Below are positions 1 to 64,000 of a stretch of 64,000 nucleotides of DNA, piece after piece; the stretch's first letter is position 1, and each line of letters opens with the position of its first letter. Under the pieces are notes generated by a model. It saw only the letters and a program-made list of their open reading frames with translations, did not search any database and had not been told where the DNA came from. The stretch comes from Ignavibacteriota bacterium. GTDB lineage: Bacteria > Bacteroidota > Ignavibacteria > Palsa-1295. The translations under genes were made by a program, and so were the position numbers. The stretch is from assembly GCA_963787835.1 (NCBI GenBank), contig CAWBEI010000004.1:224001-288000 (forward strand), read 5' to 3'.

Positions 1-1074
1 GTTACGAAGAAAAATAATTATGCGTTTCTTCAGGCTGAAGATGAGCTTGCTGCTATCGGCATGGTCATCGGCGCATCGTGGGCGGGTGCAAGAGCATTTA
101 CTTCCACTGCTGGCCCCGGCATTTCGCTGATGAACGAGCTGATCGGACTTGCATACTACGCGGAAATTCCCTCCGTGATCGTTGACGTGCAGCGCACTGG
201 CCCCTCGACAGGAATGCCGACACGCACCCAGCAATCGGATATTATGGAATGTGCGTATGCTTCCCATGGCGATACAAAGCATATTTTACTTTTCGCCGCG
301 AATCCAAACGAGTGTTTTGATTTTACGGTAAAGGCATTCGACCTTGCGGAGCAATTCCAAACGCCCGTCTTCATGATGAGCGATCTCGATATTGGTATGA
401 ACGATTGGGTGGTAGATCGCTTGAAATGGGACGATAATTACAAGCCGAATCGCGGGAAAGTGCTTACGAGTGAAGAACTTGATAAGCTGAAAACGTACTA
501 TCGCTATTCTCCAGAGGATGAGGATTTCGTTGCTGCGCGAACGCTTCCGGGCATCAATGCAAAGGGATCGTTCTTCACTCGAGGCTCCGGTCACAACCGG
601 CTCGGCGGATACACAGAAACGCCAGCAGAATATCAGGAAGTGATGGATCGCCTGCTTAAGAAACACAGTGCCGCCGCGAAATATGTGCCGGAAGCTATCA
701 TTGAGCATCACAATGGTGCAACATTCGGAATTATTACGGTTGGCGGCTGTGACCCGGCGTGCAGAGAAGCCATTGATATATTAGAATCCGAAGGCGTGCA
801 TGCTAATTATATGCGGGTACGCGGATTCCCATTTGGTAAAGAGGTTGAGCAGTTCATTGCCGAGCAGGAGTTCTGCTATGTGGTCGAGCAGAACCGCGAT
901 GGGCAGCTCCGCTCGCTTCTCATTCTTGAAACTCGCGTGCCGAAAGAGAAACTGCGCTCGATCCTGGTATATGGTGGGTTCCCGCTTTCTGCAAAATCTG
1001 TTGTCGAAGGGATTCAGCATAAGAAATCGAAGAAGAAAGTAGCCGCGAAAGATATGGTTATGATGGAGGAATAG
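1..1074 (+). CDS. 2-oxoacid:ferredoxin oxidoreductase alpha subunit (5'-truncated by window edge)
   Basis: Frame open from base 1 (..QAEDELAAIGMVIGAS..); motifs TSTAGPGISLM, DVQRTGPSTGMPTRTQQSD and VVEQN; followed by the beta subunit. Confidence 0.95.
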   Translation, partial: VTKKNNYAFLQAEDELAAIGMVIGASWAGARAFTSTAGPGISLMNELIGLAYYAEIPSVIVDVQRTGPSTGMPTRTQQSDIMECAYASHGDTKHILLFAANPNECFDFTVKAFDLAEQFQTPVFMMSDLDIGMNDWVVDRLKWDDNYKPNRGKVLTSEELDKLKTYYRYSPEDEDFVAARTLPGINAKGSFFTRGSGHNRLGGYTETPAEYQEVMDRLLKKHSAAAKYVPEAIIEHHNGATFGIITVGGCDPACREAIDILESEGVHANYMRVRGFPFGKEVEQFIAEQEFCYVVEQNRDGQLRSLLILETRVPKEKLRSILVYGGFPLSAKSVVEGIQHKKSKKKVAAKDMVMMEE

Positions 1075-1078
1075 TCCG

Positions 1079-1110
1079 AATTCATACTTCATAATTCATA
1101 CTTCATAATT
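1079..1110. repeat. heptamer tandem repeat (TTCATAC/TTCATAA x4)
   Basis: aattcatacttcataattcatacttcataatt between the alpha and beta genes. Confidence 0.85.
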
Positions 1111-1118
1111 TTCAGACT

Positions 1119-2174
1119 ATGCCATCTATTTCAAAACCTATTGTAACTCATCCCAGCCTTGAAAAGAATGCGCTGGGACTTAATCTCCGCGCCTACGAAG
1201 GTGCTATGTCCACGCTCTGCGCGGGCTGCGGACACGATTCCGTCACCGCCGCCATCGTTCGCGCGGCGTGGAAGCTATCCATAGAGCCATACAAAATGGC
1301 GAAGTTTTCCGGCATCGGATGTTCGTCCAAAACGCCGACGTATTTCGTTAGCGGTGCGCACGGTTTCAATTCCGCGCACGGACGTATGCCCGCCATCGCG
1401 ACAGGCGCAGGCGCAGCAAACCGTTCGCTTCTTTCTATCGGTATTTCCGGTGATGGCGATTCGCTTTCCATTGGCATCGGCCAGTTGGCTCACGCTATTC
1501 GCAGGAATCTTAATGTTGTCTATATCATCGAGAACAACGGTGTCTATGGACTTACAAAAGGACAATTCTCTGCTTCTGCGGATATTGGTTCCAAAAGCAA
1601 GAAGGGCGAGGCAAACCGCATTTCGCCGATCGATCCCGTGATGCTCGCACTCAGTTTGGGAGCGACGTTTGTTGCAAGAAGTTTCTCGGGAGATAAAGAG
1701 CAGCTTGTTCCGATCATTGAAGCGGCTGTCAAACATAACGGACTTGCGCTCATTGACGTTATTTCGCCATGCGTTACCTTTAACGATCACGAAGGCTCGA
1801 CCAAAAGCTATGCCTATACCCGCAAGCACGAATATCATGTCACCGATTCTGATGTTGTTTTTCCAATGGATGAGATCGTTGCAAATATCGGCGTCAATGG
1901 CGCCACGACGGTCATGATGCACGATGGCAGCCTCATAAAGTTCACCCGCACACCTGATGGCTACGACCCACGTGACCGTGCTAAAGTGTTTGCATATCTT
2001 CAGGAGCATCAACAGGAAGGAAAAGTACCGACCGGAATTCTATTTATCGACGAATCCGCGCCGGATATGCATGGTGTCATGGGTACGACCGATGTGCCAC
2101 TATCGCAAATCCCGTATGAGGTGCTCTGCCCTGGCAGCGCGGAATTGGAAAAGTTACAGGAGGAATTTAGATAG
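1119..2174 (+). CDS. 2-oxoacid:ferredoxin oxidoreductase beta subunit
   Basis: LCAGCGH, SGIGCSSK, TPP-binding GDGD...ENNGVYGLTKGQFS, ISPCVTFN. Confidence 0.95.
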   Translation: MPSISKPIVTHPSLEKNALGLNLRAYEGAMSTLCAGCGHDSVTAAIVRAAWKLSIEPYKMAKFSGIGCSSKTPTYFVSGAHGFNSAHGRMPAIATGAGAANRSLLSIGISGDGDSLSIGIGQLAHAIRRNLNVVYIIENNGVYGLTKGQFSASADIGSKSKKGEANRISPIDPVMLALSLGATFVARSFSGDKEQLVPIIEAAVKHNGLALIDVISPCVTFNDHEGSTKSYAYTRKHEYHVTDSDVVFPMDEIVANIGVNGATTVMMHDGSLIKFTRTPDGYDPRDRAKVFAYLQEHQQEGKVPTGILFIDESAPDMHGVMGTTDVPLSQIPYEVLCPGSAELEKLQEEFR

Positions 2175-2180
2175 AATGAT

Positions 2181-2426
2181 ATGAATGTTGTCACAATTCT
2201 TCTTGTAGTTTTAGGGGTCATGATCATAGTTTATATGATTCAAAGGTCTAATAAACTAAATCAAAAACCTTTCCATAATTCTGAGGATCTTCTATCGAGT
2301 TGGCCGAATAGGTCTCCAACGTATTACCGAGATCATCCCTGGGGCACGACGAAATTCGAACCAGGGGATTTAACTCGACTTGAGAAAGAGTTACGTAGTG
2401 CTTCTCGAGAAGAAGAAAAAGAATAG
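2181..2426 (+). CDS. small hypothetical membrane protein
   Basis: 81 aa ORF with an N-terminal hydrophobic helix; fills the gap after the beta subunit. Confidence 0.55.
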   Translation: MNVVTILLVVLGVMIIVYMIQRSNKLNQKPFHNSEDLLSSWPNRSPTYYRDHPWGTTKFEPGDLTRLEKELRSASREEEKE

Positions 2427-2472
2427 ATTGAATCTTCGCTCAAGGAAGCAGATTTTTTCGTATTTTTGCTCC

Positions 2473-3051
2473 ATGAGGGTTTTTGTTCTCATTATATTAA
2501 TTTTGATTCCATACATATCCCATGCCCAGCAGGGGCAAACATGGGTTGCCGGAATCGGATTGGGCCAGGCTTTTGGGGTAAATGAAGACCGGACTCGCCC
2601 GCTCGTGCTGGTGGGACGTGCGGAGTGCGTGGCATTCAATAGTATTGTGCCGGGAGTAAGTCCGGAATTTGGTATTAGTCTGTTTACCTTGCACAGCACA
2701 AATTCTGGCGCCCCGACCGATTACCGCACCCAGATGATTACACCGGATCTACGATTTCGGTTTAGTCCGCTTACATCGCTCACCTGGTTCCCTTATTTGT
2801 ACGGAGGAGCAGGGATGGCAATTTACAAAGTTCTGCAAGTTCCGCCGGCCGCATCGCCGGAAGCTTACCTATCCAGCGCAGTACCATTCCTCACCGCTGG
2901 AATTGGAATCTCACATCAGATTTCAGAAAATATCGGGCTTGATGTTAATCTCGGTCCAGCCGTTGCGCTTTCGGACGACATCAATCCTGTGCATGATGGT
3001 GAGGACGATGGATGGTGGAATGGTGTGCTTAGTATCTATTGGATCTTCTAA
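2473..3051 (+). CDS. outer membrane beta-barrel protein (OmpA/OmpW-like 8-stranded)
   Basis: Signal peptide MRVFVLIILILIPYISHA; PYLYGGAG and GIGISH strands; C-terminal aromatic YWIF; start reassigned to ATG 2473. Confidence 0.75.
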   Translation: MRVFVLIILILIPYISHAQQGQTWVAGIGLGQAFGVNEDRTRPLVLVGRAECVAFNSIVPGVSPEFGISLFTLHSTNSGAPTDYRTQMITPDLRFRFSPLTSLTWFPYLYGGAGMAIYKVLQVPPAASPEAYLSSAVPFLTAGIGISHQISENIGLDVNLGPAVALSDDINPVHDGEDDGWWNGVLSIYWIF

Positions 3052-3090
3052 GATAAAACTATAAGCTCATCGTTTGCCGTTAAGATAATC

Positions 3091-4236
3091 ATGTGGACGA
3101 ACGTCATCGGTGACACGCGAGTAAAGCATATCTTAAAGAATGCACTGGAGCACGAAAAGCTTCCGGGCGCGTATCTTTTTTCTGGGCCGGAAGGCACAGG
3201 CAAGGATGCGGCAGCTATCGAGCTTGCGAAAGCTGTGAATTGTCTGAATCCGGCGATGGGCGGTATTGAGGCGTGTGATGCATGTGAAAGCTGCGTTTCT
3301 ATTTCAAGCTTCACATCACCGGCGGTATTATTCATTCATGCGCTGCCAAAAAAATCTGATGACGATGGCGCAGATCTGAAAGAAGAAGATGTCGCTATCG
3401 TGCGTGAGCAACGAATGGCAAAAGCAGCCGATCCTTATTATAATTTCGAGATACCTCGCGCAATGGCCATTCATATCGGTCAGATCCGGGAACTTCGGCT
3501 ATTATTGGCGCGGAGTATGTCCGGCGCAAAAAAGCGCGTAGTCATTATCAGCGAAGCGCAAATGATGAACGATAAATCTCAGAACGCTTTTCTGAAAACG
3601 CTCGAAGAACCTCATGCCAATACCGTTATTATTCTCACCAGTTCGAATGCCAATGGTTTGCTCCCAACGGTACACTCGCGATGTCAGGAAGTTCGCTTCG
3701 ATGTTCTGAGTGTAGATGAGATTAAACAAGCACTTGCGGAGCGTGAGTCACTTTCTGAAGAAGAAGCATCGTTTCTCGCCCGTCTTGCAGCGGGAAGTTA
3801 TTCGCGCGCTCGCGCAATGATCGGTGAGGATGTGAAAGAGATGCGCAAAGAAATTGTCACTTTTTTACGCATGGGTCTTTCGAAAAGTCGTCGCAATGCT
3901 GTTGTGGAGATCAACAAACTTCTGCCTCGCTCCGGAGGAAATTTTTTGGAAAAGCGGCAATCCGTCGAACAGTGCCTTGCGCTGCTCATGCTCTGGCTCC
4001 GCGATGCTCTGTCACTCTCTGTGGCAAAGGGCTCTTCGGGAATTGATGATCGCGAGATCATCAATCTTGATCAAATAGAGGACTTGATGAAATTTGTTGC
4101 ACGGTTTGGAGATCCTCGGCGTATCATTGCGGCAATTGAGGCGATCGATCGCGCTATGCACCGCACGAAACTTCAATTACAGCTTCGCCCTATTATGCTG
4201 CAATTAGTAGTGGATCTTGAAGCAGCATTGGTTTGA
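3091..4236 (+). CDS. holB: DNA polymerase III subunit delta'
   Basis: AYLFSGPEGTGK, Zn motif C..CDACESC, NAFLKTLEEP, LLPTVHSRC. Confidence 0.93.
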   Translation: MWTNVIGDTRVKHILKNALEHEKLPGAYLFSGPEGTGKDAAAIELAKAVNCLNPAMGGIEACDACESCVSISSFTSPAVLFIHALPKKSDDDGADLKEEDVAIVREQRMAKAADPYYNFEIPRAMAIHIGQIRELRLLLARSMSGAKKRVVIISEAQMMNDKSQNAFLKTLEEPHANTVIILTSSNANGLLPTVHSRCQEVRFDVLSVDEIKQALAERESLSEEEASFLARLAAGSYSRARAMIGEDVKEMRKEIVTFLRMGLSKSRRNAVVEINKLLPRSGGNFLEKRQSVEQCLALLMLWLRDALSLSVAKGSSGIDDREIINLDQIEDLMKFVARFGDPRRIIAAIEAIDRAMHRTKLQLQLRPIMLQLVVDLEAALV

Positions 4237-4279
4237 GAAATTCGGGATCAATATAGCTTTCTTCGTGAATATTAATTGA

Positions 4280-4420
4280 ATGACCTTCGATCATTTCCTT
4301 CAAGATCATTGGGCATTTTTCTTGTTAATAGGGGGTTCTTTTCTACTTAGAATACGATTCTGTGATGTAGTCGTAATGTTATTGCGATTTCTTGGTTTCG
4401 AAATTGGCGTGGAGCAATGA
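4280..4420 (+). CDS. putative small hydrophobic protein (46 aa)
   Basis: Hand-translated MTFDHFLQDHWAFFLLIGGSFLLRIRFCDVVVMLLRFLGFEIGVEQ*; below the ORF-track cutoff. Confidence 0.3.
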   Translation: MTFDHFLQDHWAFFLLIGGSFLLRIRFCDVVVMLLRFLGFEIGVEQ

Positions 4421-4550
4421 TTTGCGAGCATTGCGGGTACGCTGTTTTTCCTTAAGCCTTTCTTGGTTCGGTTTTCGGATATGAAGTTTTTGTATCGTTC
4501 GGTTGCGCTAAGCCGTGGTGGCTTGGAATTATTAATTGGGTGCACATCCT

Positions 4551-5143
4551 ATGTATGATGTAATCGATTCACCGTGGTCGCTACGAAGCGATGCACCGGG
4601 TATGTGGGAACGGTTAAACGGTAACCGTTCCGGTTTCCCATCTCATGGATTTCTTTCTTCAGACCCCCAGGTGGGCTTTGACGAAAAGATTCCTGACATT
4701 TCCCTTGAGGAGGTCGAGGAACTCAAGCGTGCCTACGCTTCCCTCATCATTCAATTGGATCGCCTGCGTCCGAAGCTTGCCGCTGCTGATGCCCTTGCGC
4801 TTCGAGGAGAAAGTGGATGCTCCGTGAAAGAGATCCTCGGTAAGCTCATCGATACAGACCGCGAAATATGGTGGCCGCCTATTACGGCTATTTTGGAACG
4901 AAAAAAATGGCATTTATGCCGATGGAGGACGTCTTCGCGCAGGTGATGCGGACCCGTTGGGAGTTCGCAATGAAGTTGCAAGAAATTGCAGCGTCTGATT
5001 TCGAGAAGACCGGTGAACACCCCACGCTGGGTGAAGTATCTATTCTGCGGATCTTACAGATCCTTGTTGCCAACGATGCTCGCTATATCGAGAATATCAA
5101 TTCGATGATCGAGGGCCGGGCGGAAATGGCTTACGCTTCCTAA
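4551..5143 (+). pseudogene. DinB/YfiT-like protein, apparent frameshift near 4901-4911
   Basis: ORF 4536-4946 (SVKEILGKLIDTD) and ORF 4868-5143 (KTGEHPTLGEVSI..LVANDARY) form the two halves of a DinB fold. Confidence 0.65.
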
Positions 5144-5182
5144 TAGAAGGAAGCCATACAGGGATAATCCACATCTTCCGGG

Positions 5183-6143
5183 TTAATCGAGTACGCGCTC
5201 CATTACCGTGATCCTTGTCTGTTTTTTTAACGACTCGATCATAATTTTTGCCCCAAAAGGTAGGGTCCACATTCGGCTCTCATGACCAAAAGGAAGGTTC
5301 GATAAAACCGGAATTCGTAGTTTCGAGAAGTAATCAGAAAAGACCTCGCTCAAGGTTGCAGTTGGCGCATCCGCATCCGTGTTACAATTAGTGAATCGGC
5401 CGAGCAAAATAGCCTTTGCATTATCAAAGGCTCCGGCAAGGCGGAGCTGAGCTGAAATGCGCATCGATCTTGCGGGGCTTTTCGTCGATCTCCTCGAAAA
5501 AAGGAATGGTTCCCTTGAAAGATAGCTGATACGGGGTGCCACGTAAACTTGAAAAAACAGTAAGATTTCCGCCGATGATTCTACCATGCACATCAAACGA
5601 AGTATGTCTATTCAAGAACACACCTTCGTTCGTTACGAGTGGTAGTTCGTCCAATGGTTTTGTGCTTGTCATCGCTCGCCAGAAATTCTCTTCTGTAAAG
5701 GGGTCGATGTTGTTCCACAAATCCACACCTGGCATGGGGCCGAAAAAACAGGAGGCTAATCTGGCCTTCTTATAGATAGCTGCAAACAGCGCGGTGGCAT
5801 CGGAATAACCGACGATGATCTTGGGGTGCTTGCGTATGAGATCATAGTCGAGCTTGTCCAGCAGCCGAATAGATCCGTATCCCCCACGATGGTAAAATAT
5901 TGCTCGAATGTGTTTGGATCGAAACATCGCGTGGATGTCCGCAACGCGATCTTTATCGGACGCAGCAAGATAGGTCTGCTTATCGATTCCATCCCGCAAA
6001 TGCTTGCCAAGTTCAACACGATACCCGAGCGATTCGAAATATTTAACCGACAACGCGATACGTTCCTCCGAACGAGGCGGACTTGCGGGAGCGATTATAC
6101 CGATCACGTCCCCTGGGCGAAGCGCTTTTGCTTTGAGTTGCAC
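5183..6143 (-). pseudogene. ldcA: LD-carboxypeptidase (peptidase S66), apparent frameshift near 5450-5456
   Basis: RGGYGS, IIVGYSDAT, GGNLTV and FEEIDE in one frame; QLRLAG..LLGRF..LPFGH..TLPFG in the adjacent frame. Confidence 0.88.
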
Positions 6144-6184
6144 AATATAATAAACAGCAGGGTGTGAGAAAGCATGTCCAACAC

Positions 6185-6652
6185 TTAACGATTATCCAGA
6201 GGCAGATCTGGCCGTTGGGATGCTGCAACCGCCAGTTCATCGCAGCGTTCGTTCTCGATATTTCCGGCGTGGCCTTTGGTCCAACGAAACTCGATATTAT
6301 GTTCTTCGAGCTTCGGCAGCAATCGCTGCCAGAGGTCTATATTCATTACCGGCTTTTTGTCTGCTTTGCGCCAACCTTTCATCTGCCAGTTGATAAGCCA
6401 GCCTTTCGTGATGGCATTGATGACATACTCTGAGTCTGAGATAAGCGTGACGTCACATGGCTTGTTCAGTGCTTCAAGTCCTGAGATTACGCCTAGAAGT
6501 TCCATCCGGTTATTCGTGGTATTGCGAAAACCGCCGGATAGTTCACGCCGGCGTCCCGACGAATCGAGGAGCACAACGCCGAATCCACCCGGCCCGGGAT
6601 TGCCGGAGCAAGCGCCGTCGGTGTAGATCGTGACGTGGGGGCGGCGGGTCAC
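6185..6652 (-). CDS. rnhA: ribonuclease HI
   Basis: YTDGACSGNPGPGG, TTNNRMEL, SDSEYV, KGHAGNIENERCDELA; GTG start overlaps the upstream TGA. Confidence 0.96.
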   Translation of the reverse strand: MTRRPHVTIYTDGACSGNPGPGGFGVVLLDSSGRRRELSGGFRNTTNNRMELLGVISGLEALNKPCDVTLISDSEYVINAITKGWLINWQMKGWRKADKKPVMNIDLWQRLLPKLEEHNIEFRWTKGHAGNIENERCDELAVAASQRPDLPLDNR

Positions 6653-7608
6653 GCGGTAGCCGCCTTTAGCGTAATCTGCGTGATCTCCGGCGGGCAATTG
6701 ATTCGGATCGGTACACCGACCACGCCGATCCCTCTGGAAACATACATCTGCGTTTTGGATTTATTACCCTCCGGCCGGTAAAGGCCTTCGACATACTCCG
6801 AAGCGATCGAACTGAAGGTAAGCACGGTCTTTCCAATTCTTCCAAGCACGATCTGCCCACCATGGGTGTGGCCGGAAAGCATCAGGCCGGTATTCGTTTG
6901 AGCGAATTCAGGGAACATATAGGGTTTATGGCAAAGCAGAACAGTGGATGCATTCGAGGGAACCCCGCGCCATGCTGCTTCGATATGCGGCGCTGGTTTG
7001 CCTTCAACAAAACCTTTGACAGATTCGGCATCCGTATCATCAACTCCTATAAAATAAAGCGATTGCCCCTGGATCGTAATGACGGCATTCTCGTTACGGA
7101 GCAGCCTGATGCCAGTATCTTCTATACCTCGGCTCACCAGATCGATTCCGGCATAATAATCGTGGTTCCCTGTGCAGGCATACACGCCGAGAGGCGCCTT
7201 CAGATCGGACATAGCCTCTGCAAACGGGCCAACCTCATTGACATGAGAGGTTACAAAATCGCCGGGAATAACGATGATATCGCTTCTCAGATCATTGACT
7301 AATGTTGCGATGTGCTTCATTTCATCGACGTCCATGAAGGGCCCGGCATGAATATCGCTGAGGAAGGTGATCGTTTTTCCTTCGAAGGCAGGAGGAAGAT
7401 GCGGCAGGGCGAACGTTTGGTGTGTGATCTCGACATCATTCCGTTGCATGATGCCCTGAGTGCAGCTCGCAAGCGCTATACCGCTTACGCCAAGAATACT
7501 GGTATGCAGAAATGCCCTGCGTGTAAGACTGCCGGGAGCGCCGATCTCTTTTTTGAGAGGCGTTTGCTCTTGTGTTGGTGGCTGCCCTAAATCCGTCCGT
7601 GATGTCAT
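6649..7608 (-). CDS. metallophosphoesterase (YkuE-like), Tat/lipoprotein-type N-terminus
   Basis: SDIH, GDFV, GNHD, LLCHKP, LSGHTHGGQ, SRGIG..PPEI; TRRAFL..IALASC. Confidence 0.9.
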   Translation of the reverse strand: MTSRTDLGQPPTQEQTPLKKEIGAPGSLTRRAFLHTSILGVSGIALASCTQGIMQRNDVEITHQTFALPHLPPAFEGKTITFLSDIHAGPFMDVDEMKHIATLVNDLRSDIIVIPGDFVTSHVNEVGPFAEAMSDLKAPLGVYACTGNHDYYAGIDLVSRGIEDTGIRLLRNENAVITIQGQSLYFIGVDDTDAESVKGFVEGKPAPHIEAAWRGVPSNASTVLLCHKPYMFPEFAQTNTGLMLSGHTHGGQIVLGRIGKTVLTFSSIASEYVEGLYRPEGNKSKTQMYVSRGIGVVGVPIRINCPPEITQITLKAATA

Positions 7609-7614
7609 AAATTC

Positions 7615-8031
7615 CTACTCTGCTGCAACCTCTAAACCGATCTTTTCTTTTACCTCAGCAGTGTGTTTTGGAAGACTTCCAAATGAGCTTTTTAATTTTA
7701 CACCAAGTTTCCCCAAAAGACGCCATAGTGTGATCGGGAAAAGAATGATCACCCACATGAGCATAATAGTTTGCCAAACCAGGAAAGGGTACAGAAGAAC
7801 CCTTGTAAGCTCGGTCATTGCGGCATGAATGAACCCGCGAAAATAGAGGAATAAAAATGGGCTGTCCAATCCGATAAATGCCCATAGTGCAATTTTCGCC
7901 AGTTTTCTTCCAATTTTTGGGTAATCTCGAAGAAGCACTCGCCGCAAATTTGCGAAGACGTACCAATGCAACCCCGTCGAAACGAGGAGCACGATAAAAA
8001 AGGCAATATGTTGAGATGTCTTAGACGGCAA
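7615..8031 (-). CDS. membrane protein resembling the N-terminal TM region of fused metallophosphoesterases
   Basis: Three hydrophobic segments; in frame with the downstream phosphoesterase across a single TAG. Confidence 0.75.
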   Translation of the reverse strand: MPSKTSQHIAFFIVLLVSTGLHWYVFANLRRVLLRDYPKIGRKLAKIALWAFIGLDSPFLFLYFRGFIHAAMTELTRVLLYPFLVWQTIMLMWVIILFPITLWRLLGKLGVKLKSSFGSLPKHTAEVKEKIGLEVAAE

Positions 8032-8144
8032 TGGCGCGTAGGTCTCTAAACCACTAATCTCCTAACCCATTCAGGAACATCTCTGTTCACTTCTCAATCG
8101 AGGCGGGGATGGAAAGGCCGTTACCCTGTGTTCGAAGTCCTTCA

Positions 8145-8963
8145 ATGATAGATGAACAGCATCAGGAGCATTTGCCCCAGCCGATGGTACCCTTGGGGTT
8201 CGAGCCGCCGCGTCCTTTCTGGAAAAAGCGGTGGGTATTGGCTTTGCTGATCGTGTTGGGATCTTTCATCATTTTCATTCTTTTGCTCGATAATGTCATC
8301 ATGCCACTTTACGTAAAGCAGGGTGCGGTAGCGACCGTCCCCAACGTGGTTGGCGTGCAAAAAGATGGTGCGTTGCAAACACTGAAAACTGCTGGATATG
8401 AACCTATCCTATATGAAGTACGCTTTGATGAGAAAGCCCCCGAGGGAACGATCATTCGGCAAACTCCGGAAGGTGGCGAAGAGACGAAGCCGGGCCGAAA
8501 AGTATATCTAATTATTTCCGGCGGGAAAGAAATGGCGAGTGTACCCGATCTGCGTGGTAAATCCCTGCGTGATGCCAAGATGCTGATGATCAAATCGAAT
8601 ATGTCCATTGGCAAAGTGAATTACGCGTATTCGGACAGTGTGACGAATGGAACCGTGTTCGAGCAATCTCCCTGGCCAGGAACGAAAACATCGGCCAGCA
8701 CCGAGGTAAGCGTAACGGTATCGCAGGGGCCGCTGTTGGGCCGTGTGCCGGTGCCGAGTCTCGCAAATCTTTCACTTTCTGAAGCGATCGAGAAATTGAA
8801 GAGTGTGAAATTGGAACTTGGCAAGGTCAATTACCAGAATGGTATCCCTGCAAACCAAGTGCTCGATCAATATCCTCCTGCTGGCGATCTGGTCAACGAA
8901 GGCGCAACGATCGACGTTTTTGTTGCGCGTGGTGATGAGCCGCCACCTGTGATCACTCCGTAA
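8145..8963 (+). CDS. PASTA domain protein (TM anchor plus three PASTA repeats)
   Basis: VPNVVG, VPDLRG and VPSLAN repeats with QTP/QSP/QYP motifs; N-terminal TM helix. Confidence 0.9.
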   Translation: MIDEQHQEHLPQPMVPLGFEPPRPFWKKRWVLALLIVLGSFIIFILLLDNVIMPLYVKQGAVATVPNVVGVQKDGALQTLKTAGYEPILYEVRFDEKAPEGTIIRQTPEGGEETKPGRKVYLIISGGKEMASVPDLRGKSLRDAKMLMIKSNMSIGKVNYAYSDSVTNGTVFEQSPWPGTKTSASTEVSVTVSQGPLLGRVPVPSLANLSLSEAIEKLKSVKLELGKVNYQNGIPANQVLDQYPPAGDLVNEGATIDVFVARGDEPPPVITP

Positions 8964-9005
8964 TTTTTATCTATCCAGTTCGTTCCGGACGATCGCTCTA
9001 TCTGC

Positions 9006-9926
9006 ATGGACCGCTTTGATCTTGCTATCGGCTGGCTGTGGGAGTATGACGAAGAGTTTGTCCTTGCCTTAGAACGGGAAGCTCAGGATCATCGCAACCT
9101 TTCCACGTTTCAGATCCACGATAACAATATCGAAGAAGTTCTTGACCGTGTTCGAAAACGGACACTCCATTTTGGGATGTATTTAGATCGCGGGTTCGAC
9201 ATTGATGAGCGCTTCGAACATCTTGGGAAGCTTATTATGCGGCATGGCGGATCGGTCGTTAACTCCTATGATCATACGATCGAAGCCATAGATAAAGCCA
9301 GCATGCACTTACAGTTCATCACCGCAGGGCTTCACGTTCCATTCACGATCATTATTTCACCATACTCGCAACGGAAGGAGATCGGCCTTTCTATCGAGGA
9401 CTTAGCCCATCTTGGACGTCCCTTTATAATCAAACCTGCGAACACGACCGGAGGAGGTATCGGCGTGGTCATGGGCGCAGAGACGCTTTCCGATGTGCTC
9501 CATGCGCGCACCGAATTTGGAGAAGACAAATATCTTCTACAGGAGCATATCGAGCCGCGTGAGATCAACGGGCGCCGGTGCTGGTTCCGATGCTTTTACG
9601 TCTATGGAAAAGTGTTCCTTGTCTGGTGGGATGATCGGACGCACATCTATGATATTGTTACACCGGATGAAGAGCATTTTTATAAACTTCGCTCGCTCCG
9701 AACCATCATGCGGACGATCGCCAACGTCTCCGGCCTTAACTTTTTTTCAAGCGAGATCGCGCTTCGGCAGCCCTCGCCATACGAGCCTTCGCGATTTATC
9801 GTCATCGACTATGTAAATGATATGTGCGATATGCGCTCACTTACTCATGCTCCGGATGGACTTGTGCCTGAACTTCGCGAAGGCATCATCTCACGTATCG
9901 CACTCGAAGCAAAAAAGAGGGCGTAA
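9006..9926 (+). CDS. uncharacterised ATP-grasp fold protein
   Basis: DKASMH..GLHVP, PFIIKPANTTGGGIGV, YLLQEHI, VIDYVND. Confidence 0.7.
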   Translation: MDRFDLAIGWLWEYDEEFVLALEREAQDHRNLSTFQIHDNNIEEVLDRVRKRTLHFGMYLDRGFDIDERFEHLGKLIMRHGGSVVNSYDHTIEAIDKASMHLQFITAGLHVPFTIIISPYSQRKEIGLSIEDLAHLGRPFIIKPANTTGGGIGVVMGAETLSDVLHARTEFGEDKYLLQEHIEPREINGRRCWFRCFYVYGKVFLVWWDDRTHIYDIVTPDEEHFYKLRSLRTIMRTIANVSGLNFFSSEIALRQPSPYEPSRFIVIDYVNDMCDMRSLTHAPDGLVPELREGIISRIALEAKKRA

Positions 9927-9935
9927 GTTTGAGTG

Positions 9936-11174
9936 TTACTTCGGGATAGCCTCTGTCAGATTTCGTGGTCCCTTTGCTGTAACAAGAATATTATCTTCTA
10001 TCCTTACGCCGAGTTTTCCGATTAGTGGTTCGATGGCAGCCCAATCCACCAAATCGCGGTATTTGTTTCGCCGCTCTTCATCGCGAAGTAATGCTGGAAT
10101 GAAATAAAGTCCAGGCTCAACGGTAACAAGGTAGCCATCAGCCAGAGGAAGATCCATTCGAATAGCTACTCCGGCAACCTTGCACTGTCCATCACGACCG
10201 GGGAAGGCGCCACCGGCATCGCGAACGCCAAGTCCTACCATGTGCCCAATCCCATGCGGGAAAAATAGCGAGATGAGTTCCGAATCGAATGCTTCCTGCG
10301 CAGAGCATCGGATAAGTCCCATTTTTTGCAACGATCCAGCCATACTGAGCGCCGCCAATTTGTGAAGTTCTCTCCATTCTGTTCCACCAATACATCCCGC
10401 GATTACTTGCTCATTAGCAAGGAGCACCGCATCGTAGATCATTTGCTGATCTGCAGTAAATGTTCCATTTGCAGGATGCGTCCGCGTAACATCGGCGGTA
10501 TAGCTGTTCACTTCGCCACCTGCATCAATAAGTACAACTTCACCCTCGCCAACCTGCCGGTTCGTCGGGGCAAAATGAAGCACTGCTGAATTAGGCCCCG
10601 AACCAACGATTGTGGCATAACCCAAACCATCCGCTCCCGCGCGAAACATTTCCGCTTCTAGCTCGATCTGCAATTGGCGCTCGGTTATTCCCGGCTTGAT
10701 AAGTGAACGCGCTACTTCATGCCCAACGGCCGTGGCTTTTATAGCTTCTGCCATCAGTTCGATCTCGAAGGCGTCTTTCGGTCTGCGCGCATGCGTGAGT
10801 TTGGTGCGAAGCTCATCGTCTGCGGTGGCATCCTTGGGAACCCCGAGCCAACGGACTTTGCGGTCAGCGCGACTTTTCAGCCACTCCTCAAGTTCTGTTA
10901 CAGGATGTCCAACAGGATGTTCGCTCCCACCCCAAATTTGTTCACCAACGCTGAGCGGCGTTTCGAAAAGCGTCCAGCCTTCGCGCGGATCGTAGGCCAT
11001 CACGCCGCCCTCACGATGCCGGCCCGTAAGCCAAAAATATTCCGGATGTGGTTTGTATGGGAAGCACTGATCGGCGCCGCCGGGGATGGAGATGGGCATA
11101 CCAGCACCGATGAGGACGATGTCATCCGTGGTGCCAAAGGCCGATGCCGCTCGTTGTTGTCGTTGTTCAATCAT
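9936..11174 (-). CDS. pepP: Xaa-Pro aminopeptidase (M24B)
   Basis: LIDAG..YTADVTRT, HGIGHMVGLGVRD, TVEPGLYF, GVRIEDNILVT. Confidence 0.92.
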   Translation of the reverse strand: MIEQRQQRAASAFGTTDDIVLIGAGMPISIPGGADQCFPYKPHPEYFWLTGRHREGGVMAYDPREGWTLFETPLSVGEQIWGGSEHPVGHPVTELEEWLKSRADRKVRWLGVPKDATADDELRTKLTHARRPKDAFEIELMAEAIKATAVGHEVARSLIKPGITERQLQIELEAEMFRAGADGLGYATIVGSGPNSAVLHFAPTNRQVGEGEVVLIDAGGEVNSYTADVTRTHPANGTFTADQQMIYDAVLLANEQVIAGCIGGTEWRELHKLAALSMAGSLQKMGLIRCSAQEAFDSELISLFFPHGIGHMVGLGVRDAGGAFPGRDGQCKVAGVAIRMDLPLADGYLVTVEPGLYFIPALLRDEERRNKYRDLVDWAAIEPLIGKLGVRIEDNILVTAKGPRNLTEAIPK

Positions 11175-11198
11175 AATTGATGGATAAAGATTTTAAGT

Positions 11199-12629
11199 TT
11201 ATTTCTCCGGTTCTGCCTGAATGAGAATGCGCGTTAGTTGCGGAAATTGTTTTCGCAGATTTTTCTCGACGCTCGTCATGATCTCATGTGCATCGTGAAG
11301 CAATAAGTTTCGTGGCAGATCGACAGTCAGAATTAGTTTGAGGCTCTCGTCGCGCTCGTCGCGGAAAAGATGTAGATCTCGCACCCCCTGTACTAACGGA
11401 TTAGTAGCCTTGGCGAACGTAGAGGCTTCGTTGAGCATCGGAGCGTGATCGATCTCTTCGACATGCGGCATCGCGCGATCGGAACGTTCTTCTTCCAGAT
11501 GGACGAATATCCTTCCGATCTCCGGCAACTCGTGGCGTATGCGGGCTTCGATCTCACCTGCCATTGTTTCAGCACGGACAAGCGGCGTCCCAGGCGGGAA
11601 CTCAACATGGTAATCGAGCGAGGTTAGGTCATCCTCCATTCGCGAAAGTTCGATGTTATGCGGCATCAGCCCATACTCTGCGGCGATCATCTTTAGGGTA
11701 TCGAACGGCATCTCGGATGCGGTTCGAATGGCGCGCCAGTGAACGGTCACTTCGGATTGAGGAAACTCGGCAATAATACTTCGCTCCACTTGAGCAATAA
11801 TACGTTGCACCGCTGCAAAGGGAAGCACACGCGAAATCTGAACGCTGACCTCTACAAACAACACCGGCCCTGCGATCCGCATGCGCATACTGCTCACATT
11901 TTCTACTCCTGAGATCTTTTCGAGTATCGCTTTGAGCCTGTCGTAATCTCCGGTTTTTGTGTAGCGATCGGTAAGACCATCGACGGCACGAGAAATAAGG
12001 CGGACGCTGAGATATGCAACGAACACCGCAACAAGGATCGCAGCCCAGTTATCCGCTTGAGGAAAATTTCCGAACCGCACCAGCAGTAACGCAACCAATG
12101 CAATAAGTGCCGATAGCGAATCGGTGAAAAAATGCAGCGAGCTTGCTTCCAGCGCGGCAGAATGCTGCTCTTTACTCGTTCCCTGCAATAATTTTGCGCG
12201 CCAGAGATCGAGCGCCATGGATAATAGGAGCACGCCGAAGCTCCAGAAATTCACTTCGATTGTTTCCAGAGTTCCCATTAATCGCTGAATGGCGCTGAAG
12301 GCGATCCAGATGGTAACAATAAGCAGCAGCAAACCCTGCGCGAGTGCCGAAAGGCTTTCGAACTTGCCATGGCCGTAGGGATGATCCTCGTCAGGTGGGA
12401 TGGAGCTAACACGAACTGCGAGGAGGGTGATAACAACTGCCGCGAGATCGATGCCGGACTCTGCAGCGAGCGATAACAGCGCGAGGGAACCTGTAACGAT
12501 CCCAACCGTCAGCTTCGCGACCATAAGCACCAGCGTAACCACCAGCGAAACCCAGGCGACCTGAAGCTTCTTCACAGACGGACGGGGGCCTTGGGATGGG
12601 GAAAGATCGGAAGAATAACCCGATGACAT
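11199..12629 (-). CDS. cation diffusion facilitator transporter with extended C-terminal domains
   Basis: GSLALLS, PPDEDHPYGHGKFE, HFFTD; C-terminal repeats ending VTVHW, IFVHLEE, ILIQAEP. Confidence 0.9.
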   Translation of the reverse strand: MSSGYSSDLSPSQGPRPSVKKLQVAWVSLVVTLVLMVAKLTVGIVTGSLALLSLAAESGIDLAAVVITLLAVRVSSIPPDEDHPYGHGKFESLSALAQGLLLLIVTIWIAFSAIQRLMGTLETIEVNFWSFGVLLLSMALDLWRAKLLQGTSKEQHSAALEASSLHFFTDSLSALIALVALLLVRFGNFPQADNWAAILVAVFVAYLSVRLISRAVDGLTDRYTKTGDYDRLKAILEKISGVENVSSMRMRIAGPVLFVEVSVQISRVLPFAAVQRIIAQVERSIIAEFPQSEVTVHWRAIRTASEMPFDTLKMIAAEYGLMPHNIELSRMEDDLTSLDYHVEFPPGTPLVRAETMAGEIEARIRHELPEIGRIFVHLEEERSDRAMPHVEEIDHAPMLNEASTFAKATNPLVQGVRDLHLFRDERDESLKLILTVDLPRNLLLHDAHEIMTSVEKNLRKQFPQLTRILIQAEPEK

Positions 12630-12678
12630 GAGGCCGCTATAATTATTGGCAATATCTCAACATTGCGCTCAAGAAAAT

Positions 12679-12767
12679 GCATCGTCAACTATGCAGGCAT
12701 CGTCAGCGATGCAGGCATCGTCAGCGATGCAGGCATCGTCAGCGATGCGTGCATCATCAAAGATGCA
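12679..12767. repeat. five tandem 18-bp palindromic units (GCATCG-tcag-CGATGC-ag)
   Basis: Units start at 12679, 12697, 12715, 12733 and 12751; the last abuts the tRNA CCA end. Confidence 0.92.
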
Positions 12768-12854
12768 TGGTGCCCGAGGCGGGACTCGAACCCGCACAGC
12801 CTCACGACTACTGCGTTCTGAGCACAGCGTGTCTACCAATTCCACCACCCAGGC
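12768..12854 (-). tRNA. tRNA-Leu(CAG)
   Basis: Reverse complement folds as a cloverleaf with long variable arm: GCCTGGG...CT CAG AA...GGTTCGAGTCC...CTCGGGC ACCA. Confidence 0.96.
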
Positions 12855-12896
12855 ATGTTTTCCCCGGTATAATTCATCCGGGGGACGGCCTAACAG

Positions 12897-13955
12897 CTAT
12901 GATTCTACGCCTGTTCCGCACGTCCGTAGGCATTCTTTGCCGCCCTCACGAATGCCCCGCGCATTCTCCGGATCGACATCCGGCGTAATGCCATGCCCCA
13001 GATTGAAAATATGACCTCTTGGCTCGCCCATTCGTTTTGCAATAGCACGGACTTTTTCTTCGATCACCTCAGGTGTGGTATAAAGAAGGGAGGGATCGAG
13101 GTTCCCTTGCAGTGCGACTGAATCGCCAAGCAATGCTTTCACCTCCGAAATATCTATTGTCCAATCGAGGCCGATGACATCACAGCCCGACATCGCGATC
13201 TCCGAAAGGGAATGATTCGCGCCTTTGCAAAATAGGATGATCGGTGCTTTGCGCTTCGTGTGCTGCTTCACAAGCTGTACGATCTCGATAAGATACCCAA
13301 GCGAGAATTCGATGAAATCTTCTGGTGTGAGAACCCCAGCCCATGTATCGAAGATCTGCACAACATCTGCGCCAGCCTCGATCTGCGCGATGAGATATTG
13401 GGCGACAGCATCCGAAATTTTGCGAAGCAGAAGATGTGCGTCCTCTTTGCGGGTATAGAGCATCTGCTTCGCATACCTGAAATCCTTCGAGCCTTGGCCT
13501 TCGACCATATAGGCAAAAAGCGTCCACGGCGCGCCGGAAAATCCGATAAGCGGTACGCGGCCATTCAGCTTTTCTTTCGTGAGCTTGATGGCGTCTGTGA
13601 CGTAACTGAGCTTCGAATTAATATCTTTATCCGTCAGCGATTTAATTTGTGTGTAGAGACGAATGGGGTCAGGGAATCTCGGGCCTTCGCCTTCCTCGAA
13701 CACCAAATTCATTCCCATCGCCTCTGGCACGACGAGAATATCCGAAAAGATGATCGCCGCATCGACATCCATAAGATCGACGGGCTGGATCGTCACCGCT
13801 GCGGCAAGCTCCGGCGTGCGCACCATGTCGAGGAAGCTATGCTGCGCGCGAATGGCGCGGTACTCCGGCAAATACCGTCCCGCCTGACGCATGAACCACA
13901 CCGGCGCTCGCTCGATCGGCTCCATCCGAGCGGCACGAATTAGAAGATCATTCAT
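12897..13955 (-). CDS. hemE: uroporphyrinogen decarboxylase (probable 1-nt insertion near the C-terminus; corrected stop at 12905)
   Basis: PVWFMRQAGRYLPEY, FSDILV, GFSGAPWTL, QGNLDP, FNLGHGI. Confidence 0.96.
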   Translation of the reverse strand: MNDLLIRAARMEPIERAPVWFMRQAGRYLPEYRAIRAQHSFLDMVRTPELAAAVTIQPVDLMDVDAAIIFSDILVVPEAMGMNLVFEEGEGPRFPDPIRLYTQIKSLTDKDINSKLSYVTDAIKLTKEKLNGRVPLIGFSGAPWTLFAYMVEGQGSKDFRYAKQMLYTRKEDAHLLLRKISDAVAQYLIAQIEAGADVVQIFDTWAGVLTPEDFIEFSLGYLIEIVQLVKQHTKRKAPIILFCKGANHSLSEIAMSGCDVIGLDWTIDISEVKALLGDSVALQGNLDPSLLYTTPEVIEEKVRAIAKRMGEPRGHIFNLGHGITPDVDPENARGIREGGKECLRTCGTGVES

Positions 13956-13959
13956 AATA

Positions 13960-14155
13960 TCTGAACCAGGATGACGCGGATCAGGACGGATGACGCGGAT
14001 GAGTTAATAGAAATATTCACGTATCGTTTAACAAATACGGGCTCCTTTCGTCCCGCGCCCGCCTCAAAATATATTGCAATGTCAATCCCGCTTTTGCGGG
14101 AATGACACGAAACCATCCGCGTCATCCGACTTAATCCGCGTAATCCAGGTTCAGA
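13960..14155. repeat. MITE-like element with ~42-bp terminal inverted repeats built from 9-bp units
   Basis: tctgaaccaggatgacgcggat..(13960-14001) is the inverted counterpart of ..atccgcgtaatccaggttcaga (14114-14155); contains palindrome tgtcaatcccgcttttgcgggaatgaca (14080-14107). Confidence 0.75.
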
Positions 14156-15424
14156 CTAATGCATCAACTCGATCGGCAGCGTCTCCATCTTACCATTCAT
14201 CCGGACAAGGCTCTGGTATGTCCCATCGGGTAATCCTGTAGGATTACCCCACATGAAGCTGTGCTCTCCCGCACCAATCTCGCCCGAAAACAGCCGCGCA
14301 ACCTCCACGCCAAGCATATTCACAATGGATACTTCCGCATACCCGGCAGCTTGCGAGGTGAAGGTGATTTGGGTGGATTGGGAGAAGGGGTTGGGGAAGA
14401 CGTGAAATTCACCTTCGAATGGTGAATTTCCCGCAACGCTTTCTTTCTGCAGATTCATTTCCGAAAGCGGACGTCGCCATATTCCACTATCGGTTCCAGC
14501 AAGCAGGAATGACCCATAGACTTCAAGAGACTCGACCCACGTCTTGCCTGGAATGCCGGAATTGACGGATGCCCAGCTTTGTCCGGTATCAATGGTTAGA
14601 AAAATTCCACCGGTGTCATCACTGACAAATAAATTTGAGTCTTTCGCGGCAAACCCATTCAGTCCAGTATTATATGGAACTGTAATTGTTGTCGGTGACC
14701 AGGTATTGCCACTATCAGTCGACATTCTTATGCCTCCTTCAATAGTGCCAGCAAAAAGATCGGCGCCATATGTGAAAAGGGTATTGATGGATTCTGCACC
14801 CTGTTCTGGGCCTTGCCAAGTTGCCCCGTCATCCATTGACCGAAATATACCATATCCGCCAGGGCCTTCAAAAAGTATGGTGCCAAGCAGAGTGAGAGAA
14901 GTGACAAATCTAGCGTAATGAGACAATCCCGTATCTCGGGCATTCCAACTTATACCACCATTAGTAGAAAAATAAACACCCCCGTCTTGTCCATAGAGGC
15001 CATTGGCATTAACGCCCGCAAAAATAAACGTTCCATCTACTGCGAATGCATCAACAATGGCAGAATCAGGTAAACCAATGTTGGCGCCTTTCCAGCTTTT
15101 CCCACTATCGGTAGAGAGAAGAATTCCATGCCACCACGTTCCAGCGAAGATATTCTTACCACTAACTTTCAATGCGACGACTAGCGTCGTATCTGTTATA
15201 CCTAAATTTAATGGTGCCCAATTTTGCCCACTATCAGTTGAAACGAAAATTCCTCCAGATGGCCAACCGTCAGATGCAAATAAGTAAGGACCAAGTGCGG
15301 AAAAGGCAGTAAACGTTTCTTGGTGTGGAGCATTCATTTGTTTCCACTGCGCATGCAGCCCACACGCAGGCATCACCGCGAGCGTGGCGAAGAGGGTGAG
15401 TGCGAGAAGTCGTTTCAGGAACAT
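14156..15424 (-). CDS. secreted BNR/Asp-box beta-propeller protein with T9SS-type C-terminal domain
   Basis: Signal peptide; repeated STDSGxxW; GIWRRPLSEM; FPNPF..IVNMLG..GTY CTD; start at ATG 15424. Confidence 0.85.
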   Translation of the reverse strand: MFLKRLLALTLFATLAVMPACGLHAQWKQMNAPHQETFTAFSALGPYLFASDGWPSGGIFVSTDSGQNWAPLNLGITDTTLVVALKVSGKNIFAGTWWHGILLSTDSGKSWKGANIGLPDSAIVDAFAVDGTFIFAGVNANGLYGQDGGVYFSTNGGISWNARDTGLSHYARFVTSLTLLGTILFEGPGGYGIFRSMDDGATWQGPEQGAESINTLFTYGADLFAGTIEGGIRMSTDSGNTWSPTTITVPYNTGLNGFAAKDSNLFVSDDTGGIFLTIDTGQSWASVNSGIPGKTWVESLEVYGSFLLAGTDSGIWRRPLSEMNLQKESVAGNSPFEGEFHVFPNPFSQSTQITFTSQAAGYAEVSIVNMLGVEVARLFSGEIGAGEHSFMWGNPTGLPDGTYQSLVRMNGKMETLPIELMH

Positions 15425-15474
15425 GGTTTTATGCTGCCCTGAAAAGTATTGCACGGCGCAAATAGTGCCCAATG

Positions 15475-15515
15475 TCTGAACTGGGATTTATGGGATGCAT
15501 GGGATTATTTGGATG
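15475..15515 (+). repeat. 9-bp tandem repeat arm (tctgaac-TGGGATTTA family)
   Basis: tctgaactgggatttatgggatgcatgggattatttggatg; related copy at 62137. Confidence 0.7.
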
Positions 15516-15536
15516 CGATGCAAACGCCATAGGCGT

Positions 15537-15665
15537 GGCCCGTTTGTAGAAAAAATAATATTTGATATCATTAGCTCCGTAGGAGCGACCTATTGGCCGC
15601 TCCTACGGAGCTTGATAATGCCAAATAAAATGATTTTCTACAAACGGGCCGCTCCTAACGGAGCT
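15537..15665. repeat. nested REP/REPIN-like palindrome (GTAG type)
   Basis: Outer arms ggcccgtttgtagaaaa/ttttctacaaacgggcc; inner arms agctccgtaggagcg/cgctcctacggagct; a third partial copy contains the hemD stop. Confidence 0.8.
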
Positions 15666-16434
15666 TGCGAACGATTTCATTCGCCAAGCTTGTCATGTCT
15701 GCTCTCGGCGCAACAATTTCCGGCGCGCGGTGCAATGTTTCCTCAATGGCTTGTGCCGTCGTTCTGCCGATCGCGGCGAGAGTGGGGAGAGTATCGAGCA
15801 ATTCGGTTCCGGCAAGCGTTAGCGCAAAATTGATGACGGAGGATGGCGAAAAGAATGCGATCACATTGGGGCGCTCATTGCTTTGCATTAGTTGGATGAG
15901 CCGCACGGCATCGGCTGGCTTGGGCCCGTTCGTATGATACAACGTAACTCGCTCCGGCAAAGCACCAATTTCGCGAAGAGCATTCTCCAAAGTATTCAAC
16001 CCGATCTGCGATTGTAGCAGCAGGATGTGTTTTCCTGAGAGATCACTTTTAGAAAATGATGCAATTAATTCTCTGCTGCCGCCTTCGGAAGGAATGGGAA
16101 AGTGAATTTCAAAACCAAATTGTGTCAATTCTCTTGCCGTAGTTTCACCAACGGCTCCAAAGCAAGCATTCTTTCGAAGCGCATCAATCAGCCCAAGTTT
16201 TCGTGACCGTTGTTCGAAGAAATATACTGCGGTGGGACTGGAAAGAATAATACAGTCGAATTCTCCTCTCGCAGCACGACCAAGAGCAGAATTAAGCTCG
16301 CTTAGATCGGGTGGGAGCGAAAACGAGATCATCGGTATCTCTTCGATGACAATTCCCGCGCCGTTCAGAATGCGGTGCAGATCGTCATCATCAGAAGAAC
16401 GAATGCGAGGGCGCGTGAGCAGGACTCTTGGCAA
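15655..16434 (-). CDS. hemD: uroporphyrinogen-III synthase
   Basis: RVLLTRP, LSSPTAV, AVGETTA, FFSPSSV, AAIGRTTA; directly downstream of hemC. Confidence 0.9.
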   Translation of the reverse strand: MPRVLLTRPRIRSSDDDDLHRILNGAGIVIEEIPMISFSLPPDLSELNSALGRAARGEFDCIILSSPTAVYFFEQRSRKLGLIDALRKNACFGAVGETTARELTQFGFEIHFPIPSEGGSRELIASFSKSDLSGKHILLLQSQIGLNTLENALREIGALPERVTLYHTNGPKPADAVRLIQLMQSNERPNVIAFFSPSSVINFALTLAGTELLDTLPTLAAIGRTTAQAIEETLHRAPEIVAPRADMTSLANEIVRKLR

Positions 16435-16510
16435 TTATGAATGATGAATTCTGAATGATGAAAAATCCTTCGTTAGACATAACATAATTCATCATTCATA
16501 ATTCATCATT
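16435..16510. repeat. inverted pair of heptamer arrays (ATGAATG/ATGAATT)
   Basis: ttatgaatgatgaattctgaatgatgaa ... cataattcatcattcataattcatcatt; contains the hemC stop. Confidence 0.8.
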
Positions 16511-17424
16511 GCCAACAACTCTTTCCCACCCATATCGAGCAATGTTCTCGCAAGGTCTGCACCAATTTGCTCTGCTGTGCTAACATCGCCGGTATGAACA
16601 GCACGCACAAGCGATTCACCATTCATTGCAGCGATACAGCCGGAAAGCTCCAGCACGTTGTCAACGATCTTTCCATGAGTACCGATAGGAACCTGACATC
16701 CACCACCGAGCGCTAGTAATAATGCGCGTTCTGCGGTTACGCTTTGCTTTGTCGCGTCATGATTGAGCGGAGCAAGAAGTTCTAGCGTTTTTGCATCACC
16801 ACTTCTGCATTCAATTCCCAGCGCGCCCTGTCCAGCAGCAGGTAATACCCATTCGAGTGAGATCGTATGGGCAATGTGCTCCGTTAGTCCAAGCCGTTCG
16901 AGACCTGCGCGAGCAAGGATCATTCCATCCCAATTGGATTCGAGCATTTTACGAATGCGTGTCGGCACGTTACCGCGAATATCGACAATACGGAAATCAG
17001 GGCGTTTGGTTAGGAGTTGTGCGATCCGGCGCAGGCTTCCAGTTGCTATGGTCGCGCCATCTGGCAGGTCCATCAGGCGAGTGTTCGTGTCTTTGGCGAG
17101 GAACACATCCTCTACATTTGCGCGCTCGGGAATAGCTCCAAGGGTAAGGGCATCGGGCAATGATGTCGGAAGATCTTTCAAGCTGTGAACGGCAATATCG
17201 ATTTCATTTGCCAGGAGTGCGGTTTCTAACTCTTTTGTGAAAACACCTTTTCCGCCGATCATCGAGAGTGAAGAATCGAGTATCTTATCGCCGGTGGTGT
17301 GAATATGCTTGATGGTAACTTCGAGGTCTGGATGTGCGGCACGCAGGCGGTCGCGGATATAGTTCGATTGCCATAGCGCAAGGTCGCTTGCTCGGGAACC
17401 AATAGTGAGATGCCGCACGCTCAC
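16492..17424 (-). CDS. hemC: hydroxymethylbilane synthase (porphobilinogen deaminase)
   Basis: GSRASDLALWQ, GKGVFTKELE, AVHSLKDLP, RGNVPTR, GGCQVPIG. Confidence 0.97.
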   Translation of the reverse strand: MSVRHLTIGSRASDLALWQSNYIRDRLRAAHPDLEVTIKHIHTTGDKILDSSLSMIGGKGVFTKELETALLANEIDIAVHSLKDLPTSLPDALTLGAIPERANVEDVFLAKDTNTRLMDLPDGATIATGSLRRIAQLLTKRPDFRIVDIRGNVPTRIRKMLESNWDGMILARAGLERLGLTEHIAHTISLEWVLPAAGQGALGIECRSGDAKTLELLAPLNHDATKQSVTAERALLLALGGGCQVPIGTHGKIVDNVLELSGCIAAMNGESLVRAVHTGDVSTAEQIGADLARTLLDMGGKELLAMMNYE

Positions 17425-18023
17425 TTCACAAAAATGGCGCGTAACTCCAGCAGCGCCTGCTTCATCGAATGGATCTCTTCAAGGGAAAGGGATGCCGTGG
17501 GAACGGAGGGTTTTGTATCAGAGACGAGCGCTATTTGATCCGGGTCATTGACCTGAACCGGTTCATCCTGAGGCTTTCCTTCACCCAGGCGTTCAGCTTT
17601 TAAGATAGCTTTTGCTCCCTCGATGGTGTAACGCTGCTCGCGCAACAGTTCCTTAATGCGGAGGGTGAACTTGATGTCGCGATTCGAATAAATCCGGTTC
17701 CCAGCGCGATTTTTCTGCGGGCGGAGTTCATCGAATTCTGTTTCCCAATATCGCAGCACATACGGTTCAAGCCCCGTGAGGCGGCTGACCTCGGAGATCG
17801 AATAGTACAATTTCGGGATCGAAAGATCTTTCATGCTGCGGCGGGACGATGCAGTGCTGGTCGGTGCAGCCGTTTCATTGGTCTGGGCGTTTTCATCAGC
17901 CAGTGGGAGTGGCGGCGGAATCGTCTCTTCGGCTACCACGATCAGAGGAGCGGATACTTCCTCGGTTGTGGCAGTTGCAAGTACGATTCCGGGTCTCTCG
18001 AAAAACTCTCCCTGAGTGCCCAT
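17421..18023 (-). CDS. MerR family transcriptional regulator
   Basis: KLYYSISEVSRLTGLEPYVLRYWETEF..PQKNRAGNRIY..YTIEGAK. Confidence 0.9.
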   Translation of the reverse strand: MGTQGEFFERPGIVLATATTEEVSAPLIVVAEETIPPPLPLADENAQTNETAAPTSTASSRRSMKDLSIPKLYYSISEVSRLTGLEPYVLRYWETEFDELRPQKNRAGNRIYSNRDIKFTLRIKELLREQRYTIEGAKAILKAERLGEGKPQDEPVQVNDPDQIALVSDTKPSVPTASLSLEEIHSMKQALLELRAIFVK

Positions 18024-18105
18024 GGAGCAATATCAAATAAACAAAAAAATTGCAGAATGTGGAAAACTTTAACCGTTACGGGTTATGCTAAGTTCATTTG
18101 CGAAC

Positions 18106-18492
18106 TCAGACTCTTTCGATCGTGACGATCGCTTCGGCGATCTCTTTGGTGTGCGTGATGGATAGCTTGATAATGAACTCACCGCCGATGATATGCTGTG
18201 CCCGTTCGGTCATTTTTCCTCGAAGCTCGATAAACGGCCGCCCCGACCATTCTTTCAGCACACAAACCTGGCTCCAGTGGAAGCCACGCCGCACGCCTGT
18301 TCCAAGCGCTTTGGCATACGCTTCTTTAGCTGCAAACCGAGCGGCGAAATGCTCGGCGGCATGTGGCCTTTTGGCACAATATTGAATCTCCTCTTCGCAA
18401 TAAATGCGCCTCAGGAATTGATCGCCATAGGTTGCCACCGAGCGCGCAATGCGCGACACCTCGATGGTATCGATGCCAATTCCGAAAAGCAT
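18106..18492 (-). CDS. acpS: holo-[acyl-carrier-protein] synthase
   Basis: GIGIDTIE, FAARFAAKEAYAKALGTG, LSITH. Confidence 0.96.
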   Translation of the reverse strand: MLFGIGIDTIEVSRIARSVATYGDQFLRRIYCEEEIQYCAKRPHAAEHFAARFAAKEAYAKALGTGVRRGFHWSQVCVLKEWSGRPFIELRGKMTERAQHIIGGEFIIKLSITHTKEIAEAIVTIERV

Positions 18493-19181
18493 TATGCAAA
18501 ATCATTATTTTGAGCATCGACAATATCGAGGATATTGCTGATGTCCGCAAGGTCGAAATCTGCGCCGGGGTCTTTTGTATCGAATTGATCACCGTAACGC
18601 GCGAACGCCGTTTGCATTCCAACGGCTTTTGCACCCGCGATGTCGCGCTCGGCCCAGTCGCCGACCATGAGCGCATTCTGCGGCGCGGTTCCCAGATGTT
18701 CCAGCACGGTCAGGAAAGGACGCGCGGAGGGTTTGCGCTCGCCGGTTTCATCGAACGTAACGGCAATGCTAAAAATATGATGAAACCCAATGTGGCACAA
18801 ACGAAGCCATGCCTCGCGGCTGGGGGCATCCGTTAGAACGGCAAGCTTAATGCCGCGTCGCAAAAGTTGCATCAGGGTTGATGTCGCGTGAGGGTATGGC
18901 TTCAGTGCGGCCTCGCGCGCACGGCGGTATGCAATCACTCCTGCGGCAAGGATACGATGATCTATTTTATTGAATACGCCGAAAATGAGATCGTCGAAGA
19001 CTTGTTGGTATTCAATGCCGCGTTCTTTGTAAATGGCATCGATTCGAGATTTAATATCAGTTCGTTCCAGATCCAGGCCAGCATCGAGCATGGCGTCGAT
19101 GGCGGCTTCGATGGCCTGACGCTTCATCGCCATAAAATCGACGAGCGTGTTATCGAGATCGAATACGATGGATTGGATCAT
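18492..19181 (-). CDS. HAD-superfamily hydrolase
   Basis: FDLDNTL, VLTD, KPS, MVGDWAERDIAGAKAVGM. Confidence 0.9.
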   Translation of the reverse strand: MIQSIVFDLDNTLVDFMAMKRQAIEAAIDAMLDAGLDLERTDIKSRIDAIYKERGIEYQQVFDDLIFGVFNKIDHRILAAGVIAYRRAREAALKPYPHATSTLMQLLRRGIKLAVLTDAPSREAWLRLCHIGFHHIFSIAVTFDETGERKPSARPFLTVLEHLGTAPQNALMVGDWAERDIAGAKAVGMQTAFARYGDQFDTKDPGADFDLADISNILDIVDAQNNDFA

Positions 19182-19639
19182 GCAGAGGTTTGAATTAGAG
19201 CCTGGATTTTATCCAATTGCTCATCGCTCATTCGAGGTCCATCATGGGTCGAAAGATAGCCTTGATAACGCTCGTTGAATTCATCAAGTTGGCTATGGAT
19301 GGGTTTCCACTCACCATCGGGAATGCCGTGCATCGGAATGAGCTTCACATGAGCATGATCAATCCCCATTCCTTCCATCACAATTCCTGTTCGTTTTGTC
19401 CCAAGTTTACGGTCGAGTATCAGAGCCAGGTTGCGCGCCGTTGTCAGTAATTCAGAATAGCGATCTGCATCGAGAGTGGGAACGTAACTTGGTTGGTGTT
19501 CTCGGGTCGCAAGTACCGTAAAACCCGGAGTATTTGGAAACGGCGTAAGAAAAGCTACGTGATGCTCGTCTTCATAAACTATCCATCGTTTTTCATTACC
19601 CTGAATCAGACGGCAAAAAAAGCACTCTTCTTTGTTCAT
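19178..19639 (-). CDS. HIT family protein
   Basis: CFFC at N-terminus, PNTPGFT, histidine-triad variant DHAHVKLIPMHG; start reassigned to ATG 19639. Confidence 0.88.
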   Translation of the reverse strand: MNKEECFFCRLIQGNEKRWIVYEDEHHVAFLTPFPNTPGFTVLATREHQPSYVPTLDADRYSELLTTARNLALILDRKLGTKRTGIVMEGMGIDHAHVKLIPMHGIPDGEWKPIHSQLDEFNERYQGYLSTHDGPRMSDEQLDKIQALIQTSA

Positions 19640-19655
19640 TCTAAAATATGGGAAA

Positions 19656-19877
19656 TTAAAGAGCGAGAATTTTATCAAGCCCCGTCGTTCGACCAGCACG
19701 ATATTCTTCCATTGCCACTTGCCCCATTCCTGCCAACTCATCCTGCGATTGCTCGAATAATTCATTCCAACGAAGTTCGGATTCCATTTCCGCCATAAAA
19801 AGCGCGCCAAATTCATCCTGAAGCTCTGGTGGTAATGACGTTGCTTTTTCAAACGCCTTTTCCAGAAGTTGTGTCAT
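19656..19877 (-). CDS. putative antitoxin-like small protein
   Basis: MTQLLEKAFEKATSLPPELQD..WNELF..EEYRAGRT resembles small antitoxins usually paired with RelE/ParE-type toxins. Confidence 0.65.
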   Translation of the reverse strand: MTQLLEKAFEKATSLPPELQDEFGALFMAEMESELRWNELFEQSQDELAGMGQVAMEEYRAGRTTGLDKILAL

Positions 19878-19920
19878 AAAACGTTCAACCGGATAGGACA
19901 AACACGGGTTCCACCTTGCT

Positions 19921-20691
19921 TTATTCAGGCATTTCAAAAGTTAATCCATCATACCCAAGTCGCACATTCGTTGGCAGATCGCGTTCCGTTGGTTCGTGTT
20001 TTACATCGTGATTGATATGGGTGAGATAGGTTATGCGCGGAGCAATGCGCCCAGCCTGTTCGATGGCTTGCTCGATCGTTAGATGAGTGGGGTGGGGCTT
20101 GAAACGGAGTCCATCCAGAACAAGTGTGTCAAGTCCTTCGAGGAGTGGATACGATGGTTCCGGAATCTCGCTGCAATCTGTTAGATATGCGAATTTACCA
20201 ATTCGAAAGCCGAGGATTGGCAGTGTGCCATGTAGTATCGGAATTGGAATGATCTCCAAATCGAAAAGAGGAAATGGGCGGTCGCTAATTTCAACAATAT
20301 TTACTTCCGGTAATCCGCCGCCGGTTTGGATCGCTGCACCGAAAGCATAATCGAATGTTTTCCGGAGACGCTCGGTAACAGATGCAGTTGCATAACAAAC
20401 CGGAGCCTTCTGCCGTAAAAATTGAAACGCTCGGAGATCGTCAAAGCCCGCAATATGATCGTAATGCTCATGCGTATAAAGCACTGCTTCGAGATGGGTC
20501 ACATGATGCAAAAGCATCTGCTGACGGAAATCCGCGCTGGTATCGATTACGATATTCTTATTGCCATGCTCGATGAGCACACTGACACGCAGCCGTTTAT
20601 CGCGAGGGTCGTCCGATCGGCATGTCTTGCAATTGCAGCCGATCATCGGTACTCCGACCGAGGTGCCCGTGCCAAGCAGCGTGAATCGCAT
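19921..20691 (-). CDS. MBL-fold metallohydrolase (PhnP-like)
   Basis: LGTGTSVGVPMIGCNCKTC, THEHYDHIAGFDDLR, YLTD, HPTH, YDG. Confidence 0.92.
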   Translation of the reverse strand: MRFTLLGTGTSVGVPMIGCNCKTCRSDDPRDKRLRVSVLIEHGNKNIVIDTSADFRQQMLLHHVTHLEAVLYTHEHYDHIAGFDDLRAFQFLRQKAPVCYATASVTERLRKTFDYAFGAAIQTGGGLPEVNIVEISDRPFPLFDLEIIPIPILHGTLPILGFRIGKFAYLTDCSEIPEPSYPLLEGLDTLVLDGLRFKPHPTHLTIEQAIEQAGRIAPRITYLTHINHDVKHEPTERDLPTNVRLGYDGLTFEMPE

Positions 20692-20803
20692 AGTGGATAG
20701 TTAAAAAGTGGAGAGTGGATAGTGATTCATTCTTGCTTGATGTAGATTTAATTGAGAGCGATTTACTGCCCCATTTTCCACTATCCACTGTCAACTATCC
20801 ACT
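20692..20803. repeat. inverted pair of heptamer arrays (AGTGGAT/ATCCACT)
   Basis: agtggatagttaaaaagtggagagtggatagtga ... ttttccactatccactgtcaactatccact. Confidence 0.75.
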
Positions 20804-21057
20804 GACTTCGCTACTTCTTCCTCAATGGCCTCGCGCAGGGCCGGGCGGATAAAGTTATTCCCAAGCCCATATTCATTCAGGCCGAGTGCGAGGGTCCGAA
20901 TTTTCTTCGGCACCGTGAACCGGCGGTTAATAACAAGTAATTTCTCTTCGCGCAGCAGGCAATAGCCACCGCCGAAATTTCCATTCTCGAAACGGAGCTT
21001 AATGCCAAGCTCGCTCGCGAGGCCCTTTAATTCTTCAAATAATTCTTCGTGAGTCAT
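20791..21057 (-). CDS. conserved hypothetical protein
   Basis: MTHEELFEELKGLA..LRFENGNFGGGYCLL..VINRR; plausible head of the operon. Confidence 0.75.
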   Translation of the reverse strand: MTHEELFEELKGLASELGIKLRFENGNFGGGYCLLREEKLLVINRRFTVPKKIRTLALGLNEYGLGNNFIRPALREAIEEEVAKSVDS

Positions 21058-21158
21058 GTAGTAATAATGCAACCGAACCACAGCAACAGAAAAAGCAATG
21101 GATTTAGTTGAGATGGTGAACAGGATTCATTTGTATAAGATGGACATTTCTATCTGCA

Positions 21159-21602
21159 ATGATACATTACACGGAAGTTACTGAGGAAGATGTCTCCGAA
21201 TGGGTATCCCTCGCACTCGCGCTATGGCCCTACGAAACCCAGGCGGATATGCGGGCGCTGTTCCTCAAACGGCTTCCATTATCCAAAGAAAAGAGCATTC
21301 TCTGTAGAGATGAAAAGGGCGAACCGGTTGCATTTATCGATCTTTCGATTCGGGAGGAATATGTCGAAGGCAGTAATTCCAGCCCCGTCGGTTATGTGGA
21401 GGGAATTTATGTGAAGCCGGAGTATAGGATGAAGGGGGTCGCGAGAGAGTTGCTTCGATTAGGCGAGGAATGGTCTCGCTTGAATGGGTGTGCAGAGTTT
21501 GGATCAGATACCGAGTTGGAAAATGTCGAAAGCCAGGCGTTCCATCTGAGAGCTGGCTTTGAGGAGGCCCAGAAGATCGTACACTTCATCAAGAAGCTGT
21601 AG
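21159..21602 (+). CDS. aac(6'): aminoglycoside 6'-N-acetyltransferase-like GNAT
   Basis: ALWP, SIREEYVEGSNSSPVGYVEGIYV, EFGSDTELENVESQAFH..GF..VHFIKKL, as in AAC(6')-I enzymes. Confidence 0.85.
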   Translation: MIHYTEVTEEDVSEWVSLALALWPYETQADMRALFLKRLPLSKEKSILCRDEKGEPVAFIDLSIREEYVEGSNSSPVGYVEGIYVKPEYRMKGVARELLRLGEEWSRLNGCAEFGSDTELENVESQAFHLRAGFEEAQKIVHFIKKL

Positions 21603-21849
21603 CATGTTCCCCGAGTGCGCGCTCGATGATCGCGATCACTTCCGATTGCATAAATCCACGCGGACGAAACCGCGAGCGCGCAAGATGAACGGCTTCTTCG
21701 AGCGTACTGACCTCGCCGCGCAGGTAGAGCCACACATGGTAGCCAAGCCGGTTTCTATCGTTCTCTTCGACAACGGGAACGTTCGCTACGGCAGCATACG
21801 CCTTTTGAGCCAGTTCCGTATCATGCGCTTTGGAGATATGAAGGGACAT
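21589..21849 (-). CDS. hypothetical protein
   Basis: 86 aa ORF starting 4 nt after the M1 peptidase stop, same strand. Confidence 0.65.
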   Translation of the reverse strand: MSLHISKAHDTELAQKAYAAVANVPVVEENDRNRLGYHVWLYLRGEVSTLEEAVHLARSRFRPRGFMQSEVIAIIERALGEHATAS

Positions 21850-21853
21850 CTAT

Positions 21854-23836
21854 TTATTGTGTTATTGACACCCGTTGAGAAACTTGCTCCTGTTGTGACT
21901 TCGCGATCACCAGATAACTACCATTTGCGAGGCCCGCGACTGAGATCGCCCGATCCGCTTGCGAATCTTCCGAAGAAAATTCGTACGATCTAACGGTCTT
22001 TCCAGACGGATCGCAGATGAGGATCGCGACCTGACCGAGAAGATGTGAGCCTCGTAATTCTATCTCAAGCATTTGCTTATGATCGGGATTCGGAAACACG
22101 CCGAGCGTTAAGCCATCCGGTTGTGCTGTGGCTGGTGCAACACCGGCAGTGCCTTCGATGGATTTAACGATCCTCCATAATAACAACCCGTCCGGATCGA
22201 AGATGAGGGTGTCCGGTTGGAATCCAATATTGATGACCGCATTGGTTACGGCAGTCGAATCCATCATAACGGTGTCGAAGGCAATTAGGCCAGACTTCGT
22301 TGTAGCCTTGACCGGCACGAACATGCGGAAATAATTCGTCGAATCATTGTTCTTGACCTGATGGAACGAAATAGTGGCACCCGTGGGCTGTTTGTTCCAC
22401 AGGATCGTGTCCTTCGCATACCCCGTTCCGAACACCCAGGGCTTGAAGAACCATCCGAGATCTTGTTTGGAGATCGTATCGAAATCATTCCAAAGATCGT
22501 GGCTGGTCACGACGCCATACGCATGGGTGTTGCCATAATAACGCACTGCATTAAAAAAGATGGAATCGCCAAGATATTGCCGAAGCATTCCGAGTACGGC
22601 TGCGCCTTTTTGATAGATCGTCGAATACGGATAGTTACTATTATGATGATCGACCGTCGGAGCGCCAAAAAGTGGCAGTGTACTTCCTTTTGCTCCGGCA
22701 ATATTCTCATGCTGGCGCGTAATATATTTTTCTCGCCCGAATAAATGTTCCAGATCGAGCGATTCGCAGAAATGGGCGAAGCCTTCGTTCAGCCAGGCAT
22801 CGTCGAAGGTTTTGCAGGTTACGCGGTCACCCCACCACATGTGCGAAAGCTCGTGGACCGCAATAGTGCTGTTATCCGTGGTATCGGTAAGTGGATTCCC
22901 GCCAAGAATAGTTCTGTCGAGCGAGATCATGGTCTGGTGTTCCATCGAGCCAAAATCTGTTACCGCATATCCGACCTTCTGAAAAGGATAGGGCGCAAAC
23001 AGCGAATCGTAGAACGTGAGGATGGGGCTGACGCGCTCATTCATTTCCTGAGCAGCATTGTTGCTATCGCTTTCTAACGCATAGACATCGAAAGGCACGC
23101 CAAGCGAATTGGTGATGGATTGCATCGTAAATGGCCCGGTCGCAAACGTCAACAGATACGTCGCGATAGGGTAACTTTCATGCCAGTGCACGATGCGTTC
23201 GCCTTTATGGACTCCATCTGGAGTGAGCGAATTCGAAACGAGCGTCCCATTCGAAGCAGTAATATCTCCTGGTACCGTAATAAACGTAAGATCGACGGAA
23301 TCCGCCTTATCATCGGGCAGATCGTAACAGGGAAGCCAATGGCGCGTGCATCCAGTGTAGGGCGCATAAAAGCCAACGCCCATCGCGAACATCATAGTAT
23401 CCGCATCGGTCACGCCGCCCCAGCCGGTGCCATAAGCAGGAGGTTCATATTGCTCAGGTAATGGATGTCCGTGATAATAGGTCAGAACTTGGAATTGGGA
23501 ACCAGTAGGAATAAAACTAAGAAACGTCGGCACAGCTACCAGATATTCGCCCGACTGTGTATCGACCATAGAAATTGCGGATTTCAAGCCATTCACAAAT
23601 ACGCTGTCGATCGTTAAGTATTTGATATATTGAAGAATCTGGAAAATGGAACTATCAGCCGTGGCCATCATCGTCACCTGACCCCAAAGCGAGTCATCGG
23701 CGCGGTCGAGCTGGATCGTGGCATTATAGTAGTGGACATCGTATCCTTTTTCGGGCTGAGCACGTATAATGCCGCCAGCCACGAATACGAGTGTAAGAAA
23801 AATAAATGCGGATTTCACGGTAGTTCTTGTTAACAA
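21854..23836 (-). CDS. M1 family aminopeptidase with T9SS-type C-terminal domain
   Basis: GSMEHQT, HELSHMWWGD..WLNEGFA, YQKGA; FPNP..GSY CTD; signal peptide. Confidence 0.92.
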   Translation of the reverse strand: MLTRTTVKSAFIFLTLVFVAGGIIRAQPEKGYDVHYYNATIQLDRADDSLWGQVTMMATADSSIFQILQYIKYLTIDSVFVNGLKSAISMVDTQSGEYLVAVPTFLSFIPTGSQFQVLTYYHGHPLPEQYEPPAYGTGWGGVTDADTMMFAMGVGFYAPYTGCTRHWLPCYDLPDDKADSVDLTFITVPGDITASNGTLVSNSLTPDGVHKGERIVHWHESYPIATYLLTFATGPFTMQSITNSLGVPFDVYALESDSNNAAQEMNERVSPILTFYDSLFAPYPFQKVGYAVTDFGSMEHQTMISLDRTILGGNPLTDTTDNSTIAVHELSHMWWGDRVTCKTFDDAWLNEGFAHFCESLDLEHLFGREKYITRQHENIAGAKGSTLPLFGAPTVDHHNSNYPYSTIYQKGAAVLGMLRQYLGDSIFFNAVRYYGNTHAYGVVTSHDLWNDFDTISKQDLGWFFKPWVFGTGYAKDTILWNKQPTGATISFHQVKNNDSTNYFRMFVPVKATTKSGLIAFDTVMMDSTAVTNAVINIGFQPDTLIFDPDGLLLWRIVKSIEGTAGVAPATAQPDGLTLGVFPNPDHKQMLEIELRGSHLLGQVAILICDPSGKTVRSYEFSSEDSQADRAISVAGLANGSYLVIAKSQQEQVSQRVSITQ

Positions 23837-23881
23837 GAAGCCGTACCGAGAAGTGGCATCGAGAAGTTCTCATATTTGAAA

Positions 23882-25144
23882 ATGCCGGAAACGACCGAAA
23901 TTCAGCCGAAATCGCTAGCCATTCGCACTATTCCGAATGGGGCAGAGGTGCGTCTGCCGCGCAGCCAGACCACGCCTCTTCCTGACCACATTATCGCTGC
24001 AAGCGAGGAAATGCGGGAGATCGTCTCCGTCGTTCGGGCGATTGCGCCGACGGCCATCACGGTTCTCCTGATCGGCGAAAGTGGGACGGGTAAGGAAGTA
24101 TTTGCCGAACTCATCCACGATCTGAGCGAGCGAAAAGGGCCATTTGTCACTGTTAATTGTGGCGCGATACCGGAGGGACTGATCGAGTCCGAATTATTCG
24201 GACATGAAAAAGGATCGTTCACCGGGGCGGTCGGTCAGCGCAAAGGATTTTTCGAAGCCGCGCAGGATGGCACGCTATTCTTGGATGAGATCGGTGACAT
24301 GCCCTTGCAATTGCAGGTAAAGCTTTTGCGTGCGATAGAAACGGGAACATTTACCCGTGTCGGTTCAACGACTCAGCAAAAGACGAACGCTCGCATTATT
24401 GCTGCTACGAATCGCGATCTTGAGATTGATGTACGCGCCGGTACCTTCCGGGCCGATCTCTATTACCGGTTGCGAGCCGTGATGCTTCGCATTCCGCCGT
24501 TACGCAACCGGCGCGAAGATATTCCGTTCCTTATCGAGACGATGCTCGAAGAGTTCGTCCACAAGCATCATATTGTTGGGCCGGATGGCAAGCCCCGTAT
24601 GCCACAGTTGATGCCGGATGCTACTCAGGCGCTGATCGATCACGAATGGCGGGGGAATATTCGGGAATTAAAAAATACGCTGGAACAGCTCGTCGTCCTG
24701 GTGTGCGCGGTGCAGCAAAATGATGGTCGTTGCATTATTTCCGCGCGCGATGTTGAGCGCTCGCTTGCATCGAGCGCGAATGGATGGGACGGCCAGCGGT
24801 TCGAGCGAACGCTGCCCGCGCCGGCGGTACCACGCGAAAATCCGCAGACGGAACGGGAGCTTATTTACCGCGCATTGCTCGAACTTCGCAGCGATATTGC
24901 CGAGATCAAGAACATCCTTCATGAGCGTGGCACGAACCCACCTCCAACGAATACGCTGGCGCTTCCTGCATCCTCTGCTGGGAGTGCGGAGCCAATTCGT
25001 TCGTTAGACGATCTCGAAACCGAAGCCATTCAGCACGCACTTAATTTTTATCATGGCAACCGCCGCCACGCCGCGAAAGCCCTCGGCATCAGCGAACGAT
25101 CGCTGTACCGAAAACTGAAGGAGAAAGGACTTGAGCAAGTATGA
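23882..25144 (+). CDS. sigma-54-dependent Fis-family transcriptional activator (no receiver domain)
   Basis: GESGTGKE, ESELFGHEKGSFTGA, LFLDEIG, WRGNIREL, C-terminal HTH LGISERSLYRKL. Confidence 0.94.
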   Translation: MPETTEIQPKSLAIRTIPNGAEVRLPRSQTTPLPDHIIAASEEMREIVSVVRAIAPTAITVLLIGESGTGKEVFAELIHDLSERKGPFVTVNCGAIPEGLIESELFGHEKGSFTGAVGQRKGFFEAAQDGTLFLDEIGDMPLQLQVKLLRAIETGTFTRVGSTTQQKTNARIIAATNRDLEIDVRAGTFRADLYYRLRAVMLRIPPLRNRREDIPFLIETMLEEFVHKHHIVGPDGKPRMPQLMPDATQALIDHEWRGNIRELKNTLEQLVVLVCAVQQNDGRCIISARDVERSLASSANGWDGQRFERTLPAPAVPRENPQTERELIYRALLELRSDIAEIKNILHERGTNPPPTNTLALPASSAGSAEPIRSLDDLETEAIQHALNFYHGNRRHAAKALGISERSLYRKLKEKGLEQV

Positions 25145-25251
25145 GGTATGAAGTATGAAGTATGAAAGGGGAAATGTTTTTCGTCGTGTGATGGAGGGCG
25201 GAGTAATTTATTTTTCTCTTCTTTTTATACTTCATACTTCATACTTCATAC
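25139..25251. repeat. inverted pair of heptamer arrays (GTATGAA/TTCATAC) overlapping the lptE 5' end
   Basis: gtatgaggtatgaagtatgaagtatgaa ... tttatacttcatacttcatacttcatac. Confidence 0.82.
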
Positions 25252-25712
25252 TTGCAACAGGATGTTATTCCTTCACCGGCGCCAGCATCCCGCCGCATAT
25301 TCATACCATTGGCATTCCGCTGGTCGAGGATAATTCCGGGTTCGGACAATCGGCGGTGCATCAGGACCTGACGGATCAGCTTACGCAGAAATTCACCAGC
25401 GAGGGTTCGCTGCGCGTGGGAAGTGTTTCGTCTTCGGATGCCAAGATCGAAGCATCCATCCCGGCTTCCGGTATCGATGACGAGCCTGTAAGCGTCAAAG
25501 CCGGTGAGATCGTAACCACAAAGCAGATCACGCTAAAAGTTCACGCCATCTACACCGACCAGAAAAAGCAAAAAGTGTTTTGGGAACGCGATTTCGCCGA
25601 AACTGCTCCCTATGCCATCTCCGGCGGGCTCTCTGCCCAACATACCGCCCTTTCCCAGGCCGAAGATAAAGTTACCAGCGATATTCTGATCGCCGTTATT
25701 TCGAATTGGTAA
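25155..25712 (+). CDS. lptE: LptE-family lipoprotein
   Basis: Lipobox ATGC followed by YSFTGASIPPHIHTIGIP; C-terminal ISNW; adjacent to the sigma54 activator as in Bacteroidota. Confidence 0.82.
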   Translation: MKYERGNVFRRVMEGGVIYFSLLFILHTSYFILATGCYSFTGASIPPHIHTIGIPLVEDNSGFGQSAVHQDLTDQLTQKFTSEGSLRVGSVSSSDAKIEASIPASGIDDEPVSVKAGEIVTTKQITLKVHAIYTDQKKQKVFWERDFAETAPYAISGGLSAQHTALSQAEDKVTSDILIAVISNW

Positions 25713-25716
25713 AACC

Positions 25717-27810
25717 CTATTTTAACAGGGATATCGCTGTTCGCTGAACATTTCCATTCTCGCGGACGACGCACTCATACATTCCCGGCGCGGCACCGCT
25801 GGCATCCCAGGTGAAGGAATGCTCGCCAGCCGATAACTCACCCTCGTAAACACGCGCAACCTCCGCGCCAAGGAGATTGACGATGGTAACTTCTGCCGCG
25901 CCGCTTTCCGAGCAGGAAAATGTTATTGTTGAAGAGGAACTGCAGGGATTGGGGTAGGCTGATATTGATAGCTGCATAGAGGCCGTCGGGGTTACAGCAC
26001 TGGTGTTTATCATTTGGGATAGAGGACGGCTCCAGACGCCGCTAATTTCTGTTCCAGCGAAAAGATCTGTGTCCTGAATTGCGAAGGTATTAACAATATC
26101 AGTCAGACCATCACCAACTGATGTCCAACTCATCCCGTTGTTTGTAGAAAGATAAACACCAAATCCCGAATTCATGCCGCTTGTAGAAGCAAAAATATTC
26201 TCGCCACGTACGAAAAGAGCACTAATGGAAAGTCTTTCATCTGGTAAGCCAGTGCTAGACGAAGCCCAGGTATTTCCACTATTTGTGGAGACAATAATAC
26301 CATTGCCATAGGTGCCAGCAAAAATGTAATTCCCGCTTACCACCAAAGCCGCGATATCATAGTTGCCAGCATTAAGGGAATTCCAACTTGAACCGCTGTC
26401 GGTTGAGAGAAAGACCCCAGAATAAGTGCCAGCGAAAAGGCTCGTTCCGCTCTCTGCAAGAGTATTAATGTAAAAGGAATAACCCGTTAGCCCAATATTA
26501 CTAGCAACCCATTCGTTGCCATTATTGGACGATTTATAAATGCCATTGCCATAAGAACCGGCAAAAAGCATTGTTCCTATTGTTGAAACGGCTCGGATCA
26601 CTACATTTGAAGGAAATCCGTTATTGATAGCATTCCAAGTTGAACCACTGTCTATTGATTGATAAACTCCCCCCGAACTTCCAGACGCCAAAAGGTTTTC
26701 GGGGCTTCCCGCAAAGTTAAAAACTATAGCATCGGTCAAGACGCTGTTCCAAAGAGTTCCATTATTTGTCGATAGATAGATGCCACCATCGGACAAATTT
26801 CCATCCAAGAGGTTTGAGCCCACTGGATATAGTGCGGCAACTGGAAAGCCTGTAAGAGCCTTATTCTTCGCAATCCAACTCATGCCATCATTTGTAGAAA
26901 GAAAAACCCCGTCAATAGTTCCGGCGAAAATATTTGAATCCTCTACAAGGAGTGAAACCACAGCGTCAGTAAGGCCATTGTTGTGCAGCGTCCATGTCTT
27001 TCCACTATCGTTAGATAGATATATTCCGGTATCAGTACCAACTAAAAGAGTGGTTCCACTGGTTGCGAGACAATATGCAGGTCTTCCAAATCCCGTTTGA
27101 GTCCAGCTTCCACCATTGTTCGTCGAAATAAAAACACCTGTGCTCGTGCCAGCAAAAAAATTCGAACCATTGACTTCAAGTGTTATTACATAAAGCCCAT
27201 ACCCCGTCAAGCCATTAGATGCGAGTGTCCAACTTGTACCCTGATTCGTTGATTCATAAATTCCCCCACCTAACGTCCCAGCAAAAATGTTCGTACCGAC
27301 AACCTTAAGGGTATAAATATTAAGGCCTGCGCCATCAATACCGCTATCGATAGCAATCCAGTTTGCTCCACTGTTGGTTGAAAGGTAAATCCCGCTATCA
27401 CCTGTGCCTGCAAAAAGATTTGAGCCGCTTACTGCAAAACAAGTTATATCAGTCGTGGGAGAATTGGCATTAGGAAGGCCCGTGCTCTCTGAATTCCAAC
27501 TCATTCCACTATCCGAAGAAATATAGACACCATAATAACCTCCTTTGTAGAGATTTGATCCACTCGAATAGAGCGAAAAAATTGGGAAATTTCCTTCTAA
27601 GGGATTTCCTGTTTGTTCCCAGGTTGCGCCATTATTGGACGAGGTAAAAACGCATCCTCCATAAGTCCCGGCAAAGATATCGGATCCGATTGCAGCGAGC
27701 CCAGAAATATACCCTCCTAATGGCCCGTTTGTTGGCGTCCACTGGGCATGCACATCAGTGCCAAAGCTGAGTAAACCAATGATAATACCAAGGAAAAAAT
27801 ATTGACGCAT
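25717..27810 (-). CDS. secreted BNR beta-propeller protein with T9SS-type C-terminal domain
   Basis: Signal peptide ..VHA-QW; many FAGT..GxYxSTNNGxxW repeats; GVWSRPLSQM; YPNP..GMYEC; start at ATG 27810. Confidence 0.87.
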   Translation of the reverse strand: MRQYFFLGIIIGLLSFGTDVHAQWTPTNGPLGGYISGLAAIGSDIFAGTYGGCVFTSSNNGATWEQTGNPLEGNFPIFSLYSSGSNLYKGGYYGVYISSDSGMSWNSESTGLPNANSPTTDITCFAVSGSNLFAGTGDSGIYLSTNSGANWIAIDSGIDGAGLNIYTLKVVGTNIFAGTLGGGIYESTNQGTSWTLASNGLTGYGLYVITLEVNGSNFFAGTSTGVFISTNNGGSWTQTGFGRPAYCLATSGTTLLVGTDTGIYLSNDSGKTWTLHNNGLTDAVVSLLVEDSNIFAGTIDGVFLSTNDGMSWIAKNKALTGFPVAALYPVGSNLLDGNLSDGGIYLSTNNGTLWNSVLTDAIVFNFAGSPENLLASGSSGGVYQSIDSGSTWNAINNGFPSNVVIRAVSTIGTMLFAGSYGNGIYKSSNNGNEWVASNIGLTGYSFYINTLAESGTSLFAGTYSGVFLSTDSGSSWNSLNAGNYDIAALVVSGNYIFAGTYGNGIIVSTNSGNTWASSSTGLPDERLSISALFVRGENIFASTSGMNSGFGVYLSTNNGMSWTSVGDGLTDIVNTFAIQDTDLFAGTEISGVWSRPLSQMINTSAVTPTASMQLSISAYPNPCSSSSTITFSCSESGAAEVTIVNLLGAEVARVYEGELSAGEHSFTWDASGAAPGMYECVVRENGNVQRTAISLLK

Positions 27811-27997
27811 AGAAGGGATCAATTTAATTAATGACAATTCATCATATTTCCTAAATACTAAAATACGAAAGAATTGCTTGGCTATTTCAAAAACCAAACT
27901 ATGGGTAGCCAATGAGATAAATGTGAACCGGTATTTGCCGAATATTACTCGACGAACTCGGGGTCATGGCAGCGGAAAACATTAACGCCGGATGGAA

Positions 27998-28402
27998 TTA
28001 ACCTAAACCCATAACCAACAGTCCAGGAACGCGATTGAAGTCCCGCTCATTCAAGGTAACTATTGCGTGTCCGTTACGAATGCAGGATGCGGCGATCCAC
28101 AAATCGTGTAACCCAATGATCTCACCTCTCGTCAGTAGGTCTGCCCATATCACGGCGTGGACGCGGGCCGTTTCCTCATCGATGGGAACGATGGGATATC
28201 GTGCAATGATCGGAGTGAGGAATCGGATTCGCTCTTGCCGGTATTTAGCGGTTGTTGCTCGCTCAACGCCATGCAATAATTCACTGAGCGTAATGACGGA
28301 GAGTAAGCATTCCGAGTTTGCATACTCACGCAACGTTTCGTGAAGCGGCAATCCATTACGCTCGGCGTGGATAATGACGCCGGAATCAATTATGAAGCCC
28401 AC
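27998..28402 (-). CDS. vapC: PIN-domain (VapC-type) toxin
   Basis: IIDSGVII, ITLSELLHG, HDLWIAASC, VTLNERDFNRVPGL. Confidence 0.9.
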   Translation of the reverse strand: MGFIIDSGVIIHAERNGLPLHETLREYANSECLLSVITLSELLHGVERATTAKYRQERIRFLTPIIARYPIVPIDEETARVHAVIWADLLTRGEIIGLHDLWIAASCIRNGHAIVTLNERDFNRVPGLLVMGLG

Positions 28403-28668
28403 GGGTCGCGGATGGTTTGAGCGTTAGCCAGTCGGCGTAATTCTGCCACATCTTTCGCGAATGCCTCGGCATTTTCAGAGGAAAGATGCGGAAGCGATTC
28501 AAAAAAATCGGAGAGTTCGCCAACGCGTATGCCAGATTTCGGCGCCGGTTGCACCTCGTCTGCGGAAGTGATAGAGATTCGGATCGTCTCATGGGCGAAG
28601 AGCGCCTTGATCTTATCGACCAGCGGCGACCCGAGTTCATCCGAATTTAGTTGAAAGATTGCTTCCAT
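28390..28668 (-). CDS. putative antitoxin for the downstream PIN toxin
   Basis: 92 aa acidic ORF ending RDPWAS and overlapping the toxin start. Confidence 0.72.
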   Translation of the reverse strand: MEAIFQLNSDELGSPLVDKIKALFAHETIRISITSADEVQPAPKSGIRVGELSDFFESLPHLSSENAEAFAKDVAELRRLANAQTIRDPWAS

Positions 28669-28998
28669 GTATTCCCTAACGGCAAGGCTGAGATAACAGT
28701 TGCCAGAATAATATCCGGATTTCAAGCGCGGGGGAAAATAATGACGTAGATTAGTGTTTGCTTTGATGGGCACCTGTATCAATTTTCAATTAAGAATTGA
28801 GAATTAAGAATGGGGGCTGCGATCGTTCATTGAAAATTGCGATGGGTTTCGATATGAACGAGTTCTTTGTGAAAGGGAATTTTTAATAACTTTTACAACA
28901 AATGGCGAAATTAGCTCAAATTCGAGGGTGGTCGGGAACTCAACAAGAAAAAAAATGGCACCTATTTCTTTGGGCAAGTGAGCACCATTTTCCAGTAG

Positions 28999-30195
28999 CT
29001 AATGAGTACCTTGTTTCTCATACCGCTCCACAAACTCGGGGTCGCGGCGGCGGAGATTTTCGTGATCTACTTTGCCGGAGCGGGTCATGAGCTTGTAGGC
29101 AAAGGGGAGCGGGTCGAGGTGCATGTAGTCCTTGAGGTTTTCGAACATGAGCAGGCTTTCCATGGCTGCTTCCTGGTATTCGTCCACCACGGGCCGGCGC
29201 CGCGCTTCGAATTCGATGAGGGCATCGGGAAGTTTATCGGTTGTTTGGAGCGCGTGGAATAAGGCGATCGAATCCTCCAGCGCAAGCTTGGTTCCCGAAC
29301 CGATCGAGAAATGGACGGTGGCGAGGGAATCGCCAAGCAATGTAGCGCAAACTTCAGTTTGCGATCGGGCGTAAGGGTCGCGAACTGAAGTTCGCGCAAC
29401 ATTTTGCGCCACGCACCACCAATGCCGGTTACGAACGAAGGTAAAATTCAGCCATTTGGAATTATTCGAGAGCAAGGGTTCACCCTGAAGATCGAGATGA
29501 AACACTTGTTCGAGATAGTGACGAGCAGAGTCATCATCCATATCTTCGAAACCTGCGGATTCCCATGTTTCGGGATCGCACTCGACGATGAAGGTGCTGG
29601 TATTTTTATCGAATTTGTACGCATGAGCAGCAAACACTCCGGCGCTATTCTCTCGGAAGATGAGAGTCAGCCCATGGAACAAATGCCGTGTACCGAACCA
29701 GATATATTTATTGCTTCGCGTGGAAAGATCGGGCTTGAACTGCTCCTGGAACTCGGAACGAACTCCGCTGGCAACGCCATCGGCGCCAACAACGAGATCG
29801 TATCCACCGCCGCGCACCAGGGATTCTATATGATTCACAGGCAAACGAAAATGAAGATTTACTCCAAGCTCGCCGCATCGATCCTGAAGAACTTTCAGCA
29901 TTTCGATGCGCGCGATGCCGGAAAATTTATTTCCACGCACGGTGATCTTTTCATCGCGATAAATAATATCGACGTTCTCCCAGCGTTCGAAGCGGTCGAT
30001 AATTCCTTGCCACGATGGGACGTCCTCCGCTTCGAGATAACTGAGCGTTTTATCCGAGAACACGACGCCCCAGCCGAAGGTATCGGTTGGTGCGTTGCGC
30101 TCGAAGAGGTCGATGTGGACTTCGGGACGCCATTTTTTTACGAGGAGCGAAAAATACAAACCCGCCGGTCCGCCGCCGATAACTGCGATCTTCAT
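28999..30195 (-). CDS. FAD-dependent monooxygenase (salicylyl-CoA/anthraniloyl-CoA monooxygenase N-terminal-like)
   Basis: GGGPAGLY, TFGWGVVFSD, ADG, LLGD..HFSIGSGTKLALED, LMTRS. Confidence 0.88.
   Translation of the reverse strand: MKIAVIGGGPAGLYFSLLVKKWRPEVHIDLFERNAPTDTFGWGVVFSDKTLSYLEAEDVPSWQGIIDRFERWENVDIIYRDEKITVRGNKFSGIARIEMLKVLQDRCGELGVNLHFRLPVNHIESLVRGGGYDLVVGADGVASGVRSEFQEQFKPDLSTRSNKYIWFGTRHLFHGLTLIFRENSAGVFAAHAYKFDKNTSTFIVECDPETWESAGFEDMDDDSARHYLEQVFHLDLQGEPLLSNNSKWLNFTFVRNRHWWCVAQNVARTSVRDPYARSQTEVCATLLGDSLATVHFSIGSGTKLALEDSIALFHALQTTDKLPDALIEFEARRRPVVDEYQEAAMESLLMFENLKDYMHLDPLPFAYKLMTRSGKVDHENLRRRDPEFVERYEKQGTH
29341..29401. repeat. GTAG-type REP-like palindrome inserted in frame in the monooxygenase gene
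   Basis: Arms tgtagcgcaaacttcagtttgcga (29341-29364) and tcgcgaactgaagttcgcgcaaca (29378-29401), 21/24 complementary. Confidence 0.85.
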
Positions 30196-30263
30196 TTAAT
30201 AATTTTGAAGGATGACAGGGATAATAAAATAGTCTTTGTTGGTTGTATAACCCAATTCTACTT

Positions 30264-30980
30264 ATGGAAATTTCAAAACATATCGTAGCCTTTGGCGGGG
30301 ACGCCATGATCGCCGAGCCGGAGAATAAACGTTCAGCGCAGTTCGTGCTAAGTTTGGCCCGAAAACCTCAACCAGATACTAAACAACGCGTTTGCTTTCT
30401 CCCAACTGCGAGCGGCGATCCCGACACTTACATTCAAGCATTTCATACGCGATATGAGGGGCTTGCAGAAACTTCGCATCTCAAGCTTTTCCTGCGAACG
30501 GTCAAGGACTTGCGCGGTTTTCTGCTTTCGCAAGATGTTATTTACGTCGGTGGTGGCAACACAGCGAATATGCTGGCTGTGTGGCGAGTGCATGGGGTCG
30601 ATAAAATTTTGCGCGAGGCATACGATTCAGGAATTGTGATGTGCGGTACGAGCGCAGGCTCGCTCTGCTGGTTCGAATGCGGGGTGACGGATTCGTTCGG
30701 ACTTGATCTTGCTACTCTGAATGATGGTCTCGGGTTTATCAAAGGAAGTAACTGCCCCCACTACGATTCCGAAGCATTACGCAAGCCGCAATATCATAAA
30801 TTTATCATGGAAGGACTTCCTGGTGGCTACGCCGCTGATGATGGCGCGGCGCTTCATTTCGTCAATGGCGAGTTTTCTGAAGCGGTAAGTTCCAAACCAC
30901 ATGCTCGAGCGTTTGAGGTGCGGAAGCAGGGGGATGAGGTTGTTGAAAAACAACTGAACGTTCGATTTCTTGGCGCTTAG
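30264..30980 (+). CDS. pepE: peptidase E (S51 family)
   Basis: FLPTASGD, YVGGGNT, GTSAGS nucleophile, CPHYDSE. Confidence 0.9.
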   Translation: MEISKHIVAFGGDAMIAEPENKRSAQFVLSLARKPQPDTKQRVCFLPTASGDPDTYIQAFHTRYEGLAETSHLKLFLRTVKDLRGFLLSQDVIYVGGGNTANMLAVWRVHGVDKILREAYDSGIVMCGTSAGSLCWFECGVTDSFGLDLATLNDGLGFIKGSNCPHYDSEALRKPQYHKFIMEGLPGGYAADDGAALHFVNGEFSEAVSSKPHARAFEVRKQGDEVVEKQLNVRFLGA

Positions 30981-31036
30981 CCAAGCAGTTAATATTAGTA
31001 TGGAACGGATCCTTCGCTAAGGGAATTGTGACCATT

Positions 31037-31294
31037 ATGCAGAACGAACATACACACCTTTATACCGTGGAAGTACCGGAATCGGCTGGATTGACCGAGC
31101 AATCGTTAAAAGAATACCTTGCGGCGAAGCTTTATGGCGATGGGACTCTCTCTCTGTATGAAGCTGCGGAAATGGCCGGAATGAAGAAGTGGGAATTCCC
31201 GAAAGTGCTGAAGCATTTTGGTGTTCCATACTTCAATCTTACCTCGGAAGAACTTGCCAGGGATATTGTGAATGCAAGACCTCGTAATTTCTGA
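31037..31294 (+). CDS. UPF0175 family antitoxin-like protein
   Basis: AAKLYGDGTLSLYEAAEMAGM..F..L..GVP. Confidence 0.85.
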   Translation: MQNEHTHLYTVEVPESAGLTEQSLKEYLAAKLYGDGTLSLYEAAEMAGMKKWEFPKVLKHFGVPYFNLTSEELARDIVNARPRNF

Positions 31295-31757
31295 TACGAG
31301 TTGCCTTATTCTTCTTTCCAAAATAGATCGGTTAGAAATCCTCCGAGATATTTATGGGGTTGTTCTCATCCCGCCGGAAGTTCAGGTAGAATATGAGGCA
31401 GCCTATGGCCGACTTCTTCCCGAGTGGATCAATATTCTTCGACCTTCGGACGAATCCATATCGAAATTTCAATTGCCGGGGTTGGATCTGGGTGAACAAA
31501 ACGCATTTGCGCTTGCCTCGGAACATCCCGGAGCATTATTAATTGTCGATGATGAACGCGCTCGAAAAATTGCAAAACGTCTCGGATTTCGTTTCACAGG
31601 AACGTTAGGAGTTCTCTTAGTCGCAAAAGAACTTGGAAAGATACCCTCGATCAGACCTTTACTGATGCAAATTCAGCGAACAGATTTTCATCTTAGCGAG
31701 GAAATCGTTCAGCAGACGTTGAAGGATGCAAAGGAATCCGATTTACGAACAGAGTAA
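31272..31757 (+). CDS. DUF3368 PIN-like toxin
   Basis: VISDTSCLI, LDLGE, IVDDERARKIA, TGTLGVLL. Confidence 0.88.
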   Translation: MQDLVISDTSCLILLSKIDRLEILRDIYGVVLIPPEVQVEYEAAYGRLLPEWINILRPSDESISKFQLPGLDLGEQNAFALASEHPGALLIVDDERARKIAKRLGFRFTGTLGVLLVAKELGKIPSIRPLLMQIQRTDFHLSEEIVQQTLKDAKESDLRTE

Positions 31758-31759
31758 GT

Positions 31760-32335
31760 ATGCTCGGACTTCACAACACCACATCTGAACAATGGATCGA
31801 AGCGGCGAACCGTGATTACGCTTCTGTGCTTATCGATCACGCTCATTGCGAAAAGAAGGCCGCAACGATGGCGATCTCCTTGCTGAATCGTTATCCCGAA
31901 AAAACGGATTTAGTCGAACAAATGGCTGAACTAGCGGAAGAAGAAATGGGACACTTCCGACAGGTGTTAAAAGAAATGAGTGTGCGGGGAATTGGGCTTA
32001 CCCGAGATCCAGGCGACCGATATGCCCAACAGCTTCACGCACATATCCGAACGCAAGAACCATTTCGATTGCTCGATTCACTCATAGTAAGTTCTCTGAT
32101 CGAGGCGCGTTCATGCGAGCGATTTCAATTGCTCTCGAGGTCGGTAGCAGATGAGGGCTTGCGATCATTCTATCGCTCATTGCTCGAAAGCGAAGCTCGG
32201 CATCGAACGGTTTTTCTTTCGCTTGCCCGGCTTTATTTTCCTCACGATGAAGTTACTAAGAGGCTCGACGAATTAGAAGCGATAGAAGCCGGGATTGTTT
32301 CCGAGCTTCAGCACTCACCAGTCATGCACGGATAA
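31760..32335 (+). CDS. miaE: tRNA-(ms2io6A) hydroxylase
   Basis: LIDHAHCEKKAA, EEMGHF, IEARSCERF, SEARH. Confidence 0.93.
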   Translation: MLGLHNTTSEQWIEAANRDYASVLIDHAHCEKKAATMAISLLNRYPEKTDLVEQMAELAEEEMGHFRQVLKEMSVRGIGLTRDPGDRYAQQLHAHIRTQEPFRLLDSLIVSSLIEARSCERFQLLSRSVADEGLRSFYRSLLESEARHRTVFLSLARLYFPHDEVTKRLDELEAIEAGIVSELQHSPVMHG

Positions 32336-32361
32336 AATTCTTAATTTTTAATTCTTAATTA
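32335..32361. repeat. heptamer tandem repeat (TTCTTAA/TTTTTAA)
   Basis: aaattcttaatttttaattcttaatt between miaE and uvrB. Confidence 0.6.
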
Positions 32362-32365
32362 TTAA

Positions 32366-34405
32366 TTGTCATTCCAACTCGTATCTGATTATAAACCATC
32401 CGGCGATCAGCCGGAAGCTATCGCACAGCTTGTCGAAGCGATTAAGCGCGGCGATCACGCACAGGTGCTGCTTGGCGTAACGGGTTCCGGCAAGACGTTC
32501 ACGATGTCGAACGTCATCGCGCAGATCGACCGTCCTACGCTCGTTATTAGTCATAATAAGACGCTTGCTGCACAACTCTTTGGGGAATTTAAGCAATTCT
32601 TTCCGAATAACGCGGTTGAGTTTTTCATATCCTATTACGATTATTATCAGCCAGAAGCGTATATCCCGACAACCGACACCTTCATCGAAAAAGATTTTGC
32701 AGTTAATGATGAGATAGACCGTCTTCGCCTGAAAGCCACGAGCGCGCTTCTTGATGGCCGTTCGGACGTTATCATTGTTGCATCCGTAAGCTGTATTTAT
32801 GGCATTGGCTCGCCGGATGAGTATGCTCGGCAAATGTTGCGCGTCGAGACGGGTCAGGAAGTGAAACGGAACGATCTTCTGCGTGGGCTTGCTGATATTC
32901 ATTACTCGCGGAATGATGTAGAATTCCAGCGTGGCACGTTCCGCGTGCGAGGTGATATTGTCGATGTAATCCCTGCGTATGAAGATGAGGAGGGTTACCG
33001 CATTGAATTCTTTGGTGATACCATCGAACGTATCTCAAAGATCAATCGAATCGATGGAAAAATATTGGGTGAGGCAACGAAAGCGACAATCTATCCCGCA
33101 AAGCATTTCGTGACAAGCGCTCCAGAACTGGAACGTGCTATTCTTGCCATAGAACAAGAGCTTGAAGAACAGCTTTCACTCTTTCGTCGTCAAGGGAAAC
33201 TGCTTGAAGCGCAGCGCATCGAGCAGCGCACGCGGTTCGATTTGGAAATGCTGCGGGAACTGGGATATTGCTCCGGTGTGGAAAATTATTCGCGCCATCT
33301 GGCTGGTCGTAAAGCAGGTGAGCGGCCAAGTACGCTCATGGATTATTTTCCAGAGAAATTTTTAACCATTATTGACGAATCCCATCAATCCATTCCGCAA
33401 ATTCGAGGGATGTTTGCAGGAGATCGTGCACGAAAGGAAACCCTTGTAGCACACGGATTCCGTTTGCCGAGTGCGCTGGATAACCGCCCGCTTAATTTTG
33501 GAGAGTTCCAATCGATGGTCGATCAGGTTGTCTATGTCAGCGCCACGCCATCCGAATATGAATTTGCCGAAGCCAAGGGAGTGATCGTGGAGCAGATAAT
33601 TCGTCCAACTGGCTTGCTCGACCCGCGCATTGAAGTTCGACCTGTGAAGAATCAAATTGACGACCTTCTTGCAGAAATTCGAAAGCGCGCGAGAGTTGGG
33701 GAGCGTGTGCTTGTTACCACGCTTACAAAACGGATGGCCGAAGATCTTACCGATTATTATTCGAATGTTGGGGTTCGCATCCGCTATTTGCACAGCGATA
33801 TTGATGCTCTCGAACGAGTTGAAATTCTTCGCGATCTTCGTACGGCAGAATTCGACGTGCTTGTTGGCGTTAATCTTTTGCGTGAAGGTTTGGATCTTCC
33901 GGAGGTTTCGCTTATTGCCATTCTCGATGCCGATAAGGAAGGATTTCTTCGTAGCGAGAAAGCGCTCATGCAGACCGCGGGACGTACGGCGCGTAATGCT
34001 GAAGGACTTGTCATTTTTTACGGGGATAAGATCACCAATTCTATGCAGGCAGTGATAGATGAAACTTCCCGCAGACGAGAGATTCAAAACGCTTATAATG
34101 AAGCTCATGGAATTGTGCCACAAACGATCAGGAAGTCGATGGAGGAAATTTTGCAATCGACTTCTATTGCGGATGTGTCCCACAAGCAGGAAGCTCGCAA
34201 GAATGCAGCAGTAGAGAAACGCGAAGCTAAACGGATGACGCCGCAGGCCGTGCTGAAGCATCTTTCGCCTCCGCAACTCAGCGATCTGATCGAGCAGATG
34301 AAGCTCGAAATGAAGATCGCTGCCAAAGAAATGGATTTCGAAAAAGCTGCCGATATTCGTGACGAAGTACAGGCGCTCGAAAAAGTGCTTGCAACAACAA
34401 AGTAA
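32366..34405 (+). CDS. uvrB: excinuclease ABC subunit B
   Basis: [48 protein letters not shown]-terminal UVR domain. Confidence 0.98.
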
Positions 34406-35097
34406 TGTTCAGTCTTTTTCCTCCAGAGAAGTGTCTTCATTGCGAGCAGCCTTCGGCTCACTCGCGCAACCGTAAGTTGATAGAGCCGCTTTCGCATTAT
34501 CTTTGTGATGTCTGTCTGCGAATTCTAAATAATCAGGATGCACCACAGGAACGAATGATTCGCGATGAATTCGGTCAGCTTGGCACTGGCATCGAGTTCG
34601 CCCATACGTTGGCCGCGTACATTTTCGTGGCTGAATCTCCGTTGCAATCAGTCGTCCATGCAATGAAATACGATAGCATGTCCCGGCTCGCCGCACACTT
34701 AGGCAGATCATTGTCCTATCTTGTACCCAAAGAGACAAACGTGATAATTCCGGTTCCATTACATCGTACTCGGCTTGCTGAACGAGGATTTAATCAGGCT
34801 GAAATTATGGCAAAAGCAATATCATCGCAATCGAATACTGCCGTTGTTAAGGCGATCAAGCGGGTAAGGCCGACGCCATCCCAAACCCATCTCTCTGTGT
34901 CCGAGCGAATCGAAAATATGCGCGGAGCATTCTCACTCAGCCGACATGCTTCTGAAATGAAAGGCAAAAACGTTCTGATCGTCGATGATGTAATGACAAC
35001 GGGTTCCACGCTTGCTAGCGTTGCAGAAACTTTGCTCGAAGCAAAGCCGAGATCTATCAGCACGCTGGCGCTTGCCATCGCAGCGCCAACAACCTGA
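34405..35097 (+). CDS. comF: ComF family phosphoribosyltransferase-like protein
   Basis: CLHC..CDVC, IPVPLH..RGFNQ, VDDVMTTGST. Confidence 0.92.
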   Translation: MFSLFPPEKCLHCEQPSAHSRNRKLIEPLSHYLCDVCLRILNNQDAPQERMIRDEFGQLGTGIEFAHTLAAYIFVAESPLQSVVHAMKYDSMSRLAAHLGRSLSYLVPKETNVIIPVPLHRTRLAERGFNQAEIMAKAISSQSNTAVVKAIKRVRPTPSQTHLSVSERIENMRGAFSLSRHASEMKGKNVLIVDDVMTTGSTLASVAETLLEAKPRSISTLALAIAAPTT

Positions 35098-35101
35098 TAG
35101 G

Positions 35102-36904
35102 TCACGCCGCGCGTGCCATCTCCTGCTCTTTGTATTGCAATTCGTAAAGTGTTCGGTAAATACCCCCATGCTTTAACAATTCATCGTGGGTTCCTTGCTC
35201 GCGGATCTCGCCGTGATGCATGACGATAATATTATCCGCTTTCTGAATCGTCGAAAGGCGGTGGGCAATAACGATCGAGGTTCTTCCAACCAGCAGCTTT
35301 TCGATCGCGCGCTGGATCATTTGCTCCGATTCAGTGTCAATGCTCGATGTGGCCTCGTCCAGAATGAGAATACTTGGGTCGTACGCCAGTGCACGTGCGA
35401 ATGAAATAAGCTGCTTCTCACCAACAGAAAGAATTGCGCCGCGCTCCTTCACTTGAGATTCAAATCCATTCTGTAAGCGTGAAATAAAACCATCCGCGCC
35501 AACGAAGGTCGCTGCATCCCGAATCTTCTCCTGCGAAATATTCTCGTTCCCGAGACTGATATTCGTCGCAACGTCGGCGCTGAAAAGGAAAACGTCCTGC
35601 AATACGATGGCGGTGTTCTGTCGAAGTTCCTGGGGATCGAGCTTCCTAATATCTATGCCATCGATAAGGATCTCGCCGCGCTGGAATTCATAGAGCCGTG
35701 TCACTAAATTCGTGATCGAAGATTTTCCAGCGCCTGTTGCGCCAACGAACGCGACCGTCTGTCCGGGCATAACGTGGAAGGAAATATCTTTCAATACATA
35801 ATCTTCGTCATTATACGCGAACCAGACATTGCGGAACTCTATTTCGCCGCGTAGCCGTCCTGAAGCGATCGCAGTTTCGGGAACTGCCAGAACGCTATCA
35901 TCATCGAGCAGGCGGAAAATGCGTTCGCTGGCAGCCATAGCGGATTGCAGGATATTATACTTATCCGCAAGATCGCGAATGGGGCGGAAGAACTGCTCGG
36001 TGTATTGATAAAATGCAATGAGCGTTCCCACCGTTACTCCGGCAGTGAGCGCGAGCTTTTTATCTCCCAGCACCAGTGTGCCGCCATACCACACAATGAG
36101 CGCGGTTGCGATGGAAGAAAGAAATTCGACCGCTGGATAGAACACCGCATAATAAAATACGCTTCGGATATTCGCATCCGCTGTCTCATGATTGATCTTA
36201 TCGAATTGCCGGTACGTCGCAGCCTCTGCGCCGAATAGTTGAACGGTTATCATTCCCGATACATGCTCATTAAGGAATGAATTCACTCGTGCCAGTAATC
36301 TTCGAACTTCACGGTACGATTCTCTCGCTTTTTTTCGAAAGATCGCTGTCGCGATCATCAGGAACGGAAAGACCGTCAGCACGATCAGAGAAAGTTTCCA
36401 ACTGATCGCGAACATGAAGATAAAGATCCATAGCACGACAAATATATCTGCCACGATCATGATGATGCCGGAGCTGAACAACTCGTTCAGCACTTCCACA
36501 TCGTTCGTGATGCGCGTAATGAGCCGGCCTACCGGATTGCGGTCGAAGAACCGCATCGAAAGCTGCTGCAAATGCGCGAAAAGTTCTCGCCGCAGATCGT
36601 ACACCGTCTGCTGGCCGATCCAGGTCGTGAGCAGCGTTTGGGCGTAAAGGATGAACGATTGCAGCACCAGCGTTCCTACGATCGCGGCAACGATGAGCGT
36701 CAGCCCACCGAAATCGTTTTTCATAATGTAATTGTCGATCGCATACATCGTGAGCAGCGGGCGCAGCGGACCCAGCGCCGAAACGACAACCGTTATAAAA
36801 ACCGCAAGCACGACCTTCCACTTATACGGCGCAAGGTATTTCACCAATCGCCGCATCAGCCGCGCATCGTACGCTTTTCCTAAGATCTCTTCTTCGTGTG
36901 GCAT
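35102..36904 (-). CDS. ABC exporter, fused permease/ATPase (MdlB-like)
   Basis: TM domain; GATGAGKS; LSVGEKQ; ILDEATS; IAHRLSTI. Confidence 0.95.
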   Translation of the reverse strand: MPHEEEILGKAYDARLMRRLVKYLAPYKWKVVLAVFITVVVSALGPLRPLLTMYAIDNYIMKNDFGGLTLIVAAIVGTLVLQSFILYAQTLLTTWIGQQTVYDLRRELFAHLQQLSMRFFDRNPVGRLITRITNDVEVLNELFSSGIIMIVADIFVVLWIFIFMFAISWKLSLIVLTVFPFLMIATAIFRKKARESYREVRRLLARVNSFLNEHVSGMITVQLFGAEAATYRQFDKINHETADANIRSVFYYAVFYPAVEFLSSIATALIVWYGGTLVLGDKKLALTAGVTVGTLIAFYQYTEQFFRPIRDLADKYNILQSAMAASERIFRLLDDDSVLAVPETAIASGRLRGEIEFRNVWFAYNDEDYVLKDISFHVMPGQTVAFVGATGAGKSSITNLVTRLYEFQRGEILIDGIDIRKLDPQELRQNTAIVLQDVFLFSADVATNISLGNENISQEKIRDAATFVGADGFISRLQNGFESQVKERGAILSVGEKQLISFARALAYDPSILILDEATSSIDTESEQMIQRAIEKLLVGRTSIVIAHRLSTIQKADNIIVMHHGEIREQGTHDELLKHGGIYRTLYELQYKEQEMARAA

Positions 36905-37204
36905 GAAATGTAACCAACGATAAAGGCGTCCTTTTTGTCTCTTAGCAGCATGATGTCATTACAACGTCGAAGTAATGACAATATGATACCCACCCTGTAT
37001 TCGATTCCAGCCCACTTTCGTCCGTTGTGTCTTATGGAAATAGGTGCCCGTTAAACGCAATTGAATTGTCATTTAATGAACTATATTTCACTTTGTGTCA
37101 ATTATTCATTAACTTCCGTGTGAAAATTAATGCGCCCCCAATTTTCAATGAACATGACACCCCCACAATTCCTACAGACACTTGGTGCCTATAGTCACAC
37201 TCTC

Positions 37205-37233
37205 AATATACGGCGGGAATTTCAGGAAGTCAA
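37205..37233 (-). promoter_or_regulatory. sigma70-like promoter (TTGACT-17 nt-TATATT)
   Basis: Minus strand ttgact tcctgaaattcccgccg tatatt, spacer exactly 17 nt. Confidence 0.6.
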
Positions 37234-37268
37234 GCGATTCCTGAAAATAATTGAAAATAAACAACCTT

Positions 37269-37343
37269 GTAGCGCAGGCGTCCTCGCCTGTCCCCGGGTT
37301 GCATGTGTGCCGTGATGGGGATCGGCTTGGACGCCGGCGCTAC
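37269..37343. repeat. GTAG-type REP-like inverted repeat
   Basis: gtagcgcaggcgtcc (37269-37283) and ggacgccggcgctac (37329-37343), 14/15 complementary. Confidence 0.7.
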
Positions 37344-37387
37344 TTAAATCTCAGTTTTGATATGGATGCAAATGAGCAAACAAGCAG

Positions 37388-39466
37388 CTATTGCAAATGC
37401 ACTAAACTAATTCGGTGGGTTTGGCCGCCCATATTTACCACGCACTCATACATTCCATTGGGCAAGCTTGGAGGCATGTCCCACACGAAGGAATGCTCGC
37501 CCGTAGCGAGCTCGCCCGTGAACAGTCGCGCCACTTGGCACCCAAGAAGATTCACAATGGTTACCTCGGCATAGCCTTCATTTTGGTTGGTAAAAGTAAT
37601 TGTTGCTTGCGATGAGAAGGGATTGGGGTAGGATTGAATTTCATTTGCAATTGGGGGAGCGGCAGTAACGGAACTCAGTGAAATTATTTCGGAAAGCGGA
37701 CGGCGCCATACACCATTTCGGTCTACACCCACATAAACGTTGCTGTCGCTAATGGCAACCGAAAGAACCCCTTGGTATGGGAGTCCTTTCCCAACTTCAG
37801 ACCAACTGACCCCTTCATTCATTGAAACTGCGATGCTACCATACATTCCGGCGAATAAAATGCCGCTATTGGAATATAGAATATTGACGTGGGAGGGAGT
37901 GCGCATTGCCTGAGTCCAAGTCGAGCCGTTATCATACGTTCGAAAGATTTGTCCTCCACTATCATCGCAATCCTTAGCAACATAAACGGCACTATCGGAT
38001 GAGGCAAATGCCATGGGGAATATAACATCACCACCTAACGGTATCCAATCGGGCGGTGTTGTTTGAGGCCATGCAGCACCGTCAGTCGTTGAAAGATACA
38101 TCAGTCCGGAAGCAAATTCTCCAGCAAAAAAATCGTGATAGTGAGCGCCAAGTAATGAGGCTGGACAATTCGTCAGCGTCCAGCTTGCTCCTGTGTCTGT
38201 GGAAGCGAATACTCCATTTTGAGTTTCAACTAATAAAGTCAAACCGTTTCCGGCGAGATTATAACCCTCCACGCCCGATAATCCATTGTTGGTAGCAATC
38301 CATGTCGTGCCGGTGTCGCTTGACCGGCAGACACCGCTATCTTGAGACGCTGCAAAAATATTATTTCCCATTCTGGCAATCTCGCTGACGCCACGAATGC
38401 AACACTCTTGCCAATGATTCCCGCTGTCATCCGAAAATGACATCATGCCAGCCTGGCCGGTAAGAATTCGATTGCCCATTGTCGAAATGGCATACACAGA
38501 AGCATTCGCTGGAAGACCAGAATTAGCTTCCTCCCAATTCAAGGCTCCCGAGTCAAGCCGATGAACACCTGTGTTCTGTGTTCCGGCGAACAAATTCGGT
38601 CCACTAGCAACAATCGCAATAACATTCTTATCCAGCAGGCCATCATTCGCTTGTTCCCAACCAGTTGGCAAGGTCTTTCGGTAGATACCCGAAGTTGGAA
38701 GTACCGCATAAAGCACACCTCCTACCATTACAATTTGTTGGATGTACGATGCACTTGGACTATTATCGGGAGTCCAATTCTCTCCATTGTCTGTAGAGCG
38801 AAGAATTCCGGCAGGACTCGTCGCATAAAAAATGGAGCCATCGAGGACAAGAGAATTGATTTCAAAGAAGGAACCCGAAGCACCTGTGTTTTTTTCGTTC
38901 CATGTGTTACCAAAGTCGGTCGAACAAAATATCCCGCTGGTGGTACCCACGTAAAGCGTATCACCACGGGCGGCGAACGAACGGACAGAGAGTGAGTCAT
39001 TGAGAAGATTCCAATGGCGACCTGAATCGTCGGATCGCAAAAGACCCTTGTCGCTCACCGCAAATATATGCGCCCCAAGAACAAAGAGATTTGAAACAGA
39101 TTCTGTTTGTACTCTCGAAGCGGGTGGATTCCAACTTTTCCCCCTGTCAAATGAATAGAAAATGCCCCCACTCCAAAAGGCAGCACACACATTGGAACCG
39201 CTCGCTGCGATGGCGCTCACAAAATCGTTTTTTGGGAGACCAGAATTGGAATATAACCAATGGAGACCTTGATCGTTCGAATAATAGATTCCAGAGTGAT
39301 CACTGTCGGAGTACTTCATTGCTGCGAATAGGTAATCATTTGCCGCAGCAATACAACTGACTTCAGCGCCAAACGGTCCATTCGTTTGCACCCACTGCGC
39401 GCGGGAGAGATCGCTTTGTGCGGCGAGGAGAATGACGAGACCGGTGATTGCAACAATTCGCTTCAT
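37388..39466 (-). CDS. secreted BNR beta-propeller protein with T9SS-type C-terminal domain
   Basis: Signal ..SRA-QWVQTNGP; SxDxGxxW repeats; GVWRRPLSEI; YPNPF..GMYEC. Confidence 0.87.
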   Translation of the reverse strand: MKRIVAITGLVILLAAQSDLSRAQWVQTNGPFGAEVSCIAAANDYLFAAMKYSDSDHSGIYYSNDQGLHWLYSNSGLPKNDFVSAIAASGSNVCAAFWSGGIFYSFDRGKSWNPPASRVQTESVSNLFVLGAHIFAVSDKGLLRSDDSGRHWNLLNDSLSVRSFAARGDTLYVGTTSGIFCSTDFGNTWNEKNTGASGSFFEINSLVLDGSIFYATSPAGILRSTDNGENWTPDNSPSASYIQQIVMVGGVLYAVLPTSGIYRKTLPTGWEQANDGLLDKNVIAIVASGPNLFAGTQNTGVHRLDSGALNWEEANSGLPANASVYAISTMGNRILTGQAGMMSFSDDSGNHWQECCIRGVSEIARMGNNIFAASQDSGVCRSSDTGTTWIATNNGLSGVEGYNLAGNGLTLLVETQNGVFASTDTGASWTLTNCPASLLGAHYHDFFAGEFASGLMYLSTTDGAAWPQTTPPDWIPLGGDVIFPMAFASSDSAVYVAKDCDDSGGQIFRTYDNGSTWTQAMRTPSHVNILYSNSGILFAGMYGSIAVSMNEGVSWSEVGKGLPYQGVLSVAISDSNVYVGVDRNGVWRRPLSEIISLSSVTAAPPIANEIQSYPNPFSSQATITFTNQNEGYAEVTIVNLLGCQVARLFTGELATGEHSFVWDMPPSLPNGMYECVVNMGGQTHRISLVHLQ

Positions 39467-39568
39467 AAGCGTGATTATTTAGACATAATGGGAATACCAA
39501 CCCAGAATGAAAAGTGCCCGGATATTTAAGGCGTAAATTCTTTCCTGGCTTATTTTGTTTATCAATTT

Positions 39569-39793
39569 ATGAGCTATCGAGACCGAATTACCATCAACCC
39601 GAAGCAGCGTGGTGGGCAGCCGTGCATTCGCGGTCTGCGTATCACTGTTTACGATATTCTCGAATACCTTGCATCGGATATGACCCGTGATGAGATTCTC
39701 AGGGATTTCCCTTATCTGGAATCAGAGGATATTACTGCGGCACTAATGTATGCTGCGGATCGTGAGAAGCACATGCTTGTTCGTGCAGCATAA
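39569..39793 (+). CDS. DUF433 antitoxin
   Basis: RITINP..GGQPCIRGLRITVYDIL..DFPYLESEDI. Confidence 0.92.
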   Translation: MSYRDRITINPKQRGGQPCIRGLRITVYDILEYLASDMTRDEILRDFPYLESEDITAALMYAADREKHMLVRAA

Positions 39794-39805
39794 CCTGTTG
39801 TTTCG

Positions 39806-40141
39806 ATGAAGCTTCTTTTCGATGCCAACCTTTCGCCTCGACTTGTGAGCTTGCTTGGCGATCTTTTCCCTCGTTCCACGCATGTGGAAGACTTCGCCAA
39901 TTTAGATGCGGATGACGATGAGGTATGGAACTATGCACTTCAAAATGGCTTTGTGATCGTCACAAAAGACGCTGATTTCGACACCATGAGTAGGCTTGCC
40001 ATATATTCTCCAAAAATTGTATGGATTCGCCGAGGGAATTGTTCAACATCCATTATAGAGCACATTCTTCGCACGAATTTCGATAGTGTTTCCGCGCTGT
40101 GTGAAGAAGGTAGTGAGCTTTCCGTGCTTATTCTGTATTGA
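39806..40141 (+). CDS. DUF5615 PIN-like toxin
   Basis: MKLLFDANLS, DDEVW, IVTKDADF, IVWIRRGN. Confidence 0.9.
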   Translation: MKLLFDANLSPRLVSLLGDLFPRSTHVEDFANLDADDDEVWNYALQNGFVIVTKDADFDTMSRLAIYSPKIVWIRRGNCSTSIIEHILRTNFDSVSALCEEGSELSVLILY

Positions 40142-40153
40142 TGATTTTATAGC

Positions 40154-40924
40154 TCAATAACGCCTGCGTTCGTATTCCGCTTCCAGCGCCGTAAGCTGCT
40201 CTTTCGTATTCACGCCGCTTACCTCGATGGGATCGTTAGTGCTAACAACGGCAACAGCATCGGGACCGAACTGCTCGATAATGAGCTTGAAGGTATCGGT
40301 GAGGTAATACTCGCCCTGTGCGTTCTTGCGGTCGATGCGCTTTAGGACATCGAAGAGCACGTTGGCATCGAAAACATAGATCCCGCTATTGATCTCGTTG
40401 ATCGATTGCTCTTCGGGAGTGGCGTCTTTTTGCTCTACGATCTTTTCAAGATTTCCTGTATTTGTTCGGATGATCCTGCCATAGCCTGTTGGATCGGGCA
40501 AAAGAACGGAAAGAACGGACGCGACGACATTCTTGGAACGATGTTCCTGAATGAGGCGAGAAGCGGTTCCGGCTGTTAGCAGGGGAACATCGCCGGAAAG
40601 GATGAGTACATCGCCATCGAATCCGGCAAGTTGCTGTTCGGCTTGCTGAACGGCGTGGCCGGTTCCAAGCTGCTCCTCTTGAATTGCTATTCTCGCGTCG
40701 GGAAATTTTTCGGATAAATAAGCAGAAACGGCATCGCGCCCATAGCCGATAATGCAAATGATTGGGAACGCTTTAACCTGTTCGCAGAGACGAACGACAT
40801 GCCCGAGCATTGGCTCGCCGCCGATCGGATAGAGAACTTTTGGAAGTGTGGGATCTTGCATCCGCTTGCCCTGACCGGCAGCCATGATGACAGATGCGAG
40901 GGGACGAATATTGGGGGAAATCAC
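40154..40924 (-). CDS. sugar-phosphate nucleotidyltransferase (GlmU uridyltransferase domain only)
   Basis: MAAGQGKRM..PKVL, QLGTGHAV, GDVPL, YGRI, EINSGIY, NAQGEYYLTD, GVNT; ends before any hexapeptide domain. Confidence 0.88.
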   Translation of the reverse strand: MISPNIRPLASVIMAAGQGKRMQDPTLPKVLYPIGGEPMLGHVVRLCEQVKAFPIICIIGYGRDAVSAYLSEKFPDARIAIQEEQLGTGHAVQQAEQQLAGFDGDVLILSGDVPLLTAGTASRLIQEHRSKNVVASVLSVLLPDPTGYGRIIRTNTGNLEKIVEQKDATPEEQSINEINSGIYVFDANVLFDVLKRIDRKNAQGEYYLTDTFKLIIEQFGPDAVAVVSTNDPIEVSGVNTKEQLTALEAEYERRRY

Positions 40925-40956
40925 TTAGTCTCTTAGGCTTAGAACTGGTATTAAAT

Positions 40957-41038
40957 TGTCATTCCCGCGAAAGCGGGAATCCAGACTTCAAGTTGCTACG
41001 AAACCCGAATTTGGATTCCCGCTTTCGCGGGAATGACA
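40957..41038. repeat. palindromic repeat doublet (GTCATTCCCGCGAAAGCGGGAATCCA type)
   Basis: Perfect 27-bp inverted arms at 40957-40983 and 41012-41038, each an internal ATTCCC-N8-GGGAAT palindrome. Confidence 0.9.
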
Positions 41039-41058
41039 TGTAAAAAATCGCGTGATAC

Positions 41059-41448
41059 TTAATTGATCCTCGAAAACGCCGGAGTGTTATCCGTTATTTT
41101 CTTGATGCGATTGGCTTTATCGACCTGCACAATCGTGGGTCGATGATAACGGAGTTCCTCAACGTCTTCATATTCACCGTAGGTGATGATGATAACCTCA
41201 TCGCCGATAGCTCCGCGCCGCGCGGCCGCGCCATTCAGGCACACCACTCCGGAACCCGCAGGACCTTCAATGAGATAGGTCTCGAAACGCTCGCCATTAT
41301 TGTTGTTCACAACGGCGACTTTTTCAAACGGCAGCATATCGGCAGCGCGCATTAGGTCGGCATCGAGCGTGAGCGAGCCTTCATAATAAAGCTCCGCCTG
41401 CGTGACGGTCGCACGATGGATCTTCGATTTGAAAAGGATGCGTTTCAT
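41059..41448 (-). CDS. panD: aspartate 1-decarboxylase
   Basis: KSKIHRATVT, YEG-S self-cleavage site, NGERFETY, LNGAAAR. Confidence 0.97.
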   Translation of the reverse strand: MKRILFKSKIHRATVTQAELYYEGSLTLDADLMRAADMLPFEKVAVVNNNNGERFETYLIEGPAGSGVVCLNGAAARRGAIGDEVIIITYGEYEDVEELRYHRPTIVQVDKANRIKKITDNTPAFSRIN

Positions 41449-41454
41449 GTTTGC

Positions 41455-42312
41455 CTAGATCTGGAGATTGTCTATCAGGCGCGTGGCCCCGATATGTGCC
41501 GCAATAATGATGATCGCGGATGAATTAGTGCCTTCTTTCGCCTCAAACGAGGTCGCTGGTTGAAATGTTTCGGAATCGACGATATCGAGGTAATCGAGCG
41601 CACCATGTGGCGCTAAACGCTCAAATTCAGCGATTCCAGAGGAAATTGCTTTGGAAATATCGCCTGTGTTCCGCATGAGATCCCTCGCCTGGAAAAGCGC
41701 CTTAGAAAGTGCGAGCGCTTCTTTTCTTTCTGAAGCTGAGAGATACCGATTGCGTGAACTGAGTGCGAGCCCATCGCCATCCCGAATCGTGGCTCCGGCA
41801 ATAATTTCAACAGGGAATGACAGGTCGGTGACGAGTTTTCGGATAACCGCGACTTGCTGTGCGTCCTTTTGCCCGAAGTACGCCGTTTGCGGTTGCACAA
41901 TATTGAAAAGGATCGAAACAACGGTTGCCACGCCATCGAAATGCCCTGGTCGCCGTGCGCCTTCGTATAGATTTGTGATCCCATCAAGATGAATTGATGT
42001 GGCATGTCCCTTTGGGTAAATTTGATCGACCGTTGGTATAAACAGGAACTCAACTTCTGCTTCAACAAGCATACTCGCATCGGCTTCGAGCGTTCGCGGA
42101 TATTTCTCAAAATCTTCCGATGGCCCGAACTGCGTAGGGTTTACAAAAATGCTGACGACCGTTACATCCATTTGCTGTTTCGACATGCGTACCAGCGAAA
42201 GGTGTCCCTCGTGCAACGCACCCATAGTGGGAACGAAGCCGATGCTCTTGCCTTGCTCGCGCTGAAGTGCAAGCGCGCGGCGAAGTTCGGAGAACGTAGT
42301 GATCGTTCGCAT
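41455..42312 (-). CDS. panC: pantoate--beta-alanine ligase
   Basis: FVPTMGALHEGH, SIFVNPTQF, RPGHFDGV, FGQKDAQQ, ALSSRN, RLIDN. Confidence 0.97.
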   Translation of the reverse strand: MRTITTFSELRRALALQREQGKSIGFVPTMGALHEGHLSLVRMSKQQMDVTVVSIFVNPTQFGPSEDFEKYPRTLEADASMLVEAEVEFLFIPTVDQIYPKGHATSIHLDGITNLYEGARRPGHFDGVATVVSILFNIVQPQTAYFGQKDAQQVAVIRKLVTDLSFPVEIIAGATIRDGDGLALSSRNRYLSASERKEALALSKALFQARDLMRNTGDISKAISSGIAEFERLAPHGALDYLDIVDSETFQPATSFEAKEGTNSSAIIIIAAHIGATRLIDNLQI

Positions 42313-43275
42313 TTATAGTATTCTCTTCCCCATGCTGCTCGCGATGAGATCGGCAGCAAACTCTGCGCTGGCATTGCGAACATCGAGAATAGGATTAACC
42401 TCGGCAACTTCCATCGAAGCCATATAGCCCGTATCGGCGATCACTTCCATGATGAGATGTGCCTCGCGGTACGTTATTCCTCCGGGAACCGGTGTGCCAA
42501 CGCCACTTGCGATCGTTGGGTCAACGACGTCAAGGTCGAAGCTGACATGGAGATGATCGACCTTTTCTCGTAGCGAAGCAACAGCTTGTGTAATGAGCGT
42601 ATATACTCCTTGTTTATCGAGATCTTCCATCGTGTGCGCTTCGATCTTCAATTTATGGATAAGCGCACGTTCGCCAACATCTACAGATCGAAGTCCGATA
42701 TACACAAGCTGACTTGGTAACAGCTTTGGCTCAGGCCCTCCGATACTTGTCAGCGCAGGATTTCCCATGCCAAGCGCAACGGCCGCCGGCATTCCATGAA
42801 TATTTCCGCTCGGAGAAGTTTCGGGAATGTTAATATCAGTATGCGCATCGATCCAGATCACGCCAAGCCGTTTGTTCAGCCGTTTGCAGTGCGCGGCAAT
42901 TCCGGCGATAGTGCCGATCGCCATAGAATGATCGCCGCCGAGCACAAGCGGAAATTCGCTTTGATCGAGCGCGGATTCTACTTCTGATGCAAGAAGGGTG
43001 CAGGCGTTCGCAATTTCAGGCAAATAGGGAAGCTTAACGTCTTCAATTTCCTGAACTTCTGCATTACGAATCTCGATATCGCCAGCGTCGATCACATGAT
43101 AGCCCAATGTGCGAAGTTTTTCGCTGACCCCTGCGATACGAATCGCGGACGGCCCCATATCCACACCACGGCGGCCAGCTCCCAGATCCATAGGGAATCC
43201 GATAATTCGAACAAAACCGGGTGGGAAAGAACCGGGATTACGCGGATGATGCGGATTTTTCGGATTAGTATTCAA
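42313..43275 (-). CDS. rocF: arginase
   Basis: [44 protein letters not shown]. Confidence 0.95.
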
Positions 43276-43372
43276 GCGGTAAGGAAAAAAATAATATTAT
43301 TGGAAGTAGGAGTTTGAATTAATCCTTAAAATCAATCCAGAAAATCTGCATCATCCGCGTAATCCCGGTTCT
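43228..43372. repeat. 39-bp inverted repeat element of the 9-bp-unit family spanning the accD/arginase junction
   Basis: agaaccgggattacgcggatgatgcggatttttcggatt (43228-43266) versus reverse complement of 43334-43372, 36/39 identical. Confidence 0.85.
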
Positions 43373-44229
43373 GAGGCTAAATGCTTCAGCACATTCGCGA
43401 TGGTTGCTTTCAATTGCTTTCGGTGCGAGATAATATCGACAAAACCGTGATCCTGCAAGAACTCGGAGCGCTGGAAGCCAGGGGGAAGTTTCTTCCGGAT
43501 CGTTTGCTCGACGACGCGAGGCCCCGCAAATGCAATGAGTGCCTTCGGTTCGGCAATATTAACATCGCCAAGCATGGCATAGCTTGCCGTAACACCGCCC
43601 GTTGTGGGATCGGTTAGCACGGAAATATAAGGAAGCCGTGCTTCGGCAAATTGAGCTAGCTTTGCGCTGGTCTTCGCAAGTTGCATGAGGGAGATCGCGG
43701 CTTCCTGCATTCGCGCACCGCCAGAGCTCGATATCATCACGAAGGGATCGCGGCGAGCGATCGCATGATCGACAGCACGCGAGAATTTCTCTCCGACGAC
43801 AGCGCCCATCGACCCTCCGACATAAGCAAAATCCATCACGCCCATTACGATTTCCCTTGCTTCGAGATGCCCGACGCCGACGCGAATCGCTTCTTTGAGA
43901 TGCGTTTTGCGCTCCGCCTCAGCGACACGCGCTGGATAGGGCTTGGAATCGACGAAACCAAGAGGGTCGGCCGGACGAAGTTCGGCAGCTATCTCTTGCT
44001 CAAGACCTTCGTCCAGCAGAATTTCGAAGTATTCTCTGCTTCCGATGCGAAAATGCTTATTGCAATGCGGACAGGTATAGAGATTTTCTTCGATCTGCTT
44101 CCGGTAAAGAATTTCCTTACATTCGGAGCATTTCGCCCACACGCCATCCGGCATGTCGCGAGTGGCGGCACTTCCGGGCTGCCCTTGGCGCGTCTCGATA
44201 TTCTGCTTTGATCGTGTAAACCAGGCCAT
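43351..44229 (-). CDS. accD: acetyl-CoA carboxylase carboxyltransferase beta subunit
   Basis: Zn ribbon CSEC..CPHC, GGSMG, SGGARMQE, DPTTGGVTAS, FAGPRV, FQRSEF. Confidence 0.97.
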   Translation of the reverse strand: MAWFTRSKQNIETRQGQPGSAATRDMPDGVWAKCSECKEILYRKQIEENLYTCPHCNKHFRIGSREYFEILLDEGLEQEIAAELRPADPLGFVDSKPYPARVAEAERKTHLKEAIRVGVGHLEAREIVMGVMDFAYVGGSMGAVVGEKFSRAVDHAIARRDPFVMISSSGGARMQEAAISLMQLAKTSAKLAQFAEARLPYISVLTDPTTGGVTASYAMLGDVNIAEPKALIAFAGPRVVEQTIRKKLPPGFQRSEFLQDHGFVDIISHRKQLKATIANVLKHLASEPGLRG

Positions 44230-44379
44230 AGAAAGTTATGAACGAAAATCAGCCGTGGGAAGTGCGTATCGGTAAGAAACCCATTTCACAGAGCCGTATT
44301 TTCTCAGAAAGCAATCAGAATGGGGTTCATTTTGTTAATAGTGGAAAATCAACTCCCTGAAGCAACATAATCAATCACC

Positions 44380-44727
44380 ATGAAAATTCGAAACTCACTT
44401 GCGATTTCCGTCCTCGGATTAACTCTTCTATCTGCTTGCTCCAAACAAGAGAATCCGCAGCCGCCAGCGCAGGATTCTGCCAAGATCGGCGCCGGACCCA
44501 TTAAGGAAGGACAGGGAAAGGGAATTGTTCGCGCCATCGATACCACAACGAAGATGATCACGATTGACCATGGCAACATTCCTAACGTAATGGACGCTAT
44601 GACGATGGATTATCATGCCGATCCTTCAGAATTATTGCGGAGTGTGAACGTCGGTGATTCGGTCAGTTTTACTGCACAAGATCGGGGAGAAGGCTATTTT
44701 GCAGTTACGGCAATTAAAAAGAATTGA
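44380..44727 (+). CDS. CusF-like copper-binding lipoprotein
   Basis: Lipobox LSAC; ITIDHGNIP..AMTMDY; VGDSVSF. Confidence 0.82.
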   Translation: MKIRNSLAISVLGLTLLSACSKQENPQPPAQDSAKIGAGPIKEGQGKGIVRAIDTTTKMITIDHGNIPNVMDAMTMDYHADPSELLRSVNVGDSVSFTAQDRGEGYFAVTAIKKN

Positions 44728-44806
44728 GAGCGGGATTTTTTTCAGATATTTCTTCCACAATTGCGGGATGTTCGTTCACTTTGATGACGAATCTGGAAGG
44801 AAAATT

Positions 44807-45355
44807 TCAGAATGCAAAAACATCTTCAAGCTTCATGGTAAAGCCGGGAAATAGAGGGCTTTGTAGAACATCCGAATTCTTGAAATAGGCATCGGACACA
44901 AAGCGGCCGCCATCCTGACGAAAGATTTCAACAGTTTCATCTTTTGGATCGACGATCCAATATTCGGCAACACCGCTTTCGGCATAGACCGTCTTCTTAT
45001 GCATCAGATCGTAAAACGCACTCGAAGGCGATAATACTTCGACAGCAAGATCCGGTATGACATTCAACTTGTCGCGACCGATCTTTGAGACATGATCTTT
45101 TTGGATGAAGATCAGATCAGGTTGATACACATCCGTATCGGTAAGACGCACATCGATCGGCGAGAGAAATACTCGCTCTATGTCATTCGACTCCACGAAG
45201 GGTCGCAGCAGTTGATAGATATTGCCGATAATGTTTTGATGGAATAGAGTAGGGGCAGGAGTCATAATAAGTTCACCGTCAATCAATTGATACGGCGCCA
45301 CTTCCGGCAGAGCCTCGTAATCTACATAAGTCAGTCTTTTTTCGAGAACAGCCAT
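44807..45355 (-). CDS. Uma2 family endonuclease
   Basis: LIDGEL..PAP..HQ, QPDL, PDLAVEVLSPS, K..Y..GVAEYWIVDP. Confidence 0.93.
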   Translation of the reverse strand: MAVLEKRLTYVDYEALPEVAPYQLIDGELIMTPAPTLFHQNIIGNIYQLLRPFVESNDIERVFLSPIDVRLTDTDVYQPDLIFIQKDHVSKIGRDKLNVIPDLAVEVLSPSSAFYDLMHKKTVYAESGVAEYWIVDPKDETVEIFRQDGGRFVSDAYFKNSDVLQSPLFPGFTMKLEDVFAF

Positions 45356-45429
45356 CTTAAAATATGTAAGTGATTTGAAGAGAAAAGAGTTCTATGGCAC
45401 GTCGCCCATACGGCTTTTGTTATCACTTT

Positions 45430-45804
45430 ATGAAAGTTAAGCTTCTTGATATTTGTCATGCCCGCAGCGGGGATAAAGGCGATGCTGCGAACGTCGGCCT
45501 TATCGCTCGTGAAGAGCGATTCTATCCACTTATTAAAAAGGAAGTTACACGCGCAGCCGTTAAAAAGCATTTCAAAGGGATCTGCTTCGGCCCGGTGGAG
45601 CGGTTCGAATTGCCGAATTTATGGGCGCTGAATTTTTTGCTCCATAACACGCTCGGCGGTGGTGGAACCGTCAGCCTTAAGCAAGACGCGCAAGGGAAAA
45701 CGCTCGCGGCTGCACTGCTTCGGATGGAGATCGACGTGCCGCCTTCTGCGTTGCGTCCTGTGAAAGCCAATGCTGCTAAGAAGGCTCCTCGGCGTTCAAG
45801 ATAA
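45430..45804 (+). CDS. AtuA-related small protein (acyclic terpene utilisation C-terminal-like)
   Basis: HARSGDKGD, VERFELPNL, LGGGG..SL..DAQGK. Confidence 0.82.
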   Translation: MKVKLLDICHARSGDKGDAANVGLIAREERFYPLIKKEVTRAAVKKHFKGICFGPVERFELPNLWALNFLLHNTLGGGGTVSLKQDAQGKTLAAALLRMEIDVPPSALRPVKANAAKKAPRRSR

Positions 45805-45844
45805 TATCGAACTACCGGAACGAACCAGAGAGATCGATTTCAGA

Positions 45845-48774
45845 TCACCATTGCAGCGGAATTCGGATCGTGTCCTTCTCTGTCTTCTTGAGATCCAGGT
45901 TCCCGAAATTTCGATAGCCGGTGGGGGGAACTGGTACAGGTCGATCCGATCTAAAATAAAGATCCTGTGACTGATAGGGTGGAAGCGATAGCTGTGTGAT
46001 GGTCGGGGTGAGATATGCGTCGTGTTCACGATAGCGTTGCTCCACAATATGCAGGTGCCACGGATGAGGATGATCTGGCAATGCAAGCCCTCCCCGAATA
46101 GTTAGAACATAACTCCCGTCACCATTCTTAGTTTCCGAGGTATCCTCGCTTTCCTTAGACTCAAACAGGATTGGTACGGTCTTTTTACTATAATCGAAGG
46201 CGGAATTGAACAGAGCGGTGGAATCAGGATGAAGGACCTGACATGCGATGTCCGTAAATTGATCGTAGTCCTCCGGTGGGATGGAAACTTCGAATACTAC
46301 TCCGCGCTCCCCCTGCCGAGGAGCGAAAGGGAGGGTAAACATATCACTTTCGGTGATCAGTGTATCGATGGTGCGCTCATAGCCGGTGATGTTCACAGCA
46401 GGTTCTGCTTCATAATTCAATAGGGAAGGATTCGCTATGGTCGTACGCAAAACGCTATGTCCCGCATCGTCAAGTTCGGTTGAAAGATTTTCAATATCTA
46501 ATGGTTGGGCATCCACGTTCAGATCGAGAGAAAGGTCTTTCTCGTCTTCGTTCGACATCGTTCTCGAAAGATCAATTTCCCAGATACCGGGAGTCAATTG
46601 CGTTCCAGAAAAATAGGCGGTCGCACTTCGTTGCGAACCATTGCCACGAAAGCCAAGCTTCGAGACTTCCTGACCGGCATTATCAAAGATCGAAACTGCA
46701 CATTCACCTTTCGCTTCACGAGTAGCAATATTCACTTTTATTTGCTTCGCACCAGGGGGTATGGCAAAGAACTCGCGTTGCAAGATTCCGGGCGCGAGCT
46801 TCATATCCGTCAGCGATATATGATAATTGTTTTGATCCGAGAACGAGTGTGGAATGATGACCGAGTTTACCAGCTCGAATCGAGCCTCACTGCGAGTGTG
46901 AGCCGTACCTTTTTCATATCCCCAGATCCTTCCAGAGTACAGCCCCGGTTTTTGAAGCAGCTTGCCATTATATCGAACATCCACATACATCGCTCCTTCG
47001 CCTCGACGGTAAATGCTGGATTGAAGAGGTGACATCCACGCGGCATCCGACACCAGATCGAACGCTTCCATTCCGACTGCTCTCTGCCGGGCGCTTGATC
47101 CAGGTGGGTATTCCGGTTCAACGCTGAAGGATTCTCGCTCACCGTCTTGCGGAATATTCCCGGCGCGGAAATAGCCTGCCGTTCCCGTTCGGATCTGGGA
47201 AGGAATATTCGCGTGAACGGCAACAGGGATCGGAACATAACCGGTACGATGCCAGCGCGAAAGAAGTTCGAATGCGGCCGGAACATCGATCATCCCATAC
47301 CCTTCATCGAGCGGTGTCGCTCCGTCGAGATGCTCGGCCGAGAGCATGATCGCACGTTTAATGGCATAGGCATTCACTGTCCAGTCAGGAAACGCTTGCG
47401 TCATCGCAGATAGCAACAACGCACAGCATCCGGCGGTGTTTGGAGAAGACATGCTCGTGCCATTATAACGGTCGCCGGTAACGTAATCCGGAACGGTACT
47501 CACTGCAGTGCCAGGCGAGACGATATCGGGTTTTGCAAGTTCCCCCCCGCGCGAAGAAAAATCGAAGATCACAGGATGGGTAACGTACATATTGTAAAGG
47601 TCACGAGCGGCATCCGCTGGTAGTGCTGCGCCGCTTGCGATCACACGATCGGCGGAGCCGGGCAACCCGATACTGGAAAGCCCCGGTCCTTCATTACCAC
47701 CGGAGACGCAAACAGTGAGATTGGGAGTTGCTGTGAGCAGGCTATCCAGCCATTTATCCATCGCGGCTTGGCCTTCCAGTTCGTTACCGATGCCGAAACT
47801 CATATTTACAACTACGGGCTTTGCTTGCGATCGTGCAGTTTCGGCCGCCAGTTCAAATGCCTTTTGCATTGAACCACTGATCGTCACACCACCGGCGTTA
47901 TTATCTGCAAATTTTACAGCAACAACCTGCGCTCCCGGAGCAACGCCATTGAATCCCTCCTGATTATCGATATTATGACCTGCGGCGATGCCCGCAACGT
48001 GTGTGCCGTGACTTCCATCGTCAAAATAGATGGAGATCACCTTGCGATCCGGATAGATATTTACAGCGCCCGTCAATCTTCGGCCAGAGGAGGTAGCACT
48101 GTCGGCAGTATGAAATGTGAAGGTATCGAAATGCTCGTGGTAGTTTGTTACCTTATGTTCGTTCGAGATGTCTCCATCGCCATCGGAATCGACGAATGCC
48201 GCATAGTGATCGGATGAATCCATGAAGACAAGGACCCCGAAGACATCGGAATCGCTGGAATTAAAATTCAGATCGCCTAAGCCATTTTGGAACCGTAGCT
48301 CATTCAGCGCCCCATAATAATAGCGGCCATCGGAAGGGTTTGCGTTGATGGCATTCATTCCACGCAGTACGGTTTTTCCATTCACCCGCAGTTCGTCGCC
48401 TGCACGCTCTGCTGCGGTGTATGTCACATCGCCGGTACCCGAAAGATCATGAACATCAATTATTTTTTGTTTGCCATCCGTCGTAGTCTGTAACCCGCAA
48501 TTCCCGGATCGACGCCGGTATCGAAAATATAAATGATCACGCCACGCCCATCGTAGTTAGGATGATCGCTGACAAACTCGTCAGCATGGGTCGCCCCAAG
48601 CGGCAGAAAACTCCATTCCGTTTTTCCGAGGGCTTTGTCAGGCGGCATGATCGGCGCATTCGACCGTGGCGATGCCGGACTTGGCGCGGTGAAGGTTCTG
48701 GCCCGTTGTGCCAGCCCTGCCGTTGAAAAAATCGAAACGGCTATGAAAGAGTAGAAAAGATAGCGACGGATCAT
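45845..48774 (-). pseudogene. S8 serine peptidase, tripeptidyl-peptidase II-like, with signal peptide; apparent frameshift near 48491-48496
   Basis: Joined reading [73 protein letters not shown]. Confidence 0.85.
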
Positions 48775-48904
48775 CGGATTATTGCTGAAAAGCGATTTTT
48801 ACCTTGCGAATTCATTCAAAAAACAGTAAACTCCTCGGATGGGTTGTTTAAGTCCTTGCTTTGTTCGGAAACTCCCTTAATGAACCCGACTGTTACCGCC
48901 CCGC

Positions 48905-48937
48905 AATTCATACTTCATCATTCATAATTCATACTTT
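48905..48937. repeat. heptamer tandem repeat (TTCATAC family) upstream of tRNA-Phe
   Basis: aattcatacttcatcattcataattcatacttt. Confidence 0.75.
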
Positions 48938-48946
48938 CCGCGGAAA

Positions 48947-49019
48947 GGTCAGGTAGCTCAGTCGGTAGAGCAAAGGACTGAAAATCCTTGTGTCGGCGGT
49001 TCGATTCCGCCCCTGACCA
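48947..49019 (+). tRNA. tRNA-Phe(GAA), CCA not encoded
   Basis: GGTCAGG TAGCTCAGTCGGTAGAGC AAAGGA CT GAA AA TCCTT...GGTTCGATTCC...CCTGACC A. Confidence 0.96.
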
Positions 49020-49057
49020 CTTTTTTAATGAAGCTTTTGGAATTGAGAATCCATTAT

Positions 49058-49090
49058 AAAGCCTCTTGCATTCTGCGAGGGGCTTTTTAT
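49058..49090 (+). terminator. intrinsic terminator after tRNA-Phe
   Basis: Hairpin aaagcctcttgca-ttc-tgcgaggggcttt running into a T tract. Confidence 0.75.
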
Positions 49091-49107
49091 TACCATTATT
49101 TTGAAGT

Positions 49108-50802
49108 ATGACCAGGAAACTTCTGCCGCTCACTGCGCTCATTTTTATTTTTTTTGGTTGCGGTCATAAAACAACTGAGGTCGTTCGTCCCGGGCTTGGC
49201 GGTAAAAAGCTTGGCGGACGCTATACGCTGAATGAAATCCGGGGTAATCCCTCCAGCCTCGACCCCGTTCGCATGAATAGCAAAGTAGAGGATGACATTG
49301 GCACCAATATTTTCGATAAATTAGTCGAAAATAATTCCGAACTCGAATTGGTCCCAGAGCTGGCGAAAACCTGGGAGATCTCGGCTGATGGGATGACCTA
49401 CACGTTCCATCTCCGTAACGATGTGTTCTTTCACGATGATTCGTGCTTCCCGGGCGGCAAGGGCAGGAAGATGAATGCGCGTGATGTGAAATATTCCTAC
49501 GAACGTGTGTGCAATCCAAAAACTCTGACATCCGGTTACTGGGTGTTTCAGGATATTGTTCAGGGTGCCAACGATTATTTCGAGAGCAAATCCGATCGAG
49601 TTGCTGGGTTCCAGGTGGTTGATGATTCTACATTCGTTGTTCATCTCACAAAACCGTTCGCTCCGTTTCTTGAACATCTCACTACCAGTTTCGGGTATAT
49701 CGTGCCTCATGAAGCGATCGAACATTACGGCAAGGATTTTTTCCAGCATCCGGTTGGGACGGGTGCATTCAGATTTGCACATTGGATGCCTGATCAAGAA
49801 ATTCTCCTGACTCGAAATCCGAATTATTGGGAATATGACTCTTCGGGCAACCGCCTGCCGTTACTCGATGAAGTGAAGTTTACGCTTATTAAAGATGATA
49901 AGACGCTCCTGCAATCATTTCTTCAATCGAATGAGGATGAGGATTTTACTATCCCGACCGAAAGCTTTCAGGATATAGTAACCTCGGAAAAACAGTTGAC
50001 GTCACAATATTCAAAATACACGTTGCAGCATGTTTCCGCTATGAATAGTTACTTCATGGAGTTCTTGTGCTCAAAGGCTCCGTTCGACAATATGGCGCTT
50101 CGGCGTGCCATGTCGTTTGCTGTGGATCGCGAAAGCATTGTGAAATATGTTTTGAAAAACGCGCCGCATGGAGTCGCCGATCATGGAATTATTCCACCGG
50201 CATTCTCACGTTATCCGATCGATGAAGTCCACGGTATCACGTACAATCAGGACAGTGCAAAACATTGGCTTGAAGTGGCTGGCTTCCCGGCGGGGAAGGG
50301 CGCGCCGTCTATTACCCTTTCTGTATATAACGAGCCGCGTCCAATGCAGATCGCAGAAGCAGTTCAGCGCATGTGGCAAAATATTGGTCTGAATGTGAAT
50401 CTACAAGTGATGCAGTCCGCTCAGCTTCTTGATGGCTCCGAAGATGGAAGCCTCGGTCTATGGCTCACACGCTGGTATGCGGATTACCCCGAGCCGGAAA
50501 ATTTCTTAAATCTTCTCAATGGACGCCTTGTCCCAAATGATCCCAAACTAAAAAGTTACCCGAACAGCGCGAGGTGGAATGATGAGCGGTTTGACGATCT
50601 GTTCTATCAAGCCATTGCTACCACGGATGAAACAAAGCGAATGGATCTGTATGTACAGGCAGAGAATATCGCAGCGTACGATGCGCCTTCCATACCGCTA
50701 TTTTATGAAGAGCATTATCGCTTGCTACAACCGTACGTTCGCGATAATCCGCTCGATCCTATGAACCGGATCGACCTGAAATATGTGTGGTTAGATAAAT
50801 AA
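49108..50802 (+). CDS. peptide ABC transporter substrate-binding lipoprotein (OppA/DppA family 5)
   Basis: Lipobox FFGC; SLDP; PELAKTWEIS.DG.TYTFHLR; PVGTGAF; W.ADYPEPENFL. Confidence 0.92.
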   Translation: MTRKLLPLTALIFIFFGCGHKTTEVVRPGLGGKKLGGRYTLNEIRGNPSSLDPVRMNSKVEDDIGTNIFDKLVENNSELELVPELAKTWEISADGMTYTFHLRNDVFFHDDSCFPGGKGRKMNARDVKYSYERVCNPKTLTSGYWVFQDIVQGANDYFESKSDRVAGFQVVDDSTFVVHLTKPFAPFLEHLTTSFGYIVPHEAIEHYGKDFFQHPVGTGAFRFAHWMPDQEILLTRNPNYWEYDSSGNRLPLLDEVKFTLIKDDKTLLQSFLQSNEDEDFTIPTESFQDIVTSEKQLTSQYSKYTLQHVSAMNSYFMEFLCSKAPFDNMALRRAMSFAVDRESIVKYVLKNAPHGVADHGIIPPAFSRYPIDEVHGITYNQDSAKHWLEVAGFPAGKGAPSITLSVYNEPRPMQIAEAVQRMWQNIGLNVNLQVMQSAQLLDGSEDGSLGLWLTRWYADYPEPENFLNLLNGRLVPNDPKLKSYPNSARWNDERFDDLFYQAIATTDETKRMDLYVQAENIAAYDAPSIPLFYEEHYRLLQPYVRDNPLDPMNRIDLKYVWLDK

Positions 50803-50814
50803 TCACAGTACGTC

Positions 50815-52194
50815 GTGCTTCATTCTATTATTGTTCAGAAATTTGGCGGTACGTCGGTTCAGGATGCTGAATCGATGGCCCGCGTGATTGAGATCGTGCG
50901 CGAGCACGGTATTACGCGTCGTATCAGGCCTTTGGTAGTGCTTTCTGCGTGTGCCGGCGTTACGAACACGCTCATTCATATCGGCGAGCTTGCTCTGAAA
51001 GAGACGACGACCGAGGCACTTTCTCTCGTCGATCAGCTTGAAGTTCGCCATGCACGGATCGCGCGCGAACTGATCGAGGGTGAGTCTTTGGTCGAGCAGG
51101 TACATTTTTCTCTGCATGCAATTTGGGAAGAACTTCGCATTCTTGTCCGCGGCGTTAACCTTTTACGAGAACTGACCCCCAAAAGCCGGGATCAAATTCA
51201 TTCTCTTGGTGAGCGAGCGTCCTCCACGATCTTTCACGCTGGATTGAAAGAGCGATTAGGGGGTAAGGCGTTACTCGCTCATTTTTTCGATGCTCGTGAT
51301 CTTATGGCAACCTCGAATGAGTTTACTGCTGCACGGCCATTGATGGGGGAGATCGCTCGGCGGATGAAGAAAGTTCATAGTGTTCTTGCAAAAGGAGGAA
51401 TTGGCGTGACGCAGGGATTTATTGGTCGAACGCTTGCAGGTGAAACAACAACGATCGGTCGAGGCGGCTCCGATTTTTCCGCCGCGATCATGGGGGTCGC
51501 CTTAGATGCCCGCGAAATTCAGATATGGACCGATGTTGCCGGCATCATGACGTGCGATCCAAGAATCGCTCCTGCCGCCTGGACGATCGCGAGTATCTCC
51601 TTCCATGAAGCAAGTGAGCTTGCATTCTTCGGAGCTAAAGTGTTACATCCCGAGACGATCTGGCCGGCCGTTGAAAAGTCGATCCCGGTTCGAGTCCTTT
51701 CCTCGAAGGAACCTGAAAAAGAAGGGACGGTTATCGTAGCAAAATCGGAAGAAGCGAGAGCCATGACGGGCATTGCCGTCAAAAAGTCTATCGTTCTTGT
51801 GCGAATATCTGTGAATGGTTCACAACCGAATCCCGCAGTACAACAGGCCGTGTGGGCTTCTTTGGGTGAGTCGGGCGCAATCCCATTAGCAGTTTCGCTA
51901 TCGGTAGATGGGGCGTCATATACGTTTGGAGACACTGTCGCTATCCCGATTCTTCGAGCTGCTTGCGAAGGACTTGCTCGTCTTGATGTTCAAACGGATC
52001 GATCGCTGATCACAATGGTAGGTTCAGGGCTTCACACACAGTCCGGCATTGCGGCTCGAATATTTCGTGCGTTAGGCAGAACGAATTGCGAGATGATCTC
52101 CTACGGCGGTTCCGAAAGCGCGATCAGCCTCGTTGTGCATGATGAGGTCGCAAACCGGATCGTGAAAAAACTTCACGCTGAATTCTTCGAATAA
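50815..52194 (+). CDS. lysC: aspartate kinase
   Basis: VQKFGGTSV, TQGFIG, GRGGSDFSA, IWTDVAGIMTCDPR, FGAKVLHP, C-terminal ACT domain. Confidence 0.95.
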   Translation: MLHSIIVQKFGGTSVQDAESMARVIEIVREHGITRRIRPLVVLSACAGVTNTLIHIGELALKETTTEALSLVDQLEVRHARIARELIEGESLVEQVHFSLHAIWEELRILVRGVNLLRELTPKSRDQIHSLGERASSTIFHAGLKERLGGKALLAHFFDARDLMATSNEFTAARPLMGEIARRMKKVHSVLAKGGIGVTQGFIGRTLAGETTTIGRGGSDFSAAIMGVALDAREIQIWTDVAGIMTCDPRIAPAAWTIASISFHEASELAFFGAKVLHPETIWPAVEKSIPVRVLSSKEPEKEGTVIVAKSEEARAMTGIAVKKSIVLVRISVNGSQPNPAVQQAVWASLGESGAIPLAVSLSVDGASYTFGDTVAIPILRAACEGLARLDVQTDRSLITMVGSGLHTQSGIAARIFRALGRTNCEMISYGGSESAISLVVHDEVANRIVKKLHAEFFE

Positions 52195-52202
52195 CGCAGC
52201 GT

Positions 52203-53084
52203 TCAGACCCCAAATACTTGGAGATAAACGTAGGTCAGTGGCGCAACGAAGAGGATGGAATCAATCCGGTCGAGCACACCGCCGTGACCGGGGATTAGTG
52301 TTGAAGAGTCTTTGACTCCTGCATCTCGCTTAAGCATTGATTCTGCAAAATCGCCGACCTGTCCAAATCCCCCGGCAATAATACCCATTGCGATGGCTGT
52401 GGAGAGAGAAACCGATTCGAGCCCTCCGATGAACGTCCGGGCAATGAGCCATGCCACAATCGCAGCAACCAGACCGGCGATCCCTCCCTCCCACGATTTG
52501 TTAGGGCTAACGCGAGCAGAAATCTTATGACGACCGAATGCTCTTCCCACAAAATACGCTGCACTGTCGCAGATCCAGATCGAGGCAAGCATCATGATTA
52601 GAAAAAATGCACCATTGATGGACGTGTCATTTAGGTCCATCAAAGAGTCACGAATTCCGAAAAACGCTCCGAGTCCAAATCCCACATACGCTGCTCCACC
52701 GATCGTTACCGAAACCTGTACAAACGGGTTGGGATATCCCTTGAACAATTCGGAAGTAAAAACAGCTATGATTCCCAGGATCATGATAAGCGGCAACAGG
52801 TAAATTGTAAGCGTGGCTACGGAAAGATGAAGATGAAGAAACGCTGCAGCATGAAGTAGTTGATAATGCGCGAAGGATACTACAATGAGAGCAGTCAACG
52901 TCAATCCAAGGATGGTCTGTGGAACGAATCCTTTCGCCTTTGCAAGACCGTAAAATTCATGTACGGCTAAGAGGGCAACAATGATCGTCAGTCCGAGCAG
53001 CCCGATCGGTTTATAGACTATGATAAAACAGATGACCGGGATCGCAATGATCGCGACCAATACGCGTTGTGCCAGATTACTCAT
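52203..53084 (-). CDS. cdsA: phosphatidate cytidylyltransferase
   Basis: W.CDSAAYFVG, SPNKSWEG, GDFAESMLKR..VKDS..IPGHGGVLDRIDS; start at ATG 53084. Confidence 0.95.
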   Translation of the reverse strand: MSNLAQRVLVAIIAIPVICFIIVYKPIGLLGLTIIVALLAVHEFYGLAKAKGFVPQTILGLTLTALIVVSFAHYQLLHAAAFLHLHLSVATLTIYLLPLIMILGIIAVFTSELFKGYPNPFVQVSVTIGGAAYVGFGLGAFFGIRDSLMDLNDTSINGAFFLIMMLASIWICDSAAYFVGRAFGRHKISARVSPNKSWEGGIAGLVAAIVAWLIARTFIGGLESVSLSTAIAMGIIAGGFGQVGDFAESMLKRDAGVKDSSTLIPGHGGVLDRIDSILFVAPLTYVYLQVFGV

Positions 53085-54174
53085 TGGGATGGGTAGATTG
53101 TTCGTCTGTGATGCTGTTTGTGTGAACGGGAAATTCCAATGCCAGCCGTGCTTCAAACTCTCGTTCTGCATTTCCTCGGGCGTGCAGGGGAGCGGTTATC
53201 CGATTGAAGAAGTAGAGAAGAAAACCCATCAAGATAATGACCGGTACGAGAACCATCAATGCATCCGTTCCTGACAGTTCATCGGTTCCAACAAGATTGC
53301 CACTGGTTTTCGATGCAAATTGTTCGGGATTAAGATAAAGCGCAACGACGATAAAGCCGTTGTTGATGGCATGGGCCAACGCTCCGGTGAAAAGATTGTT
53401 TGTCCGGTAGGTCATCCAGCCAAGCGCAAGGCCCAATGCGAGAAGTCCGGGAAATTTAAACACACTTCCGTGAACCAGTGCGAAAAAGATCGATGCGACA
53501 AGGAGCGCGATGTATGGGCGTGTACGCCGTTTGCCGCTTCGCTCGATGTTCGTCTGTGCAAAGCCGCGGAACAGCGTTTCTTCCGCGAGCGCAGGAACGA
53601 TCGCTACGAACAGCAGGATGAGGAGAAAATCCATTGGCCCGTGAGCTGTGACAAGCCCCTGAACGGAAGCATCACTGGCGCTTTCGTATTGATCGAGAGT
53701 GTGGTAAAGGCTCGGAAACAATTTCCAAACATGTTCACCGAGCACGGAAATTGCACTACCGCCTAATTGTGCAACGAGGATGATCGGAACAGCAAGAAGA
53801 TAAGCTTGAACCGGAGTTTCATGGAATCCTTCCAACCGGAATATGGCAAACAGATTCTGGCGGGCAGCGCTCGAAAGATAGACTGTCCCACAGAGAAGGA
53901 CTATTAGTTCGGCAAGCCCGTTGATCGAAAGGGCTGCAAGAGGGTGCTGCTCAACTTGCGTGCCGACCGCAGCAATCATCACCATGCTTCCAAGCGCCTG
54001 AAACACGATGAATAGCCCAGCAACAATTAACAGCACCGATGGGAGCGTAAAGTAACCATTGTTTATCCAACCATTTCTTGATATGGAATAGATGAGTGTG
54101 CCCACCAGCGCTAAGAAGACGGTTGCGCAGATCGCCAATAGTTCGACCGAGGAAGTTGAAAGTATCAGATACAT
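53077..54174 (-). CDS. CPBP family intramembrane metalloprotease (CAAX protease-like)
   Basis: PALAEETLFRG, FALVH, HAINN; multiple TM helices; start uncertain (54174-54201). Confidence 0.88.
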   Translation of the reverse strand: MYLILSTSSVELLAICATVFLALVGTLIYSISRNGWINNGYFTLPSVLLIVAGLFIVFQALGSMVMIAAVGTQVEQHPLAALSINGLAELIVLLCGTVYLSSAARQNLFAIFRLEGFHETPVQAYLLAVPIILVAQLGGSAISVLGEHVWKLFPSLYHTLDQYESASDASVQGLVTAHGPMDFLLILLFVAIVPALAEETLFRGFAQTNIERSGKRRTRPYIALLVASIFFALVHGSVFKFPGLLALGLALGWMTYRTNNLFTGALAHAINNGFIVVALYLNPEQFASKTSGNLVGTDELSGTDALMVLVPVIILMGFLLYFFNRITAPLHARGNAEREFEARLALEFPVHTNSITDEQSTHPNE

Positions 54175-54187
54175 GTGAATGCCGATC

Positions 54188-55207
54188 TTATTTTCGAGCA
54201 ATCACGATCTCTTTCTTTTTTGCAGCCGATTGATAGATCGCTTCGACCACGGTCATGCGTTTCGCGGCTTCCTGACCGGTTGATACAACCGGTACGATCC
54301 CTTTTACTGAATTAACGAAATATCGAAGTTCGTTTTCGTACGATTTTTTATACAGTGCAACAGGGGTTTGTGTTTTTGCGGGAGTAAGATTAATGAGGTT
54401 GCCATGGACCCGCTTCATTACCTTGAGTGGATTGATGAATGCGCTTCCATCATTGCCATAGACATTGCAGTAATAGAAATCGCTCTCGCGTTGGAAGGTC
54501 CAGCTCACTTCTGAAGTGAACGTGATATCTCCAGCGAGGCGAATGAAGATCGCGGCAGAATCTTCCACGGTTTTCGTGTGAAGATGATACGTGCTTGCAC
54601 TTACTGTTTGCACATCCGGGTAATCGAGGAGCCACAAGCCGAGATCCAGCATTGCAATGCCAAGATCAAGAATGACGCCGCCACCAGATTTCTCTTTTTG
54701 CTGATGCCAGGGCGAGGTACTTGATTGTTGTTTCAGCCAGCCCGATTTGATATAGAAAACCTTGCCAAGCTCCTTTTTATCAATGAAGGTCTTCAACATC
54801 ATCGTATCAGGGCGGAAGCGGTTGTTCATTCCAACCATGAGTTTACGCCCGTACAATTCAGCAGAAGCAACCATATCCCTCGCTTCTTTTGCGGTCCGCG
54901 AAATGGGTTTTTCGACGAGGACATCGTACCCATTTTCCATTGCCTGAATGGCAAGAGGCCGGTGTGTATCGGTCGGGGTGCAAATATCGACGGCGTGGAG
55001 ATCATTGGCGACCGCTGACGCGAGTAGATCACCCATGGAAGTGAAAAAGTTTGGAACGTGGTAGCGAGCCGCAATAGCGCTTGCCTTGCGCTTATCCGGA
55101 TCGACGACAGCCACGATCTCCACATCTGGCATGTGTTCGAGTACCGGCAGGTGAACGATCTGCGCGACATTTCCGCAACCTATGAGAGCAAGCTTTATCT
55201 TTTCCAT
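54188..55207 (-). CDS. Gfo/Idh/MocA family oxidoreductase
   Basis: ALIGCGNVA, CTPTDTH, VLVEKP, SGGGVILDLG. Confidence 0.92.
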   Translation of the reverse strand: MEKIKLALIGCGNVAQIVHLPVLEHMPDVEIVAVVDPDKRKASAIAARYHVPNFFTSMGDLLASAVANDLHAVDICTPTDTHRPLAIQAMENGYDVLVEKPISRTAKEARDMVASAELYGRKLMVGMNNRFRPDTMMLKTFIDKKELGKVFYIKSGWLKQQSSTSPWHQQKEKSGGGVILDLGIAMLDLGLWLLDYPDVQTVSASTYHLHTKTVEDSAAIFIRLAGDITFTSEVSWTFQRESDFYYCNVYGNDGSAFINPLKVMKRVHGNLINLTPAKTQTPVALYKKSYENELRYFVNSVKGIVPVVSTGQEAAKRMTVVEAIYQSAAKKKEIVIARK

Positions 55208-55275
55208 TCCACAAAAATACTCAATTGCCTGCCCTCATGTCGCAGAGCGTTCAATTTTTCTGATCTATGATCCTA

Positions 55276-57936
55276 TTATTCCTTGACAATTCGCTTGCAG
55301 ATTACCTGGTCGCCGATCTGCGCGCGAACGATGTAAGTGCCTGTAACGAGCGAACTTGTCTGTAACTCTTTTGAGCCTTCGAGGTGAAATTGATTAACCG
55401 AACGCCCTAACACATCAAGGACGGTAACATCGGCGAACGGTGCTCCATCGAGCCTCACGGTGGCATCTCCACTTGTGGGATTCGGGAACACTGAAAACGA
55501 AATTGGATTTAGCACTTCACCGACTACACCCAATGGAGGAGTGTAACTGAAGTTATAGATCGTAGAGTTGTTAGCGACATCGAATGCTCTAATAGAGAAC
55601 GTTGCAGGTTGGGTAAGATCCTCAATACTATCCTTGATATCAAATGAGCCTTCGCCAAGCGTGATCTTCAGATTCGAGTCTCCAATGCTGACGTTTTCCG
55701 CATTCGAGACTGTTATGGAACGCAAGCCCCGATCCCACGGGCCGGCATCCTGAATTGCAATATTCAGCACATAGGGTTTAGTAGAAAGAGTATCCACGGT
55801 AATAGTGGGCGTGCTTGTATCGGGTATCGTGCAGTACATAAAGCTCATGGTCTGAAGGTTTAAGGCAGAGTCTTCGACCAAAACGGTTCCAGATCCATCT
55901 TGAAATGAATCGATCACGCAAACACTGAAGCTAACGGTGTCCGACCCTTTCACGAAGTTGAGAGTGTCTAATTCCATGTTTTTCATTGCGAGTGGTGTCA
56001 AGGAGTCGATTGGGCTTTTTAATACCACGTTATTTACCGTTGTTCCGGGGTCGATCGCTAAGACGGTTGTGCATTGTGAATTACATTGGCTGGTATCGTC
56101 GCTGGGGGTTCTCGATACAACGGTCATGGTAGGCGATGTAGTATCGGAGGGGATCCAGAGCGAACCATCCATTCGGATGAGCTGGCAATAAATCGCAGGA
56201 CTTCCGCTTCTAAAATCAGTCCAAGCGACAATACCGCCATCGGTTCTGGGGATGAGGCACGGTTGTTTGGCCGTCCACTGCTTTGTAGGACTATTGCCAC
56301 TGATCGCCAGCCCCCACGCATTGTGAGTTCCAGGGGTTGGGAAATATTTTTTACCAGTACGGTCAATGCGTTGCGCATAGATCATCGTGTCAACTCCATC
56401 CCATGCATCATCCCAGACTGAAAGGACACCAGTTTGTGAGCCGCCGTTCGTTGGGTCGGTTATTTTGACCGCTTGCATTTCATTATGCATGTTAGGTTTT
56501 TGTTCGAAGAACCAAAAGCCGTTTCCGCTTTGCGGCAAAAGGTCGCTACCATCACCCAGAACGCGCACCATGGCAATATCATAATTGGTGGAGGAGCCGG
56601 GCTCCTGATCGGCGAACGGAACCAGTGCGCCATTGGCACCAAACACTACAGAATCATCACCAAAGATCTGGGGGGTAATTTGGTTTTGGATCTGGTCGCT
56701 GGAGACATCGACTGCCTCCGTTGGGCTGCCCCATAAAAACGCTGTATCCATCGGAGTACTGCAGGACATACGCTGTGCATAGATCTCCTGGCTGTTGTTA
56801 TTTTCATTGAATACTTGCCAGGTAAGTAGAAGCTGGTTGCCATCTCGATTCAGAGTCACATTTCTTGAATAATCCGAGGTGTTAAGGTTAATGTAGAACT
56901 GAAACCCCGGTTGAGGAGCCGGATCCCACAGTGCGGTGCATGTACTATCGAGGTGTGTTCCATAAATGGAATTTGGCACCGTTCCAGAGTTTGTCCAGGC
57001 TAGAAAACATCCTCCTTGGCCATCATTTACAAGGGAGGGCCCTGTCTGCTTTTGGACCGCCGTATCAATAGGAAGTCCGGTCAAGTTCCCGACGAAGTAA
57101 GCACCGTATGTAGCAGGATCGGGATACGTCTTCAGGGAGATCTGTGTATCGGAGAGCACGGACGCGATCTCGTAAGAACCCTTTCCCGAAATTGTGAGGT
57201 CGAGACCTATCATATAGCATTTGAAGTGTGCGTTCGGATCATGGAAATCATACTCGTATTTGGGCTTAAAAAAGGTTCCAACGTTATTTTTTGTAAGAGT
57301 ACACTGTGTCCCAGTGGTGGTGAGGCCATATTTCACTCCATTCGACCACAGCCTGTTCATCCAGATGTCGGGCTGGGTTGTTGCATCGCACGCGCGGTTA
57401 TCTTCCCAGGCTACGTATGCACCGCCAGCCCCATCGTCACACAGTGTGGGGTTGTTGCATCCGTTGAGGCCAATACCAACCGGCAGACCAGAATCCGGAT
57501 AGGCGAGGGTGCCGTTAGCCAAAACGTGCTGAGCGTAAAGGCTGTTACCAGCATCGGTTTTCCGGCTATCGGTCCACACAACATACGCACCGCCATTGTC
57601 GTCCGATGTAATGATGGGGTTTGTCAGAGAGGGATTTCCACTTGGTACAGTTGCTAATCGTAGTCCGTTTCGGTTCCATCTGGGCCGGCCATTCTGGTCG
57701 ATATGCTGAGCGAAGATCTGATAAGTTCCATAACGGCCATCTTCCCATACAATGATGGCACCATTGTTGCCATCGGTGCAGCCCTGAGGATTATCCTGCT
57801 GCCCGATGGTATCACACACCGGAGTATTTTGCGAGGAATCCGGATGCCATTGTCCGAACGCTATGGACGGAGCAATGCAAAACATGATGCACATAATGGA
57901 AAAAAGTGGGAAGAGTCGAAAATTGCTGATCTTCAT
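55276..57936 (-). CDS. large secreted multidomain protein with T9SS-type C-terminal domain
   Basis: Signal peptide; repeated DGxGGAxxxW(E/T)D..IxAQ units; Thr/Asp-rich beta-sandwich-like region; FPNPT..LDVLGR..GTY. Confidence 0.82.
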   Translation of the reverse strand: MKISNFRLFPLFSIMCIMFCIAPSIAFGQWHPDSSQNTPVCDTIGQQDNPQGCTDGNNGAIIVWEDGRYGTYQIFAQHIDQNGRPRWNRNGLRLATVPSGNPSLTNPIITSDDNGGAYVVWTDSRKTDAGNSLYAQHVLANGTLAYPDSGLPVGIGLNGCNNPTLCDDGAGGAYVAWEDNRACDATTQPDIWMNRLWSNGVKYGLTTTGTQCTLTKNNVGTFFKPKYEYDFHDPNAHFKCYMIGLDLTISGKGSYEIASVLSDTQISLKTYPDPATYGAYFVGNLTGLPIDTAVQKQTGPSLVNDGQGGCFLAWTNSGTVPNSIYGTHLDSTCTALWDPAPQPGFQFYINLNTSDYSRNVTLNRDGNQLLLTWQVFNENNNSQEIYAQRMSCSTPMDTAFLWGSPTEAVDVSSDQIQNQITPQIFGDDSVVFGANGALVPFADQEPGSSTNYDIAMVRVLGDGSDLLPQSGNGFWFFEQKPNMHNEMQAVKITDPTNGGSQTGVLSVWDDAWDGVDTMIYAQRIDRTGKKYFPTPGTHNAWGLAISGNSPTKQWTAKQPCLIPRTDGGIVAWTDFRSGSPAIYCQLIRMDGSLWIPSDTTSPTMTVVSRTPSDDTSQCNSQCTTVLAIDPGTTVNNVVLKSPIDSLTPLAMKNMELDTLNFVKGSDTVSFSVCVIDSFQDGSGTVLVEDSALNLQTMSFMYCTIPDTSTPTITVDTLSTKPYVLNIAIQDAGPWDRGLRSITVSNAENVSIGDSNLKITLGEGSFDIKDSIEDLTQPATFSIRAFDVANNSTIYNFSYTPPLGVVGEVLNPISFSVFPNPTSGDATVRLDGAPFADVTVLDVLGRSVNQFHLEGSKELQTSSLVTGTYIVRAQIGDQVICKRIVKE

Positions 57937-58161
57937 AGCTGATGCAAGGATAAGGTTTTAGGATGAGGATGAAAGTAAGGGGATGTCTCAAGACTACAAA
58001 ACGATACCGAGGATAAGTCGGGGAAACTTCCGAAGGTTATTTAAAGAAATTCATAGTCCTTTAATACTTTATATCCCATATTACACGATTTCATAACAAT
58101 TAATTCAACGTCAGACATAATTTTCTTAAAGAACGGCGGCGTAGTCGTGCGAGCGTAGTAT

Positions 58162-59853
58162 TTAACTCTTTTTGAATTGCACCGCTTTCCACTTTAAGAA
58201 AAGTGGCTTGCATTTATTCCGTTGATATTTTCCCGTGCTCGTGACGGGTATTTCGTTACCGAATACCACGACTTTGGGCGATTTAGAAAATGGCAGGAAC
58301 GCGTGACAGTGTGTCAAGACTTCCTCGGCACTCACCGCGGGCCCTTCGACCGGTTGGACATAAGCGCCGATTTCCTCACCATAAAAATCATTCTCGAATC
58401 CAACGGCGATCGCGGCCTTGACTTTTGGGCATTTTGCAAGCACCTCATCAATTTCAAGCGGGGAAATGTTGACTCCGCCACGAATGATTAGCTCCTTAAT
58501 TCGACCCGTGATAAAGAAAAATTTTCGCCCGGTCGCATCCATTTCATAAAAACCTTCGTCACCCGATCGAAACCAGCCGTAGCTAAAGGTATTCTCATTC
58601 GCCTCATCATTTTCATAATAATATTTCATGACGTTCTCACCTCGGATCGCGATCTCACCTTTTTCACCGGGGGCAAGTTCTCGGCCCGATTCATCGGCGA
58701 TCATCATTTCATTTTGTGGAATTGCCACGCCGATCGAAGGATAGCCATGTGCGCGCATCCAATGCCGATGTTCTTCTTCTGAAAGGTCAATTGGAAGAAA
58801 GCACGAATAACACGTCGTTTCACTTAGGCCATATCCATGCATGATCGGGATACTGAAGATATCTTCGAATTGTGCACCAAGCTCCACGGTAAGCGGTCCC
58901 GCGCCGCAGATAATGTGCCTCAGTGTTGCTCGCTGAGCGTTCATTGATTCGAGCAAAGCGGGTTGGGATTTATAATATTCTATCAAGAATGCAAGTAATG
59001 TTGGAACTACGCTGACGACATTCACTCGCTCGCGTTCAATGCGCTCGAAAAAGTGCTCGGACTGAAATTTTTGGTTCAGCACGACCGTCCCGCCAAAATA
59101 CATTGGCGTCACAAGCGTCACAACAGTGCCGTTAACGTGATGAATAGGAAGTACACACATCATACGCTGTGAGTTTTTCATTCCGTGCCATTCGGTTATG
59201 CCTTTTGCATCCGCAAGTAAATTGCGCTGAGTGAGCACGACGCCCTTGGGATTGCCGGTTGTTCCACTGGTATAAACGATCAGGGCTTCATCTTCGATGG
59301 TTACGGCTTCGTCACTGGAAAAAAAAGGGTTGGCGCTTTCTATTTCCTCTTCAAAGTTTCCAGAGCCACAAAGTAGGACGGAGTGGACGGAGTGGACGGA
59401 GTGGACGGGTTGGATAATCGGAGAGATTCGAATTCCATAATCCTGTCTGAGAAATACGAGCTTTGCCTTGCTGTTTTCAAGGATATATCGAATTCGGTTG
59501 TCATCTTCGGAAAGGCTTACGGGAACCACACATGCACCCATCAGCCAGGCTGCAAAATATTGGATCACCGTATCCGAATGGTTATGGCTTATTGTCGCAA
59601 CCCGGTCTCCACGCCGGAGGCCATGCGAGCGCATCACGTTTGCGCATCTTCCGACGAGATCGAAGAATTCTTTGAAGCTGAATGAAGTCCTGTATCCTTG
59701 AAGATCATAATAGATAAGATAGGGCTTCGTATCGTAAGCACGAGCGTGCTTGAAGAGAAGTTCGCCAATGTTTTGATACTCGCTCGCTGTTTCAAGACCG
59801 TTCGAAACACGGCGGGCACTCGATATCTTTTTGAGGATTGCTTCAGATAACAT
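58162..59853 (-). CDS. class I adenylate-forming enzyme (acyl-CoA ligase family)
   Basis: YTSGTTGNPKG, GYGLSET, GWFRSGDEG, GRIKELIIRGG, TSTGK; start uncertain (59853-59868). Confidence 0.92.
   Translation of the reverse strand: MLSEAILKKISSARRVSNGLETASEYQNIGELLFKHARAYDTKPYLIYYDLQGYRTSFSFKEFFDLVGRCANVMRSHGLRRGDRVATISHNHSDTVIQYFAAWLMGACVVPVSLSEDDNRIRYILENSKAKLVFLRQDYGIRISPIIQPVHSVHSVHSVLLCGSGNFEEEIESANPFFSSDEAVTIEDEALIVYTSGTTGNPKGVVLTQRNLLADAKGITEWHGMKNSQRMMCVLPIHHVNGTVVTLVTPMYFGGTVVLNQKFQSEHFFERIERERVNVVSVVPTLLAFLIEYYKSQPALLESMNAQRATLRHIICGAGPLTVELGAQFEDIFSIPIMHGYGLSETTCYSCFLPIDLSEEEHRHWMRAHGYPSIGVAIPQNEMMIADESGRELAPGEKGEIAIRGENVMKYYYENDEANENTFSYGWFRSGDEGFYEMDATGRKFFFITGRIKELIIRGGVNISPLEIDEVLAKCPKVKAAIAVGFENDFYGEEIGAYVQPVEGPAVSAEEVLTHCHAFLPFSKSPKVVVFGNEIPVTSTGKYQRNKCKPLFLKWKAVQFKKS
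59376..59408. repeat. in-frame 9-bp tandem repeat (GGACGGAGT x~3.7) encoding VHSVHSVHSV
   Basis: ggacggagtggacggagtggacggagtggacgg. Confidence 0.85.
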
Positions 59854-59903
59854 ACCGCAAGCAACCAATTTGAACCTGAAATAAACTCCCGACGAAGATT
59901 CGT

Positions 59904-60557
59904 TCAGTGATTAACGAATCGCCTCGACGGAGAAGAAGCAACGTGTCCCGTGGGCATTTCTCCGGCTCTTGCTGTAAATAGTGTGTGTAATACACCATCC
60001 TCATCCCACATCTCGCGCAGTTCATCGAAGGTCATGATCCGTTTGCCTGGATCGGGACGAGCGGGATCGAGGATAAATATTTTTCCCTCTTTTTCATCGT
60101 ACCCGAAAACGAGCATCGCGTGATACCACGTATGTGTATTAGTAACACGCGGTACTCGTATCGAAACGATCACAGGTCTTCCATCGTCGAGAGATTGCTC
60201 GATGGCTGAGATGGCATTATGAAAACCGGCACTATCGTTGTGCCATTGCCAACGGTCCCACGTATATCCAATTTTCTTAATTCCTTCCTGAACCTCTTCG
60301 AATGATGTTGTGCTAAACAGGTCTTTATGCTCATTCGAAAGCCGTTTGACCGTCCATTGGGATTTCCCTTCACCATAGAAATTCATTGCCATGGATACAC
60401 ACGTCGGTAAGCAAAGATCGGGACTCTGTTGCTCATGCATTATATCGAGATAAGCGTACTGACCCCGCACGATTGGTTTTGACGGCTGGGTAAATGCGGA
60501 GCTTGATAGTAAAAAAGTGGCTATTAAGCAAATAATGAACTTGAAAGTGGTTCGCAT
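59904..60557 (-). CDS. secreted C39-like cysteine peptidase
   Basis: Signal peptide; QQSPDLCLPTC; GRPVIV; HAMLVFGYD; ILDP; start at ATG 60557. Confidence 0.8.
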   Translation of the reverse strand: MRTTFKFIICLIATFLLSSSAFTQPSKPIVRGQYAYLDIMHEQQSPDLCLPTCVSMAMNFYGEGKSQWTVKRLSNEHKDLFSTTSFEEVQEGIKKIGYTWDRWQWHNDSAGFHNAISAIEQSLDDGRPVIVSIRVPRVTNTHTWYHAMLVFGYDEKEGKIFILDPARPDPGKRIMTFDELREMWDEDGVLHTLFTARAGEMPTGHVASSPSRRFVNH

Positions 60558-60680
60558 ACACAAATATACGGATTTTTGGAAAAAGAATCCAATTTTAAGT
60601 AATGATCTCAGCATTGCAACGAACCCTATTTTCACAATGTTTCCGTGCGTCTGTTCGCAAAACATGGCCAAGAGGCCGAA

Positions 60681-60765
60681 GCCGGAGTGGCGAAATTGGC
60701 AGACGCGCGAGACTTAGGATCTCGTATCGCAAGATGTGCAGGTTCAAGTCCTGTCTCCGGCACCA
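60681..60765 (+). tRNA. tRNA-Leu(TAG)
   Basis: GCCGGAG..CGAGA CT TAG GA TCTCG..GGTTCAAGTCC..CTCCGGC ACCA; lies upstream of tig as in many bacteria. Confidence 0.96.
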
Positions 60766-60768
60766 TTC

Positions 60769-60855
60769 AATGAAGAATGAAAAATTAAGAATTTCGCTCG
60801 TACTGAGAAATCCTGATCGCTTAATTTTTCATTCTTAATGCTTAATTTTTAATTC
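60769..60855. repeat. inverted pair of heptamer arrays (ATTAAGA/TTCTTAA family)
   Basis: aatgaagaatgaaaaattaagaatt ... ttaatttttcattcttaatgcttaatttttaattc. Confidence 0.72.
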
Positions 60856-60859
60856 AAAA

Positions 60860-62141
60860 TTGACTGCTACTATCTACGAAAAAAGTCCGATCGCGCGGGA
60901 GCTTGAGATCAAGGTCGATGAAACCGAGCTTCAGGCGGCATTTGATGAAGCATACAAGACGATGCGGCCCCGCCTTTCGCTACCAGGATTTTCGTCCCGG
61001 CAAAGCGCCGATCGGTCTCGTAAAAAAATTGCATGGCGATGCCATCGAAGGCGATGCGCTCGAAAAACTCGCGCAGGATAAATTCCGGGAAGCTGCCGAA
61101 GAATATAAGATCGAGCCGCTCGGCGCTCCGGTCATGACCGATCTTCACCGACATGCCGGTGAGGGTGCTCATTTCAAGATCATGTATGAGGTCTCGCCGG
61201 AAATCGAGATCAAAGATTTCTCTGGAATGGAAGTTGAAAAGAAAACTCTGACCATTTCCGATACCGATGTAACGGATCGCATCGAGCGCCTGCGATTCGG
61301 ACTTGCTGAGCGAGAGCCGACTGCGAAAGTGGAAGATGCTCATACCATCGTCAAACTCGAGATGCGAGAGATGGATGTCCCCGAAGGAGCCGAACCCGGC
61401 AAATCGGAGCAGACCGAAGTGTACCTCGCTGATCCGGAGATCATCCCGGAATTACGAAACGGGATCGTTGGTGAGGAAGTCGGGGTGCAACTCATTCTTA
61501 CACTACCGCAACGCAAACGCGAGCCCGGCACCGATCTTATGAAGGAAGAAATTGGCCGCGTCGAAGTAACGGTGCTCGAAGCCCAGCGAGTCCTGCTTCC
61601 TCCGCTTGACGAATCGCTTATCAAGAAGATATCCGAGGATAAACTTTCGACAGAAGAAGAATTGCGGAATGAAATCCGTAATGGTTTGGAACAATCGGCG
61701 GCCAAAAAGTCTGAAGAAGACTTAGAAGAGCAAATTGTTTCCAAGCTTATGGAAATGCACCCATTTGAAGTTCCGCGAACGATCTCGAATGCCATTCTTG
61801 GCCAGATGATCGAAGAGCGCGAGCAGGAGAATGTACGACGTGGATTCCCCGCAACGTACGGAGTCGATGATGCTCAATTCCGCGAGCAATACAGGCCCGT
61901 TGCCGATGCACGAGCTAAATGGATGCTTCTGCGCGAGAAACTGATCGAATCAGAAGCTATTGAAGCGACTGACGAAGACCTCGATAAACTTGCCGAGGAA
62001 GAATCAGCCAAATATGGCCTTACAAAGGAGAACTTGCTGAAGTATTATCATAAGCACGATTCTATCTCGAACCGAATCATCAGCGATAAACTTGGCGCCC
62101 GTTTGCGGGAAAAAGTAAAGATCGTCGAGGCGGCTGTCTGA
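60860..62141 (+). pseudogene. tig: trigger factor, apparent frameshift (extra T in 60989-60992)
   Basis: Removing one T restores the ribosome-binding signature LPGFRPGKAP; lies between tRNA-Leu and clpP. Confidence 0.9.
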
Positions 62142-62177
62142 ACCAGGATTTATGGGATTATTGGGATTTATGGGATG
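62137..62177 (+). repeat. 9-bp tandem repeat arm supplying the tig stop codon
   Basis: tcTGAaccaggatttatgggattattgggatttatgggatg. Confidence 0.75.
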
Positions 62178-62245
62178 TTTTCCATTAAGTACAATAATTT
62201 TTTCACGTGCTCGTCAGTAGTTTAGGTCAATCACACTAAATTTTT

Positions 62246-62989
62246 ATGTCTGATATCAGAAACCCTTACACCGAAATGCAAATGGCTCTTGTGCCAATGG
62301 TCGTCGAGCAGACGCCGCGTGGCGAGCGAGCCTTCGATATTTATTCACGCCTTTTGAAGGAGCGCATCGTCTTCATCGGAACCCCGATCGATGACAACGT
62401 CGCGTCGTTGCTAATCGCCCAGCTTCTATTCCTCGAATCGGAAGATCCCGATCGCGACATTAATATTTATATCAATTCCCCCGGCGGTTCCGTCTCGGCG
62501 GGGCTTGCGGTCTATGACACGATGCAGTACATCAAGCCCGATTGCGCCACGATCTGCCTCGGGATGGCGGCTTCCATGGCCTCGCTCCTGCTCGCAGGTG
62601 GCGCAGCAGGAAAGCGTACCGCGCTGCCTCATTCGCGCATCATGATCCACCAGCCGCTCGGCGGAACCCAAGGGCAGGCGACCGATATCGAGATTTACAC
62701 CCGCGAAATGCTCCGCGTTCGTGAGGATCTCTATGGAATTTATTCCTATCACACCGGCAAACCCATCGAACAAATTGCCAAGGATGCCGAGCGCGATAAC
62801 TACATGTCGCCGGAGCAGGCGAGAGACTATCGCCTGATCGACAACATCATGTCGAAGAGCGCCCTCAAGGAACTTGGCGGAGGAGTTCGCTTACCGCTTA
62901 CGGCTGCCGTGGAAACCTTGAACGAGAAGATTGATGCGGGCGAGCCAGTGCCGCAGGCTTCTACCGGTTCCCGAAGTTCCGGAGCGTAA
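62246..62989 (+). CDS. clpP: ATP-dependent Clp protease proteolytic subunit
   Basis: [36 protein letters not shown]. Confidence 0.97.
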
Positions 62990-62993
62990 TTCT

Positions 62994-64000
62994 TCATTTT
63001 GTTTTAATGAAACTAAGATGCGTGGGCAAGCTTCCGTCGCTTGCGTGCAGAAGAAGTATGTAATTGCCGTCCAGCAGGGAAGTGACATCAATTGGAATTG
63101 TCATGGAATGACTATTCGGAGTTGTAGAAATTCCCATCACTTCTCGGCCCAGCACATCCAAAATACTAATTTCGGAGATCGTTGTCTTCCCATTGCACCA
63201 TAACGTTAGCTCCTCGTTGCATGGATTTGGAGCGATCGCAAATCCTCCATTTGCTAACACGATTGTTACCCCTGCCGGCTGCGTTTCGTAAGCTCCGATC
63301 GATCGTGCCGCCAGCGAATAGGGTATGCCGGTATAATCCGTCACTGGCTCCGACTCAGGAAAACCCGCTCCGATGGCCAGGCTGCCAGCCTTCAGCGAAA
63401 AATCCCTATTCGATGTATCCGCAAATTCCGGATCGCCGATAATGGAACCCGATACATTTGCTCCCGGCAATTCCGACCAACCAATAGAAGCCGGATCGGG
63501 ATTCTTATAATCATGAAATAGATTGTTCTTGAAAAATTCGGTATTGTAGTTGAAGCTGTCCGACGCATTCATGTAGATACCATAAGGACTATAGGTGGTA
63601 AAAATGTTATTATACACGTAATTGCTGTCGAGCATAATACCGGTTTCGCTGGTATTCAGCGATCGGAATGCAAATTCCGTGGTCTTAAAGCAGGTATTAT
63701 TGAAAATGAAGGCGTGATGACAGGAACTCAGCCTCATCCCAGTCGTGCCTCCGATAAAAACATTCGCATAGACCATAATACTATCCGCCTCCCATGTTGC
63801 ACCGAGCGGACAGAAGAATTGAGGTCCCGTATCGCCGCCAACATCCACGCCATCGGCCTCGCAATTGATGAACAAGTTCTGCTGATAGGTAATATGCTTC
63901 GCTCCGCCTTTGCAATGGGAACCATCGCCAGGCATATTCTCGAATGTGCAATGGCTGACAAGTCCATTAATATCCGCATTAAGGCTGATTCCATCCGTGA
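62994..64000 (-). CDS. secreted right-handed beta-helix protein with T9SS-type C-terminal domain (5' end beyond window)
   Basis: Frame open to the window edge; NLF/NVF/NNT/NNIF rungs; DPEFAD..DFSLKAGSLAIGAG..IGAYE; PNP..LDVLGR..GNY. Confidence 0.82.
   Translation of the reverse strand, partial: TDGISLNADINGLVSHCTFENMPGDGSHCKGGAKHITYQQNLFINCEADGVDVGGDTGPQFFCPLGATWEADSIMVYANVFIGGTTGMRLSSCHHAFIFNNTCFKTTEFAFRSLNTSETGIMLDSNYVYNNIFTTYSPYGIYMNASDSFNYNTEFFKNNLFHDYKNPDPASIGWSELPGANVSGSIIGDPEFADTSNRDFSLKAGSLAIGAGFPESEPVTDYTGIPYSLAARSIGAYETQPAGVTIVLANGGFAIAPNPCNEELTLWCNGKTTISEISILDVLGREVMGISTTPNSHSMTIPIDVTSLLDGNYILLLHASDGSLPTHLSFIKTK

Follow-up and report, generated by a model that had tools for sequence, protein, structure and literature searches.

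The window, a 64-kb stretch of an Ignavibacteriota genome, carries all four reported repeat families at about 20 sites (Table 1), namely heptamer arrays, 9-mer arms, GTAG-type palindromes and dRS3/NTS doublets. This agrees with the initial annotation, which had placed at least four families at about 18 places. The dRS3 family contributes one full doublet (40957-41038) and one single copy (14086-14107), and no more. A Pfam scan of 59 + 12 window ORFs matched no transposase family, as that annotation had also stated. In all eight pairs tested, the paired window arms fold much better than their shuffles (z = -3.5 to -13.4), and for each pair none of 200 shuffles folded as well.

Table 1 Repeat arms and palindromes in the window.
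Feature	Position	Strand	Context
Solo right heptamer arm (CATACTT/CATAATT)	1079..1111	+	ends 7 nt before porB-like ATG
Paired 9-mer (GxxExxY-type) arms, 13960-14001 and 14114-14155	13960..14155	.	stop of BNR gene inside arm
Single dRS3-type palindrome	14086-14107		nested within 9-mer pair 13960..14155
Solo 9-mer arm	15473..15515	+	
Nested GTAG-type hairpin	15530..15657	.	outer end contains hemD stop (15655-15657)
Paired heptamer arms (AATGATG/AATTATG)	16428..16516	-	encode hemC end MMNYE-stop and hemD TTG start (16434)
Paired AGTGGAT heptamer arms	20692..20804	-	encode SVDS-stop, end of ORF 20791-21081; abut ATG of next gene
Paired AAGTATG heptamer arms	25135..25255	+	left arm terminates sigma-54 regulator; right arm within LptE signal peptide
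Solo AATTAAG heptamer arm	28779..28812	-	two further repeat families next, 28853-28866 and 28953-28967
GTAG-type REPIN	29339..29403	-	in frame in flavin monooxygenase (28999-30195), in place of ENIV-type loop
Solo right AATTAAG-type arm	32335..32368	+	terminates in uvrB TTG start
GTAG-type hairpin	37269..37343	.	read by eye
dRS3/NTS doublet (ATTCCC-N8-GGGAAT)	40957..41038	.	27-nt perfect inverted pair
Paired 9-mer arms	43228..43372	-	encode accD end SEPGLRG-stop and PHHPRNPGS in frame with arginase
Solo right heptamer arm	48905..48937	+	precedes tRNA-Phe
GGACGGAGT x3.7 tract in acyl-CoA ligase (VHS repeats)	59376..59408	-	weak family member
Paired AATTAAG/AATGAAG arms	60764..60866	+	between tRNA-Leu and tig
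Solo left 9-mer arm	62135..62177	+	contains tig stop

The repeats are not rare elsewhere, since de novo mining of the whole genome yielded 558 repeat clusters. Specifically, heptamer arrays number 242 against 6 in the block-shuffled genome, and other periods (5, 6, 8, 10 and 11) give 6-44 arrays against 3-20; 9-mer arms number 124 against 19 in the control, and dRS3 arms 45 against 0. The strict detectors overlook decayed arms (the genome-wide list lacks, for instance, the pair 20692-20804 as well as two left arms, at 16433 and 60764), and therefore the repeat counts are lower bounds and junctions scored empty are overcounted.

In the full cassettes of this genome, the small gene between the arms is specific to the arm family and encodes a four-helix bundle, GxxExxY, GIY-YIG, RAYT or DUF559 protein. 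Heptamer arms flank five of the six four-helix-bundle genes (PF05635 matches), 9-mer arms all three GxxExxY genes (PF13366 matches), and CGTC/dRS3 arms four of the five short GIY-YIG genes (PF01541 matches). Both PF04480 (DUF559) genes are flanked by arms, and GTAG/GTCC-type arms flank eight of nine listed PF01797 (RAYT) loci, one of these single-sided. All four gene types envisaged by the initial annotation, RAYT, GIY-YIG, GxxExxY and four-helix, thus exist with cognate arms. A DDE transposase with matching ends is absent among the parent elements found (four-helix, GxxExxY, GIY-YIG, Y1 and DUF559). The cassette gene is co-directional with both neighbours in 11/11 scorable four-helix, GxxExxY and GIY-YIG cassettes. 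Twelve of 17 window arms match cassette arms elsewhere in the genome at 88-100% identity. For example, an arm of the pair 13960..14155 matches that of a full GxxExxY cassette (88% over 41 nt), the AGTGGAT arms match four-helix cassette arms (90% over 31 nt), the REPIN matches the arm beside a PF01797 gene at C2:1501756 (96% over 28 nt), and the doublet at 40957 is identical to the arm of the GIY-YIG cassette at C2:1473150 (27/27 nt). The GTAG-type hairpin 15530..15657 has a 17/17 nt match beside a RAYT gene, and its position 15570 matches C2:353402.

The heptamer pairing extends well beyond this genome: period-7 arms lie on both sides of four-helix genes at 16 of 30 loci across the phylum and at 16 of 22 further loci, other phyla included. 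In a tree, arm sequence follows the four-helix protein clade across non-orthologous loci. Arm and protein distances are correlated (Mantel rho 0.33, n = 26, 0/2000 permutations as high; five orthologous duplicates dropped, L324, L336, L369 and L370 left out, and L258, a distant four-helix subtype, omitted from both tree and test). Arm words are shared more by same-genome pairs than by cross-genome pairs (0.14 vs 0.05), and therefore host composition contributes to this signal. An AATTACG-type arm accompanies one protein clade into Victivallales, Proteiniphilum and Lutibacter records. These observations bear on the proposal that the tracts form locally by replication slippage and inverted duplication, with small genes merely collecting alongside and nothing moving. 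Unit number does differ between relatives, and the acyl-CoA ligase tract resembles a local expansion, but the near-identical arms at unrelated loci and the joint occurrence of the AATTACG-type arm and its clade are contrary to local formation; the specific gene per arm family already largely refutes it, and we regard it as highly improbable. We propose instead that the repeats are probably inverted arms left over from small cassettes of one gene each, which are likely selfish, lose their gene and represent a predicted source of new protein ends. Neither this cassette-arm nature nor the replacement of families at fixed sites had appeared in the initial annotation.

Alignment of orthologous loci demonstrates that the same junction differs among congeners, being empty, or holding a full cassette, empty arms or another family. 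In 81 of 101 comparisons, a junction with a repeat here was scored as empty in the congener, a share raised by overlooked decayed arms, and the genomes compared are kin rather than independent. At several of the empty sites, stop and start codons overlap tightly, as in TGATG, ATGA and GTGA. The tRNA-Leu|tig junction, which has empty arms in the window, holds a full four-helix cassette in congener G003. At C2:1313.6-1313.8 kb, both arms remain together with the first nine codons of a lost gene, a stub located by synteny (C2:1313.7 kb), and G002 and G014 have the full cassette; a tblastn search around heptamer arms for more remnants of four-helix genes returned only known genes and one doubtful match. 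Beside a gene that we take from its sequence to be D-Ala-D-Ala-ligase-like, G000 and G005 carry different protein clades with different heptamers. In a tally made by eye of 15 junctions with a full four-helix cassette in a congener, nine are occupied here, eight of them by another unit or family, exceeding the 20% base rate (p = 0.0008 and 0.004). The GxxExxY site set has a different family at only one of nine sites, and the unbiased genome-wide test of family replacement was not significant (9/101 vs 18/408, p = 0.08). The site-succession comparison covered 2 Mb of four relatives with the strict detectors, by which some decayed arms are overlooked. No target-site duplication was seen by eye in empty/filled pairs, from genomes that are 70-90% alike in protein and too distant for certainty, and four public DNA runs, with patchy cover of two window parts, contained no same-strain empty site; among public sequencing runs, none of RNA was listed as containing this DNA. 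The earlier description of non-autonomous mobile repeats is kept as to their non-autonomous, lineage-specific character; mobility is what we infer, no movement having been observed.

The initial annotation had further held that the repeats favour, or are tolerated at, operon-internal junctions. The preference did not stand, since 78% of heptamers and 69% of 9-mers are placed co-directionally, where the background is 74% (p = 0.41 and 0.28). Separately, two GTAG subfamilies deviate in opposite directions by junction class (p = 0.01 and 0.02, uncorrected). Start codons lie a median of 7 nt downstream of the ends of right arms, which would suit hairpins kept by the host as RNA signals, that is, as sites of RNase III cutting, message stabilisation or translation regulators. 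Both arms would then change together in place, and apparent replacement would reflect selection for any hairpin. Complementarity between the arms is indeed preserved in every species, 13 of 14 congeners have tRNA-Leu|tig occupied, and the consulted parts of two papers describe RNase III excision of the Coxiella IVS (PMC4990558) and a regulatory role proposed for TAACTGA heptamers (PMC4679880). We nevertheless consider this explanation unlikely, given the many junctions scored empty in a congener, the lack of bias among junction classes, and the absence of a pairing partner for 72 of the 126 heptamer arms found between co-directional genes; in-place change also leaves the switch between unrelated, separately gene-bearing families unexplained. 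RNA signalling may be a secondary role at a few sites.

Under the cassette reading, relic arms may be translated, and arms do supply predicted protein ends at some sites, where they encode the final few or the initial residues of ordinary proteins. Using 2586 high-scoring genes of 3417 from a simple purpose-made caller, we found 63 stop codons inside arms against a null of 6-10, which bears out the presumed enrichment at stops. The protein contribution is a minority effect: 16 of these 63 cases have at least three arm-coded residues and 40 add none, while N-terminal read-through of an arm occurs in 4 of 101 testable genes (three false matches removed by eye). In congeners that have no repeat at the compared sites, the proteins end or begin differently, which further supports the repeats as a source of protein termini. 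The stops of hemC (16492), hemD (15655), accD (43351), tig (62141) and the ORF at 20791, which had been attributed to repeats, all lie inside arms; for hemD and tig the arm contributes only the stop or one residue. At 25135..25255, the left arm ends the sigma-54 regulator (EQV-stop) and provides ATG in all three frames, and the right arm encodes FILHTSYFIL of the LptE signal peptide. The LptE frame runs through this arm with no ATG, GTG, TTG or CTG between arm and lipobox, which upholds the claim of a repeat-derived signal peptide; in this genome and in 10 of 14 congeners an arm encodes the core of that peptide, several different heptamers being used. The arginase frame likewise runs through its arm with no such codon intervening, and the repeat-derived N-terminus stands as a predicted one.

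Two internal insertions had also been claimed. The first, in the flavin monooxygenase, was confirmed: it lengthens the uninserted state by 60 nt, in frame, in a conserved protein whose relatives include ones without it, as in RPE-like elements. In-frame inserts at this loop come from two repeat families; the loop measures 60 nt in G003, G004, G008 and G015 and 72-132 nt, with the frame kept, in 12 genomes. The second, in the acyl-CoA ligase, was rejected, because the tract has merely about three extra residues, roughly one 9-bp unit more than the SVxSVx tract common to many congeners. It looks like a local expansion of that shared tract, and 9-mer arrays of this type number only seven genome-wide. 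In G006 and G013 a whole cassette lies inside a methylase gene, with the host frame stop-free across the insert. Such insertions could be silent if cassettes were spliced from RNA like introns, the message being rejoined and the arm-coded peptides never made. The four-helix gene belongs to the IVS gene family, and in their long perfect stems the cassettes are similar to rRNA intervening sequences as presented in the consulted part of PMC4990558. However, the frame is kept in 12 of 12 lengthened monooxygenase loops, and a stop-free host frame across the four-helix gene is found in only 4 of 79 genes, three of them at the methylase locus; both cases point to translation through the insert, and we regard splicing as highly improbable. 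IVSs are cut out of RNA without rejoining.

We thus return to selfish cassettes, which would enter gene junctions and, once their gene is lost, leave arms that are predicted to be translated. The cassette would be promoterless and transcribed by read-through from the host operon, and its protein would recognise its own arms as single-stranded hairpins. Such recognition is published for RAYT and Ssn, and by analogy may apply to GxxExxY and DUF559 proteins. A structure search with the four-helix protein gave 2RLD, an uncharacterised protein, as the sole match, and we know of no enzyme activity or catalytic site for it; it would bind its own arms and borrow a nuclease in trans. Host repair would then insert the element with no evident target duplication, often deleting a few codons, and the gene would afterwards be deleted from the loop between the arms. 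Tolerance of the relics may come from the stop that most purine-rich left heptamer arms contain, placed in all three frames by the 7-nt period, and from the hydrophobic residues encoded by pyrimidine-rich right arms, which can replace a signal-peptide core. Occupied sites would be re-entered either because the hairpin itself is a target or because the junction tolerates insertion.

REP/REPIN-RAYT systems were reportedly described by Nunvar in 2010 and by Bertels and Rainey in 2011. The GTAG palindromes of the window resemble them, being inverted pairs of a repeat that also lies beside a Y1 transposase gene. The consulted part of Di Nocera et al. 2013 (PMC3733652) likewise reports that GTAG palindromes form inverted pairs next to a tyrosine transposase, that stop codons can come from REP ends, and that REPs occur within ORFs or at their termini. 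In contrast to that part, five or more arm families, with a separate gene for each, occur together here and follow each other at a single site, the repeats do not avoid divergent junctions, and CGTC repeats, for which no partner gene was found there, flank GIY-YIG genes. At C2:1473150, dRS3/NTS arms enclose a short single-domain GIY-YIG gene (Pfam PF01541 match), as in the ATTCCC-N8-GGGAAT-flanked genes of Chenal et al. 2025 (PMC11893778), whose consulted part demonstrates sequence-specific ssDNA cutting by Ssn nucleases, likens NTS-ssnA-NTS to a mobile element, and treats the CGTC/dRS3 family only; neither heptamer and 9-mer arms nor their genes nor arm-coded ends come up there. The S23p (PF05635; TIGR02436) ORF between terminal inverted repeats, present at five of six own matches, is shared with 23S rRNA IVSs, and the Coxiella IVS has tandem heptamers upstream of its ORF (Warrier et al. 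2016, PMC4990558, as far as consulted). Unlike those IVSs, none of the five armed four-helix loci lies inside a 23S rRNA gene; their flanks are protein genes or tRNA genes, cassettes sit in mRNA operons, and gene-less heptamer copies far outnumber full ones (242 arrays vs 5 armed genes). TAACTGA heptamers, whose mechanism is given as not known in the consulted part of MacGregor 2015 (PMC4679880), are similar 7-bp tandem units just 5' of starts, with all-frame stops and gene-end overlap, but here the units form inverted pairs around a specific gene; 'four helix', 'intervening' and 'S23' do not occur in the main text of that paper. The consulted part of the Delihas 2008 review (PMC2229807) describes in-frame fusions of small palindromes, Rickettsia palindromic elements and other bacterial MITEs, with conserved proteins, and one predicted signal peptide that is partly a Yersinia repeat; here, in addition, a conserved envelope lipoprotein takes its signal peptide from several units in one genus, and parent elements are identified. 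RAYT/GTAG, Ssn/dRS3 and repeat-coded termini are thus already published. In the mostly non-subscription literature, main texts only, we found no paper on heptamer arms with four-helix genes outside rRNA or on 9-mer arms with GxxExxY.

Our data offer a candidate parent element and partner protein for long-unexplained bacterial heptamer repeats, and a candidate substrate for two uncharacterised protein families (four-helix bundle and GxxExxY), whose function therefore becomes directly testable, as with Ssn nucleases. Selfish DNA would have rewritten an envelope lipoprotein signal peptide several times in one genus, and would be a source of novel protein sequence that can be measured. A broader generalisation, taken as one joint claim, is possible but rather doubtful: promoterless hairpin-armed minimal elements would be widespread in bacteria; four-helix, GxxExxY, DUF559, GIY-YIG and RAYT proteins would each recognise and propagate their own arms; the four-helix pentamer would read a clade-specific heptamer code, with elements targeting one another's hairpins and so producing family succession; and heptamer arms would serve as stop/start adaptors in every frame, by which protein ends and signal peptides are repeatedly rebuilt, a cassette being able to sit overprinted in an open host gene.

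Automatic start-codon calls near arms are unreliable. We reject a repeat origin of the tig TTG start, because TTG is common to congeners with other families at this site. The link between the uvrB TTG and its arm is loose, G011 having the TTG with no evident arm.

The genome that holds the window (C4:224001-288000) comprises 3.57 Mb on 7 contigs, and we compared it with 14 genomes of the same genus ordered by a five-gene tree. The four short-repeat families that the initial annotation had placed at gene junctions are present as claimed, at about 20 places in the window, typically as inverted pairs 25-110 nt apart or as a single arm of such a pair; hairpin folding of the pairs tested gave z values of -3.5 to -13.4 (8/8). 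Genome-wide, there are 242 period-7 arrays against 6 in the control and 132 period-9 arrays against 19; periods 5, 6, 8, 10 and 11 are enriched less or not at all. CGTC-type arms number 45 + 71 + 111 against 0 + 0 + 9. All families combined form 558 clusters, or about 10 per 64 kb, so the window lies above average in density. Stretches lying no more than 75 nt from a gene junction make up about 27% of the genome and contain 217 of the 242 heptamer arrays; repeats occupy 455 of 2626 junctions. Left arms begin a median 1-7.5 nt past the stop codon, and right arms finish 7-8 nt ahead of the start. The proposed preference for operon-internal junctions did not hold, the co-directional share being 78% (heptamer) and 69% (9-mer) against a background of 74%.

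These repeats are probably the leftover arms of one-gene cassettes, presumably mobile, whose relics are predicted to form some protein ends. A genome search for the partner genes suggested earlier, followed by display of their flanks, found these genes, each with its own arm family, and the pairing of arm family with gene type is one-to-one in this genome.

Pairing of arm families with the genes that they flank
Arm family	Gene flanked	Loci
Heptamer arms	Four-helix-bundle genes	5/6
TCTGAACC 9-mer arms	GxxExxY genes	3/3
TGTCAT-type palindromes, including dRS3	Short GIY-YIG genes	4/5 shown
GTAG/GTCC-type arms	RAYT genes	
CCCCTCTCCC-type arms	DUF559 genes	2/2

Among the window arms tested, 12 of 17 match cassette arms at 88-100%; for the AAGTATG and AATGATG arms (16433, 25137, 48905), none of the cassettes tested was a full parent. 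Of the 27 GxxExxY loci displayed from congeners, nearly all have visible 9-mer-type arms beside them. Three sites tie empty or leftover arms to full cassettes: tRNA-Leu|tig, where the window has empty arms and congener G003 a four-helix gene; C2:1313.6-1313.8 kb, where both arms and nine codons remain of a gene that is whole in congeners G002 and G014; and C4:366.5 kb, where three congeners have a complete GxxExxY cassette and this genome one of its arms. The four-helix, GxxExxY and GIY-YIG genes share the orientation of both neighbours in all 11 scorable cases, and across all 22 cassettes 19 have a co-directional upstream neighbour. Additionally, the arm unit tracks the four-helix protein clade across unrelated loci, with a Mantel rho of 0.33 (26 loci within the genus) and 0.30 (74 loci), each reached in 0/2000 permutations, a signal partly fed by same-genome composition. 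Period-7 arms flank both sides of 16/30 four-helix genes across the phylum and of 16/22 further loci, other phyla included, and the arms match in inverted orientation at 18/30 and 14/22 of these loci against 26/870 cross-locus pairs.

Some cassettes adjoin tRNA genes. At C5:67020-67214 of this genome a short GIY-YIG gene lies downstream of a tRNA gene and is followed, in place of palindromic arms, by a copy of that tRNA's 3' part. At C6:66029-66235 a frameshifted-looking four-helix cassette lies between two tRNA genes, which we take to be Ile and Ala, as in an rRNA spacer; a second, empty heptamer pair comes after the cassette. Elsewhere, locus L327 (genome G157) has a four-helix gene between TCAGTT-/AACTGA-type arms, similar in sequence to the orphan TAACTGA heptamer of PMC4679880.

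Counting outward-facing arms only, the stop codon lies in an arm in 63 of 2586 genes, where two shifted nulls gave 6.4 and 9.8. No residue is gained in 40 of these genes, at least one in 23 and at least three in 16; the ends SEP*, EPGLR* and SEPGLRG* recur. Of the genes named initially, accD, hemC and the ORF at 20791 gain several residues, and hemD and tig just stop or gain one. AccD ends in ...HLASEPGLRG* in the window and in ...HLA* or ...HLL* in armless congeners, and ORF 20791 ends in SVDS* against AAEAA*, VREAV* and others in relatives. HemC ends in ...MMNYE*, and its clade lacks about 15 C-terminal residues, a tail still present in ten other congeners; since G014 has neither hemC arms nor the tail, we only infer a link from insertion to tail loss.

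Read-through at the N-terminus is rarer (4/101 testable genes). Its clearest case is the LptE signal peptide, attributed to a repeat from the outset, in which FILHTSYFIL is arm-coded. The interval from the right arm to the lipobox cysteine contains no ATG, GTG, TTG or CTG, so this stretch must lie in the leader, barring a non-canonical start; in 10 of 14 congeners the corresponding stretch is encoded by a heptamer of their own, and armless congeners have an ordinary leader. The arginase N-terminus likewise reads PRNPGS-like residues from an arm, here and in five congeners, and in congener G013 accD and arginase overlap at ATGA midway in a collapsed hairpin. The start codon of hemD is a TTG within the arm end in this genome and in G002, and ATG or GTG in most others. 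The insertion claimed in the acyl-CoA ligase dissolved into a tract that exceeds those of relatives by just about three residues; that in the monooxygenase stood, the loop measuring 60 nt in four genomes and, in frame every time, 72-132 nt in twelve. An extra T at 60989 puts tig, whose true start is the TTG near 60859, out of frame; in run X1 one contig (depth 3.3) is without this base, and tig is intact in relatives, so an assembly error probably caused the frameshift. A similar split affects the LD-carboxypeptidase at 5183-6143.

Among the ten commonest heptamer units, nine have a stop codon when the purine-rich strand is read (judged by eye), and six of these also contain ATGA, which partly reflects base composition; the opposite strand encodes F, L, I, H, S and Y. 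With a 7-nt period the stop recurs in all three frames, as MacGregor noted for TAACTGA (PMC4679880). These properties may be why relics are tolerated.

Sites are likely re-used by successive repeats, with uncertain strength. Arms occupy the lptE junction in 11 of 14 congeners (about seven heptamer units and two CGTC-type elements; three are armless), tRNA-Leu|tig in 13 of 14 (nine with heptamer pairs, whose units vary, and four with GTAG hairpins; none in G015, of another genus) and accD|arginase in 7 of 12 (three families). The twelve lengthened monooxygenase loops comprise six GTAG-type, two DUF559-type, in genomes that are non-sisters on the tree, and four unclassified. As these sites came from the initial annotation, we ran two less biased tests. 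Nine of 15 junctions with a full four-helix cassette in a congener are occupied here, eight by a different unit or family (base rate 20%; p = 0.0008 and 0.004, tallied by eye). The genome-wide replacement test, on 2 Mb from four relatives, gave 9/101 against 18/408, the same direction but non-significant (p = 0.08). In the GxxExxY site set, a different family occurs at 1/9. At tig|clpP (L107-L113), several congeners have small extra genes of 450-930 nt, some following a 9-mer arm.

Together, the phenomenon is real, mostly as initially described, and belongs to known hairpin-element biology. RAYT is reported to cut hairpins of the GTAG family. Ssn cuts dRS3-type hairpins, and the GIY-YIG pairing with dRS3 is already published (PMC11893778); by analogy, cognate proteins may cut the 9-mer and heptamer hairpins. 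The single structure match of the four-helix protein is an uncharacterised protein; members of its family reportedly form a homopentameric ring (PMC4990558, PMC3936711). Stop codons provided by repeats, inserts that keep the frame and one signal peptide built from a repeat have been described before (PMC3733652, PMC2229807), and a four-helix ORF with heptamers is known from one rRNA intervening sequence (PMC4990558). In the literature found (main texts, few subscription journals), heptamer-armed four-helix cassettes outside rRNA and 9-mer-armed GxxExxY cassettes were absent, leaving these two pairings undescribed there. This analysis also adds a measurement of how arms affect protein ends, the succession of several families at named sites placed on a species tree, and the overprinting of a complete cassette within an open methylase gene in two congeners.

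This overprinted cassette, heptamer-armed and four-helix, lies inside an Eco57I-type restriction-modification gene (L252:228-3311 in G006, L250 in G013, L260 in G002), whose frame stays open over about 450 nt and differs from that of the four-helix gene. Of the 16 changes separating G013 from G006, 12 affect third codon positions in the four-helix frame (3 against 15 residue changes). The G002 copy has a slip of the host frame close to the right arm. The host gene also contains other in-frame repeat inserts.

Further families are present. An 18-bp unit is repeated five times in tandem at 12679-12767, next to tRNA-Leu; it belongs to the tiny palindromes GCATCG-N4-CGATGC (64 copies genome-wide, control 2). 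Others are GCATGA-N4-TCATGC (29, control 1) and CCGCCGCGGCGG (17, control 1), and many are nested in loops between larger arms, in the manner of parasites living on parasites. Two more families, TATGAACGAGTTCT (50 copies) and AAATGGCACCTATTT (54 copies), occur in the window at 28853-28866, 28953-28967 and 37034-37046.

Follow-up and report, generated by a model that had tools for sequence, protein, structure and literature searches.

The window examined here, a stretch of 64,000 nucleotides from the genome of an Ignavibacteriota bacterium (designated G000; other G-numbers denote congeneric genomes and P-numbers homologous proteins), contains a flavin monooxygenase gene carrying a translated palindromic element. 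The features of the locus are as follows:

28999..30195, minus strand: host gene, encoding a stand-alone flavin monooxygenase of 398 aa, ORF unbroken
29329..29340, minus strand: GD motif, codons L286-L287-G288-D289, intact
29341..29364, plus strand: REP arm 1, perfect consensus (T, GTAG tag, perfect stem, short loop), encoding residues 278-285, of which V282-T285 are modelled within the strand preceding the GD motif
29365..29377, no strand: spacer, 13 nt, variable, its length keeping both arms in a single open frame
29378..29401, minus strand: REP arm 2, three differences from consensus
29402..29413, minus strand: REP-end duplicate, a degenerate tandem copy, 12 nt long, of the GTAG end, falling within residues 261-265

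The host protein is homologous to the N-terminal half of salicylyl-CoA 5-hydroxylase (NF006101, positions 1-383 of 768). The bifunctional salicylyl-CoA 5-hydroxylase (PRK08255) comprises an N-terminal monooxygenase fused to a C-terminal oxidoreductase, whereas the host gene lacks the C-terminal part, its ORF ending at residue 398 and scoring 444.7 bits against a cut-off of 1078. The closest solved structural relative is VioD (TM 0.81, VioD-like fold), and the nearest named homologues, at 70-72% identity, are from Candidatus Kapabacteria, to which the host therefore likely belongs. The gene is present as a single copy in the G000 genome. G288 and D289 of the GD motif, which we take to contact FAD as in other flavin monooxygenases, are invariant across 110 aligned sequences. 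Just after the monooxygenase stop lies an intergenic repeat of ~210-230 nt with an internal heptamer run (28761-28990), represented in the genome by 67 BLAST pieces, at least 45 of them at least 134 nt long at 69-85% identity, and without a match in Rfam. A PIN-domain gene with a small upstream ORF that lacks a Pfam family (27998-28782, minus strand) probably constitutes a toxin-antitoxin pair.

The first-pass annotation had described a 61-bp hairpin with 24-bp arms, and such an inverted repeat is found at 29341-29401, its arms matching at 21 of 24 positions around a 13-nt spacer. It folds with -41.9 kcal/mol (z = -6.05; none of 200 shuffles as good), and its coding strand with z = -7.35. Each arm is itself palindromic: a perfect stem of 7-8 bp with a short loop comes after a GTAG tag, which in the folded arm is unpaired and outside the stem, as in GTAG-type REPs. 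The hairpin is a head-to-head pair of GTAG-tagged REP palindromes, i.e. a REPIN. In arm 2 the GTAG tag, intact in most copies, is mutated, while two paired changes preserve the arm's own small perfect stem, and this variant sequence occurs nowhere else in the G000 genome. The 12-nt end duplicate is cleaner in G006, and similar end duplicates lie beside other REP copies. Together, doublet and duplicate form a non-native segment of 75 nt (29341-29415, residues 261-285), which displaces five native codons for a net gain of 20 aa. The reading of the element in frame, with neither stop nor frameshift, is borne out by the unbroken ORF, and the translation agrees with that first given. An Rfam search of 28700-29600 returned no family above the gathering score, and two chance microRNA matches of 20-21 bits.

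The element belongs to a dispersed family, in keeping with the suggestion of a multi-copy, mobile-type repeat. A search of the G000 genome found 32 loci within four mismatches of the arm and none with a reversed-pattern control; as assigned by a simple gene caller, 16 are intergenic, seven lie at gene ends and nine are internal, a mostly extragenic distribution of the kind expected of GTAG-type REPs. Both arm orientations are present at 14 of the 32 loci (13 spaced doublets and one collapsed) with variable spacers, as in REPINs. The nine internal copies reside in eight genes, encoding MurB, DXS, MnmE, MTA/SAH nucleosidase, EgtB, a glucose-6-phosphate isomerase-like protein, HutH (twice) and the monooxygenase of the window, and all nine are read in the same frame. 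This frame is the only one open on both strands in a consensus-like copy (two doublets translated), and the copy in the window keeps it open on its coding strand. Of 14 other genomes of the genus, 11 contain the repeat, compared with none of 20 from other genera of the family; among the matches listed, an exact 22-mer also occurs in named records of Omnitrophota, Chloroflexota, Acidobacteriota and Poribacteria. One Chloroflexota record (L081) carries the same REP arm in the same reading frame within a glycosyltransferase-like ORF. The collapsed type is exemplified by the MTA/SAH nucleosidase gene (L044, G000 C2:1082348-1082375), where a 28-nt perfect palindrome stands in place of the doublet of its G006 counterpart, through an in-frame deletion of 33 nt between the two arm centres, likely a decay route of doublets.

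A candidate mover is encoded in the same genome. Of ten Y1 transposase matches in G000, seven were scanned and two exceeded the RAYT cut-off. The RAYT at C2:1501666-1502331 (NF047646, 83.9 bits against an NCBIfam cut-off of 80) has a doublet on one side and a single arm on the other, and is thus flanked by the repeat, as RAYTs are by their cognate REPs in REPIN-RAYT systems. Among 30 RAYT loci fetched from the genus out of the listed matches, three have arms at both ends (in G000, G005 and G014); in a tree built from 26 of the fetched loci they group as a single clade (support 99/99). Members of this clade were absent from the fetched RAYT loci of G006 (a genome 80% complete), G002 and G009, all of which carry the repeat. 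The second RAYT, at C2:1492681-1493049, was rejected as the cognate enzyme, because the only arms in its vicinity lie within the neighbouring hutH, at a distance above 650 nt, and because arms are also missing at the three congeneric loci nearest to it in the tree and at two more distant ones. The repeat has likely been spread by the dedicated RAYT transposase of the genome.

Comparison with homologues agrees with an in-frame insertion of about 20 aa, as the first-pass annotation had proposed: among the 118 parsable of 120 homologues, the RHWW-like motif and LLGD enclose a segment of 9 residues in 88, versus 29 here, and the 30 longer segments all fall within the 38 best homologue matches. The insert does lie beside the GD motif, directly before G288-D289. 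Neither of the two outcomes named beforehand as counting against the insertion, an equally long non-palindromic loop in homologues or a lack of other genomic copies, was found. In the AlphaFold model (mean pLDDT 90.9), residues 261-280 form a loop between two strands at pLDDT 60-65 and are followed by a strand at 282-286. The repeat-derived residues V282-T285 are modelled in this strand, which leads to the GD motif and where homologues have N-I-V; the native strand residues are retained beside the doublet of G005, and lost in G000, G006 and G002. The insert is thus predicted to be a low-confidence loop whose final residues replace part of the pre-GD strand, and the model would have the repeat recruited into a core strand of the enzyme.

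Outside the insert, dN/dS relative to G006 is 0.076 (dS 0.67, 373 codons), and the values for the gene span 0.076-0.096 in five comparisons (G006 and four others); the gene is under purifying selection, which fits the claim that the insertion is tolerated. A decaying pseudogene, or an insert created by faulty assembly, is very improbable, and this reading is already largely refuted. Pointing towards it are the position of the insert against the GD motif, the elimination of three native strand residues, and a frameshift at the second repeat of the G014 orthologue; pointing away from it are the low dN/dS, the invariance of catalytic-region columns, and the presence of the same insert in both G006 and the homologue P0002. 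A 483-nt short-read contig from run X1 also crosses the insert with zero differences, lending weak support against an assembly artefact because run X1 may share sampling with the genome. The RNA contigs from runs X5 and X17, which contain small shares only, do not cross the insert, and that from X17 derives from a relative whose second loop contains another hairpin.

The insertion had also been called recent, and this part of the claim finds no support. At the same site G006 carries the element with identical junctions, spacer length and end duplication, even at a gene dS of 0.67; its 75 nt differ at eight positions from those of G000, and 10 of the 13 spacer nucleotides are identical. The insertion is therefore probably not recent, judging from its sharing with a species at this synonymous distance, though independent re-insertion in G006 could also be the source of the sharing. 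For G006, 19 elements drawn from 30 of its 60 arm matches were compared: all four coding copies are shared with G000, and of the 15 others, five are shared, six are absent at the orthologous site and four are undecided. Coding copies are shared with G000 in two of four cases in G014 (20 elements examined) and in one of three in G002 (22 elements examined).

The arms of shared copies have changed little. Between G000 and G006 they differ at 5 of 172 nt in the four coding copies and at 6 of 215 nt in five non-coding copies, low values which re-insertion or recombination could mimic, while spacers and flanks of the shared copies diverge by 18-19%. At four-fold silent sites, 2 of 36 differ in the arms versus 308 of 700 in host codons (Fisher p 9e-7), a test that is biased, as the G000 copies and two of the four G006 copies were found by their likeness to the consensus, and whose sites are not independent. 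Selection at the protein level cannot account for silent-site stasis, pointing to a process at the DNA level, and the comparison suggests that in-frame arms are maintained as DNA. Two G002 loci are identical to G000 across 114 nt, and G002 was therefore left out of these conservation estimates.

Selection for a function of the insert, either through an mRNA hairpin that pauses ribosomes or stabilises the transcript, or through a peptide that tunes the enzyme, would also explain strong silent-site conservation, the paired changes that keep the small stem of arm 2 perfect, and persistence of the element across species at such a dS. It is improbable given that non-coding copies are equally conserved and that close homologues have half an element, unrelated repeats or short loops at the same site. 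Paired stem changes, moreover, can also arise by hairpin-templated repair.

Alternatively, the copies of G000 and G006 may be recent and independent, or may have been swapped by homologous recombination, so that no renewal in place is needed. Exchange or shared assembly does occur: one G002 locus (L272) matches G000 C4:406131-408121 at 95.8% identity over 2 kb, compared with 78-89% at the other three G002 loci checked, and this region represents either a recent exchange or shared assembly. Loop content is also incongruent with the loop-free protein tree, and the distant homologue P0014 has the same 3' junction. Against this, the junctions, the 12-nt end duplicate and the largely identical 13-nt spacer are common to both copies, every G006 coding copy examined has a same-site counterpart in G000, and silent differences lie immediately beside the arms; we regard independent or swapped copies as rather unlikely.

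The loop has a more complex history among relatives than a single event. In the closest homologues it is either short or filled with the doublet, half an element, a GC-rich hairpin or a tandem heptamer hairpin. Placing the four closest REP-bearing homologues in one clade is rejected by an AU test (p 0.011, the group being chosen post hoc), so that one insertion followed by vertical descent does not account for everything. A single origin of all REP-bearing loops was likewise rejected (AU p 1e-58 for six rows, the groups being named after the tree was seen). Similar turnover is seen in other proteins. The DXS loop has 28-42 residues in nine of the 13 genomes parsed (14 fetched) and 4-7 residues in four; the long versions fall into several sequence types that bear no relation to one another, each with a predicted fold (-23 to -80 kcal/mol). 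The picture is the same for HutH and MurB, and a crude scan of G000 gave 40 candidate repeat-derived internal segments in 37 genes, from several families.

Further sites of this kind were noted in passing. A second loop of the monooxygenase (~29200-29260, after the GTKLALE helix) is short in the copy of the window and contains a different, GC-rich hairpin in frame in G006, G005, G002 and several P-proteins; in G014 the hairpin coincides with a frameshift that may be real or an assembly error. In murB of G000 (L043, C2:690000-690067) a second palindrome family is nested inside one REP arm, and in murB of G005 (L197) that family lies between REP ends in the same loop. In a region encoding a phage-portal-like protein and its neighbours (G000 C2:826945-831531), the REP is in frame in G002, G005 and G014, while the portal site of G000 has a different repeat instead.

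The reading we favour, and consider probable, is that of a REPIN copied into the gene by a RAYT and persisting as a neutral loop passenger in frame, its arms kept by a process acting on DNA. The RAYT of the genome likely copied the REPIN into the monooxygenase gene, and an in-frame arrival in a loop predicted to be tolerant likely explains why the REPIN is still there. The 61-nt element has a single frame free of stops on both strands, so that insertions in other frames or outside tolerant loops would be lost. In this view the peptide would be a neutral passenger in a presumably active enzyme, except for its final residues, predicted to replace the lost native strand residues. The arms would likely be held near consensus by RAYT re-writing or by gene conversion among copies, not by protein selection.

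A bolder extension is possible but doubtful: REPINs in coding genes would be re-written in place, tolerant loops would serve as long-lived slots in which repeats overwrite one another, and the repeat in the monooxygenase would be structural and not cleanly losable. If true, RAYT or conversion between copies resets arms to consensus within essential enzymes, unrelated repeat families overwrite one another across species at a few tolerant loops, and the monooxygenase repeat supplies strand residues preceding the FAD-binding GD motif. The genus also marks loops of DXS, MurB, HutH and the monooxygenase that accept 20-40 extra residues, and illustrates a route by which selfish DNA may enter a protein fold.

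Several known systems resemble the element of the window. Rickettsia palindromic elements (RPEs; Ogata and colleagues, as cited in PMC3733652 and PMC3184786), put forward by the first-pass annotation as the precedent, are likewise palindromes translated in frame in functional proteins, but as described in the cited parts of these papers they are CGTC-tagged, ~105-146 nt long and from intracellular alphaproteobacteria, and CGTC repeats have no dedicated transposase. With its GTAG tag, 61 nt and associated RAYT, the element of the window works like an RPE, yet is not one. A closer precedent is the intragenic GTAG REP dimers encoding 20-30 aa in frame, reported by Di Nocera, De Gregorio and Rocco in 2013 (PMC3733652), including 70 rows for Opitutus terrae, one of them a FAD-binding-domain protein; in-frame repeat fusions are also reviewed in PMC3184786. 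According to the relevant sections of PMC3733652, these dimers share with the present element the GTAG tag, the short perfect stem, the 2-nt TY-type loop and the head-to-head arrangement, as well as 20-30 aa insertions into ordinary enzymes, two hits within some genes, and the association with RAYTs. The GTAG phyla given there do not include Bacteroidetes or Chlorobi; in the parts cited, same-site inserts are described only for Xanthomonas recB and no silent-site test is made. Translated REPs being already known, a single insert is ordinary.

The literature search, which covered few subscription papers and no bioRxiv supplements, returned no report of the repeat, the lineage or silent-site conservation of in-frame REPs, and nothing on repeats or palindromes of Kapabacteria, consistent with the earlier statement that none was known in this lineage. 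Two points merit following up: arms read in frame have hardly changed at silent sites, and part of the repeat is predicted to have been recruited into a core strand. The element itself is a real, tolerated and translated REPIN with a likely cognate RAYT.

REPIN-RAYT systems, as outlined in the parts of Bertels and Rainey (bioRxiv 10.1101/2021.07.10.451892) cited here, share with it inverted REPs, conserved arms, a variable spacer and a flanked RAYT, and the REP of the window resembles group 3 REPs (PMC8266576, in the part cited) by shape alone, with a short perfect stem directly after GTAG. By contrast, REPINs are described in that preprint as almost exclusively extragenic, versus nine of 32 loci in frame within genes here, and they measure ~100 nt with hundreds of copies, compared with 61 nt and tens of copies. 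In the REPORTH preprint (bioRxiv 10.1101/2024.10.14.618302), RAYTs are suggested, in the part cited, to modify or replace REPINs in place, and as in the present case one position holds different repeats in different genomes. The REPORTH case concerns extragenic spaces in one Pseudomonas species, whereas here the positions are protein loops, compared across species, and non-REP repeat types are included. The silent sites of the surrounding gene give in-frame copies an internal neutral clock, something intergenic REPINs do not have, and this makes testable the question of in-place REPIN renewal raised by that preprint.
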